From Malacoraja senta (lineage: Eukaryota), in NCBI GenBank assembly GCA_038087875.1, contig CM075989.1, positions 4,526,001-4,590,000 of the forward strand: a DNA stretch of 64,000 nucleotides, given 5' to 3'. Numbering within the stretch: position 1 is the first letter of the stretch; the number at the start of each line of letters is the position of its first letter. The position numbers and the translations under genes were made by a program. Shown piece by piece: positions 1-64,000 of the stretch. The notes below the pieces were generated by a model. It was not told the DNA's origin. It worked only from the letters and a program-made list of their open reading frames with translations, and ran no database searches.

Positions 1-14
1 GGGACATAAGCATC

Positions 15-345
15 GGGTGGCACAGTGGTAAAGCTGCTGACTTACAGTGCCAGAACCCCAGGTTCAACCCTGACTACGCATGTGGAATTTGCATGTTCTC
101 CCCGTAACCACATAGTTTTCCTCTGGGTGCTCCAGTTTCCTCCCACTTCCCAAAGACGAGTGGGTTTGTTGGTTAATTAGACTCCGTAAATTGCCTCTAG
201 TGTGTAGGTGAGCGGTAGAATGTGGGAGAGTTGATGACAATTTGGGGAGACTAAAATATGATTCGTTTGGGATTAGTTGAAGGACTGTTTGGACATGATG
301 GCCTGAAGGCCTGTTTCCATTCAGTATGTCTTTATGACTCTATGA
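15..345 (+). mobile_element. tRNA-derived V-SINE (HE1-like), older subfamily with longer 3' part
   Basis: A-box-like TGGCACAGTGG, B-box GGTTCAACCC, V-domain TTTGCATGTTCTCCCCGT...TGCTCCAGTTTCCTCCCAC, CR1-type tail GAAGGCCTGTTTCC...TATGACTCTATGA. Confidence 0.85.
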
Positions 346-604
346 GCACATTGCAATACCATGGATAATTCTGTATCATTCTGCAGAATATGCAGACTAT
401 TTAGTAATACCAACTCAGTGAAAGTTTTGTCACTTTGAAGATGCCAGCACAAAGTTAAGACTCCCTATGTAGAGTGTAAAACTTCAACGATCCCATCAAG
501 TGTATACTTGATTTCCTAATCATCTCAGCAGTTCACACGTAAAATGAGTGTGTTGCACTGTAGCTACTGAAGGGCCTGGTTCCATGCTGTCCACCTCCAT
601 CTGC

Positions 605-922
605 TCCAGAGCGCCAGAGTTCTGGGCTCATTCCTGACTGTAGATGCTTTCTGTGTGGAGTTTGCATGTTCTCCCTGTGATTGTGTGGGTTTGCTCTAGT
701 TCCCCTCACATTCCAAAGTTGTGCAGGTTGGTAGCTCAATTGACTACTGAAGATTGCCCCAAGTTTATCGGTGAGTGGTAGAATTTGGGGGAGTGTGATG
801 AGAATATGGAGATATTAAAATGGGATTAACATAGGATTAGTGTAAATGGGCGCTTGAAAGTCAGTTCAGACTTAGTGGGCCAAAGGGTTTGTTACCATGC
901 TGGACCTCTCCATGACTCTATG
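605..922 (+). mobile_element. V-SINE, degenerate, same older subfamily as 15-345
   Basis: GTGTGGAGTTTGCATGTTCTCCCTGTG V-domain; ends GGGCCAAAGGG...ATGACTCTATGA. Confidence 0.8.
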
Positions 923-1127
923 ACACTAATATAGTCACAGATGGAGATCAATTGGTATCAAACTTATCCATGCATGAAACGCAATTAAAAAAGAAAATTG
1001 TGTGTCTGCTTTCTTGCAAAAAGATACAGGAAACTTTCTGAACATAATGGAGTACATTTAGTCTGGTGAGAATGAGAACAAATAGAAATTAGCATTGGAA
1101 AAAAAAATAGACCTGAAGAAATTAATA

Positions 1128-1437
1128 CAGAGATACAAAGGTACAGAGCAGAAACAGGCATTTCAGCCCACCGAGTTAATGCCGACCAGCAATCGCACCA
1201 ACACACTAGCGACACAAGCAAGACCCAACACACTAGGGACAATTTACATTTACAGCAAGCCAATTAACTTACAAACCTGTAAGTCGTTGGAGTGTGGGAG
1301 GAATCCGAAGATCTCGGAGAAAACCGACGCGGTCACAGGGAGAACGTAAAACTCAGTACAGACAGCACCTGTAGTCCAGGGTCGAACCCGGGTCCCCAGC
1401 GCTGTAAGGCAGTGACTCACCACTACACCACTGTGCT
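1128..1437 (-). mobile_element. V-SINE (HE1-like)
   Basis: Reverse complement has GTGGTGTAGTGG A-box, GGTTCGACCC B-box, V-domain and GGGCTGAAATGCCTGTTTC tail. Confidence 0.85.
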
Positions 1438-1629
1438 GCTCTTGAAATGGAAAACGATTAAATCCCCAACACCTCCATTCCAAGGTCAAGAAAACGTTGG
1501 TGATGGAGATGGTGGAGACAACAAAGAAGACTTGGATTCCAATATCATAATTGCTGATGAAGGTCAGCCAGGAAAGATCTCACAACTGCCCTTAATAGGC
1601 AAAGTTTACCCCTCCCATCAGTGCCTATC

Positions 1630-1860
1630 AATGAAAGGCATTGATGGAGTGGATGTTTCCACTGGTGGGAGAGTCTAGGACCAGAGGCTTCAGAATTAAA
1701 GGGCACTCTTTTAGAATGGAGGTGAGGAGGAACTTCTTTAGTCAGAGGGTAGTTAATCTGTGGAACTCATTGCCACAGAGGGCTGTGAAGGCCAAGTCAG
1801 TGGATATTTTTAAGGCAAAGATGGACAAATTCTTGATTACAACGGGTGTCAAGGGTTATT
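1630..1860 (+). mobile_element. CR1-clade LINE 3' RT fragment
   Basis: MFPLVGESRTRG..RIKG..FRMEVRRNFFSQRVVNLWNSLP, the typical CR1 ORF2 C-terminus. Confidence 0.85.
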
Positions 1861-1877
1861 CATGCTTTCAACTTTAA

Positions 1878-2080
1878 ACATTAGAGATACAACATTGAAT
1901 TAAGCCCTTTGTCCCACCAAGTCCTCACGGATCATCCACCATCCATGATCACCCCATGCACTAGCACTTTCCGACACACAAGGGACAATTTACAATTTTA
2001 CTGAAGCCAATTAACCTACAAACCTGTACCTCTTTGGAGTGTGGTAGGAAACCAGAGCACCCGGAGAAATCCCATGCTGG
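1878..2080 (-). mobile_element. V-SINE, 3' half only
   Basis: GCCAATTAACCTACAAACCTGTAC..TTTGGAGTGTGG..GAAACC.GAGCACCCGGAGAAA matches other copies. Confidence 0.75.
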
Positions 2081-2224
2081 TCCACCGACCGCACCAAGGC
2101 CTTCCCAGGACATCAAAGCAGCAATTTATCTTCCCTCTCTCATTATTTACTTCCTCACGAAACTTGTAGGCTTTAAAAAATCTAAGTTTGGAAGCATTAA
2201 GTCGTGGAAATGGTTGTGGGTCTG

Positions 2225-2502
2225 CATTTGGTCACCCCAATGTGCAGGATCCCATGCACGGCCTCAGTGATGTATAGGAAGCCACAAGCATGATTACAAT
2301 GATGTGCAGGAACCCATATGCCTGGTTATGCTAATGGATAGGAGCTTGTATGCTTGCTTACAGTGATGTACAGGAGGCAATATACTTGGTCAGACCGATG
2401 TACAGAAGGCCATATGACAATGTACAAGAGCCATACACTTGGTAATGCCAATGTACAGGAACCAATACAGTTGGTCACAGTGATGTACAGGAACCTATAC
2501 AG
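2225..2502. repeat. Degenerate minisatellite, ~31-32 bp period, ~9 units
   Basis: Recurring (G/A)ATGTACAGGA core near 2240, 2269, 2301, 2333, 2364, 2397, 2419, 2450, 2482. Confidence 0.7.
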
Positions 2503-2519
2503 AGGCCTCGGCAACCATT

Positions 2520-2612
2520 TCGACAAACACCTGTGTTCGGTCCAACGAGGCCCTATGGTAGCACCATTTTAATCACTCTTCCCATTCCCACACTGACCGT
2601 ATTGTCCTAGGA
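2520..2612 (+). mobile_element. Short Penelope-like endonuclease remnant
   Basis: GTAGCACCATTTTAATCACTCTTCCCATTCCCACACTGAC resembles the PVAxHFN-SxSHSHTD region of the PLE at ~14440-14490. Confidence 0.5.
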
Positions 2613-2819
2613 ACAGACCCTTTGGCTCATGATGTCTGTGTTGAACATGGTGCTCCTAAACTGAGCACTTCTGACTGCATGTGCTCCATATCGCTCCATT
2701 CCCTGCATATTCATGTGCTATCTAACTGTTACTGTTTCTCCGTAACAATAATCCAATTATTAATACCATTCAATATTAGTTTGTCACAATTATTTTTGGA
2801 TCATTATCTTTCTTCCTGA

Positions 2820-2958
2820 AATGGACAGGTGCATGGATAGGAAATGTTTACAGAGATATGGGACAAATGCAGGCAGGTGGGACTAGCGTAGATGGGGCAT
2901 CTTGGTCAGCATGTGCAAGTTGGCCCTAAGGGCCTACTTCCATGACACTATGATTCTA
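2820..2958 (+). mobile_element. CR1 (HER1-like) LINE 3' end sharing its tail with the V-SINEs
   Basis: ATGGATAGGAAA...GCAGGCAGGTGGGACTAG...TTGGTCAGCATG..AAGGGCCTACTTCCATG; the last ~40 bp match the V-SINE tails. Confidence 0.7.
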
Positions 2959-3486
2959 AATTGTTGTGTTCAGCCTCAATTTTCATTTACTAATTTTACA
3001 GTATTATTCAAGGTTTCTGTTTTACATTTAGTAGCAGATCTACAGAAATCCACCAAAATTGCAACGAGGCACCAGTAAAATTATATTACAGTAATTTACA
3101 GAAAACTCATAGACTTTCATCTGTGGTTCAATATTTCCTAACAGGATTTGCTGCTAAATTGCACTTGACAATCTAACTTACAGCTTCAGCAAGCCACAAA
3201 AAAAAGGAAAGCAATTCAAATGACCCTCTTCATATTGGGTTGTTATGATTCTTGTTGTGATTTGCACAAAAGATGTAATTTGTGCAAATACCAAGCATAG
3301 AAGATTAAGGGAACTTCGGCATGAGAGTGCTATGTTGGTTGTAATGTAATGCTGCAATTTCAACACACTTTTCCCTGTCTCTGTCCCAAAAGTATCTCAG
3401 CTCATTAAAATGCCTGAATCCCCAGATGAAAAAGTTGTACTTCAATTGCATTTGCTCAAAATGAGCTTAGAACTAAGCCCAGAAAT

Positions 3487-3778
3487 TTTAGTTTGGTTTA
3501 GTTTACAGGCCCTTCGGCCCATCGAGTCTGCACCGACCAGTGATCCCCATACACTAGCACTATCCTACACACCAGCACTGATTATTTTTACAATCTTTAC
3601 CTCGGACAATTAAACTAGAAACCTGCACGTCTTTGGACTGTGGGAGGAAACCGGAAAGCCCACACAGGTCACGGGAAGAATGTACAAAATCCGTACTGAC
3701 AGCACGCACAATCGGGATTGAACCTGCGTCTCTGGCACTTTAAGGCAGCAACTCTATGCTGCACCGCCATGCCGCCCA
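3487..3778 (-). mobile_element. V-SINE (HE1-like)
   Basis: Head GGGCGGCATGGCGGTGCAGC, GGTTCAATCC B-box, V-domain, (CTAAA)n tail. Confidence 0.85.
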
Positions 3779-4294
3779 GCGTAAAGCACAACCAATAAAA
3801 AAAGATTTGTACTACCTTTTTTTAAAAGGAATTTCCTTTGTTCCATTGAATTTCATCAAAATGATCATATTAAAACTCTTTCCACCATTACATGTTCTAT
3901 AACATGCCACGGCTAGTATACTACAAAGATATCTGGATATCTTAAAACTTTAATTTCATACCATAGGATGGTATACATTCCAATCTTTCCCTGAGCAGAA
4001 TAAATTGTAACCATCTGTGCTTTCTGAAAAAGGTTAACATTAGCAACATGAAAAGTGGATGGATATAAGTATTAGCAGATTTGGAGTAGTCCTGGATGTG
4101 GCATCCTGGCAGAAAATTCCAGAACACTATTCTGTTAAAGCTATTCATATACACGTTTGTAGTTTTCCCACGGCCAAAAAAACATCAACCAGCCATTGCA
4201 GGCCAGATTGTGATGCCCCACATGCTTAAAACACCAGGCGTGTTTCTCACTAACATCTTCATGTTGTGCTGCTGCTATAAGTAGGAATTTCATT

Positions 4295-4516
4295 GTTTTG
4301 TTCAGTTAGTTTCGTTCAGTTTAGTTCAGTTCTGTTCAGTTTAGTTTACTTTATTTAGTTTAGTTTAGTTTAGAGATACAGCACAGAAGCAGGCCGCTGG
4401 CTCACCGAGTCTGCGTCGACCAGCAATTCACGTACATTGGCACTATCCTAAACACTAGTGACAATTTACAATTTTTACCAAAGCCAATTAACTTACAAAC
4501 CTGTACGGCTTTGGAG
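4295..4516 (-). mobile_element. V-SINE 3' half with expanded (CTAAA/CTGAA)n tail, split by the L1
   Basis: (GTTTA/GTTCA)n at 4295-4372, then AGAGATACAGC...CAATTAACTTACAAACCTGTACGGCTTTGGAG; the SINE resumes at 10006. Confidence 0.85.
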
Positions 4517-4663
4517 GACTTCCAGTGGCGCTATGGAGGGATAGGTCGCACGTGTAAGTAGCTCCGCACCGTGCCGATCAAACTACGTTAAAAAAAGAAC
4601 GAAACGGTTCACTGTTCAAAGCATTTATGGGCAAAGGGCCAGCAGACCGGTAATCGAACCGCA

Positions 4664-5500
4664 ATGCCATCCAAACAAATGCCGAAAAAAGACGGAGAGG
4701 AAGGCCGCGCAGAAGCCCCGAGCTCACCTGAAAAACAGTCCCATGAAGAGACTGCAATCCAAATGCTGGTCCTGCAACCCATCTCGCATTGAAGAGGTAA
4801 CTGCGAACCTGAGAGGGGAAATTCTACGTCTGGAAACCGACATCAGCCATAAGTTGGAAACTACCCTGGCTACTTCACTCGCCCACAGCAAGAATATCCG
4901 TGAGCTGGAACTATTGGCTACAGCAAGCTCTGACGCTACGGACGAGTTGAAAGCTGAAGTGGAGCGCATCTCCTGCTTGGTGTCAAAATTAACAGAAAAA
5001 TGCCTAGATCTAGAGGGGCATTCCAAGCGTCAGAACTTGAGAATAGTCGGAGTGAAAGAAGGTAAAGAACACGGTCAAAATGTCCGTGACTTTACAGCAC
5101 GATTACTTAAAGACACACTCGCTCTGGATGAAAAGCCCTTGCTTGACCGAGCACACAGAGCTCTGAGAACCCGGTCAGACAGCAACGCGCCATCGCGACA
5201 TCTGATCCTGCGGGTGCATCACTGCCACGTCCCAGAGGAAATACTTCGTAAAGTGGCCAAGGACAGGAACCTAACGTACCACGGACAACGGAGACGAATT
5301 TTCAGAGACTTTCCCCCTGAAGTCGTTAGACAAAGAGCACTCTTTTCCAAGACATGAGGAATTCTGAGGGACATACCAAGAGTTCGATTATTATACCCGG
5401 CCAAGCTCCATGTCACACATGAAGGTGCTGAATCCTTCTTCACCAACATGAACGAGGCATTATTGTTTGCCCAGAACAGCGCCGGAGCCACCAGGGGATA
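4664..5500 (+). pseudogene. L1 ORF1p (coiled coil + RRM + CTD), disrupted
   Basis: RQNLRIVGVKEG, LDRAHR, RIFRDF; the frame continues past the premature TGA (5355-5357) into LLYPAKL. Start and end approximate. Confidence 0.9.
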
Positions 5501-6035
5501 AGTACTAGTCTAAAGAGTCTATGTCACAAGCTATTACGGACTCGCTACTTTCTCATATGGTAGAAACATTATCGACTGAAAGATAACTATTACGACACGC
5601 ATGTCGGTTAAGTATACATTCAATTACTTACTCATACCTTCCTATAGAACTTTAATTAGAGTGGAATGCTGATCCTCTAAAAGATCTTCACGTTTTGTTC
5701 TGTTTAGTTCCTTAATGCGTTAATGGTGCGGGACTATCTAATAATAATTCTAGTATTCAAAGTGAATTGTAAGGAAGGTTACTTGAATTCAACCACCCGT
5801 GTGTGGTGTTTGTTAGCGGCGTTTTTATATTTTGTTCCTTTTTCCTCTTCTCTTTTCTCTTTTCTTATCTTTGTAATAAATATCTTAGTATCTTGCTCTA
5901 AGGTGCACTTTTCTTGGAGATATCTCCGGGGGACAGGGGAAAGGGGCGAGGGGTTTCTCACTCAACCTACATTTGGAAGTACTTTAATCACTGTGTCGGA
6001 TAATTTAATTCAGCAGAGAACGCATAACATTAGCC

Positions 6036-9000
6036 ATGCAAGATGATGTAGCAACAAAACTGGGGGTAAAGGACTCACGTTCTGTAGTTGGAACGTCAGG
6101 GGCAGGAATGAACCAATAAAAAGGGGTCAAATACTAGCCCACTTAATATCCCTTAACACTGACATAATATTCCTTCAGGAGACTCACCGCAAGAACGATT
6201 CACATAACAGGCTGAGGGGTAGGTGGATTGGACAGTTGTATCACTCCACCTTTCCCTCTAAAGCCAGGGGTACCACAATTCTAATCCATAACGGTATCCC
6301 GTTGAAACATAAATCCACAATAGCTGATAAGGAAGGATGGTATATTATAGTATCCGGAGAAATATACTCAACCTCATTGACTTTGGTGAACATATATGCT
6401 CCAAATTTTGATAACCCTCAATTTTTCAATAAAATATTTAATTTAATCCCAGATATATCCCAGTTCAATTTGATAATCGGGGGGGGGGGGGATCAAAACT
6501 GTGTATTAGACCAATACCTAGATAGATCTTCATTTCAAAGAATAATTACATCCAAGTCCAGTGAACTTCTGACTACTTAAATAAACAACACAAATATAAA
6601 GGATTGCCAATCCTTCAGGAAGAGAATATTCTTTCTACTCAGGTGTCCATAAAGTGTACACAAGAATAGATTATTTCCTGGTCGACTCCAAACTTCTGCC
6701 ATACACCTACAACCCAAAATATCATAATATCATTATTTCAGATCATTGCCCTCTTACATTTTCTGTGAAACTGGAAGGAATGGCGAAAAGACAGCCGTGC
6801 TGGAGATTTAACCTACAAATACTCGCAGAGGCTAGGTTTTGTGACTACCTGAAGTTACAGATGGAAATCATCTTTGAGACAAATGACACTCCTGGCATTT
6901 CTCCATCTTTGCTTTGGGAAACCTTTAAAGCCTTCCTCAGAGGCTGCATCATTTCGTACCAAGCATCGCAGAATAAGAGAAATATGGCAGAACAACTGGA
7001 GTTAGAGAAACAAATAAAACAGTTAGACTTAGAAAATGCAGCTGACCCGTCCACAAGAAAACACAATAAGATAGCTGCACTCAAATTCAAACTAAACCCG
7101 ATACTCTCGGCAGGAATCGGTAGGGCATTTCAATACACCAAACAAAAACACTTTGAATTCGGAGATAAACCTCATAAACATTTAGCAAGACAACTGCGTA
7201 AATTGGAAAATGACCGTACCATACATAAAATCAGGTCGGAAAAAGGTGAACTGCTCTCACTGCCCAAAGATATCAACGAAAGATTTCAACAATTTTATCA
7301 AACCCTCTACTCGTCTCAAACAACAGCCGATGCAGACTTTTCTGGATAAGTGCAATCTTCCAACCCTCAGTGAGACTGAACGTGAGGAGTTGGGTGCAGA
7401 GATAACAGTAAAGGACATTTCAGAGACCATTAAATCACTGAAAAATGGAAAAACTCCTGGCCCAGACAGGCTCAATAATGAATTTTACAAATAATTTAAC
7501 GATATAATTTCCCCATGTCTACAAAGCCTCTATACCCAAGCGTTCAAGAAGCAGACCTTGCCGCAGACTCTAGCAGAATCAATTATCACATTAATTCCTA
7601 AAAAAGATAAGAACCTTGAAGAGCAAATGCCCTTTTAAATACTGACCAGAAGATTCTAGCCAAGACTCTGACTCGTAGACTCAGCCTAGTAATTGGAAAA
7701 CTTGTACACTCGATCAAACTGGGTTCAAACCTAAACGACACTCATTCTTTAATCTGAGATGCCTGTTTAATATGATTTATTCACATAGAATACTGAACGA
7801 AGACCTCACAACCATCTCATTGGACGCACAAAAAGTTTTCGACCAAGTTGAATGGTCTTATCTTTTCACAGCGTTGGAAAAATTCCAATTGGGCAAAAAC
7901 TTCATCTCATGGGTGAAGCTTCTATATACTAACCCGACCGCCAGAAAACTAACCAATCAAATATTTTCATCTAAATTTTACCTATTTAGGGGCATTAGAC
8001 AAGGATGCGCTCTCTCCCTGATGCTCTTTGCATTAGCCATAGAACCACTTGCTGAGAGTATTAAGTCCCACCCTGGCATATATGGATACAATACTAAGCA
8101 CATTATGCACATTTATGCAGACGATGTACTGTTATACATTACTAACCCCCGAACCAGTATCCCAAATTTACTATCCATTGTAGACCAATTCGGCACCTTC
8201 TCTGGCTACAGAATTAATTGGAATAAAAGCGAAATTATGCCAATAAATGAACAAGACGTCACCCAGCTCCAACAGTTCCCCTTTGGAATTGTTCCTGACA
8301 AATTCAGATATCTTGGAGTTTGCGTTACCAGGAAATATTCCCTTCTGTTCAAAACAAATTTCCCTCCATTAATCACAAAACTTCATACTTATATTCAACT
8401 TTGGAAAACATTGCCTATTCCCCTCCTCGGCAGACTAAATGCCGTAATGATGATCTTTCTCCCGCAGCTTTTATATCTATTCCAGACAATACCGATATAT
8501 CTTCCAAAATCTTTCTAAAAAAAATTGATTCCATTGTTACTAATTTCATTTGGGACTACAAAAGCCACCGAATACATAAACGACACCTGTGCAAATCCAA
8601 AGAGATTGGAGGACTAGCCTTACCCAATTTCCTCTTTTACTATTGGGCAACGAATATTAAAACCATAATTTTCTGTTTGGATGATTCGCACCAACAGGCC
8701 AACTGGCTAAAAATGGAAAGAGAAGATTGCTTGCCTTTCTCTGTAGGCTTGAATGTCCTGTCTCCATTACCCCTGAATAAGTCAATATATGATCATAACC
8801 CTATAATACATGGTACTATTCGTATCTGGAACCAGTTGAAGCTCAGTCTCAAATTGAGAGACATGTCTCTCCTTCTTCCTATTGCAAACAATCCCTCTCT
8901 TAAACCCTCTACTTTAGATGGTGTTTTCACCCTGTGGAAGAAAAAGGGAATCAACACTGTGGGAGACCTTTATCAGAAAGGGATTCTATCCTCCTTCCAA

Positions 9001-9763
9001 GAGTTGCGGGAGAAATACGATCTGAACACTAATAATTTTTTTCAGATACGTCCAGGTTAGGAACATACAGGCAAGACTACACCACTGCAAGTCCAGACAA
9101 ACTCGATGAGTGTTTGATTAGACATGCAGATACAGAGAAGTTGATATCCTACATTTACAATGTCCTTCAAAACAACAACACCTGAGGTTTACAGGCGTGC
9201 ATGGGAGGATGAGATGGGTCAACAAATCCCAAATGATATATGGGACGAAAGCTTACAATAGATCCATTATTGCTCCTTAAATGCCAGACACTGCCTGATA
9301 CAGTTCAAAGTGCTGCACAGGCTATACTACTCAAAAACCAAACTGAGCAAGATTTTCCCCACTGTTTCCCCTCTTTGCGATGAATGTCAGTCTCGACAAG
9401 CCACTTTAACCCACAGTTTTGTACTGTGTACAAAAATAGAACGTTTTTGGACGGGAGTATTCAATGTCATCTCCAAAACACTGAAAATCCCATTAGAGCC
9501 AGACCCAAAATTGATAATACTGGGAAAATCAGTGGCATGTCGCAAACTAACGGTCTTTCAAAGACGCTTTCTCAATTATGGTCTAATATCAGCAAGAAAA
9601 TTCATACTTTAAATTCTGGAAAAAGACTGCAGTCCCTCCAGTGAACATGTGGTTTACAGAAATGAAGGAGACACTACATCTAGAAAGAATTAGGTTTGTC
9701 TTGGATGATAAACCGGAACAATTTTTAAAAATATGGTCTCTTTTTATTGAATTTTTTGAATAA
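6036..9763 (+). pseudogene. L1 ORF2p (APE endonuclease + reverse transcriptase + C-terminal Cys/His motif), frameshifted
   Basis: SWNVRG, FLQETH, NIYAPN, RIDYF, SDH; KTPGPD, SLDAQKVFD, GIRQGC, YADD, YLG; CDECQ..LTHSFVLC, spread over several ORF-track fragments. Confidence 0.95.
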
Positions 9764-10005
9764 CACAATAGTTGAACACAAATTCGAAATTTATCATAGG
9801 GCTGGGTGAGCGGGCGTATGGATGGGTCGACGGATATATCTCCTCTCTTTTCTTCTTTCTTTCTTTTCTCTCTCCCTTCTCCTTCTCCTCTTCTTAATTT
9901 AATGTTCTGTTTGGAAAATGTTAAAATCGAAGCTGTTCACAAAGCTGTAAAATTGTCAAGTTTTTTGTACAATTGCTTCCAATAAAATAAATATATTAAA
10001 AAAAA

Positions 10006-10134
10006 GAAACGAGCACCTGGAGAAAACCCATGCATTCTTGGGGAGAACATACAACTTCCATGTGAGCGCCTGTAGTCAGGATCAAACCCGGGCCTCTAGT
10101 GCTGTAAAGCAGCAACTCTACCACTGTGCCACCT
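10006..10134 (-). mobile_element. V-SINE 5' half (continuation of 4295-4516)
   Basis: GAAAC.GAGCACCTGGAGAAAACCCA...AGTCAGGATCAAACCCGG...CACTGTGCCACC. Confidence 0.85.
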
Positions 10135-10624
10135 GTTCTGACATTTGATAATAAAACACTCAACTCTTGACACGTTGGTGCAGAAACAGGGCAGAAGTCT
10201 CTTCATATAACCACCCTTCTCTCTCATTCACTGAGCTATAAGACCTTCTCTCTATGCAAGATGACTTAACTGCTGCACTAAAACTGTGGGAAGATGATAA
10301 GATAGTTTGCTATAAAAATCCTTTAAAAATATATGTAAGAAGGAAAAGCAGATGCTGGTTTATATCGAAGATAGACCCAAATTGACATGCCTATGCAGGA
10401 AAAGTACAAACTTGTCTACGAATAGCTTTTAAGGGAACAATGCTCCAGAATTTTCGGCCAATATGCCAGAATGATGTTCCTATGTTCCTCTAGTTAATTC
10501 TCGCTCTTGTTTAATGTCAGAAATATGAAGATGTATCAAATGGTTCTGATCAACAAAGACAGTTCGCCTGTGACAGTGGAGTAAAATGACAATACAAAGT
10601 AGTAAAACCCAATGACAGAAATAT

Positions 10625-10720
10625 CACAAAAAGCTGGAGTAACTCAGCGGGACAAGCAGCATCTCTGAAGATCTTTCTGAAGAAGGGACTCTACCCGAAA
10701 CGTCACCTATTCCTTCTCTT
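10625..10720. mobile_element. Short fold-back PLE 3'-end element
   Basis: GCTGGAGTAACTCAGCGGGAC arm followed by inverted CTGAAGAAGGGACTCTACCCGAAACGTCACC. Confidence 0.7.
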
Positions 10721-11327
10721 TAAAAATATAACTTGGGTGGATACAACCTCATTGTATTTCAATAAGATATAACATCAAATAATTGGAGCTTGATGGCTAA
10801 ATGTAAAGATCAGTGAAACACCAGGTAATTTCTTTGAGAATGGTAAATTCATTTGCCCCATAATTCATATCACAGCTAATCCAAGGAATAATGATGTTCT
10901 AGTAGATCAATAAACAAAGACTGTACAGAAGCAATTTATCTTTGGATGAATGATTACCATGGATTCAAACCCTCAGATCACAGCATCATAGTGAGAACCA
11001 GTGCATGCAATTATGCGGATGTGAGGAAGTTTCACTGGCAGCTCAGCTATGTGGGCTCTTTCGTGTTATAATTAGTGATTTCATTTCTGAACCCCTGGAG
11101 TTTCCTGGTGGGATTCAGGGGGAAAAAACAAAGTTTCAATTAACAGAATATTACACCATCATTGGATCTTCAATGTTAGGTACTGCCTGATCTTACGTTG
11201 TGTTCTCAAAGGCCAACAATAAAAGGTTTACCCAGGCCAAATACTTAAGTGAATCATTGATCTATATTAGAATCACTTAATTACGTACTAATAACAGAAG
11301 AGTTTACAGATGACAGTGGAGAATTCT

Positions 11328-11430
11328 GAAGAAGGGTCTGAAGAAGGGTTTCGGCCCGAAACGTTGCCTATTTCCTTCGCTCCATAGATGCTGCTGCACC
11401 CGCTGAGTTTCTCCAGCATTTTTGTGTACC
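11328..11430 (+). mobile_element. PLE 3'-end element, subfamily B, with hammerhead core and 12-bp TSD
   Basis: CTGAAGAAGGGTTTCGGCCCGAAACGTT at 11338-11365; GTGGAGAATTCT at 11316-11327 and 11431-11442. Confidence 0.8.
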
Positions 11431-11648
11431 GTGGAGAATTCTTCATTTGGTTTTTGAGTCTTTCCTTGTGATTTCTCCATTCTTACGTTCTCCAAACTTG
11501 CATAGACATTTCTAACCCAGGTAATGGATGGAGCTTTGTAGAGCCAAATAATCATTCAGTATTTGCCAGTGGGAGAGAAAGAGTACAACATCTCCTCATT
11601 AAAACATGGTATCCTTATTCTCTCACACTGTAGCCAAATGACCAATAG

Positions 11649-11957
11649 CTTAGTTTACTTTAACGATACAGCATGGAAATAGGCCCTTAGGCCCATTGAG
11701 TCCACGCTGACCAGCGATCACCCTGTTCACTAGTACTATCTTACACACGAGGAACAATTTGCAATTTTACCGAAGCTAATTGACCTACAAACCTGTACGT
11801 CTTTGGAGTGTGGGAGGAAACCGGAGCCCCTGGAGAAAACACACGCGGTCCTGGGGAGAACAAACAAACTCCATAAGGCAGCACCCGTAGTCAGGATCGA
11901 ACTTGGGTCTCTGGTGCTGTAAGGCAGCAAATCTACCCCTGCGCCACCATGCCACCC
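11649..11957 (-). mobile_element. V-SINE (HE1-like)
   Basis: Complete head, V-domain and tail. Confidence 0.9.
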
Positions 11958-12446
11958 AGTAAGTGTTATTGGCTACTTCATTCAATTTTAATATCCTGAA
12001 CTAGTTTTCTTTCAATTCTATGTAAAAAATAAATGGTTGGTTATACAAAAGTATATTAGTGAGGTTTGATTCTGAGTTAGCAGTTTCACGTCATGAAATA
12101 GTTATCTTGATAAAGCAAAGAAATCTGCATCTTATTTTCCTGTGCAGCCAAAAAGCTCGGCTGATTGGTATTTAATTTTTAAGTTCAGAATAGTATTTAA
12201 AATAATTAGTAACCTGCTTTGCAATTGTCGAGTTTAAAGCAGACAGTGTCTACATTCAGATGGAAGGAACTCCTGAGGATGGTGACAGGCACATTACAGA
12301 TGTACTGAGATGTGATACTTCTTTCATTTAAGACAAAGACTCGATGAATGAGAATTGGCCATAAGCAAAGAGGAAGGTAAATTCTGTTTCTGTTTTGAAA
12401 TATATAATTGGAATCAAGAAACATGAACACATACAGCCTATTTTTT

Positions 12447-12770
12447 TAGTTTATTTTAATTTAGACATAGTGCATGGAAACAGACCCTTTGCCTCACCGA
12501 GTCCGACAGACCATCGATCACCCGTTCACACTAGTTCTATGTTATTCCACTTTCGCATCCATTCCTTACACACCAGGGACAATTTACGCAGGCTAATTAA
12601 TCTGCAAACCCGCACACATCTTTGGATGTGGGAGGAAACCGAAGCACCCGGAGGAAAACCGTGTGGTCACAGGGAGTACGTGTGAACTCAACACGGACGG
12701 CACCCGAGATCAGGATCGAATCCGGGTCCATGTAGTTGTGAGGCAGCAGCTCTACCAGCTGCGCCACCCG
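12447..12770 (-). mobile_element. V-SINE (HE1-like)
   Basis: GGGTGGCGCAGCTGGTAGAG head, GATTCGATCC B-box, V-domain. Confidence 0.85.
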
Positions 12771-12955
12771 AGCCTTGTTCTCATTGACCCTTACTTGGGT
12801 GAATAAAAGATTATTTGGATTTAACATCCCTCAAAGATCCTTCCCTCGACAAAACTCACAGTGAATGCACATTGGGGCTTCCTGCTTCACAAATAAAAGA
12901 CAGAGTATCGCACCCACATGTAATGGAGGCCATCAGTCCCAAACCATGCCAGAGA

Positions 12956-13275
12956 GGTGGCACAGTGGTGCAGCAGTAGAGTCACTGCCTTACAGCGCCA
13001 GAGACCCGCGTTCGATTCTGACTACGGGTGCTGTCTGTATGGAGTCTGTACGTTCTCACTGTGCCAGCGAGGGTTTCTCCGGGTGTTCCGGTTTCCTCCC
13101 ACACTCCAAAGATGTACAGGTTTGAAGGTTAATTGGCTTTGGTAACAATTTAAACGATCCCTAGTGTGTACAATAGTGCTAGTGTACAGGGATCGCTGGT
13201 TGGTATGGACTCGGTGGGCCAAAGGGCCTATTTCCATGCTGTATCTCTAATGTTTAAAGTCTAAGTTCTAAAGTT
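12956..13275 (+). mobile_element. V-SINE (HE1-like)
   Basis: GGTGGCACAGTGGTGCAGCAGTAGAG, GTTCGATTC, V-domain, GGGCCAAAGGGCCTATTTCCATGCTGTATCTC tail. Confidence 0.9.
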
Positions 13276-13309
13276 CTTAACTTCAGGAAGCGAGGCGGAG
13301 TACATGCCC

Positions 13310-13757
13310 TAATGAAGTTCAAGTTCCTGGGCATAAATATCACCAACAACTTATCCTGGACGACCATTTTTTGAAGGTGCAGCCATAAAAGTTCACCAAA
13401 ATCTCTATTTCCTCAGGAGACTGAAGGAGGTTTGGCATGTCTCCAGTAACACTGACCCACATCTACAAATGCACCGTAGAATGAATTCTATCAAGTTGCA
13501 TCACATTTTGGTTTGGCAATAGCTCTCCCCAAGGTCACAAGAAATTAACCAGTCCATCACACAGACCAGCCTCCCCACATCATGCCCCCTCTCCTCTATT
13601 GAGTCCATCCACACTTCTGCTGCCTCAGGAAAACAGCAGACATAATCTAGGACCTTTTTCACTGGTTATCTTTGCTGTCAAGCAGAATATACAAAATCTT
13701 AAAGAATGTATCATCAGTTTCAGGAACAGCTTCTTCCCCAATGTTATCAGACTACTG
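13310..13757 (+). mobile_element. Rex1/Babar-clade LINE RT 3' fragment
   Basis: Reads FKFLGINITNNLSW, LYFLRRLK, CTVE.ILSSCIT.WFGN and SFRNSFFPNVIRL across frameshifts. Confidence 0.75.
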
Positions 13758-14850
13758 TATAGGAAGGAACTGCAGATGCAGGTTTAAACCTATGCTGGAC
13801 TAACAGCAGGCCAAACAGCATCTCTAAAGAGAAGGAATGGGTGACGTTTTGGGTCGAGACCCTTCTTCAGACTGATGTCAGAGGAGAGGGAGATACATAG
13901 CTAAGGATGTGTAAGGTGTGAAAATAGGACAAAGGGAATAAAGATCAAGGAAAATGTAGAATAGATCATTGTTAGCTGGGAGAAGGTAACACCAAAGCAA
14001 ACATAGAAACATAGAAACATAGAAAATAGGTGCCTGCACCGCCATTCAATATGATCATGGCTGATCATCCAACTCAGTATCCCGTACCTGCCTTCTCTCC
14101 ATACCCCCTGATCCCTTTAGCCACAAGGGCCACATCTAACTCCCTCTTAAATATAGCCAATGAACTGACCTCAACTACCTTCTGTGGCAGAGAATTCCAG
14201 AGATTCACCACTCTCTGTGTGAAAAATGTTTTTCTCATCTCGGTCCAAAAAGACTTCCCCCCTATCCTCCCCTAACAGAGATAAAATGTAGTCGGAGACA
14301 GTAAGACTGGTCAGAGAACTGGGAAGGAGGAGGGATGGGAAGAGAGGTAAAGCAAGGGTTACTTGAAGTCAGAGAAGTCAATGTTCATACTGCTGGGTTA
14401 TAAGCTGCCCAAGCAAAATATGAGGTGCTGTTCTTCCACAGAAATGTCAGTGTGGAAATGGGAGAGGGAGTTAAAGTGCTTCGCAACCGGGAGATCAGGT
14501 AGGTTTAGACAGACTGAGCGGAGGTCAAATGATCTCCGAGCCTGTGCTTGGTCTCGCCAATATACAAGAGCCCACACCTGGAACAGCGGATACAGTAGAT
14601 GAGGTTGGAGAAGGTGCAAGTGAAACTCTGCCACACCTGAAAAGACTGTCAGGGTCTGTGGATGGAGTCGAGGGAGGAGGTATTGGGACAGGTGTTGCAT
14701 CTCCTGTAATTGCAGGGGAAAGTACCTAGGGAAGAGGTGGTTTGGGCGGGAAGGGACGAGTTGACCAGAGAGTTGTGGAGGGAAGAGTCTCTGCAGAAAG
14801 CGGGAAGGGGTGGAGATGGGAAGATGTGGTTAGTGGTGGAATCCTGTTGG
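13757..14850 (-). mobile_element. Penelope-like element 3' part: GIY-YIG endonuclease remnant + 3' terminal repeat with hammerhead motif
   Basis: Minus strand reads LIYCIRCSRCGLLYIGETKHRL (~14535-14605), then PVAKHFN; it continues into CTGAAGAAGGGTCTCGACCC.AAACGTC (13843-13870) and ends CTGCAGTTCCTTCCTATACA. Confidence 0.85.
14000..14272 (-). mobile_element. CR1 3' fragment with (TTTCTATG)n tail nested in the PLE
   Basis: (ATAGAAAC)n tail; AGAGTGGTGAATCTCTGGAATTCTCTGCC (RVVNLWNSL); the PLE resumes at AACAGAGATAAAATG. Confidence 0.8.
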
Positions 14851-15282
14851 GTGGCAAATGTCTCTGGTGCTGTAAGGCAGCAACTCTACCGCTGTGCCAC
14901 CATGCCACCCAAAGTTACCAGCCAGCCAGGAGTTGAACCAAGAATCCTCTGATCCATAGTCAGACACATAACACCTTTCTCTCACTGGCCCGATTTTTAG
15001 ATTTGTAATGTTTTTGAATATCTCAAAAACATGTCTCCAAAACGTGTTTTAAGAGATATAACATTTTAAAAGTTCCATCTAAATTTTAATGAGCATGACA
15101 AAGAGCAACTAATGCCATTGCTCTAGATGTGGCCAGGGCCAATTGTGGCTGCCCCATATGATGCTTCTTCTACCCGGTCAGACTCTGATGATATTGAAGG
15201 CATCTCCACAGAGAAGTCCGCTGGTATTTGTTGAAAGTTCCTGTTGGTGTACAGCTGGTCACAAAATCCTTTGGCTGGTATT

Positions 15283-15594
15283 TAATTTAGTTTAGTTTAG
15301 AGATACAGCTTGGAAACAGGCCCTTTGGCCCACTGAGTCCTCACCAACCAGTGATCCCTGCACATTAACACTATCCTACACACACTTGGAACAATTGACA
15401 AATTTACTGGTCAATTAACCTACATACCTGTACGTCTTTGGAGTGTGGGAGGAAGCCGGAGCATCCGGAGAAAACCCACGCAGGTCACAGGGAGAATGTA
15501 CAAACTCCGTACAGACAGCACCCATGGTTAGGATTGAATTCGGGTCTCCGGCGCTGTAAAGCAGCAACTTTACCACTGCACCATTGTGCCGCCC
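15283..15594 (-). mobile_element. V-SINE (HE1-like)
   Basis: Complete head, V-domain and (CTAAA)n tail. Confidence 0.9.
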
Positions 15595-15599
15595 CTAAT

Positions 15600-15895
15600 A
15601 TTGTTTCGGTTATTTTTTACCACGTGCACTGAGCTACAGTGAAAATTCTGTTTAAGTGCTATCATACTTTCCCTTTGCTTTCAAATCATACTTTACATGA
15701 GTAGAATGAAGTTAAACACACGTAAAATGGGTAGGGCAAAGAGAACAATACCAGAATGCAGAATGCAACATGACAGCATTGTGGTGTTACAGAGTTAAAC
15801 CGGTTGCAGAGAAAGAGACCTCTGTCAGCAATAAAGTAGGTTGGAAGGTCGGGTCTACACCCCAGCTTATGGGAGGATCATTCAGTAGTCTGACA
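15600..15895 (-). mobile_element. Probable Rex1/Babar-like 3' UTR fragment
   Basis: Similar to 38930-39250 (TTTTCACTGTA.CTC.G...GTG..AA end). Confidence 0.45.
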
Positions 15896-16455
15896 ACATT
15901 CCTCTTTGTAGGGTACGTCAAACAGTCCCTGTTCCAGGTGTACACTGACCCTATCCCCGAACGCTACCTCCGCTACTGTTTATTGCTGACTGCATCGGTG
16001 CTACCTCCAGCACCGTGCAGAACTCACTGACCATTAACTTTACTACTAATTTCCATCCTGCACTCAAATTCACTTGGACCATCTCCGACATCTCCCTACT
16101 ATTTCTTGATCTCACCGTCTCCATCACAGGAGACAGACTATCAACTGACATCTATTATAAACCCACTGACTCCCACAGCTATCTAGCCTACACTTCTTCC
16201 CACCCAGCTTCCTTAAAAGACTCCATCCCCTACTCCCAATTCTTCCATCTACACTGTATCTGCACCCAAGATGAGGTGTTCCATACCAGGACATCTAAGA
16301 TGTGCTCGTTCTTTAGGGAACGAGGGTTCACCTCTTCCATCATAGATGAGGCCATCACTAGGGTCTCCTTGATATCCTGCAGCTCCACTCTGGCTCCCCC
16401 TCACCCCATTCGTAACAGAGACAGGGCCCCCCTGGTCTTCACCTTCCATCCCATC
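15896..16455 (+). mobile_element. Penelope-like reverse transcriptase fragment
   Basis: FHPALKFT, FLDLTV, TDIYYKPTDSHSYL, SSHP, SIPYSQF, typical of PLE RT and thumb. Confidence 0.9.
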
Positions 16456-17653
16456 AGACAATGGACAAGGGAGAACCAGTGGATGTAGTGTACCTGGACT
16501 TTCAGAAAGCATTTGATAAGGTCCCGCATAGGAGATTAATGGGCAAAATCAGGGCACATGGTATTGGGGGTAGAGAGCAGACATGGATAGAAAATTGGTT
16601 GGCAGACGGGAAACAAAGTGTAGGGATTAACGGGTCCCTTTCAGAATGGGGTACCGCAAGGCTCGGTGCTAGGACCGCAACTATTTACAATATACATCAA
16701 TGATTTAGATGAAGGGATTCAAAGTAACATTAGCAAATTTTCAGATGACACAAAGCTGGGTGGCAGTGTGAACTGTGCGGAGGATGCTATGAGGTTTCAG
16801 GGTGACTTGGACAGGTTGGGTGAGTGGACAGATGCATGGCAGATGCAGTTTAATGTGGATAAATGTGAGGTTATCCACTTTGGTAGCAAAAAAACAGGAA
16901 GACAGATTATTATCTAAATGGTGTCAAATTGGGAAAAGGGGAAGCACAATGAGATGGGGGGGGTCCTTGTTCATCAGTCAATGAAAGTAAGCATGCAGGA
17001 ACAGCAGGCAGTGAAGAAAGCGAATGGCATGTTGGCCTTCATAACAAGAGGAGTTGAGTATAGGAGCAAAGAGGTCCTTCTGTAGTTGTATAGTGTCCTA
17101 GTGAGACCACACCTGGAGTATTGTGTACAGTTTTGGTCCCCTAATTTGAGGAAGGACATTCTTGCTATTGAGGGAGTACAGCGTAGTTTTACAAGGTTAA
17201 TTCCCAGGATGGCGGGACTGTCATATGCTGAGAGAATGGAGAGGTTGGGCTTGTATACTCTGGATTTTAGAAGGATGAGAGGGGATCTTATTGAAACATA
17301 TAAGATTATTAAGGGTTTGGACACACTAGAGGCAGGAAACGTGTTCCCGATGTTGGGGGAGTCCAGGACCAGGGGCCACAGTTTAAGAATAAGGGGTAAG
17401 CCATTTAGAATGGAGACGAGGAAACATTTCTTCACACACAGAGTTGTGAGTCTGTGCCTCAGAGGGCGGTGGAGGCCGGTTCCCTGGATACTTTCAAGAG
17501 AGAGTGAGATGGGGCTCTTAAAGATAGTGGAGTCAGGGGATATGGGGAGAAGGCAGGAACGGGGTACTGATTAGGGATCATGATCACATTGAATAGCGGT
17601 GCTGGCTCGAAGGGCCGAATGGCCAACTCCTGCACCTATTGTCTATTGTCTAT
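16456..17653 (+). mobile_element. 5'-truncated CR1 LINE (~1.2 kb) with (TCTATTG)n tail
   Basis: VYLDFQKAFDKVPH, LGPQLFTIYINDL, KFSDDTKL, LVRPHLEYCVQFWSP, RGDLIETYKI; tail CCTATTGTCTATTGTCTA. Confidence 0.95.
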
Positions 17654-17656
17654 TAA

Positions 17657-17916
17657 GGCACGGGTTCGATCGTGACTATGGGTGCTGCCTGTACGGAGTT
17701 TTACGTTCTCTCCGTAACCACGTGGGTTTTCTCCGAGTGCTCTGGTTTCCTCGCACATTCCAAAGACGTGTAGGTTTGTAGGTTAATTGGCTTTGGTAAG
17801 AATTGTACATTGTCCCTCGAGTGTAGGATAATGCTAGTGTACGGGGTGACCGCTGGTCGGCGCAGACAGTGGGCCGAAGGGACCTGTTTCCGCCCCGTAT
17901 CTCTAAACAAAACTAA
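17657..17916 (+). mobile_element. V-SINE lacking the extreme 5' end
   Basis: GGGTTCGATC B-box, V-domain, GGGCCGAAGGGACCTGTTTCC tail. Confidence 0.85.
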
Positions 17917-18969
17917 AATAAATAAAAATGCTTAAGCTGCATTATTTTTAAATATTTAAAAAATCCAAATTAACAAGCCATTGGAGATTTTGATGAAAAA
18001 TCCTGCGACTATTAAAAATAGTGCTGTTAAACTAATGACCTAACCGTGAGACCTTAAACATTACTGAACCTACCTGAGGTCTCATGGTCATTATCTTCCA
18101 TTAAAATCAAACGGAAATGCCCTTGCACCATTTGGAATGTAAGCACAGATTTTCTGATAACTGATGATAAGGGTGGAGAAATTAGCCCAAAATCCTCCTC
18201 TCAGGCCTAACTCTGAGGCGAACCCAGTGTCGGAGTGCAGCCTTCTGGCTAACCATAAATTGGTGACAGCAATTTCTGGATTTCCGCTTTCAAATTCATA
18301 TGAAGAGAAGTCCCAACGCTGCTGTCAATTCTGCAGGGTAATAATGGTGAATGCTGACAGATTCCCCCATCAATACTTCACAAAATCTGAGCCATTATCT
18401 CTAAAGGCTTGCAATATGATGTGCACTCAGTTTGCCCTACTTATAGGTGAAAGTCCAGCTTTTAGAAAGTGTTGGAATAACTATGATGATACTGAGAGAA
18501 ATAGTTTGCTTTCTCTCTGTTGTAACTAAACGTGCAATCGATTGTCGTGCAAGTATAACTTGAGCAGAAGATCACATATTCAATCACATCAGTTGAAAAT
18601 GCTAAGACTAATATTTTTGTCACAGTTGTTTTCTGTTCTCTAAGTATACGACCAGCTTCAAATCGTTGCCACTCATGAACTGCTTAAGAGTGCAGTACAT
18701 TATGAATTCTGAGCCTGATGCAATGTGAAATATGGCATCACGAAGATTACTTATGTGAAAAAAGATCCGTTTAGATACTTGACATTAAAACGTAATACCT
18801 TCCCTCCACCTTTGTTTCCATAATAATTAAGGGTTAATGGGTTCTTGGTCAGCGTTTTCCATTAAGGTTTTAAACCCCAAGCTTAATCAATTCTAAATCT
18901 CCTACGGTTGCAGGGGAAAGTACTTGGACATAAGAGCTAGTACTCTGAAACAGGCAACTCAATGAACTT

Positions 18970-19167
18970 AAGATAGACACAAAAGGCTGGAGTAACTCAG
19001 TGGAACAGGCAGCACCTCTGGAGAGAAGGAATGGGTGACGCAAGAAGAGTCTCGACCCGAAACGTCACCCATTCCTTCTCTCCAGAGATGCTGCCTGTTC
19101 CACTGAGTTACTCTGAGTTTTTGTGCCTATCTTTGGTTTAAACCAGCATCTGCAGTTCCTTCCTGCA
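18970..19167. mobile_element. Fold-back PLE 3'-end element with 15-bp TSD
   Basis: Inverted arms; CAACTCAATGAACTT at 18955-18969 and 19168-19182. Confidence 0.9.
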
Positions 19168-19805
19168 CAACTCAATGAACTTGGTAGTTCTTGAACTGCT
19201 GTGACCAAGGAAGTGGAAGAGAAGCAAATGGTTCAGCTGTTAATATTATAGGTTCACAGAGTTTGATTTTGATTTTTTTGCTCTGGAAATGAAGTAAAGT
19301 GAGTGAGAATCCAGGATAGTGTAGAAAGCTGCATGTTAGAGTAGGTTTAATGGGGCTGAATAGCATAATATTCTACTGTTCTCCTTTAATTTGGTTCAAT
19401 TGGGGAAGTAAAGAATGTAAGAACCATTCCTGTAGAGAGTAGTTTAACGTAACACAGAATAACTTATACTATTAGTAGTAGAAGTACTATTTAACTTACC
19501 AATAATAGTAAGTTACTTTAACTTTGCTATTGATCCATCAGGGTATATGGTGAATACATTTCCCCCTTTATATTGGGCTTTAAGTTTTGTGTAGTCAATC
19601 AGTTAGATTGAAAGAGTAATGTGAAGAAGCTGGTGACGACAGGGGATCGTGCATCTTTCAAATGGTGAACAAGGAGAATTGAGGAGAGAACGGTAATGAA
19701 ACCAGCACTTTGAAGAATTCCTCAGCTGAGAGTTTTTCAATGTAAATGTGTTTAATATTATCTCACAGCAAATATTCCACATAAAGCCTGGCACGTGATA
19801 AGTGG

Positions 19806-20225
19806 AAGATAGACACAAAAAGCCGGATTAACTCAGCCAAACAGGCAGCATCTCTGGGGAGAAGGAATGGGTGACGTTTCGGGTCGAAACCCTTCTTCAG
19901 ATAAGTGAATACAGGTGAGGAGGTGAGGGGGGGAGGAGGTGAGGGGGGGGGAGGGGGTGAGGGGGGAGTGTTTGGCAGATTATTGGACAAAAGGCTAGAG
20001 ATGAAAAGACGTAAACCAGCATCTGCACCGGTAATCGATGGTCGGTGTGGTCTCGGTGGACCGAAGGGCCTGTTTCCATGCTGTATCTTTCAATCAACGA
20101 AAAACCATATATGTTGTCTTCTGTCCGTGTCACCTGACATGTCTGAAGATCGGTAAAGTCGCCTATGCATGTTCTCCAGAGATGCTGCCTGACTCGCTGA
20201 GTTACTCCAGCACTCTGTCTTTTTT
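19806..20225. mobile_element. Cluster of PLE 3'-end arms plus a V-SINE tail fragment (~20030-20090)
   Basis: Intact minus-strand core at 19873-19900; a second arm at ~20145-20225. Confidence 0.7.
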
Positions 20226-20329
20226 TTTAAATTGTAGTCTCCCCTCCGGGTGGATATTATAAAACTCCACTACACCTGAGAAACAGCGACATTTGTCAGC
20301 CCTTCCCGTCCTTCCTGCCTGCCTCGCTA

Positions 20330-20500
20330 TTCATCGCTATTAAAAGCAGATTCATTGAATATTTATCTCATTGGCGTTTCAGTGAATCTTGCCATGCACA
20401 GAATGATTGCTGCAATTGCCTGGGAAACGATAAGCACTGCGCTTCAAAGTGCTTCACTTGAAGGCCGGAAGACGCTCGAGGTGCGATAAGACCCTCGGCC
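20330..20500 (+). mobile_element. Ancient Deu-domain SINE (SacSINE1/AmnSINE1-like) 3' fragment
   Basis: TTATCTCATTGGCG..GAATCTTGCCATGCACAGAATGATTGCTGC...CTTCAAAGTGCTTCA resembles the 3' part of 41790-42185. Confidence 0.55.
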
Positions 20501-23500
20501 ATCTCTGCCTCTCGCTTCCTTTTCTGATAAAGCTCTCTGATGACGTTAAGGAACAGCCGAAGTTTTACCTTTCTCTGCCCTGCCCTGTGATGGGGTTTTT
20601 TCCCCAGAGCTCTAATTGTCTGTCTCAGGTTAGTTCCAAGCACTCCAGAAGATCACATTCAGTCAATTTCACCAGCAGTCTGTGCCAAGGCCACTATTAG
20701 ATAGCAAGGAGCCACATCCAGGGGAACGTGACATATTTAAAATAAGCTTACACCGCATTTAATAATTGCAAATGTTCTATCCAAATACACATTTAATTTT
20801 GCATAAAGCGACGGTGAAGTAAGATGTAGGTTTATCGCAGGGTATGGAATGAAATCCACACAAATATAAACCAGTCACATCAGCTCTCGTCTCCTCCCCA
20901 ATAACGCGAGGCATCTGAGGTACAAAATGTTAACGACATTTTTAATCGTTAAGATCAGACGAGAAAGACACGTATGGTAGACGGGGAGAGGTTTTACTAT
21001 GCAATAACGATTTCCCTTTGAAGTTTGATAAATGTGTGGGTGTGGGGTGGGCTTCCAGCGTGCAGAGGAGATAATGAGTTAAACACTTTCTATTTGCCTG
21101 GTTGAGGTGCTTGCTCGACATAAATGAAGCTTCCAGACTCTTTTGTATTACCTTTCAACAAGAGCCACTAGAGCCCTTAATAACAGGTCTGATAACCATG
21201 TGTAATTTGCCATATTTCGCCCTTCTGTTAGGAAAATGTCTCTCAATAATAGCCTCAGCCCTAAAGAGATGTTTAGTTACTTGTTTTAATGTGTTAGAGT
21301 AATTTCCCTGTGATGGCCAATATCAACAGGAAATATTTACAAAACAGAGAGGCCCTCGGCAATATACCGTTGGCCACCAACTCTAAACAAATGCACGTTT
21401 TTTAAAAATGGGTTGGGTGGGGGGGTGGGGGGGGGGGCTCTTAAAACAAGTCAAACGATAGTTTCATGCGTTCAAGTCCGGCCTCGCTGCAAGGCTAATT
21501 CGATTGAAGCCATATTCTAGGCCATGTACGCCCACACCTGTAGGCGGCCGCGCTCTGACCCAGAACGTGCTCCGCTGATTTATTATAAAGATTTGAAGAT
21601 TATGAATGCAAGTAATTCTCGCTGTTCTTGTTTTAAATCCACCCCATAGGAAATGTATTTACCGAATGTAAACACAAAATGCTGGAGTAATAATGCGGGA
21701 CATGCAGCATCCCTGGAGAGAAGGAATGGGCGACGTTTCGGGTCGAGACCTCTTCGATTTAAACCAGCAGCTGCAGTTCTTTCCAACACAAATGAATTTA
21801 CCGTGTGAGTCCGGAAAATGAGTGCGCAACGTTCACCCAGGTGAACATCCCTTCTTAATGCAAGCATGCATTCAAAGTGATGGGCTGCAGACCAAACGAG
21901 TGTCTAAGTGAGAGTTGGTTTAGAGGCAAATGGGGGAGGAGGGGAGTGGAGTGAGTGGGGGTGTTTACTAAGCCGCCTGTCTTGAAATGAAATGTTTTAC
22001 TAAGGAATTTAAAAAAAAACTCTATCGCTGCATCTCCTTCTCACGAAACGAGAGCGGCGGCAGGATTTGGTGCAGTGTACAATGAGAGCCTTTGAAAATC
22101 TGTTGTGCAGTGTGTTCAATGCAGGGAGGTGCCGTTCACAAGGACCCGGTACTGCGTTAGGATCCACCTTCAGCCCATTGTACCGTGTCATTAATCTAAT
22201 TTGTTAAAATCACAGTGCCTCGGCTCACCCGATGATGTCTCAGCTAATTTGCCCCACACAGCAACATTTTGTATTTAATAGTCACCAATCTTTTAACCTC
22301 AACCCAAAGCAAAAAAAAACCTTTGATAGTTCAAAGCGTTGAGATTGAATTAAGCTCCGCTGTTTTAATGAACCCAATTGACTGGGGCTCTGAGCCGAGA
22401 TTCAGCCGTCTGGCGAAAGGGGAGCCTTGTATGTGTATATTCGTTCATATTTAGATAACCCTTTTCAGAAAGGTACGCCAGATTTGTTTTTATTTTATTG
22501 AATGAAGAGTTTGCGATATTGATAGCCGTGTAGCCGCCGGGACAATGGGGCTGCGACCAAAGATCTTCGAGCGGAGCTCCATGTTCTTTGGCTGCGACCA
22601 GCACCAGCAACCTAATTATTTTCGCATCCGTGTGCATTATCATCGGAGAAAACACACACTTCATCGTCCTTTGTAAATTTACAAGTGCGGCGCAGTTGCA
22701 GGCGCCGAGCGGGGTTGCAGAAATCGGCCAGGGCTGCGGTGGCTGGGAGTGTTGCTGCTTATAAACTCAACGGCGACGCACACTGAAGGTGGGGGGATAG
22801 TTGTCGGCTGACAGGCTGAGCCAGAGCAGAAAAAGCGAGCGGCCAGCAATTAGCTACAGATCTGGGTCTCCCACCACCCCCTCCCCTTCCAAACTCGGGC
22901 GCGGATTATTGGAGAGTTTTAGGCAGAACCGTTTTTATTTCCAGGCCAGTGAGCATTGGCACATGTACTTTGCGTTAGCATAAGAAAAGAAAAGGCCCTG
23001 TGAACTTCATTCACCTCCTGACCCTCTCCCCGGCACTGAACAGCAGTACTTTCAGACTCCCAGCCTCTCCGACAGCCTTTGACTAGACCCGGGATTCCTA
23101 ATCAGGGTAATTTAATATAGCTTAAGCCTCTGTTCGCTTTATTTTAAGCTCCGCTATGGTTTGTTTCGTGGCATTCACTCCTCTCATCCATCATTAGCGA
23201 TCCTTGGTTGTTGAATGTAAAGGCTTGATATGAGACTACAACTTCCTTTTCATGTACAGAGGGGGGAACGAGCGAGCTTGGAATTCTATATAATGATTAA
23301 AACATTCCCAAGGACCCAGTCACTCGTAATGAAATGCCCCAGCACTAACAAGGCGATGCAGACCTGAATTTAAACGGGAATCAGCGGCCGGTTGATTTTA
23401 TTCTGTGATTAGTAATCATGGCCATTGTGTAAATAATCCATACCCCTCATCTCATGTGGATTAAGTGCTAATAGATTTTGAACGGGGGGACTGTCTATTG

Positions 23501-23740
23501 CCGGGGAACAGATACAGGTCCAATGCTATTGCGTGGAGTCGTGGGACCATGCCCGGGCCCGGAACACAAAGACTCCTATTCATGGCCCATGACAAGCGGA
23601 AAATCTTCATTGAATAAATGAATCAGAACTAATCAAATGGGATCACGTGGCCTAGCCTCCACTTTCGCCTGCAATCAAATCTTAACTGAAACATTCTTAT
23701 TAATAAATCTGCATCGGGCTAAACTTCTCCCATGGCCAAG
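20500..23740. promoter_or_regulatory. Unique, repeat-poor, CpG-retaining block with enhancer/CNE-like character
   Basis: No credible ORF; many homeodomain TAAT/ATTA, TAATCC/GGATTA, CCTTTG (TCF/Sox) and CACGTG motifs; only one short repeat arm (~21665-21790). Function inferred. Confidence 0.45.
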
Positions 23741-23789
23741 TCTGACATGGGTCGCAAGTGGAGGGTGTCTAGACCAGAAAACTAGTATT

Positions 23790-23922
23790 ATGGGTGGCTT
23801 TTCGAGTCGAGACCCTTCTTCAGACTTTCCTTTTCTCCAGAGATGCTGCCTGCCCCGCTGAGTTACTCCAGCACGTTGTGTGTATCTTCGGTTTAAACCA
23901 GCATCTGCAGTTCCTTCCTACA
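23790..23922. mobile_element. Fold-back PLE 3'-end element
   Basis: GTCGAGACCCTTCTTCAGACT joined to inverted TCCAGAGATGCTGCC...GCAGTTCCTTCCTACAC. Confidence 0.8.
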
Positions 23923-24752
23923 CAAACCAGTAATTATATTGGGTCAAATTTATTCGGCATTGGAATCGCCCCTCCCTTCAACTCCCTGACCTCACCCATT
24001 ATCAACAAGTAGCTGAGGGATTCATTTACAATAGAATCAATATTTTTCAAAAATCCTCTGAGCACTTTCGGTTGCTAGAGCGGATATGTTAGTTCAGTGA
24101 TTTGCAGCATGGAATCGGGCCCTTCGGCCCACCAAGTCCACGCCGCCCATCGATCACCCGTTCACACTAGTTTAATGTTATCCCACTTTCTCATCCATTC
24201 CTTGTCAGTATCCCAGAGATATAGTGAACTTTTCTGGGCTTAATGATTTGACCGCCAACCAAAGTATAGGTTAGAGATAAATCAGGAGTGTATGAATTGC
24301 CAACAGCGTCCCAAAGCTCATACGATGCCGAGTAATCAGTAATCGAGGCGGATAAATTGTGCAATAGACTGGGTGGACTGTTCTGTGCATTCTGTACTAA
24401 CCGGGGGATTGTGATTATGTACGGGGATATTTTTGCTGAGCTGTATGCAACAAATGTGTACCTGGTACAGGTGACAATAAACAAACGATTGACAACTGAT
24501 GTGCTTGCCTCCGGTGTGGAGAGGGGAATTGAAGGGAGCCTTGGTTTACTCGCTTAAATATGCACGTCGCTGTGATTATGCAGACACCGATTCCAGGCGC
24601 CTTCAGTGGAAGGTTGAAGCCGCCGAAATACTGACACTGCCTACAATGGGCCAGCCGCTAACCAGTACACGACGTCCCGACAGACATCGGGTCGCTGCGT
24701 TAGGCCAGACTCAATAGTTCGTTAATGGGGTCAAGAGCTGGAGGATAATTCT

Positions 24753-24946
<194 letters not shown>

Positions 24947-25126
24947 ACCTGAAATGTATATTTATAACCTGAAATGCTGCCTGTCCCGCTGAGTTACTCC
25001 AAATTTTTGTGTCTTTCTTCGGTTTCAACTAGCATCTGGAGTTCCTTCCTACACATATATGGGCGTTATCTTTGAATAATTGGATTACTCGTTCAGATTT
25101 GCTATTTGAAAGGCAAGAGGTTGGGG

Positions 25127-25523
<397 letters not shown>

Positions 25524-27426
25524 GGGAACTGCAGATGCTGGTTTAACTCGAAGATAGACACAAAAAGCTGGAGTAATTCAGTCGAACATGCAGCATCTAT
25601 GGAGAAAAGGAATGGGTGACGTTTCGGGTCGGCAAGAAGGGTCTAGACCCGAAACGTCACCTATATATTATAATTAAAGGCTCGGACAAATAAATTCACA
25701 TAGTAAGGATTTGATGTAAGTATATTAGAGTCTTGTGGGAGATTATTTTTTTAATCCACTCTACGCGTGTGTGAATATCTGATGCCTCTGTACTGTAATC
25801 CATATTGAATCCATTCCCCGACACACCTTACTAATGACGTTCTAATTCAGACCGGGTGCGTTAGAGAGAAGGTGCGTTTACATAGCGACTTTCACCACCG
25901 CAGGACAATTCAGAATGCTTTCCACCGAGTGTGATAGGGAGTAGTCGTGCTTACAGTCTAGAAAGGGACGCAAAACGTGATCTACTGGAGGCAGATTTTT
26001 ACTGCGAGAAATTTAAGAAACGCGTTCGCGGGGTGAGGAGGGGGCGTTATCTTTGAATACTTGGATTACTCGTTTAGATTTGCTATTTGAAAGGCAAGAG
26101 TTCGGGGAATATTTTTTTTAAATTGTCGCCTGATTGTTCTAACCTTGAAAAGCGACCATTTCCAGTTTCAGATTGGTAAAATGGTTATCAAATACCATTT
26201 CACTGTACATAACCCGTGGCTGATATTTAGAGTGCATCCATTTATGGTAGATTACCCGAGAGCTTCAAAGCTCTTGAAGTCGTTACATAAATCTCTTGGC
26301 CAAATCCCGGTCGGACTGTTTTATGAAACGATTTGTTTTATCCTTGCATTGCAGTGTGGATGTTGGACGTTATTTCCCAGTTACAGTCTAACCGCGTGGA
26401 CACACATGTCACTTTGTCTCTCCAATGGTTCTAGCGATTACTTCGCTTCAGAGATCGTACAGACATGTCACAACCAACACAACAATTAACTGATGCCTAG
26501 TATTTCGATGCGAACTAGATGGCTTCAGACCGTTCATGTGTCGACTTTTGAACATTAAGTGGAATATTATGGGTGTATTCATTGAAGGAAGGTTGTGGTT
26601 TGGAAGATAGACACAGTAACTCAGCGGGACAGGCAGCATCTCTAGATAGAAGGAACGGGTGACGTTTCAGGTCGAGACCCTTCTTCAGACTTAGAGTCAG
26701 GGGAGAGCGAGACAGACACAAGAAAGTGCAAGGCAAACAGGGTTACCAAACAAATATGCGCGTCAGCCAGATTTCACAATAATACCAAAAGATCCAAATT
26801 CTGTCCGATAAATCTCAGTTATTAAAAAGTGTTTTATATTCTTTGGGAAGTGAAAGAGATAGAGAATAACGTGACAGGTACATACTTCTCTTAAAGCAAG
26901 GGTCAAAGGAACAGTTGGTATATTGTTGCCCTACTTTCTTATATGAATAGTTAATATATCATGAATATAATAATGTAACTAAGCGTGTGGTGATGGAATG
27001 TTCACAGTTTGCTGGATAATACCTAATCGACATTTTGTCATAATCGCACAGTTTATACTGTTGATTTGTTGATGTATATGGAAGAGAGTTGTAATATAGC
27101 CACCTATAGCGTTTATGAGTACATTGCCAAGATTTTTTTCATCTAAACAGATGCTTTTTATTTTAATTACATAGGTTTGGGTTATTTTCCCCAGCGCTGA
27201 ACATTTTAATTTAGATTTCAAATGTTATTCAAGGAGTTGACTTGCGCAATCTGAATTTCATCAAGTCCAGACAGTTAAAGAGCGTCATGTCGATTTGTGG
27301 CAAATGGGCACATGGATCCCATTAAACTCGCAGTTTTCCCGGCAGATTAATAAGGTCGCTCTTTCCCAGCACTGCTCAATGGATGATAAAGGCAGTTCCA
27401 TTTGTAGTCATAACGTCAAAATATCA

Positions 27427-27682
27427 GGTGTGTGGGAAGGAACTGCAGTTGCTGGTTCAAAATCGAAGGTAGACACAAAATGCTGGAGTAACTCAGCGGG
27501 ACAGGCAGCATCTCTGGACAGAAGGAATGGGTGATGTTTCGGGTCGAGACTTTTCTTCAGTCAAAATGCAGTCAAAAATATTCAGACCGGAGGTGGGTCT
27601 CAACCCGAAACATCACCTATTCCTTCTCTCCAATCATGCTGCCTGTCCCGCTCAGTTACGCCAGCGCATTGTGTCTATCTTC
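27427..27682. mobile_element. Fold-back PLE 3'-end element with 14-bp TSD
   Basis: Inverted arms; ACGTCAAAATATCA at 27413-27426 and 27683-27696. Confidence 0.9.
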
Positions 27683-28052
27683 ACGTCAAAATATCACTCA
27701 CGTTGTGTGTTACTAACCCGGAAGAGCCAAAGCAAGAGACGTGGCTCATCACTACACTCAGCCCAATGGTATTTCTACACAGTTCAGGAACGTACACCAA
27801 CACTCGCCGCTGCAGGTCATTGCATCATGTTATATGCAATAGGTCGTAATTCCAGGATGCAAAATATATTTATTTCATGTTTGCCCCTTATGTGTGTACC
27901 TTGTATTCATATACCAATGCATTCCCACAATTCAAGTGGAAATGATTTTAAACTAAATCTTTCCCACTTTCTCTTATGCAGTTGTTTTCTACATTTCAAT
28001 GAGGATTCGTATTAAATGGGCATATTTACTTAGCCAGACCATTTATTTCAAC

Positions 28053-28288
28053 AAAAGATAGACACAGAAAGCTGGATCAGGCAGCATCTCTGGAGAAATG
28101 GAATTTGTGACGTTTCGGGTCGAGTCCCTTTTCCAGACTCCTCAGTCTTTCCTCAGTCTGAAGAAGGATGTCGACCGGAAACATCACATATTCCCTTTCT
28201 CCAGAGATGCTGGCTGACCCGCTGAATTACTCCAGCTTGTTGTGTCTATCTTTGGTTTAAACCAGCATCTGCAGTTCCTTCCTGCACG
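28053..28288. mobile_element. Fold-back PLE 3'-end element with 12-bp TSD
   Basis: Inverted arms; ATTTATTTCAAC at 28041-28052 and 28289-28300. Confidence 0.9.
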
Positions 28289-28424
28289 ATTTATTTCAAC
28301 TGATATGTGCCAACTAATATCCTATGAATTTGTGCATTCGCGGTTTTAATTACAACATCTAAAGGTTTAGCATTTTCAATGTGGAACTCCCCCCCCCCAC
28401 CCCCCACCCCCCACCCCCCTAAAA

Positions 28425-28600
28425 TAGTTACACTTGCAAGGACTTTTACGACCCGGGACGCCCCACGCTCTTTACAATCGGTGAACTAATTGGATCGTGT
28501 ATTGTAGGTCACTTTCTGCACAGCAAGTTCCCATTAAAACTAATCTGATCACGACCAGGTAACCTGCGGTGATGTTATCGGTGCAGGGAATATAAAACAG
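28425..28600 (-). mobile_element. Deu-domain SINE 3' fragment
   Basis: CTTTTACGACCCGGGACGCCCCACGCTCTTTACA...TGCACAGCAAGTTCCCA...GACCAGGTAACCTG is the reverse complement of the Deu-SINE tail. Confidence 0.55.
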
Positions 28601-28634
28601 ATATTACAGCCCAGTGGTATGAATATTGATTGTT

Positions 28635-29108
28635 TCTCACTTCAGGTAACCCCGGCATTCCCTCCCTTTCACTCTATCCCTCCCCCCACTCAAGTCGCAC
28701 CAGCTTCTCGTTTTCACCCTACAAACAACTAACAATGGCCTGTTTCCTTTATCATCGTTACTCTTTTGCATATCTTTTATTCATTGTTCTTTATCTCTCC
28801 ACATCATCGTCTATATCTCTCGTTTTTCTTATCCCTAACCAGTCTGAAGAAGGGTCTCGACCAGAAACGTCACACATCCCTTCTCTCCAGAGATGCTGCC
28901 TGTCCCTCTGAGTTACTCAAGCTTTTGTGTCTATCTTGTGTCTAAACCAGCATCTGCAGTTCCTTCCTACACATAAAGCAAATCATTCTCTCGCAAGGCA
29001 GATATAAAGCTCAGTCTGAAGAAAGGTCTCGACCCGAAACGTCACCTATTCCTTCAATCCAGAGATACTGCCTTTCCCGCCGAGTTACTCCAGGATTTTT
29101 GTGTCCAT
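28635..29108 (+). mobile_element. Longer PLE 3' fragment plus a second tandem arm
   Basis: Matches the reverse complement of 13757-14370; hammerhead-like cores at ~28843 and 29016-29043. Confidence 0.8.
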
Positions 29109-30511
29109 TCTCTTCGCCGAACTACTACCACAGAATCTAAGGCCGAACAACAAGAGCGGAGAGAGCGATGTTCAACATCAGGGAAAATATCGATGACGAC
29201 ATTATAGCTGCTCCAGATAAGAAAAAAATGTTGCTTGAGCCCAGAGAAAATATTGAAGGAAAATAAATTAAAACCACTTCTAAACAAATTAATGCATATT
29301 AAATTCAGCATCTATAAAATTCTGATAGCTATTTCTTCATGGTTATTAGAAATGGATCGCTTCAATATAAAATATAGCTCCCGCCTCTTCATTCTTGGCA
29401 TCGGCTCACCATTATATGGCACGAATAGAACCGGTTATCTCTATCCATATCCAACCTGAAAGTGCTTGCCAGTAACATTGGAAACGTGTAATGTGATAGT
29501 ATTATTCTATACCTTAACTGGACAACAGACTATTAGCGCTAGATAATCCTCTCTGAACTATAGATTTATGGAGCATAGGTCTGTAATGCAATGTCGATTC
29601 TAGTCAAGTGTGTTTGTTCCAAGTATTTGCTATTATGCTGTTATCCAGGTTGCCTTAGTGCAATATTTAACAATATTCAATACTATTCAATGTTCATTTA
29701 CAATAATATTACTGCATGTAAGATGTCAAATTTATCATCCAGTACACTGTGTTAGTATCGGTGCAGGGTTACTCAATATCATCTCATCAAAACCCTTGTT
29801 TAAAAAATGTTTCTCCAGTTTTTTTGTCTACCTTCATCAAAATCCATGTTCTGTTAATCTTGATTTTTATTTATTTACCTTTATCTACAGCTATGTACAA
29901 CTTTTCAAAAACAATTCGAAAGATACAGTCATGAAGTTGCTAGTATCGCAATGAACATGCAAAGACAGAAAATTATATCTTGCCACAGTGATGGATTCCA
30001 ATCTGGCTAGGACGTACATAAATGCAGTTAATATTTATCAAGGTTTCCTGATAATTCCTACAAACATGTTTCCATTTTCTTTCAATTGTAGTACGATTTG
30101 CTTCAATCAATTTAATGTAGTACTAATTCCTTGATTATATAGAACAATTGAATAATCGAATTTTAGGTGTATGGTTGTATTTTCAGTTGGACACAAAATG
30201 CCGGAGTAACTCAACGGGACAGGCAGCATCTCTGGAGAGAGGAATTGATGATGTTTCGGGTCGAAACACTTCTTCAGTTTGTGGATTCTTGCTCTGACTT
30301 TCTGCAATCATATGTTTACCTTAGTTCTTGCATTATTTGATCCTCGCTGTATTTAACCAACCATGAGGCGGGGCTTCTGTTCTGTTTCACGTGCAACTAT
30401 TTGCAGTTTACTTAGTTATAGCTCTTCATTTTCAATTTTTGGGAGCTCAGTTATAGAAAGGGATTGGAGTGCCTATTGTCATTCAGTGGATCCGAAAGGA
30501 AACTTGGCGAT

Positions 30512-30882
30512 GCGTCGGAAGGAACTGCAGATTCTAGTTTACACCGAAGATAGACATAAAAAGCTGGAGTAACCCAGCGGGACAGATAGCATCCCTGGAG
30601 AAAAGGAATAGGGGCCTTTTCGGGTCGAGACCCTTCTTCAGACTGGGAGTCAGGGGATAGGGTAACGAGAGATATAGACGGTGACGTAGAGAGATATAGA
30701 ACAAATGAATGAAAGATATGCAAAAAAGTAACAACGATAAAGGAAACGTTAGCTGTTTGCTCGCTGAGAACGAGTACAGACAATGAGACTCAACAAGACG
30801 ACTTGAAGCTGGTACTTGGGTGGGGGAGGGATGGAGAGAGAGAGATTGCAAGGGTTACTTGAGATAAATCAATATTCATACC
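30512..30882 (-). mobile_element. PLE 3' fragment
   Basis: GGAAGGAACTGCAGA...GAGACCCTTCTTCAGACT...GGGTTACTTGAGA..ATCAATATTCATACC. Confidence 0.8.
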
Positions 30883-31797
30883 AACCTCATGATACCACAC
30901 ACAAGGCCAAAACCCCACTTCCATCAACACAGCAAACAGAATTTAGCTACCATGGCACTTAATAAAGTGCCATTTTATATCGCGCAAGACCGTATGACAA
31001 TAATGTCATATTTCCAAATAGTATAGTTCTTGCACAACGTTCATTAAAGCCGATTTTATAAGCGTTGAGCAAAGATTGGTGGATTGTGACGTGGTTTGTA
31101 TTTTACCCCTGGTCTGCGTTGTTGCTGCTTTAAAAAAATAGATCGATGTATAGTGTGTCTAGTTAATCCAGTAACTGTCCAAAACCACGGTCAGTTCAGA
31201 GACAGAACCGTCCACATTGCGGCTTTATCGTTTCTTACTCATAATCTAGAAATGAGCTAAATTGAGAACATTTAGTACATTCTCCATTCTCCAATGGGGG
31301 TGTTGTGTATGTGCTTGTTCAGTAATCTCTTTGATAATTTGAAAGACATTGGAAATCCATGTTTAAAAACGTGGTCTCTCGCGTAGCCAAAACTGCACAC
31401 GTTGCGGAGGCACTAATATGTCATCTCATACCATGGGTGTCTGTAATTTACACTTAGATTAAATGAGCGATATTACCCAAACATTGCTTGTATTATAATG
31501 AGTGGTGCAGTTTAACGTTAACAATGATATAAATTTTATTGTGACAGCACACATGGAATAATTGCATGTCAAAGAGGTGACAGGTTACGGGGTGGTGAGG
31601 GCGGAGATGGGTTGGCTGTGAGAGGTATGAATGTCGATCTACAAGCCACGACTGCTAAAGGATTGATATCCCCGAATCCTGAATGTGAGCCCTGGAGTAG
31701 CCAGTTTCTCCTATTTACCCACATATGCAAACGAATGCAACCTGTGCCAACAATGTGGGATGTGACTACAGCTTGTAACCCAACCGTGTGAACATTG

Positions 31798-32378
31798 GAG
31801 ATAGACACTAAAAGCTGGAGTAACTCGTGTAGGAAGGAACTGCAGATGCTGGTTTAAACCGAGGATAGACACAAAATGCTGGAGTAACTCAGTCGGGTCA
31901 GGCAGCATCTCTGGAGAACATGGATGGGTGAGGTTTCGGGCCAAAACCCTTCTTCAGGCCAAAATTCTCTAATATTAGATAACACACGCCTCTCCCCTAC
32001 TCGGTGCACGCCCATTTCTTCCATTATACTGTCACTTTCCCCTCCCTCTGTCGTCCCTTTCCACCTATATTCCTTCCTCTAGCTTCGCATTTCTCTTTTA
32101 GTTAGCACCATTGTGTCCCCTTTTTAATTCCTATACTTTGCCCATACATCTGCCAGTCAACAAACGCCGCACAGCTGTATCCACCTATCACTCTCTCGGC
32201 TTTGTCCTACCCGCGCCTCTTTTCCAGCTCCCCCCCCCCCCCCCCCATTACAATCAGTCTGAAGAAGTATCCCACCCGAAACGTCATCTGTCCGTGTCCT
32301 CCAGATATTCTGCCTGACCCGGTCAGTTGCATTTTGTGTCTTTCTTTTTGCAAACCAGCATCTGCAGTTCCTTGTGTT
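31798..32378. mobile_element. PLE 3'-end arms in inverted arrangement
   Basis: Arm at 31798-31958 (with a short internal duplication) and an opposite-orientation arm at ~32010-32378. Confidence 0.7.
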
Positions 32379-32404
32379 TACAGCATTTCTCACAACGCAT
32401 TATT

Positions 32405-33185
32405 TTAAGGAATGCACGTCAGTAACACATTTCACAATCTCAGGATATTCCAAACTCTTATAGCCAATGAAGTCCATTGGAGCCGAGATGGTAACAGGAC
32501 ATCTAAATTGTGTATGAAGATAGGCACAGAATAACTGGAGTAACTCAGCGGGACAGGCAGCATCTCTGGAGAGAAGAAATGGGTGACGTTTCGGGTCGAG
32601 ACCCAACTTCAGACTGAGTGTGCGGGGAAAGGGAAACAAGAGATATAGGAGGCGATGTAGAGAGATATAGAAGAAATGAATGAAAGATTTACAAAAAAGT
32701 AATGATGATAAAGGAAACAGGGAAATGTTAACTAGGTGAGAACGTGAAGCAGGTGGAGAGAGAAAGAGAATGCAGGGGTTACTTGAAAAGAGAGATATCA
32801 ATATTCATCTCAACTATCTCGACGACACTTCTTTCCGCCCTGCCTCCTGCGAAGACTCTATCCCCTTCTCCCAATTCGTCTACGCTGCATCTGCGCCAAG
32901 ATGAGGCATTCCAGGACATCCGAGATTTCACCGTTGTGCACATCAAACTCCTTCGAAAAAATAATTGGACTTGTTGGGAAAACTACTTGAATGCGGTTGA
33001 TTCGGGAGACAAATATCAGATGGGAAACCCCTGGAAAAATCTCCACCGCTCTTCCCGCGAACACCACCTTGAAATCTTCCATTCCCACCGTAGAGCAGAA
33101 GTTCAAACGACTCTTCCGTCGACCTCCTCTGACTCTGCACTGAAGTGGAATGTCTGACCTGATTTTTATATTCAAATTGGATCTG
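32405..33185 (-). mobile_element. Deu-domain SINE interrupted by a PLE fragment (~32517-32915)
   Basis: TTTCACAATCTCAGGATATTCCAAA..TATAGCCAATGAAGT tail; resumes at CCCCTGGAAAAATCTCCACCGCTCTTC...CTGCACTGAAGTG; the insert includes a PLE RT piece (DSIPFSQFV.LR.IC). Confidence 0.6.
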
Positions 33186-34749
33186 CCAGGCTATTGATAA
33201 AAACCCAGACATTCCTTGCATATTATTTTCGTGAAAACCACACAAATCCCTGTATTTTTTCGCGGTGATTTATGAGTTTTGAAGATCTACACTAAGGTTG
33301 TTATGATTAAGAACTTAGATTAAAGAAAGGCGCAGGGGGATCCCCGCGGGAGCCCGGAGAACATTTTTCTTCAAATAGATAAAAGGCGAAGTCAGACACT
33401 CAGATTATCCTTGTCTCAGCATATTTTAGTGACTGTATACAAGATCTTTATTCGCCAAGCTCTGATATTAAGTTGAACAATCCCCACTGCTTTCCAAAAT
33501 TACTCTGACGTGCATATACATGTCTTTGGGAAAAGTATCGATAACCACCGAAGAAATACTTATACGATACGATAGAACTGTATTCATATAATTATCCGTT
33601 TAAAGATGTTAAGATCAATAAATTATCCGTTTAAAAATATTTATAATTCTCCATCATACTTTTCTACCGCTTTATTGGCATTTTCTGTTGAAGCTGCGTG
33701 TTCTACAATCACAGGTGGGACTCCATTTTCTGGTTTAACGGGCCAGCTTTCTTACACAACACGGAATTTCTGGAGATACCCAACATCTTCTTCTGGAAAC
33801 GGTGACTTTTTCTCTTCCCCACAGATGTAGTTTGACCCCCCTGAACACTTTTTTTTAGGTTTCCAGCATCTGCACAACTTCATTAGATTTAACTATTTTA
33901 CACCTTTTTACACCTTCTTCACAGGATGCTCATAGGATGCACCAATATTATGTAATTAGTCAAATGATTGATCCATCATTGTTCACATGTATTTATCATG
34001 AAATTGATTTAGATATACGGGCATGCCGCGTAATATTGTTGATGTTCTATATATTGATCGCGGCAAGTAATTCGGCCCATTGACTCTATGCCGGTCTTTA
34101 GAATGACCACATCAACCACAGCGACTCGACACGAACAGCCTTTTATTCCCAGAGCGGGTCTTTGCAATTTAGAAGACTTTCAGAAAATATCCATGGAAGT
34201 TCCTCGTGTTCTGTCGAAGTGAAAAATCACCCTAACCCCAATGCATCCTATTGAAAAGTAACTATCTATGCACTATTGAAAGCGCGTCGGGGAGCCAATA
34301 ATTGGTTTTCACTTTCGAACAAGGTCCGCGGAAAAATGAACGTGTGAATAAATACAAGAGTAAATAGGAGAAACACGAATTTCGATCATTTACAACCACG
34401 AACAACGTTCAGTTCAATTATACTTTTGCTTAATTGTATTTTTCTCTCGAATATACACTACTGGAATATGTTGGTTTAAATTACTCATGTGAAAACGTTT
34501 CCCCTGGAACAAGCGGCTCTGGATATTCTCCCCACGAAGTATTAGTCTCCCCACCCCCCCCCCCCTCCCCAAAACACGATTTCCATGCTTAACGTAAGCC
34601 CTTTGGTTAAATAGGTTTGTGAAGCAACATTAACCTGAGAGGATCGATCCTACAGCGTCCCCACACGTCTGTCACTTTTGTTTAGCACCTTCGGGCCCAC
34701 GTTGGTCTAAAGAGCTTTCTCCGTATTCATTACAATACCAGAGGCCAGA

Positions 34750-35412
34750 TGTACAGGGAGGAACTGCAGATGCCGCTTTACACCAAAGGTAGACACACGA
34801 AGCTGGGGTAACTCAGCGGGTGAGGCAGCATCTCTGGAGAAAAGGAATAGGTGACGTTTCGGGTCGAGACCCTTCTTCAGACGCAAGATGGGTCTCGACC
34901 CAAAACTCTTCGGACTGAGAGGCAATGGAAAGGGGAAACGAGAGATATAGATGCTACTTAGGATCAATGAATGGAAGAAATGCAGAAAGTAAAACAATCA
35001 AGGACATGTGGAGGCCACAATGGCCCATTGTTGGCTACAGGATAGGTGATAACAGGTTACACAAACAGTGGTACTCAACTGGACGACCCTAAGTATTGTC
35101 TTTATCCCTCGCTCCCCTTTCCCCTGACTCTCAGACCAGATGCCACATCTTACTCCAGAACGAGTGACCAACAGCAACAACAAAAACACATGGGACTTCT
35201 CTGCTCCCAATGACAGATCAATACAATTTTACTTTTCAAAGTTCTTCAAGATCGCAACAGGGCGTTTGAAGATGGAATCTTTTGAAGAAGGGTCCCGACC
35301 CAAAACGTCACATATTCCTTTTCTCCCGAGGTGCTGCCTGGCCCGCTGAGTTACACCAGCACTTGGTGTCTATCTTTGGTATAAACAAGCATGTGCAGTT
35401 CATTCCTACACG
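34750..35412. mobile_element. PLE 3'-end arms
   Basis: Intact minus-strand hammerhead core at 34853-34880; opposite arm at ~35282-35412. Confidence 0.8.
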
Positions 35413-35804
35413 TTAGATCTGTTGCCGATGGATTATTCAATATGGGCTGTGAAGAAGGCCGTATTATCTGTAAGTATTTCATCTGCTTACATGATGCTCT
35501 CTGGACTGGAACGATTACAGATATTATCCATTGTAGACAATAGATGGAGGACAATTTCCATTGGGATTGGCTTTTAATGGTTAACGGGAAGAATAGTAAA
35601 CGAGAGGTTTCATCCCGTCTCCCAAGTATCAATAAACATCAGATAATATCCTCAAAACGTGAGTAATTCACATTGGTGCACATACATTGACACCATTAAC
35701 AGATAACTACGAATTTTGGCTCATGGATTATAAAAGACAACTGTTCTGTTATAGTGCACTACATCGGAATTTAGCGCAGGTTTAACTACGATGAACAAGA
35801 CGCT

Positions 35805-36222
35805 AATAGAAACATAGAAAATAGGAGCAGGAAGAGGCCATTCGGCCCTTCGAGCCAGCACCGTCATTCATTGTTATCATGGCTGATCGTCCCCAATCAA
35901 TAACCCGTGCCTGCCTTCTCCCCATATCCCTTGATTCCACTAGCCCCTAGAGCTCTATCTAACTCTCTCTTAAATCCATCCAGTGATTTGGCCTCCACTG
36001 CCCTCTGTGGCAGAGAATTCCACAAATTCACAACTCTGTGTGAAAACGTTTTTTTCTCACCTCAGTCGTAAATGGCCTCCCCTTTATTCTAAGGCTGTGG
36101 CCCATGGTTCTGGACTCGCCCAACATTGGGAAAAAATTTCCTGCATCTAGCTTGTCCAGTCCTTTTATAATTTTATATGTTTCTATAAGATATCCCCTCA
36201 TCCTTCTAAACTCCAGTGAATA
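35805..36222 (-). mobile_element. CR1 LINE 3' fragment
   Basis: YSLEFRRMRG.LIETYKIIKGLD...GESRT; (ATAGAAAC)n tail. Confidence 0.9.
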
Positions 36223-36504
36223 TACAAGTCTAAAGTAAAGCGAAGGGGGATTGGGATTGAAAGGTGAATCTGGTAGTGACAACCCTTGGATGGTATCTGC
36301 AACATCAGGAATCAGTGGTTTGGAAGTGAAATTCAGACCATATTCCTGAAGAGATAAAATGATTGAAAATATAGCTTGGAGTCAAATAGGATGCTTCAAA
36401 TCTGATTCAACTCTACAGAATGAGTGGGAAATGGCATTCTACATTAGAGCTGTGCAAGATGTAATGATAGGATCCAAGTGAAGGAAATTAGTTCCCCAGA
36501 GGAG

Positions 36505-37415
36505 AGACACAAAAATCTAACTTTTTGTGTCGGGTGACTATTCGGGACGAGACCCCTCTTCAGCCTGGAATGGAGTAAAGATGTGCAAACAGCAACGATG
36601 ATCAAGGAAAGGTGAAGCCCACAGTTGTTCTGTCAGAAGGAACTGCAGATGCTGCTTTAAACCGAAAATAGACAAAATAAAATGCTGGAGTAATTCAGCA
36701 GGACAGGCAGCATCTCTGGAGTGAAGGAATGGGTGAAGTTTCGGGTCAAACCCCTTCTTCAGTCTGAAGGAATGGTCATAAGAGTTTGATAACTACTGTG
36801 CTAATCTTTATGGAATGTAGGGAATTCAATCTGAAGAAGGGTCTCACCATGCCCCCCCCCCCCCCCCCCCGTCTTTTCTCCCATTTCCAATCAGGGAGAA
36901 GATTCAAAAGCTTGAAAGCATGTGGCACCAGATTCAAGAACAACTCCCTCCCCACTGTTGTCATGCTGCAGGAGGGACTGCCCTGTTACCAAGCATGTAG
37001 TCCCGATCACCCAATCTACCTCATGTGGCCCTTGCACTTTTTTATCTGCACTTTCTCTGCAGCTGCAATATTATGTCCCGCACTCATTATTCTCTCTTTT
37101 ACGCTAGCTGATGTACTAATGTATGTTGTAGGAAGGGACTGTAGTCGCTGGTTTACACCGAAGATAGGCACAAAATGCTGGAGCAACTCAGCGGGTCAGG
37201 CAGCATCTCTGGAGAGAAGGCATGAATGACTTTTGCGAGTCGTGACCCTTCTTTAGTCGAAGAGTCAGGGGAGAGTGGAAATATGGAAGGGTAAGGTGTT
37301 AATATGAGAGATCAAAGGGGATGCTGCTCAAGGAAAATGTAGATGTATGGTATGATTTTTCAGGGCAACAAGTTTTTCTCTGTCTTGATACATTTGACAA
37401 TAATAAACCAATACC
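36505..37415. mobile_element. Mixed cluster: PLE arms and a Rex1/Babar-like 3' end (~36880-37415) interrupted by a PLE arm (~37127-37345)
   Basis: SGRRFKSLK...TRFKNNSLP; ends TGACAATAATAAAC. Confidence 0.65.
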
Positions 37416-37929
37416 AAATTGTTTTAATGTAAGATAGCCACATATAGATGTCTTTATTGGTAGTCTTTGACAAGCCTATATTTTATAGTCAATGGAGATG
37501 TAGGGAATTCTATGTTACCATCCTAGGAAGTAATTAAATCCAGATTCATAAAGGGAAATAGAATACAATTGGAAGACAACAACTGAGGAGAATAGGAGAA
37601 GAAAAAGCACTGCTTATATATATATATTTTTTAAACTGCTTACACTACTTATTCCAGTAAATTATTCCCAACTATTTTGGTCAACCAACTACAAGCATGA
37701 CATCATTTATTTCGGTTCTGCTCAAACTGGAAGATTTATTTCACTTTCTTAATTTATTGTAATTTCTCCCCTATTTCTTCACTGCTCTGGCTCTATAAAG
37801 ACTCAGACTTTATGAAGACTTCAACAGTTTCTCCATAAAATGATAAATGTAGCAGATCTATACTGCACTAATTCACTTCTGTTACATTTTCATTAGTTTA
37901 TCTGTTGTATGCTTTTCTATGTAATAGTA

Positions 37930-38310
37930 GATGATGCAGGGAGACCCGATAGAAGTTTATGAAATTATGAGAGGCATAGATATGGTAGACAGTCGGAACG
38001 ATTTTTTTTCCGGGATGGAAAAATTAAATACTACAAGGCATAGCTTTAAAGTGAGAGGGGTAACGTATAAAGGAGATGTGCAGGGCAACTTTTATTTATT
38101 ACGCCGAGAATGTTGAGTGTCTGGAACGGGTTGGGGGTTGAGGCAGAAATGATTGTGGTATTTAACAGGGTTTTGGATAGAAATATGGATATGCAGGAAA
38201 TGGATTGCCTGCAGAAAGATAAGAGATGGTCTTGGCATAATGCTCAGCACAAACGTTGTGAGCCAGAGAGCCTATTCTAGTGCTGTACCACTATAGGTTC
38301 TATGTCTATG
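37930..38310 (+). mobile_element. Degenerate CR1 3' fragment
   Basis: GDPIEVYEIMRGID...TTRHSFKVRG; tail TTCTATGTCTATG. Confidence 0.75.
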
Positions 38311-38623
38311 ACTAGGTGAGTAATGTCATATACACTTTGGGAATACAGCTTATTAACAGACAGGTACTATTGCCTTCGAAGGTTAAACAATAAAACAAAA
38401 CACATGGTGCAGTGTAGAAATATTCAAACAAGAGCTGCAAGAGTTGAGTCCCATTCTGTTGCGAATTAACTACTTTCAGCCTGTGTAGCTTGTAGTATAA
38501 TGATATAAGTGGTAGGTAACTCTTGCTAAGATGAATGCCAGTTTTGAATCACTATAAAATTAAATCATTGATCTCTAAGTCAGGATGGCAATGATATTTC
38601 TGCCTTTTAATAAGTAACTGCCA

Positions 38624-38761
38624 GGGTGGGAGATTGTAACCTTCACGTGGTCCACCCTGTTTCAACTAATGCAATCAACCCGACGTGCACAAATAGATCA
38701 AATAGAACAAGTTGACCTACAACTTTAGGCTGTGCACGCCATACGCAAGAAGAAGAAGAGG
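38624..38761 (+). mobile_element. Short non-LTR 3' end with (AAG)n tail and 12-bp TSD
   Basis: AAGTAACTGCCA at 38612-38623 and 38762-38773; ends CCATACGCAAGAAGAAGAAG. Confidence 0.8.
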
Positions 38762-38899
38762 AAGTAACTGCCAACCAACACACATTACCTAGGCTCTCAT
38801 ATGTTCTATCTAACCCTGGGTGAAATATCAGATGTCAGCCAGAATCTATGGGATTGCCCCATGGAAGGAGATTGAAGAATTTCCTTCATTCCTTCCCTG

Positions 38900-39250
38900 T
38901 TCCTGGCTGGCTGAAGGTACAGGAACTTGAAAGCATGCAACACTAGACTGAGGAATAGCATCTTCCTCTTAGTTATTAGGCTTCTGAACAGTCCTTCCAT
39001 AAGCTAGGCTACTGTCTGACTCACCTCTACCCCAATGAGGACATTGGACTAAGTCCATGGAGCTGTGTGCTCCAATGTGCTACAATGCTGAGAACTATAT
39101 TCTGCACTCTGTACCTTCCCCTTGCTCTGCATATTAAACTTGAGTTTGACTTGATTGTATTTATGTACGGCATATCTGATCTGTTCGGATGGCTTGCAGG
39201 ACAAATCTTTTCACTGCACCTCAGAACATGTGACAATAATAAACCTAAAA
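38900..39250 (+). mobile_element. Rex1/Babar-like 3' end
   Basis: AGGTACAGGAACTTGAAAGCATGC.ACACTAGACTGAGGAATAGC.TCTTCC...TGTGACAATAATAAAC. Confidence 0.6.
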
Positions 39251-39902
39251 TGTGAGTTTTGTGAAATTTTATTTTCACCAATTAAGGCATCAGCTAAAAC
39301 ATTCTGATTGGAAATTCCATCTTCATAAGTATGTCATGACAAGCTCACTACAAAATGAATGCTATAATAAATTATGTTAAATTATTCGCCAAATCTCTCT
39401 CCATAGGTAAATTATGGTAAATGGTATAGTTTATTGATTCTTGTCTAAACAATGAATTATACAAAGTTTATAATTCTATTTGAAGGCTAATATATAATAT
39501 TAGGCATAATTATTAGACAGTATAATTCTATGTTTAAGAAGGAACTGCAGATGCTGGAAAATCGAAGGTAGACAAAAGTTGTGGAGAAACTCAGCGGGTG
39601 CGGCAGCATCTAAGGAGCGAAGGAAATCTATGGGTTGTTTGGTATTGACTCTGTAGTTTAATTTAGTTCCGTTTAGTTTATTTACTGGTGGTTATTATTG
39701 AAGCTCAGATTAAATACTGCACCCAGGGACTTTCAAGTTGTTCAGCAATGGAGTATCCTAAACAGTCAATATTTTCACCGCTTCCATACCGTATGCGAGT
39801 TCACAATAACATTTTACATTGTTCTTTTGAGCCTAGAAACAATGGTACTTTTATAAAAATTCACAGATTTATTTTATATTGATGGAAAAATTCTTCTGAA
39901 GA

Positions 39903-39936
<34 letters not shown>

Positions 39937-40237
39937 CTATTGATTGATTGAAGGATATAGCATGGAAACAGGCCCTTTGGCCCAACAGTTACACACTGAC
40001 CAGCAATCACCCTTTCACGGTAATTCTGCATGATCCCATTTATGCATCCACCTCACCCACTTCGTGCAACTTACAGAGACTCCTTGATCTACAAACCCAT
40101 GGCTTAAGGGTGTGAGAGAAAACTGGAGCACCTGGGAGAAACCGGAAGAGAACAGGGAGAACATGCAAACTCCACACTGACAGCACCTGAGGTTAGGATT
40201 GATCCCAGGTGCCAGAATCTACAGCTGTATCACTGTG
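39903..40237 (-). mobile_element. V-SINE, degenerate, with (TCAA)n tail
   Basis: (GATT)n, GGAAACAGGCCCTTTGGCCC, GGGAGAACATGCAAACTCCACAC. Confidence 0.8.
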
Positions 40238-41789
40238 TATATTTTTGTAATGCAGCATCATATATATTTTCCAGATAATAATTACACTACGCTATTCATT
40301 CAGGAAAAAAACTGCTCCTAACTTGACAAGTCCCAATGTGGGCTGACTAAAATCAAAGCCTCCAATACAGAAAACATCATACATGCATTCCATTTAAGTT
40401 GCTTTCTAAACAGGCCAAAAAATAAAATTGCAAAACATCAAATTGAAGCATTGTTGATGGGGAATAAAATATGTTTTTCAAATGAGTAATAGATGTAATA
40501 ATGTTTCTGGAGAAGTGTATCACTATATTTAAAATCTACCAATATCTAAAGGTCATTAATTTGAAACCACGGGTATCAATAGAGTTAGACATTCTCCATG
40601 ACAACTTCCAAGAGGTGGACAGAAGATTTAACCTCTTTATTTTTGCGCAGCATTAATGCAAAAGCCAATTTATATTTTGCTACTGTGAAAAATTGTGCTC
40701 CTAATTCCAGTGTTGTGTTATACTATAGGGCTGCGAAAACTGATCTTAAAATGACTGAATATCTGGCTACAACTGGATGGGAATGAGTGAAAGCTGCAGA
40801 AGGGTTGAGGAATTCAGTTCTCAATTGTGTCAATGTATCAGCGAGGAGACCAGAAGAATTATTATCATAAACACAAAGTCTAACATTTCTTACTTTGGTT
40901 ACAGACATTTTAATGCAAAGGAAGGAGCAGAAACCCAATTGATGGGGTAATCCTCTAAGTCCATGGTGAATTTCAGACTCAATTAGTTCATTTCCTGGCC
41001 AGTGAATGAGGAAGGCACAAGGAAAAACATTGGTCAGTAAAGTATCCCAACATATTTTGGAGGAATCTGGTTAGTAAGATTTGATATTAATTCACATAAT
41101 GAGTTAACAGGACATGTACACAAAAACGTTGTTAAATACATTAATTTTAAGAAGTATCCACAAGGAGGGAAAAGTGAAAATGTTAAGTTTATTAGTAATT
41201 AACCTCCAGAACTTGGATGGAGTAGGAGGGAGAAAATTGAGGATTGATGCAAATGGAAAACTGGAGAAACATCTTGCTCGGCCTGGAGTTAGTTTGTGGT
41301 TCAAAATAGAGGGTTCACTGGTGAATAGAACTTGGCACGTTAGGCTGCAAGTTGTAAAATTCAGATTAGTATATTTATTGAGAATGGAAGACAGCAGAAC
41401 AGGTGGGAGAGCATTGGACATCTATCTAGATGTAATAACAGCAATATCTTGTGAATGAAATTATTCAATGGCCTGCAAAGAGCATGGTTCCATTTCCTCC
41501 TTGGACTCTGTCTATAATTCAAGTATGAAGATTAACTACAGAGAATGATTAGTACCGAGTCTTTAAGTCGGCATTGGAAGGTAATAATTTGTAAAAATGC
41601 ACAGGGCAAACAATTGAAATTTTCTTTTTTTTATTTGAGATATGTTCAGTCAAAGGGAATTGGAAAACTTTGATGCTTTGTGGCTATGAATTTGAAACTT
41701 CTTCCTGGAATTACTGAAGGGAAGGTCAGTTTTATTAATAATATTTTACAGTGCCTACTGTAGTTTAATTTGTAATACATAGTCATGGG

Positions 41790-42185
41790 ATTCAGGGCTT
41801 TAACCTTTTCTCAAAAGACCCGAGAACAAAATTTTTGCACAGTCCGTTGATATGATACAGTGAGAATACTGAAGTGTCGGAGGGTCAGTCATTCAGCTGA
41901 GCAGATAAGATGAGGTTTCATCAGCCTTTTCAGGTGGACCAGAAATATTCTATGGCCTATTTTAAAGAAAAGCAGCGAGGCAATGGCCAATAATTAGGTG
42001 CTTAAAATTAGATTATCCCATAAATGTCCATCACACTTCCTGTTGTGGGAAGTGCAATATGCAATACTACTGTGTTTCCTGCTCAATAATCAATATACTT
42101 CATAAGTCCTTCATTAGCTGTGAAGCACTATGAGATCTTTAAAGAGCTTCCAAAGGCACCATATGAAAAAACATATATTTTTCTT
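41790..42185 (+). mobile_element. Near-complete ancient Deu-domain SINE (SacSINE1/AmnSINE1-like)
   Basis: GTGTCGGAGGG..., TCAGGTGGAC.AGAAATATTCTATGGCCTATTTTAAAGAAAAGCAG, TGGCCAATA, CTTCATTAGCTGTGAAGCAC tail, collinear with the Deu-SINE consensus as recalled. Confidence 0.65.
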
Positions 42186-42731
42186 TTAAATCATTTTTCA
42201 ATTTTAGTTATATTTTTAACTGCTTCACATTGTAGATCATTGTAAGAACAGTCTAGGACGTACAACGCAAGAATCTCAGCCTTGGATTGATGTCCACAGG
42301 ATAGATAATTGTAAAATGTATCCATCTAGAGAGAGGCAAGACCACCATGTGGAGACAGCTAATCTTTCCTATCCTTTAACTAATTGCAACTCATCTGTGC
42401 CAATTAAAAATGATCACAAGCAGATCACTTAGATTTTGAATTGTTTTGAACATATATTTCAACATAGGAGATTAATATTTGGTCTATCAAATCTATCGTG
42501 TGGCTCTTCTGCCAATTTTACCTTGCTGTTCCTTTTCTTGTTTTCCAAACACCTCAGGCTGTGGTAATCCTTGTGTACTTCTGTCTATTAGCTTTGAAAA
42601 CTCTAGTTTTAGATCATCTGAACCATGGTTACATTCATTTGAAACATGGAAATGAACCATTTGATGGAGCTTAAACTCGACATGAACTCTTACATGCATT
42701 ACTTCATCCAAATCTATTCACATATCGTATA

Positions 42732-42902
42732 TGTTTAAGAAGGAACTGCAGATGCTTGTTTACACCAAAGATAGATACAAAATGAAAGTTGTTTAAACTG
42801 ACTTAAAAATGTGAATTGCCTGTATAATATGCATATATCAAATAAACATCAGACAGCATCTCTGGATGGGTAACATTTTGGGTCGATACCATTCTTCAGA
42901 CC
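42732..42902 (-). mobile_element. PLE 3'-end arm carrying a locally templated insertion
   Basis: Arm sequence interrupted at 42784-42846. Confidence 0.75.
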
Positions 42903-44203
42903 TCACACATATTTGATTTACTTGTTTAATCTTTATGCACTCTGCAATGGTACAAAGACTCATTTTTGCATTATTGCTAAAACAAATACAAAGTGTGATT
43001 CCAACCCCCCTCCCCCGAATCCCAATGAAATTTAATAGGCAGTCTCCAGATTTCAGAAGTTATGAAATTATGCATTGGTTCATTTGTTGAATATTTTTGC
43101 CTCTATGATTTTGCAAACTGGAAACATAAATTAATGAACTTACCTATCCCATTTGCAAAGTTACCGCATGTAACTTTCTTCCTCCAATATTGAAGTAACT
43201 ATCTAAGGTGCACATTTCAAGACGGTACTTTTTTTCTATTGAGTTCACATTTGGAAATTTTGTTAATGTCCTCGAGCTGTAGGGCTAATATATATTGGCG
43301 CCAATTCACATTTCGCCAAGCCTTTTTTTCAATGAAAAATTTGTCTTTTTCGAAGCAAGCCATTTAATTTCAAAAATGAGATTTCTGATAATTAAAACCA
43401 ATTATATTAAGGAAATGCCCCCTCTATTATAATTTCCAATGTATAATATGCATTTATCAAATAAATTAAGTCAGTTTAAACAACTTTCAGAAGTTAATAG
43501 GATAACAAAACCATATGTGTATTCTTAAAGGTAAAGGCAAGCCATAAAAATGATATGTATATCTCTGAAAGTGGCATTGCAAAATAACAATCTATATGCG
43601 CCAGTATTTTTGTTATCCTGGTGCATATTTTCACAGCAGGCTGGGTTTAATCTATTTAGCTAATCTGATTTTAAGTTTATGTGTTTGAGTCATCCTTTTG
43701 GATGTAGAGATTGTTCGAATACATCATATTTTAATCACCCATTGTAATTTGGTCTGACATTTTCGAGCATCAGTCGCAGAATGACTTTCTACAGGATCAA
43801 TTTGCAGATGTCAGCACGAGGGGCACAGGATCCAGATTTGGACTCAGAGACCATAACAAAAAACAAAAAGGAAGTCAGAATTCGGGACCTTATGCTGCCT
43901 GGCTGTCGTGATCACCCATCTTCTCGCCATATTAGGAGTCATTCACAAAACAGTGGAAATCCCACAGGCTAATAATCTCCTGGAAGATATATTCATGTGC
44001 GACAAAAAAAAGTGAATTGGTATTAATACATTGGTCCAAGCAGCTTGAGTTCATCGCTTCATTGTGTAGTGCCCAGATGTTAATACCATTAACGGAAGTT
44101 TGGTGAAGCCTTAATGTTAATCATATAATAATTTAATTTAAGGAATAAATTTAGACACTAAGGTGGAAAAATAGGGCCAACTGTTTCACACCCATTAAGT
44201 ATA

Positions 44204-44236
<33 letters not shown>

Positions 44237-44519
44237 ATCCCTACACTCAAATACCAGTGGATCGTTTTGTAGTTGACTTCGCAGTAATAGCTAGAATCCT
44301 TACACACTGATTCACGGACACCGAAAATAAATCACTTGCTTTTGTGAAGCTGACAAAACGTTCTAATATCTGTTTATTATGAATTGGACAACGAGGTAAA
44401 CGAAAAGAGAAGGCGCTTAGTTTACAGATCTGGCTGTATAGAGATGTTTTTTTCGGGGGGGGGGGGCTGGAGAAACAGATGTGTGTACAATTGATTGTAA
44501 ATGGTTATAGAAAAGGCAA

Positions 44520-44935
44520 TTTGCTTGGAAGAAAATGGGCCTAAGTGCCTAGAAAAAAGGAGAATGTGCTGATCTAAAGGCAGCATTGTGGGGAGCGCTA
44601 TTGAGTTACTGTACACAGTACTCAAATGTAATCAGGCTAGCAGGTGCATTAGCTCTACCACAATGAGTGCAGGCATTGACAGTTAATGGAGCTCCCTCTG
44701 CACACACGCACAACGACTCTCTGGCCGGGGGTGTGGCAAGCAAGGCGACAAATACAACCTCAACAACTACGCTCTTTAAACGCTTTTAAATACATTTGCA
44801 GCGGTAGGAATGAGAATGCAATTAAAGCTCCCATGCATCAGATAAGTCCGAGGAAATGTTCAAAGTGTTTGGATTATTGAGTGATTTTTGCACTGCCTTT
44901 GGTGTTGTTGTGAATTGCCCTGTTCCTTCTCACAG
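44520..44935. promoter_or_regulatory. CNE/enhancer-like unique block
   Basis: Non-repeat; CATTGT/ACAATG (Sox), TGACAG (Meis), CAGGTG, TAAT and TTCAAAG motifs. Function inferred. Confidence 0.35.
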
Positions 44936-45120
44936 CTTAGATCCCCCCTCCCCCCCCCCCTCCCCAACTATGGGAACTATATTTTCCTCAACGTGCTTTC
45001 ACCATATTGCATGCCCCTTAACCCGTTAGGCGCCGAGGCGGTGGTTTCTTGCAGTTGAATAGAAACAAAGGGCTCAAGACCTCCAGTAAAACGAACAAGT
45101 GATTCTGGACTAGACAATAG

Positions 45121-45271
45121 TCCAGAAGGGACTGAAGAAGTCTGAAGAAGGGTCTCGACCCGAAACGTCACCCATTCCTTCTCTCCAGAGATGCTGCCTG
45201 TCTCGCTGAGTTACTCCAGCATTTTGTGTCTATCTTCGGTGTAAACCTGCATCTGCACCTCCTTCCTAAAC
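45121..45271 (+). mobile_element. PLE 3'-end element with 12-bp TSD
   Basis: ACTAGACAATAG at 45109-45120 and 45272-45283. Confidence 0.9.
45142..45169 (+). ncRNA. Minimal type-I hammerhead ribozyme motif (PLE-type), representative copy
   Basis: CTGAAGA-A-GGGTC-TC-GACCC-GAAA-C-GTC: CUGANGA and GAAA boxes, stem II, GUC triplet; stem I only ~2 bp (GT/AC). Confidence 0.7.
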
Positions 45272-47015
45272 ACTAGACAATAGCATGAACAGTATCATCA
45301 GCTCGCAGCCCAACGTATCATTCAACTCGCGTGAAATCTTAACCTTGAAATTAACTCTTTAATTTACTTTAGTCATTGCCCATTATCAGGGTGTTCGTTT
45401 TATAATTTAAATATATACATTTTACCTCAGCTGATCAGTATCCTGCCTAATAAATACTGATCACCACTGCCTCTTGTTATTTCCTACAAAATGGACGGTA
45501 AGCATCGGGGTAAGTTACACCTGCCACCCTCCTCTTTGTGGCTGTGGGCCAACTTGAACAGTGTAGGTTTAGAGTATGCCTTCTGAATAGCCCCACTTAT
45601 TACACTTAAAAATGCATCGCTCTATATTCTTAATTACATTTGGGACTTGCAAGCAGAAGCATAAACCATTCAAATTTTAATAACCACACGAGTTATCAAT
45701 AATAGGCGCCAAGACCGAAAGGAATTGGTAAGTCTTTACCGTTTCGGGGAGGTTGCGTCGTGTGATCATTTCAAAATATTTCGTTACTCTATTCTCCACT
45801 TCTTTAAAGTTATTGCCCCAGATATTCGGACGAAGGTATGGCAATGAAAGCCTTCAAAGTGTATTTGCAAGAGGGGCCAGGTGGAGTCACCTGGGGTCAG
45901 ATGTCATTGACCGTTTCTGTCCATTGGGCTCGGCCTCGATGTACCTGGAATGCTGAAGGTTTACGAATGGAGAATGTCCAGGCTACACTGGAAACGCATG
46001 GCCCATTGTTCTGATGCTTCATTATCTGGATACAGTATTGAAGAAACTGGAAATATCGATACAGTCGGGTGGGACTTCCAAAATTGGTAAATACAAATCA
46101 CAGAATGGAACTTAAAACAATTAGATGAAAATAGATTATGCATTTTGCAAACCATGCATATATGATGAGATTTGGTTTAGTTATGTTTAGCGTCGTGTGT
46201 ACCGAGGTACAGTGAAAAGCTTTTTGATGTGCGCTGGCCAGTCAGCGGAAAGACGAGACATGATTACGATCGCCCAGTGTACAGATACAGGATAAAGGGA
46301 ATGACGTAAAGTGCAAGATAAAGTCCAGAGATGTTATCTCTTCTTACCATTAATGCCGAAAGCACTAGATTCATATATAATTATATTAGATCATCGTTAA
46401 TAGATATAAATTAAAGCTGAAATGGCAGAAGAAACCAGCAGCAACGAAAAGCATTGTTGTTTAGGACTGAATATTCGTGTTGCTACTTTCTCGACAATCC
46501 TAATTTCCCTTTGGCAGTAAAATGAGTTCCAAACAACTTCAAATTATAAGCAAGAAACTGAACTAACGTTGAAAATTGAAAATAATTGTTGGCTTTTTTG
46601 ACATTGATAGATTCGTGAATCATTTAAAAAGCTGCAATATTTTATTTTAGGTAAAATAATCGTCATCTGCTAACCTGTAGCAAGGAAACTAAAAGGCGAA
46701 TGTGATTAAAAGCAGCCCACCGAACACCTTTTGACCATTAAGATGTGCCCATTAACATGAGTTCCCAATGGGTTTTATTGAGGACCATTTATTTCCAACC
46801 AAATCAAACGTTACACAATGCCATTTGGCTTAAGAAGGCTTCAGATTGCTCCACAGTTAGAATATCTCCCCCTTTCACCATTCCCCACTCCCACACCATC
46901 TTAACACCCCTATCACTCACCCCACCAACCCGCATTCACATACACAAACATACACACGCATTTCAAATAGAGGCAGAACACCACATCAGAACATCCACAT
47001 CAGAACAATTTGAAG

Positions 47016-47207
47016 GAAGGAACTGCAGATGCTGGTATACACCGAAGATAGACCTAAGTGCTGGAGTAACTCAGCGGGGCAGGCAGCATCTCTGGAGAGA
47101 AGGAATGGGTCTGAAGAAGGGTCTCGACCAGGAAAATTAACCTATTCCTTCTCCCCAGAAATGCTGCCTGTCCGGCTGAGTTACTCCAGCATTTTGTGTC
47201 TATCCTA
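47016..47207. mobile_element. Fold-back PLE 3'-end element with 9-bp TSD
   Basis: Inverted arms; AATTTGAAG at 47007-47015 and 47208-47216. Confidence 0.8.
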
Positions 47208-49079
47208 AATTTGAAGACCAGCCCACCGAACTGAAGTTGACGATAGACACAAAAAGCTGGAGTAATTCAGCGGGTCAACTAACATCTCTGGAGAAAAAGA
47301 ATAGGCGACGTTTCGGGTCGAAGACGCTTCTTAAAGTTGAATGTCTCCCTCGAGATCTACGTGCAATTTTTTCATTGAAATATACTGGGGGATATCAGGA
47401 CCAATCAGATTGCCTCGTTGGACTTGATAGGTTTAATGCCTCGCTGTATCTTAACACGAAGCACAATGCGATTTGAAGCTGAAAATCATATCATCAATTA
47501 ACAGGATATTACTGTTGTCAATAATCCTCAAAAACCACATGGGCCGGATCCAAGAGTTGGGAGGTGTGGATCGGTTAACCAACTCTCTCTCCCTCATTGT
47601 ATAATTCCACACAAAGACCAGAAATAGTTCATTCCCCGGATGACTGGGTGATGAATGAGCGTTTAAAATCAATGCGTAGTTAATTTCAAAGCATATTGGA
47701 AATATTTATCGATTTATATTTTTTTGAAAAAGGTGGAGATGTTACCCCGCCGATTATATTGGCAACTATGTGGGGTTATTTTTTTTACACACACATACAC
47801 ACACTTGTTTTCTGAATCTAGCGGCTCAGCTTCCGCAGCGCCATCTTACTAACGTCGGTAAATATTCCGGTCACGTAAATATTCCAAGAAGGCGAATCTC
47901 CAAGAATGTGATTAATATTAAAGTAACGAAGGAATAGGGGAAGGAAGCAAAAATGCAAGCCCTGCCAGACACTTGCACGAAATCGACCTGGGCATCAGTT
48001 ACGATGGAATTTACCGACCTTTGGTCTGTTTTGGAGGTTGGGCTATGATTGCGGTATTATCGCTCGGTGAACTCACGTGGTAGCATATCGTACTGCATTA
48101 TCTGGGTAAAATTACATCTAACAATGGAGTGTGTGCTGCTTAAAAATACCAAACAGCGTTGAGCGACACTTTTCACTCATATATTTATTCCGTTGCGCAA
48201 GCGTTTGGGCACCCCGTTTCAATCTGGTAGATTCGCATTGGGAAATTGGAGTTGAAAACTGCACCGTAATACTAAAATGGCCGGCTCTAAATTAATCACT
48301 TCTCGCCGTCTGCCCCTCGGGTCGAAGATATCTCAATGGCGACGCGGCATCATATTCCTCCCGCCTGACTTTGGGCAGAAATGAGTGGACCAGACCCCAT
48401 CCAACCAATCCGACAGATTCACTGGACAGCGCTACAAAGGGTATCTCACATCAAGCTCAGTCATTCGTCCAGTTACCTCTAGGTTCCTGGAGCTTCAATG
48501 CATTTTTAGAGTCCACCCCTCACTTATGATAGTCTTAGTTGAGAATTCCTTCCAACAGCTTAATCTGGATAGATCATAGAACGGTACAGCACAAGAAGCC
48601 CTTCAGCTCACAATGTCTCTGCCGAACATGATGCTAAGGCCATCATTTATCTTCCATCCATCTATCTGTCCGTAGCTTAAATAGCTGCACCTAACCCATA
48701 TCCTTCAATTCACTCGTAGCTTTGATTCATTCTCACCCCCCTCTCCCTCCATTCCATTCACTCACAACCCATACCCCGCTTCCTCGCTCATGTTACGGCA
48801 TCTCTCCAATCCCTTCATGCAGAAAGCGATGCCAAAAAAAATCGCAAAACATGCGGTATCAATACATTGGAGACACAAGAGACAGCAGATGCTGGAATTT
48901 TCAGCGAAAAAAAAAGTTAAATGTTGGAGGAACTCAGCAGGTCAGGCAGCATCTTTGGAGGGAAATGAACAAACTATGTTTCGGGTCGAGCCCCTTCTTC
49001 CGTTCCTCCAGCAGTTTGGTCTTTTTTTGTGCTTATCGTCAACATATTGCAGTGTGTTAGTGTCTAACTAAGAAGCGCA

Positions 49080-49600
49080 AGGTGAATTGAAATCATTTGC
49101 TTCTAGTGAGATAGCAATTAATTTCAAATATTCGTATTGCGAATTTGTAATTCTCTGGATCCTGAACAAATTTACTGCGCACGGGTTCTTCTGCCCAAAT
49201 GTGCCCCGCTTCTCCTCGACCTAAGCAAGTGCAAAAGGCCGGCATTAGGCTTGGCCCGTGAACCATCTGATGGGCAGGGTGTGGGGCGGGCTGACCCCTT
49301 TATTGTGTACGACACACCATAAATGAACACAAAATAAACCCAAAGGCTTTCAACCTATTTCCGGAGAACTAAGCCCTCTAACACCCCTGACATGTAAAGC
49401 TGTCGGTAGGATAACTCCATTCAGTAACCGTGACCTTTAGAAAAAACACGAGCTGTGTCGGACCCCTAGCCCGAATTTAATCTCTGTCCATTGCTATATA
49501 ACTAATTGATCTGTTGACCGAGTGAAAGGCGAAATTCAAACGGCGGAGCAGCCCTGGGTTTGAATCACTAGCTGATTGGTGCAGTTCCTATGTAAAACAT
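49080..49600. promoter_or_regulatory. CNE/enhancer-like unique block
   Basis: Non-repeat, CpG-retaining; GGGGCGGG, CCATAAA/TTTATTG, TAATTG and CTGATTGG motifs. Function inferred. Confidence 0.35.
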
Positions 49601-51808
49601 CTCATGTTTTTTAAATTTATATGTAACTCTAGTTTTTAAAACCATGACAACCTCAACAAAGCCCTGCACTTTATAGGAGGAAACTAATCATATTATTCAC
49701 TTTATTACTAAATGTCTAAATAAAATGCGTGTAGTTTCCACCAAATTGATCGTGTGAAATATTGGATGCATCTTTCAGGTATAATCGCACTCGGTTCAAA
49801 TTTTACATTACAAAGTATCAGATTTGTAATGACTCGATGGGATTTTTCCGTTTAAGATAAATGATTATTAATCTGCAGATAAATAGAGAAATGGCAACAG
49901 TTTCAAAATAGTTAATATTATTTTAAATCGCGGGTCAGTGGAATATGGTAAAGTTGTGTTAAATAAACTTAAACATCACCCTCTTCCCCACATTGTATAT
50001 TGTGATTTGTCTATAGACTAATTTGGATAACCTTGCACTGGGTCCATTGGAAAACCCTGCAGAGTTAATAGTAATCGATTAAACGGATTATCGTTCGATT
50101 CAGCAATGGCACTGATGATAAAGACCTGTGTTCGGGGTGAGGGGACGGCTGGCGGAGATGACTTTGGTCCAGAAGGTTAGTAATTCAGTTCAGGCATTGT
50201 GTCAGAAGCAACCTCATTGTGCAACCAGCTAATAGTCCCAGCTCAGGAGGGCTGTGCCGGGTCAAACGGTGTCACTACCCAGATAGCAAGCGCCAGTGAC
50301 CTCTGATTTATGCAAAGATCGTGCAAGCCTTCCCTTCCCTCTCCAATAATAGCGAGCACTAACATTCCACAACATAGGCATTCCAGTTCGACTTCACCAT
50401 ACCCCCCCCCCCCCACACACACACACACACACACTGAGCGGCAGTTTAAAAAGTAAGTCGCCACAGCGACTCACAGGCACACACAGACCTTACCTTATCT
50501 TCAAGATCTAAAGACAATTCCTTCATGGCTTCGCTTTCATCCCATTGTCAAAGTTGTTCAAAGTTTAAAGACTTCGAGTTTTCCACTGATACTGAATAGT
50601 TACAAACTCCCCCACCCCCAGCCCCAGCGTTCATTTAAAAAAGTAAACATCCCGGCACGGTGTTGCTACCATGTGTTGCATCTTCCCCTCGTGACTCGAT
50701 ACCAATCAAGGCTGAAACGGGAGCGCACGTATGATTATGGTAGAAATTTCGACAAGAGGATATAATTTGAGTCCCAAAACCGCAACAGTGCGGTTTAAGT
50801 TTGATGCAGGGGTTCCCAGGCAGTTCCAAGTACAGGAGAGGAAGAAAGAGCAATTGTTGCGGCGGACAAAAGGCCCGAGACGGGGGAGAACAGAGCTCTC
50901 AATAAAGCCCGTGAACTTGCACTTGAACTTGGCTAGCTCATTCCGATTTATACTCGCCATCATTTTACCCCAAAAAAGAATACACCGAACACCTTAGAAT
51001 CGTCCCTTCACCACGCACCTGACCAACTGAAGCGTTCGGATCGAAATATTATTGAAAGTGAGCAGATTTATATTGATCCCGGATTAATGACAACGACAAG
51101 AATGAGATGTACTAACCACAAATGTTCATTTTATTTGTGCTTACGTAACTAGATCTCAAAAAAGCATTGACATAAATTTTGGAATATGTCGGAATAATTT
51201 GTCCGAAGTGAAATTCGCGACTAAAATCCTCCACGTAATGAACCGTATGTGCAATCTAACAAGATTTAACATCGGTTAATAGTCAGAAACAGCGGAGTTC
51301 TGGCAAGAACCGGCACAATCACGACGGCCCGAATAGTTTCTATGAGGTGTGAAGAATCTTACATAAATATTATATTCGTAATACATACCAACCCAAGCCA
51401 GAACTGAAAACAAAGTGACATATTTTAAAAGATGCTGTAATAAGAATAAGACTACACTCTTGATCCTAGCAGACTGACACCATATAACCTTTATTCAAAT
51501 ACGTACTTGTCTGTTCAAACTTAACAAGCGTGGCAGACACAAGTGCAAATAGTCTCCGCCCGCCACGTTTCAGTTTGTCAGCGCCGGTGTAAAGTTACCT
51601 CTAAATGTACATGACCAAGTTCCCAATTCGCCTAAATGATAAGAGTGGTTTTAACATTTAGCGCCTATCATGGATTTCTCGCAGAACAAGAATCCTTACA
51701 ACTTTTTGGAGTTTGGAAACACAACGTCAGATGTTTTATGAAGTGCCTGAATCTTTAAAGGAGGGTGGCGATTTTTCTTTCAGTCGGTTGGTTCATTGAT
51801 AGTCCGGA

Positions 51809-52317
<509 letters not shown>

Positions 52318-52329
52318 TAATGGGATTCC

Positions 52330-52640
52330 AGGCACGTTTCTCGTCTCCTCCTACCATTCTATAGTTAATTAAACAGTTAATGGCAGCTGCCGATGAGGTC
52401 ATTTCATGCAGTTTCATGCAAATCTGGTAAATTCAAAACAAATTTAAATAAAAAGCTCTTTGTAGTCTGCTGTTTCTTGTTGTTTTTCAAAAGCCCCAAG
52501 TGCATTACTTGGAAAAACTTTCCAGCCTCCAAAGAAAAATTCAGACCTAAAAGGACCGATTTCCATTTTTCCCACAATAAGTGTATGTCTGCCTGATATT
52601 TAAATTCGCCGACCCCGAGATACATTCAGCATGAGCAAGA
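52330..52640. promoter_or_regulatory. CNE/enhancer-like unique block with octamer
   Basis: TTAATTAA, CAGCTG, AGGTCA, ATGCAAAT and CAAGTG within ~200 bp. Function inferred. Confidence 0.35.
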
Positions 52641-52909
52641 GAAGTTAACTGGAGTGAGTTGACTGAATGGATATTGGAATAAATAAAAAGTTAGAGTTAA
52701 TCGCAATTTAGTTGCATATCTCTTTAACCCAAAGCAATGAGGAAACGGAAGTTTGATTGAAAGGGAAGTCACAAAGTGTTGGAGTAAAACAGGGTCAGAC
52801 TAGAGAAAAGGGATGGGTGACGTTTCGGGTCGTGCAAGGGTTTGAATGATGACGGCAGTTCGGCCCTAACGCCCATGCGGCGAACGTATATTCCAAATGT
52901 TCAGTCTTT

Positions 52910-53442
52910 AACTTCAGGCAGCCCTTGCATCCTCTCTCTCCCCGACCCCCCCCCACCCCCTAGTCGTCGTACTAGTTTCCTTGTGTAGGAAGGAACTGCA
53001 GATGCTGGTTTATACCGAAGATAGACACAAAATGCTGGAGTAACTCAGCGGGACAGGCAGCATCTCTGGATAGAAGAAATGGGTGACGTTTCAGGTCGAG
53101 ATCCTTCTTCAGACTGTTTCACTGTCGTCCTTGCTGAGTTTCACTCGTTGTCACCTTTCCCACAGCCAACATTGGACCATTGTGGGCTCCACCTTTCCCT
53201 GATCGTCGTTGCTGGCTTTGATCTGTCTTTTTGCATATCTTTCATTCATTTGTTCTAGGTACCCTTCCATACCTCTAGTTTTTCTCTCCTCTGACTCTCA
53301 GTCAGAAGAAGGGTCTCGACTCTAAAACGTCATCAATTCGTTTTTTAACAGAGATGCTGCCTGACCCGCTGAGTCACTATAGCATTTTAGTGTCTATCTT
53401 CGGTGTAAACCACCAGCATCTATCTGCAGTTTCCGTCATACA
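52910..53442. mobile_element. PLE 3' fragment (+) with a second arm (-, ~52983-53115) nested in it
   Basis: AGTTTCC|TTGTGTAGGAAGGAACTGCAG...CTTCAGACT|GTTTCACTGTCG. Confidence 0.75.
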
Positions 53443-53978
53443 CGGGTTCAGTCTTTTGTTCATCATGTTGATCCAGTTATTGCTAATCTATAGAGCATGT
53501 TTCCTGGGGACCTCTCTGAAGCTTCCATCTCTAACATTAGCCCACCCGCCATCTATTCCCTCCGCAGATGCTGTCCCTCCAGCACTTTGTGTTTTACTCA
53601 AGATTTCACCATCATCTGCAGTTCCTTGTGTTTCCTCCAGTCATGTCTGGGAAAAGGTTAATCCGTGTTTGCATGTTAGATGTTCTTTGGCGTCACGTAA
53701 CAACAATTTAGCGATGCAGAGAGTATCTAGTTAAATACACAGCAAATGAATGGCGAACGGTCTGGGTATGGACCAATGATTTAGACCTAAGATAGACACA
53801 AAAAGCTGGAGGAACTCAGCGCGTCAGGCAGCATCTATGTAAACCTTTAGACCCGTTTATCTGTGACTATTTACATAGAGTCCTAAAGGCGGCAACACGA
53901 TCTAAGGCATACGTGTAATTGGCAAAATTGAACGAGCCCATATAAAGATAGCAGAGCAGCTAAGCAATGCTCAGAAAA

Positions 53979-54131
<153 letters not shown>

Positions 54132-54604
54132 AGAGAGGCATTTATTTGTCACATGTACCAATTGGTACAGTGAAATGTGTGGTCACCATACAGCCATACG
54201 AATAAAAAAGCACATAACACGATAGCCTTTAACACTGACATCCCCACACAGCGGAATGAAAGTTTCCCACTGTGAGGGAAGGCACCAAAGTTCAGTCATC
54301 CTCCTCTGTTGTCCTCTGTTGTCCACCCGTGGTGAGGCGAGGGACAGAGGGACATAAAGATAGAAGGATGAGGAGATAGAGGGATAAAGAGATAAATGGA
54401 TAGAGGGGTAGACGGGTAGAGGGATAGAGGGGTTGGTTTCATGGGGGATTTCTAAAGTTTGGAGCCCAACCAGCTGGATTCGACAGCCTTATGCTAAGGG
54501 TGGACATCTCGACTGCGAACACTCTTCCCCTTCTTAACAAGGGTAATGGCATTAAACCACGTTCATATTTTCAAGGGGATAAAACGAAATAGTTCAAAAC
54601 ATTT

Positions 54605-54739
54605 TCTGAAGAAGGGTTTCGACCCGAAACGTTGCCTATTTCCTTCGCTCCATAGATGCTGCTGCACCCGCTGAGTTTCTCCAGCATTTTTGTGTACCTT
54701 CGATTTTCCAGCATCTGCAGTTCCTTCTTTAACACAGTG
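54605..54739 (+). mobile_element. PLE 3'-end element, subfamily B, with ~10-bp TSD
   Basis: Core at 54606-54633; CAAAACATTT at 54595-54604 and 54740-54749. Confidence 0.8.
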
Positions 54740-57700
54740 CAAAACATTTGTTGCTCCTGACATTCAAAGTAGCTTACTGAAACCTGTTATCAGAACAGAA
54801 AACGGTGGGGTGAACTCAGCTGTCAGGCAGCATCAATGGAGAGGGAGACGCAGTTACCATTTCAGGTCATGTTAGCTTTCTTCAGTTTTGTTTTATTTCA
54901 TATTTCCAGTACCTGCGGTATTTTACGTTTGGCTGAATACTCGGCCATCGTTTCACGCAGGTTATACTAGTTTGTTTTAAAACCTCGTCCCCCTATCACT
55001 CGCGTGGTTTCTACATGTTGTCCAGTTAACTCATTAACAGCATATTAAACCTGGATGTATTACATTTGCAATGTCAACACTCGCGTTTCATTCTCCTTTT
55101 TCGCTTCCCACCCCTCAGCTCCGTTTACACCCATCAAACCTATGACCTTGATCTCAAGAAGGAAACTTAGTTAACTGGATCTCGAATTCAATGTGTAGTT
55201 AATAGCAGTGCGCTATAAAGGAGCCCACACGACAATAACCCCTTTGTCTGGGTTGCGCCTCGATTCTGCTTACTGGCATTCTCTTCCCCTGAACCCGAGA
55301 AGCAGGCTGTGAAGAAAGAATTCTGCATCTATGATATTTAACAAGAAGCCAATAATATTTCAATATTTTCCATTTACGTAACAACCTTGTTTAGCAAAAT
55401 CTATAACCACAGATAATTAGAAACCATAATAATGATAATAATTATTCACTTATAATCAACTATATCCATACATTTATATATATGAATACAATTATGCCTG
55501 TTCTCAAAGGGCTGCAAAGGACAATTATATGTTCTTAAATATTGTTTGCTTACGCTCATATTGCCAATTCTGCCCAATTACTAATAGTTGAAAGGTAATG
55601 TAATAAACATGATTCTGGCTGTTTCGATTGATATACGGACAGTTTAAAATAATGAAATTAAATGTACAGTTTCACCGTCGATTGTCTCGACCGAATAGAG
55701 TTGTTATTTGTGAAACAAAATTTGCAGGAAAACAGCATCTACAGGTTCGCGTGTCGCCGTGTTATCGCTGTCTCGAGTTTTGCTCGTCATCATTTCTAGA
55801 TGAGGCAGCGTTCAGTGTTGTACTGAATCGATTGCAATTGGTGGAAAAAACGCGAAGCCTTTAACTAAGGTCCCAGGTAACCGGGTCACCTACGGGTTAG
55901 AACCTATCTCCAGACCAGACTTTCACAAACTGGATATAAGCTTAAGTGATAATTCGTCTGTAACTGGCCTTGAGCTATTTCCTTTCGCATTTGATCATTT
56001 CACGAGTTTAGTGGGGCAAAATTGGGTGTTAAATTAATATCTTCATCATCTTTACCTTTCCAGGTGTTTCTGGTAGTCTCCATTGAAAGGTAACGGATTC
56101 TAATACGAGGCTTTTTAATTTGATAAGTAGATATGTGTAATAAAAGGACACAAATTGCTGGAGTAACTCGGCGGGTCAGGCAACATCTCTGGAGAACACG
56201 GATAGGCGATGTTTCGGGCCAGGACCCTTCCTTCGTGTTAACTTTAATTATAATTTGTTGTATAATATAGTAAGATTCCATGTCCATGCCATGGTGTTTG
56301 GTGCACTTATTGTTAAACACTTGCAAAGTTGAACCTTTTACCCTAAAGTCGCACTCCTGTACTAAACTGATTTTCACCCCCCCCCTCCCACCCACCTTTC
56401 ATAGATTACCAGAATGGATCTAATTAATCCCAAACTAGTCATCAAATTCAGAAAGCTACAGAGTTAATGGAGAGATACAGTCCATTCTCCCTATCGAAAT
56501 GGACAGATAAGAAACCGCAGATGGAATCATGAGCGTTCAAGGGCACCTCTCCCCCCCCCCCCCCCCCCCCCCCCGTCCAATTCCTCCCTCTGGTCACAAC
56601 CCAACCCTTCACCCTCCGGGTCCCCAATTCTATTCAATCCCCGTTCTCATCTCCCCAACATTCCTCCCTCTAGCTCTGCATTTCATGGAAGATTGACACA
56701 AAATGCTGGAGTAACTCAGCGGGAAAGGCAGCATCTCCGGGTAGAAGGAATGGGTGACGTTTCGTGTCGAGGCCCTTCTTCAGACAACCAGAAACATGTT
56801 TATGTCTGTCTTCGGTTTAAACCAGCATCTGCAGTTTCTTCCTCGCCTTCCATTCTTATCACTTCCCACTATTTGCAGTCCTTTGTCTTCTCCCTCTACC
56901 ACCTCCAACACGTGTGACGATCTCCACTCTTCTCTACCCCCCCAAAAATCACCTGCAAATTAACACCTTCTTACCTGAACCCACCCCCATCACTTGCAAG
57001 CTCTTGCCCCACCCCTTCCCCTCACCTCTTTCCACCAGTTATCTCCCCTCTACTCCATTCCTGAAGAGGGATTTTAGAAATGTCCTCTATCCATTTACCT
57101 CCATAGATGCTGACTTTCCCTACCAAAAGTTGGCAATATGCAAACGACTGATTAAGTGATAGATATCATGCTCCACGTCTTACTGGGAGCGTCGATGCCC
57201 AGAAGTTAACAAGACTGGAAAATAATAGGTTCCGCTGTAACCCAAATAATGAAAGGCATAAAAGGTCATGTCAAATGTCTGTGTTCCATCCTTCTCTGTT
57301 ACAACTTATTTTCCTAATCTAATCAATTTTCTTGCTACATTTGCTTTTTGTTACAAAATAATTAGCACTTCTGGAGTTATAAAAAGGGGATAAGTGAGAT
57401 TCTGTGGCACATGGGTCCTTGGAGGTGGGAGCAACACGGGGATTAAAACAATTAACGCAACAGTAATTGAAATAGTGAAAATAAATATTTTTATAGCCAA
57501 CGATAAATGTGAAGCATCCTCTTATAAGAAGACAATAAATGAAAATAACCCGATTTAGATTAAAAAACAGGGAAGATGTATTAGCTTATGCAATGCGTAA
57601 ATCCGTTGGTAGTTTGCGATAAGACACAACTGCACAAATGTCCACTTTGCTATTCAAAAGAGCAGTCGCTTAAAGACAACGGCGAGTTTTTTGTTTCGTA

Positions 57701-58064
57701 TAAGATGGAGTACTCAGTGGACGGGGTCTCTATGTTGTGGAGGTTTAATGTTCAGAAGAGCGAGGTTTGGTGTAGGAAGGAACTGCAGCTGCTGGCTTAC
57801 ACCGCAGATAGACACAACATGCTGGAGTAACTCAGCGGGTCAGGCAGCATCTGTAGAGAAAATGAATATGTCCGTGGGCTGTTTCCATTATGCAGTGTGG
57901 GATTGGCGGTGATGGGCTGCTAGCATTGTGCACCATGAACGGCTGTTAAATGGCTGTTCCACAGTGCATGGTTGACCATAGGCAGTGCCGTTTGATACAC
58001 AATAGTTGGGCGGATTCACTGTTTGGGGAAGATACGGTCAAACACAATAAATGTAAAATTAAGT

Positions 58065-58262
58065 GTCGAAACAAAGAACAGCAGATGCCGGTTTACGCCA
58101 AAGACAGACACAATCTATTGGTGTAATTCAGTGGGTCAGGCAGCATCTCCGGAGAAAAAGGATGGGTGACGTTTCAGTCTGAAGAAGGGTCTCGATCCGA
58201 AACGTCACCCATTCTTTTTATCCAGAGATGCGGCCTGACCAGCTGAGCTACTCCAGTGTCTA
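58065..58262. mobile_element. Fold-back PLE 3'-end element
   Basis: Hammerhead core at 58179-58206, at the apex between inverted arms. Confidence 0.8.
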
Positions 58263-58649
58263 TATTAAATTAAAAACTAAAACTTGCTTAGTATCCAACT
58301 GTTTATCGATACCATTGAAAGTTATTACTTTGCAGTATGAAACACAATATCCAACAAGTCATCTGGAAATAGCACCAAAGTATTCACAAACTAAAATAAA
58401 CGGTATTCTCTATTCTTTCGATGAGTATGCACTTCGGGAGATATGAACAGGACTGGCCTACAGGTAAAGGTTCAAAGCGCCACGGGCAGGGAGTTCTGTG
58501 TTTCACGAACACATCGGCAATAGTTTACATACATTCCATAAATAATTCTAACCGGTCATTGTAGGGGCAGTGACTCTGCGCCCTAACCTGTGGGTCACAG
58601 GTGATCAGATTTACCAGTTTATGTCCATTTCTGTATTTTCCCCTGAACA

Positions 58650-59420
58650 TTCAAGATTCATGAGTCAAGGGTTTTGAATGATCATGTGGGCCGATAACGT
58701 AACAATAAAATTATTTTCGAGCAACATAATATGCCGGTACACACAACACTCATAGATAATATATCAAACCAAAAACCATCAATTTAGTGCAAAGCCCCGG
58801 CCTTCAGTGCAACCAATGACAGTCCATAGTTCATAGTTGAGGTTCGAGTTGTGTAGCGTTCAAGCGCCTAATGGTTGCCGCGAATGAGCTTTTCTTGAAC
58901 CTGGAAGTCACGGTTTCCCGATGGCAGGGGTGAAATGAGAGCGTGGCCAGGGTGGTGTGGGTCTCTGATGATGCTGGCTGCCTTTCGAGGCAGCGCCTCC
59001 AACAAATCCCTTGGATATTGGGGAGGTCAGTACCTGTGATGGACCGGGTAGACAATAGACAATTGACAATAGACAATAGGTGCAGGAGTAGGCCATTCGG
59101 CCCTTCAAGCCAGCACCGCCATTCAATGTGATCATGGCTGATCATCCCCAATCAGTACCCCGTTCCTGCCTTCTCACCATATCCCCTGACTCCACTATTT
59201 TTAAGAGCCCTATCTAGCTCTCTCTTGAAAGCATCCAGAGAACCTGCCTCCACCGCCCTCTGAGGCAGAGAATTCCACAGACTCACCACTCTCTGTGAGA
59301 AAAAGTGTTTCCTCGTCTCCGTTCTAAATGGCTTACTCCTTATTCTTAAACTGTGGCCCCTGGTTCTAGACTCCCCCAACATCGGGAACATGTTTCCTGC
59401 AGTGTCCACCACTCTCTGTA
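58650..59420 (-). mobile_element. Rex1/Babar-like LINE 3' fragment with a nested CR1
   Basis: ITGTDLPNIQGI..RRCL, TSRFKKSSF; the sequence resumes as GCAGTGTCCACCACTCTCTG (LQRVVDTA) after the CR1. Confidence 0.7.
59049..59398 (-). mobile_element. CR1 3' fragment with (TCTATTG)n tail
   Basis: MFPMLGESRTRGHSLRIR...FFSQRVVSLWNSLPQ; closely similar to 17335-17653. Confidence 0.92.
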
Positions 59421-60427
59421 ACATTGGGTTAAGTGCGACATTCATGTTTTTAGCAACGGTGTGGAGTATTAATATACCGACCTCGAGTGGTTGACTTATG
59501 ACGAAAAATAATTTACGTTTTGATTTCAAAGTGTTTCACTCATTGTTGTATGACATTTCATTGCTTGGCTTCATTATTGTCCATTGAGGGCAGTTGAGAT
59601 ACACCTCAAAGACTGCAAATAAAATAATCCAAATCCAAAGAAAACTAGACTTCACAAAACAGAAGAAAAAAGGCACATTAACCGTGTGATATTTTCACAA
59701 ATAGGAAATGAACTACAGAGGAAGCCCCCTTTTAAATCGAAAATCGAAAATCTAACTAAACTTGATGTTAAATAAAACTTCAGTTACCCCCATTGACCTG
59801 CACCTGCACTTATTGTCTATTGTCTATTGTCTATTGACCAGGGCAGCAATGTCCGAACAGCTTGGAATAAGGAAGCTATAGTTATGATCAGGCGACCCAA
59901 ATGTTATTTATATAGAGGCACAATATACGACGGGCGGAACATTTAAGGGTTATTCATTAACTTGTAAAATAACTTCTTAAATTCATTTATGAATTTTGAT
60001 CCAATTCGCAGTTTTGATTACCAAATATGACTTACTCCTGTTTTATGCTTAATGCCAATTTAAAATATGTTGAGCAATGCAAAGTGTAATATATCATTTA
60101 TCAAAATAGCTATCGTTTCCGAAGACGAAACTGAGCTAATCGGTGAATTATCTGAAAATGCACCTTTGCTATATAAGTAAAGCTATTTTGAGTAGTAGAT
60201 ATTAGGTCTTAGTGGTGTTTAATCGGTCTTGTCCAAAGATGTAATATACTAGAAGACATGTAATGGGACGAGGTGTGTGCAGTAACACATATTTGCAATA
60301 ACAATTATTTCTATAATTTCCCCTAGTGATTTTATCTTTGTAATAAAAAACAAATATATGGAAACTTTTGAAAATAAAAACTTTTGAAGTTCTTTCTGTT
60401 CCCATTAGAACATTAAACCTGTTCTCC

Positions 60428-60520
60428 ATGAAGAAGGGTCTCGACCCGAAACGTCGCCTATTTCCTTCGCTCCATAGATGCTGCCTCACCCGCTGAGTTT
60501 CTCCAGCATCTTTGTCTACC
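60428..60520 (+). mobile_element. PLE 3'-end element, subfamily B
   Basis: TGAAGAAGGGTCTCGACCCGAAACGTCGCCTATTTCCTTCGCTCCATAGATG. Confidence 0.75.
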
Positions 60521-61756
60521 TCCCTTTCGATATAATTGAATGATAACGAATCTCTCCATCAAACACCTCGACCGTTCGCCGAGCAGAACTGCCAACCCAA
60601 CCCAATTAGCAATTCAGAGTTAATTGCAAGAGATTTCATATAATAGCCACTGGGGCTGACGGAAGTTCAGTCGTGTCAGACGTTTACAACTTCCTCTTCC
60701 CCTAAGAGGAAGCCCTTAATCTCCAGCGTATTTCTGCAAGAAATGTATATACAGAATAGTCCAAAAATAACAGCGAGAGACGAAGGTTAAGCAGAACCAG
60801 GAATTTATTGGGTGATTATTACAGATAGCCTCAACAAGAATTCAATATTTAACCAAATACACATCATATTACACACAATGAATGTAGTCATTAAATAAGT
60901 ACAAATTGTGCATATTCCTCGAGAATTTATGAAACGGTCCATTGATCAGTAAATCCCAGGATTGAGCCTTTCCATGTATCGTTTCTAGCACCAGGCCAAC
61001 ATTTCGTCAAAACCTCATATAAAACATCAAACTATTGTAATTCATGCTTCAAATATTCTTAATCTGCTGAACCCTTCCTTACCCTGTGTGTGAAGTATTG
61101 CAGCAAAAGATAACCACAAAATATGCACACACTCGTATACACCAAGCCACATTTCCTCACACAAAAAACATTATCTTAACGTGATAATTCCCAGACATCG
61201 GTTGCCACTCTGCATTGTTAATTACACCATAAAATTAGTATTTTACTCGTGCAAGCGTGTGAAGGAATTAAGATTACAAACACACGAACAAATTAAGACT
61301 TCCTTCAGAATTGGGAAGTAAAATTAAATCATAAACTGAGGAAAATATAAACGATATCTCGATATCGATAACCGATGCATTTACTCGAAGATATAAAGAT
61401 ACCGCCCTTTTTAATTCTTGCCTAATTAGTAGTCATTTATTGATACCATTATAAAAATTATCTCCCAAATATTATCAGGGTAGTCTAACTGTTAATTTGT
61501 TCTTTATTTGATTATACCTCAGGAATCCAATTTAATTGAGAACCGGTGTCTTTCAAGACGAATGAGACCAACGCAGAATTTAAAATCAGTTTAAAATAGA
61601 AATCTGTTAATATTTAGTTCTTCTTTAATATTCATTCATCTTCGAGGTACACATATCGAGAGTGATCACAGATTTCAAACTCATTCACCCTTCGAAGGTA
61701 AATGGGAGTTGAAGAGGCAGTGGAGACTAGCGCAGAGAACGCAGATGTCCATATCG

Positions 61757-62278
61757 TGTAGGAAGGAACTGCAAATGCTGGTTTAAACCGAAGATAGGCA
61801 CAAAATGCCGAGGTAACTCAGCGGGACAGGCAGTATCTATGGAGGAAAGGAACAGGTGATGTTTCGGATCGACACCCTTTTTTAGACTGGGTCTCGACCC
61901 GAAACATCACCTATTCCTTCTCTCCAGAGATGCTGTTTGACCCGCTGAGTTACTCCAGCTATTTACGGATGTTCATATTCTCTCGAGTTCAAAGCACCCT
62001 CGCACAGCTAGGGGAGGGCGTTTATTTTTGTGGGGGTGGGAAAGAGGATCGAAATGGGAGGGGGGTGGGGGTGTTGTTATGCGGGGAAATGCTAACCCCA
62101 GTCAGTCCATATCATGTGAGAAAATGTTCATTCGTCAACATGGTGTCCGTCACAACAGTCTGAAGAAGGGTCTCGACCCATACTTTCTCTCCAGAGATGC
62201 TGCCTGTCCAGCTGAGTTACTCCAGCATTTTGTGTCTATCTTCGGTTTAAACCAGCATCTGCATTTCCTTGCTACACA
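61757..62278. mobile_element. Fold-back PLE element (61757-61960) and a further arm (62157-62278)
   Basis: Same family sequence as the other arms. Confidence 0.8.
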
Positions 62279-63819
62279 AGAACATGGCGACTGTTTTACA
62301 GTCCCGTCTGTGTCGACGTAAATGATGCAATGGATCCCGAGATATAAAGCACGTTGAGCTTACTGACTCTTTGATCCGACTTTCAAAACAAGCTCGATCA
62401 TGCCCCACCCATACAGCAGCCGTACCCAGGGGTTGGTTCCTCCATTGGGATCATCAGCTAATTGCAAGCTTCCAGGTGCTTCCAAAATTAACTGGATTTG
62501 TGCACGTTTCAACATTCTTTTTCTTAACAGGAAAATCAAAGAGATGATTACCCTGTCCTAATACAACGAAGAAATGATTCTATATAGTTTTTTTAATAAA
62601 GTCATTATCTATAATTTAGTTCTGTAATTTCACAGATGGTGGAGTGACACTGATTTAAGATGCTTACTTTAAACCAATTTCACCTACATTAATCAATTTT
62701 GTTTTTCACCAAGATGTTCTTAAAAATAACAGGGGATGTTTTTAAATAATTTTCTAAAGAGCACATCTTAAAATTGCCCCAGTTCATGACAGGTTAAACG
62801 TGAGTGGATTTATAAATGGATCAGGGTGGGGTGGTGAAAAGGTTCTCGCGGTTAAATTGGACGCAAATTTGGACATACTTTCTACCAGAGTCGCTGTTTG
62901 CGCTCAAAAAGTATATTTTACATTGGAGAATTGAACTATCGGCCATATTAACAGCCAACATAAATTGGGAGCTTGTTATAAGCCACGCCTGACTACCCAT
63001 AGCTATTTACGAAGGAAGGAACTGCAGATGCTGGTTTACACCGTAGACACAAAATGTTGGAGTAACTTAGCGGGACAAGCATTATCACTGGAGAAAAGGA
63101 ATATTGTTTCAATTTATTAGTTCAATTTTTTTTTACAAGGATAAAATCACTAGGGGCAATTATACAAACAGAAACGCACGCACCTCATCCCATACATATT
63201 TACTACTATATCATTTTTTTGGGCGACTGATTAAGCATCACAAGACAATTCCTTCAATCCAGAGATACTGCCTATCCCGCTGAGTTACTCCAGAGTCTAT
63301 CTTCGGCCATACCAATTTATAGCAGATTAAAAGTTAGCATCAGTATCTAAAAAAATCTCAAAGCATACTCAATTCATGTCATGTATCTCAATTCATATTT
63401 AAAATGAACGTCTATGGAGGTTGTTCCGAAATTCATCCACGCCAATCGGAGATCGAAAAATACAAATAGGAACTTCTCTTCCATTAGACATTGCTTTGGC
63501 CCGAATATCATGTCCTTTTCTGTGTCTTTTGGTGCGAATGCATGGTCTGACCATTTCCAAATCAGCCCATCATACACACAAATCTTTGTTCGCTCGTCTG
63601 TACAATCGATGCATCTCATCCGACGGTGGAAAATAAAAATTGAGGAGAAGTAACTCGTGACAATAGTAATAAAGTACAAAGTGACTGAAAGTCGAGGTTC
63701 TTCCCTAACGAAGTTCCATGGCCAAAAATCAATATTACCGGCCATATGCTTCAAGTCTTCATCAAATTATCTCTGACCAATGGACCTAAAAGGCAAAGTC
63801 TGGTAATCCATTCCAACTT

Positions 63820-63965
63820 TCACCCAGATGTCATGTCTTCCATCTTATCTCCAAGACTCAGGCCCTTGCAACGTTCGTGTCGTGGTGTTATTGGGGTTCC
63901 CTCTGCGATTAGAGGCAAGCCCTCCGTGATAAGGTCACTCTTCAGTTGACTCTCCCATGCCAAAT
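63820..63965 (-). CDS. Candidate terminal coding exon of an unidentified gene continuing beyond the window
   Basis: Acceptor-like TGTTATTTTCCAG| at 63966; phase-1 frame xLAWESQLKSDLITEGLPLIAEGTPITPRHERCKGLSLGDKMEDMTSG*; non-repeat sequence; product not recognised. Confidence 0.25.
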
Positions 63966-64000
63966 CTGGAAAATAACACATGAAAGACAATTTTAAAAAT

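Follow-up and report, generated by a model that had tools for sequence, protein, structure and literature searches.

Minimal hammerhead ribozymes of metazoan Penelope-like elements (PLEs) carry an extra base between positions 9 and 10.1, followed by G10.1-C11.1, and have a palindromic, loopless stem III (PMC4209133). Helix I comprises 4-5 pairs in the known minimal type (Schistosoma) and 2 pairs in a Drosophila variant. According to the portions of PMC4209133 available, the motifs occupy both terminal repeats, form opposite-strand pairs, and are mostly single and dispersed, "probably related to truncated PLEs"; the same portions name hosts that do not include cartilaginous fishes, and as of 2014 offer no evidence of cleavage in vivo. 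The function of Penelope hammerheads was called unclear in 2021 (PMC8557442, excerpted text). For the Anolis Poseidon element PAc, the accessible part of PMC11167929 describes reverse transcription that starts at two internal sites downstream of the hammerhead, which define an optional tail, and reports that the main template is uncleaved RNA, that reads starting at the cut site were absent, and that cleavage is dispensable for in vitro insertion. Endonuclease-positive PLE insertions of the Neptune clade, as described in excerpts of PMC8557442 and PMC3846280, show 5′ truncation, partial tandems, an inverted upstream copy, a 30-40-bp tail at one end, head-to-head palindromes, and a CX2-5CxxC linker. 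Non-LTR retrozymes derive from Penelope terminal repeats and have a tandem definition (PMC7229834 and 10.64898/2026.07.22.740005, in part).

Here we describe a family of short repeats, termed arms, from Malacoraja senta. The arms share the core, extra base, loopless stem III, terminal-repeat location, opposite-strand pairing, and single, dispersed occurrence of the hammerheads in the PMC4209133 text, and differ from them by a stem I of 2 pairs followed by a mismatch, a discrete 5′ end before the core, and a minor candidate class that starts at the cut site. They share two 3′ ends, an optional tail, and a predicted predominance of uncleaved template RNA with PAc, but the linker here is of Neptune type, the hammerhead lies in the 5′ UTR rather than over the start codon, the ATG being at +163, and putative solo run-off insertions and cut-site ends are described here and not in the accessible part of PMC11167929. 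All of the listed features of Neptune-clade insertions recur, except that in this genome most insertions retain nothing but the terminal module. Like the retrozymes in the cited excerpts, the arms derive from Penelope terminal repeats, and a few arrays in the genome fit the tandem definition; unlike them, the arms are dispersed, solo or head-to-head, with a minimal rather than a canonical hammerhead. Our literature search found no paper on the arm family in cartilaginous fishes, and the supplements of PMC4209133 and 10.64898/2026.07.22.740005 may list it.

A high-copy repeat family with a hammerhead core

Positions are numbered from the first C of CUGANGA in the arm hammerhead, defined as 0. 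BLAST with four natural copies as queries and a cut-off of at least 25 bases identified 62 arm segments in the 64,000-nt window (the whole stretch of DNA analysed), covering 5,451 bp, or 8.5%. The hammerhead core region is reached by 40 of the 62 (18 solo, 14 head-to-head, and 8 UTR-linked; Table 1), in keeping with the "roughly 40" arms of the original prediction. A strict core descriptor (CUGANGA, one extra base, 4-bp stem II, and GAAA-CG-UH), which had 0 matches in 50 mononucleotide shuffles, finds seven cores: the six named previously, each at its predicted position and strand, and a seventh at 26661-26688(-). The window contains a high-copy arm family with a hammerhead core. The family exceeds the two families compared with it, a tRNA-type SINE (17 segments, 3,319 bp) and one LINE 3′ piece (5 segments, 1,050 bp), and its designation as the dominant repeat holds with respect to these two.

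The arm repeats are 95-135 bases long and very abundant: extrapolation gives approximately 0.85 million arms genome-wide (3.8% of the genome) and approximately 100,000 strict cores, as compared to 2,000-9,000 cores per genome in the available text of PMC4209133. Endonuclease sequence lies within 400 bases of 18 of 351 unbiased arms; most arms are, as had been proposed, free of coding sequence.

Table 1. Arm-related features of the window, with positions counted from its first nucleotide
Feature	Positions	Strand	Remarks
Head-to-head pair of partial arms	10625..10719	.	BLAST segments; +40..+86 inverted, 0..+42 direct
Young solo arm region	11316..11442	+	Arm 11338-11430, without tail; strict core 11338-11365; short stutter of own start in front; 12-bp target duplication 11316-11327 / 11431-11442
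Arm with tail, 3′ end of truncated Penelope-like copy	13756..13870	-	Core mutated, G12 to A
3′ UTR of the same truncated copy	13871..14364	-	LINE-like 3′ piece, presumably CR1-like, inserted at ~14000-14275
Frameshifted remnant, CX4CX2C linker and GIY-YIG endonuclease	14365..14849	-	Identity to near-intact copy: linker 69%, GIY-YIG 51%
Separate reverse-transcriptase fragment, same element family	15869..16452	+	58-69% identity
Head-to-head pair	18965..19169	.	Tail limited to + arm
Solo arm without tail	19805..19900	-	Strict core 19873-19900
Arm with first 33 bases inverted	23790..23924	.
Head-to-head pair	25526..25664	.
Arm with 28 bases of upstream UTR	26615..26716	-	Seventh strict core
Head-to-head pair	27429..27683	.	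Tail limited to - arm
Head-to-head pair	28046..28282	.	Tail limited to + arm
Arm with ~224 bases of upstream element sequence	28844..28973	+	Ordinary 5′-truncated copy
Further arm of this kind	30514..30641	-
Further arm of this kind	32515..32612	-
Further arm of this kind	37128..37256	-
Further arm of this kind	53305..53415	+
Solo arm with tail	34756..34880	-	Strict core 34853-34880
Solo arm with tail	45109..45284	+	Arm 45142-45272; strict core 45142-45169; stutter at 5′ end; flanking 12-bp duplication seen in the sequence
Head-to-head pair	47015..47222	.	- arm begins at +28
Young solo arm with tail	54606..54735	+	Strict core 54606-54633; 10-bp target duplication
Head-to-head pair	58073..58256	.	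Strict core 58179-58206
Head-to-head pair	61756..61964	.	Tail limited to - arm
Last two partial arms	63014..63293	.	63014-63103(-), 63248-63293(+)

The arm is the terminal module of a Neptune-type element

As judged from sequence, the arm is the terminal module (a minimal hammerhead and the following 65-100 bases) of an autonomous Neptune-type Penelope-like retrotransposon. Full-length elements have the module twice, in the 5′ UTR ahead of the start codon (+163) and at the 3′ end beyond the stop codon, which bears out its earlier assignment to a Penelope-like terminal repeat. Of 30 loci selected through their endonuclease DNA, 27 have the arm 3′ of the endonuclease on the same strand. Near-intact copies encode reverse transcriptase (RT) and GIY-YIG endonuclease in one frame of 803-1020 aa and have the arm in both repeats; many copies are frameshifted near the N-terminus. 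The 1020-aa frame of locus L067 matches RVT_1 (E=6e-6) and GIY-YIG (E=1e-3), both below Pfam's cut-off, and the DKG, YIDD, and GIY-YIG motifs are present in the element ORF. A CX2-5CxxC linker, as defined in the excerpted text of PMC8557442, separates RT from endonuclease in the window remnant and in each of the 4 frames examined. Terminal repeats are direct in L071 (~620 bp, 98% alike) and inverted in L073. The domain order of the ORF, the linker, and the terminal-repeat features point to the Neptune type. No PDB sequence matched 731 aa of the element ORF at E<=1.

The arm at 13756-13870 is on the same strand as the GIY-YIG remnant, as originally noted, but is directly downstream of it only if the insert is ignored, because a LINE-like piece of ~250 bases interrupts the UTR between them.

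Predicted structure and conservation of the hammerhead

The motif is a predicted minimal type I hammerhead of Penelope-like elements, identifiable by a UH cut site, its CUGANGA and GAAA boxes, stem II, and an extra base ahead of G10.1-C11.1. Specifically, stem II is paired in 86-92% of 606 copies, while stem III consists of a palindromic ACGU without a loop and retains its outer pair in 95% of 590 copies; both this palindrome and the extra base agree with the original prediction. Subfamilies differ in loop II, in a U-A to U-G change, and in C or U at the cut site. Helix I has 2 pairs, followed by a 2x2 mismatch and 2 possible pairs, and is absent from minimum-energy folds; these folds lack the hammerhead, which is 4-10 kcal/mol worse.

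Neither excess conservation of the core nor a match to Rfam hammerhead models was found. Variable columns number 1 of 11 in the core and 15 of 62 elsewhere, which is not a significant excess of conservation (p=0.44), and the core of genomic copies decays as fast as downstream sequence. Rfam searches of the window (E<=1) and of two young copies (E<=10) were negative for hammerheads, and no arm had a tRNA match. Matches to microRNA families fall on inverted pairs, far below gathering scores, and were rejected. The non-significant core conservation, the fold that is not of minimum energy, and the 2-pair stem I count against the model proposed below, in which the hammerhead cuts a small share of RNAs.

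Copies have discrete 5′ and 3′ ends

The arm family is more than a product of plain truncation: 5′ ends pile up before the core, including those of copies that run into the ORF. A 5′-end histogram, for which a library of 79 UTR copies and a control of random flanks were used, places the starts of 129 of 270 unbiased core-bearing arms at -6..0 (18 per base), as compared to 0.06-0.5 per base from -20 to -300. The ends are not the continuous series that would indicate truncated copies; longer copies form a thin continuous tail (44/270), and many arms are cut inside the arm. Among 42 young solos, 40 begin at -6..0, with ends that peak at -1/-2 and spread over several bases, and 25 have a duplication of at least 8 bp. 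The arms have defined ends and target duplications (8-21 bp), as SINEs do. Among 65 copies that extend into the ORF, starts number 13 at -8..+2 and 23 across +3..+125 (P about 3e-7). Stutters and jumps restart at -4..-1 in loci L305 and L315. An initiator-like YCAGT is present at the putative RNA start, and a near-palindrome spans -5..+3, the same bases resembling a splice acceptor. No clear signal of a cap-derived extra G was detected in the 42 young solos.

The 3′ ends of 413 arms fall into two groups, with 142 at +85..102, 160 at +118 or later, and 25 between. The two ends are ~35 bases apart and define an optional tail.

Four sets of presumed-RNA contigs cover the arm and have loose ends near -6..-3, +84..93, and +128; these ends were not taken as evidence, because no start can be read from a contig and the contigs may stem from genomic copies transcribed passively.

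Solo, inverted, and coding-linked copies share haplotypes

The three commonest haplotypes are common to UTR-linked, solo, and inverted copies (75, 40, and 45 young copies), and no lineage separate from the autonomous partner was detected among these 160 copies; the comparison has low power, and recent solo masters would be missed, because 92 columns of 160 young copies were compared. Inverted pairs comprise 69 junction types in 74, with the tail on one arm only in 55, as in the Penelope insertions of the PMC8557442 excerpt. The commonest junction is a perfect fold-back centred on the pre-core palindrome (4 of 45 young pairs). A MITE origin was rejected in view of the number of junction types, the unequal ends, and the lack of a shared centre. 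The arms in the window are solo, head-to-head, or UTR-linked, and dispersed rather than tandem; assignment as dispersed non-LTR retrozymes was rejected on these grounds. Head-to-tail arrays are rare and occur elsewhere in the genome, with 254-384-base units that each contain a core.

The originally proposed separate SINE- or retrozyme-like amplification is not supported: solos share haplotypes with coding-linked copies, inverted forms have independent origins, ORF-running copies have the same start, and dispersed arms are not tandem. The choice between truncated copies and a separate family omits a third case, discrete by-products of an autonomous element.

Origin of solo and inverted arms

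Solo and inverted arms are probably run-off by-products of the reverse transcriptase of the Neptune-type element. The enzyme would start at one of two internal sites, at ~+92-95 or ~+125-131, and fall off the RNA 5′ end after ~95-135 bases. The template RNA's 5′ end would lie 1-6 bases before the hammerhead core and may be the transcription start, where the initiator-like YCAGT is located; the donor could be element mRNA or a transcript of any copy that keeps a terminal repeat. At the template end, the enzyme would stutter, jump, or fold back, which would account for the short repeats, the head-to-head pairs, and the partial tandems. We predict a hammerhead that is unfolded for the most part, depends on a second copy or on the protein, and cuts a minor fraction of RNAs after +27; the cut RNAs would give the minor class of copies and the arrays that start at +28. 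Run-off would explain why ribozyme motifs are mostly single dispersed copies, and would derive ~4% of a vertebrate genome from the 5′ UTR of one element, without a separate SINE. Our literature search found no paper with both "strong-stop" and pLTR for Penelope. Against run-off, 5′ ends are spread over -6..0, with a peak at -1/-2, rather than at a single base; in addition, the near-palindrome could itself cause fold-back, and the site resembles a splice acceptor.

A separate non-autonomous SINE-like family, whose solo arms are each transcribed from an internal promoter and copied again by the enzyme of the element, would account for the constant length, the sharply defined 5′ end, the target duplications, and the large surplus of arms relative to coding copies, and Penelope promoters can be internal (PMC2377424). 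We nevertheless consider it unlikely: the 160 young copies include no solo-specific haplotype, about half of the young solos have no tail, ORF-linked copies begin at the same 5′ end, and 27 of 42 young solos lack the initiator-like bases, because they start at -2 or later.

There are two other explanations. Ordinary 5′ truncation from 3′-end starts would involve no RNA end and would have its hotspot through cDNA fold-back on the pre-core palindrome or a stall at the pyrimidine-rich UTR. The commonest inverted junction, the thin tail of longer copies, and the internally cut arms are as expected from such truncation, which is nonetheless quite improbable, in that uninverted solos flanked by clean duplications share this end point and the restarts in L305 and L315 suit a template end better than a stall. 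Processing of the RNA at a splice acceptor (a pyrimidine tract and a CAG ending at -2) would fit the peak at -1/-2, the retention of this context across subfamilies with different UTRs, and a Drosophila Penelope intron that ends at helix I (PMC4209133, in part); solos share no upstream exon, their duplications abut the arm, and 15 of 42 young solos reach -3 or beyond with unspliced bases, which makes processing a very remote prospect.

Copies that start at the predicted cleavage site

A minor 5′-end peak and two arrays at the predicted cleavage product (+28) hint at a possible fossil of in vivo cleavage; counts are small, and microhomology confounds them. More tentatively, and with somewhat under an even chance in our estimation, the near-million putative run-off cDNAs may constitute a base-level fossil RNA map, recording a transcription start and two priming sites, with the cut-site class and rolling-circle-like arrays reflecting germ-line cleavage, circularisation, and retrotransposition, i.e., the birth step of retrozymes. 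If true, the +28 class would provide in vivo evidence of germ-line cleavage by minimal Penelope hammerheads.

The estimated numbers of solo or ORF-jump 5′ ends are ~0 at +27, 207 (101-343) at +28, 15 at +29, and 36 at +30, the peak being based on hand-classified loci (9/30, 6/30, 2 events in 30, and 7 events in 16). Such a peak is absent from unselected young copies, of which 3 of 146 start at +28. In an older subfamily, inversions or deletions at microhomology make up 24 of 30 apparent +28 ends, with no baseline for comparison, and these confounded ends were set aside as cleavage evidence. Of the tandem arrays, L225 (11 units) restarts at +28, and L324 (4 units) restarts at +27/28.

Abundance of the arm and its core

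The arm, a minimal hammerhead plus the 65–100 bases that follow it at the terminus of a Penelope-like element, is a real and very abundant feature; the kind of element is known, and its mode of amplification is a variant. All six hammerhead cores named in the original prediction are present in the window. Its 62 arm segments add up to 5,451 bp, and strict cores occur 7 times, against none in 50 shuffles of the sequence. In the genome assembly (G000), the exact 28-base core of the younger variant (B) occurs 19,101 times and that of the older variant (A) 18,728 times, with 0 matches for reversed controls. The 1.94-Gb genome, which by its SINEs resembles that of a cartilaginous fish, was sampled in its 20 largest contigs, in 80 stretches of 10 kb at even spacing; the 351 arms in these stretches cover 3.8% of the sequence, which extrapolates from these contigs to a genome total of ~0.85 million arms (0.71–1.0 million) and ~100,000 strict cores. 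Two regions carry an arm every ~2.0–2.5 kb inside larger tandem repeats (see table).

Coordinates of features in the window and in the assembly (C1 and C2, contigs of G000)
Feature	Location	Unit (bases)	Units	Remarks
Array L236–L248	C1:28902541-28907177	384	13	head-to-tail, with core
Array L306	C1:256829077-256831585	275	10	head-to-tail, with core
Array L303	C1:231191670-231192206	254	3	head-to-tail, with core
Tandem L305	C1:247043249-247045000		3	restart −4
Array L225–L235	C1:27817328-27818736	138	11	without core, restart exactly +28
Array L324	C1:381271264-381271787	165	4	without core, restart +27/28, one shared base
Array L381–L383	C2:122472022-122472295	122		without core, restart +29
Larger tandem repeats	C1:3870339-3892452; C1:4008171-4030216			contain arms
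Endonuclease remnant	window 14365-14849(-)			GIY-YIG
RT fragment	window 15869-16452(+)			same family
Head-to-head pairs	window 18991-19111; 47069-47182; 58144-58230			long-hairpin folds
LINE-like 3′ piece	window 14000-14275			8-base repeat tail
tRNA-type SINE	window 11655-11960; 12460-12770; 12955-13260; others			17 segments, 3,319 bp
Weak tRNA match	window 14918-14991(-)			Rfam, 27.5 bits

Parent element

The original prediction placed the arm 3′ of GIY-YIG sequence on the same strand, and this arrangement recurs elsewhere in the genome. A search with the endonuclease remnant gave at least 10,899 candidate relatives, and 27 of the 30 loci fetched have the arm in this position, beyond a pyrimidine-rich UTR of mostly 85–230 bases. 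An N-terminal-region query gave 5,734 candidates, with longest frames of 1020 aa; the arm is 3′ of the ORF at 20/20 near-full-length loci fetched by this query, and at three of them (L066, L071, L076) a further arm lies 5′ of the ORF, forming the 5′ UTR of the element, with the ATG at +163 (counting the first C of CUGANGA as 0). Because the encoded protein contains DKG, YIDD, a CX4CX2C linker, and GIY-YIG, the element is assigned by motif to the Neptune type, as described in the accessible part of PMC8557442. The N-terminal 430–517 aa of the young, near-intact full-length copies (L061–L080) gave no Pfam match; many of these copies have the same frame change, in a C-run before the conserved region, which is either genuine or an artefact of assembly. 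The RT fragment in the window lies ~1 kb from the endonuclease remnant on the opposite strand and is possibly its inverted partner.

Anatomy of arm copies

The unbiased set comprises 413 arms. Of these, 270 extend into the core region (solo, 128; head-to-head, 98; with at least 20 bases of UTR, 44); the other 143, starting further inside the arm or near a stretch edge, were excluded from the class count. The 5′ ends of the 270 fall at −6 to 0 (129), −19 to −7 (27), and −50 to −20 (15), and beyond that at ~0.06–0.1 per base; the remaining 70, at +1 to +12, partly reflect alignment trimming, seen in the control too. In a pool of 165 young copies from all loci, enriched for coding-linked copies by the way of searching, the solo class has 42 members, of which 40 start at −6 to 0, 25 have target duplications (8–21 bp, median 12), and several begin by stuttering over their initial bases. 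Arm 3′ ends form two groups ~35 bases apart, and the optional stretch between them is the Penelope tail; the Anolis counterpart of this tail reflects two internal RT start sites (PMC11167929, in part).

The 74 inverted pairs comprise 69 junction types, so the inverted forms do not go back to a single master; 55 have the tail on a single arm, and 23 have a duplication of at least 8 bp. The pairs are a miniature form of the known Penelope insertion structure, and a MITE reading was rejected on the junction diversity and the one-armed tail. Three head-to-head pairs in the window give long-hairpin folds with weak scores against microRNA models; such hairpins could be misannotated as microRNAs, or yield double-stranded RNA.

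Solo arms as a probable by-product of the autonomous element

The original prediction of a separate SINE- or retrozyme-like unit was not borne out: three results favour a by-product of the autonomous element, namely shared haplotypes, the lack of a single inverted master, and the like ends of ORF-linked copies. Specifically, each of the three commonest haplotypes of young copies occurs in the solo, inverted, and UTR-linked classes, and none of the top 20 is a solo-only haplotype with more than one copy. Of 65 copies continuing from arm into ORF (67 rows minus two duplicates; three rows had already been selected for their long frames), 21 carry a long repeat upstream, and the others start at −200 to −31 (8), −8 to +2 (13), or +3 to +125 (23); since 13/65 start at −8 to +2, ORF-bearing templates end at the same place as solos. 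The arm-to-ORF junction has only 474 exact matches in the genome, compared with 32,742 for a query from mid-arm of the young variant and 7,364 for the UTR immediately preceding the arm.

On an RNA beginning just before the core, the RT start sites would lie 95–135 bases in from the 5′ end, and a cDNA primed at them would be exactly a solo arm. We infer that this start is the transcription start; an initiator-like YCAGT at −5 to −1 is kept across subfamilies with differing UTRs, and initiator-containing Penelope promoters are known (PMC2377424 and PMC3846280, in part). Copies that have kept their terminal repeat may be a further source of such RNAs; in that case they would be, loosely speaking, non-autonomous donors. 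The accessible parts of earlier work already report the motif, its location in Penelope repeats, and the fact that it mostly occurs solo (2014, PMC4209133), the tail and internal priming (2024, PMC11167929), and retrozymes of Penelope origin (2026 preprint, 10.64898/2026.07.22.740005); our literature searches on Penelope elements found no earlier description of reverse transcription running off at an RNA 5′ end just before the core, or of the class of ends at the predicted cut site (+28).

Each unit of the three core-containing arrays comprises UTR end, intact core, arm, and ORF start; the arrays look newly formed, and their organization matches the tandem arrangement by which non-LTR retrozymes are defined. 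In L305, a three-part tandem within one target duplication, the units restart after differing untemplated-looking letters, which looks like the product of repeated template jumps.

Hammerhead variation and signs of cleavage

The arm core has the sequence that defines a minimal hammerhead in the accessible part of PMC4209133. Subfamily changes across 606 copies affect loop II (+12, +13), turn U-A into U-G at +16, and give C or U at +27 and A or G at +28, where either base pairs with U at −1. These changes are compatible with the hammerhead fold; no two-sided change of any base pair was seen in these copies. Excess conservation of the core falls short of significance (variable columns 1/11 vs 15/62, p=0.44), inserted copies decay as fast in the core as elsewhere (non-CpG, 6.9% vs 5.8%), and in minimum-energy folds the core bases are taken up by other helices, the hammerhead being worse by 4–10 kcal/mol. 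Uncut RNA is the main template, because the core is present in most cDNAs, as likewise described for Anolis Poseidon (PMC11167929, in part).

Hammerhead geometry places the cut after +27 (GUC or GUU), which makes +28 the first base of the 3′ product. Two arrays found without selection on unit start, L225–L235 and L324, restart in the 2-base slot of the predicted 3′ product, with a chance of ~0.005 given 13 ORF-to-arm junctions (a hand-made list, all but L221 and L224 verified). Young copies ending at +27, +28, +29, and +30 gave 106, 205, 57, and 16 genome-wide pattern matches, of which 6/30, 9/30, 2 events/30, and 7 events/16 were kept once inversions and internal deletions had been weeded out by hand; correction for pattern stringency and chance extension gives ~0, ~207 (101–343), ~15, and ~36, from small, hand-classified counts and with a +28 pattern that admits two letters. 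Among 146 unselected young copies, +28 has 3 ends and each neighbouring base 3–6; a +28 start is absent from the 65 ORF-linked copies, and older-subfamily ends there are confounded by a repeated 4-base word. The +28 signal may come from a pause at the base of a structure, and the +28-type arrays may come from array growth at the DNA level. Weighing these data, we lean slightly towards occasional in vivo cleavage by the hammerhead, and the +28 class provides a testable lead on ribozyme activity. Array L381–L383 restarts one base further on, and L350 and L358 are single ORF-to-+28 junctions.

Other features of the window

The LINE-like 3′ piece, one of 5 such segments, is inserted in the UTR of the element. 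The weak tRNA match falls short of the Rfam cut-off of 29, and the tRNA-type SINE is presumably HE1-like.
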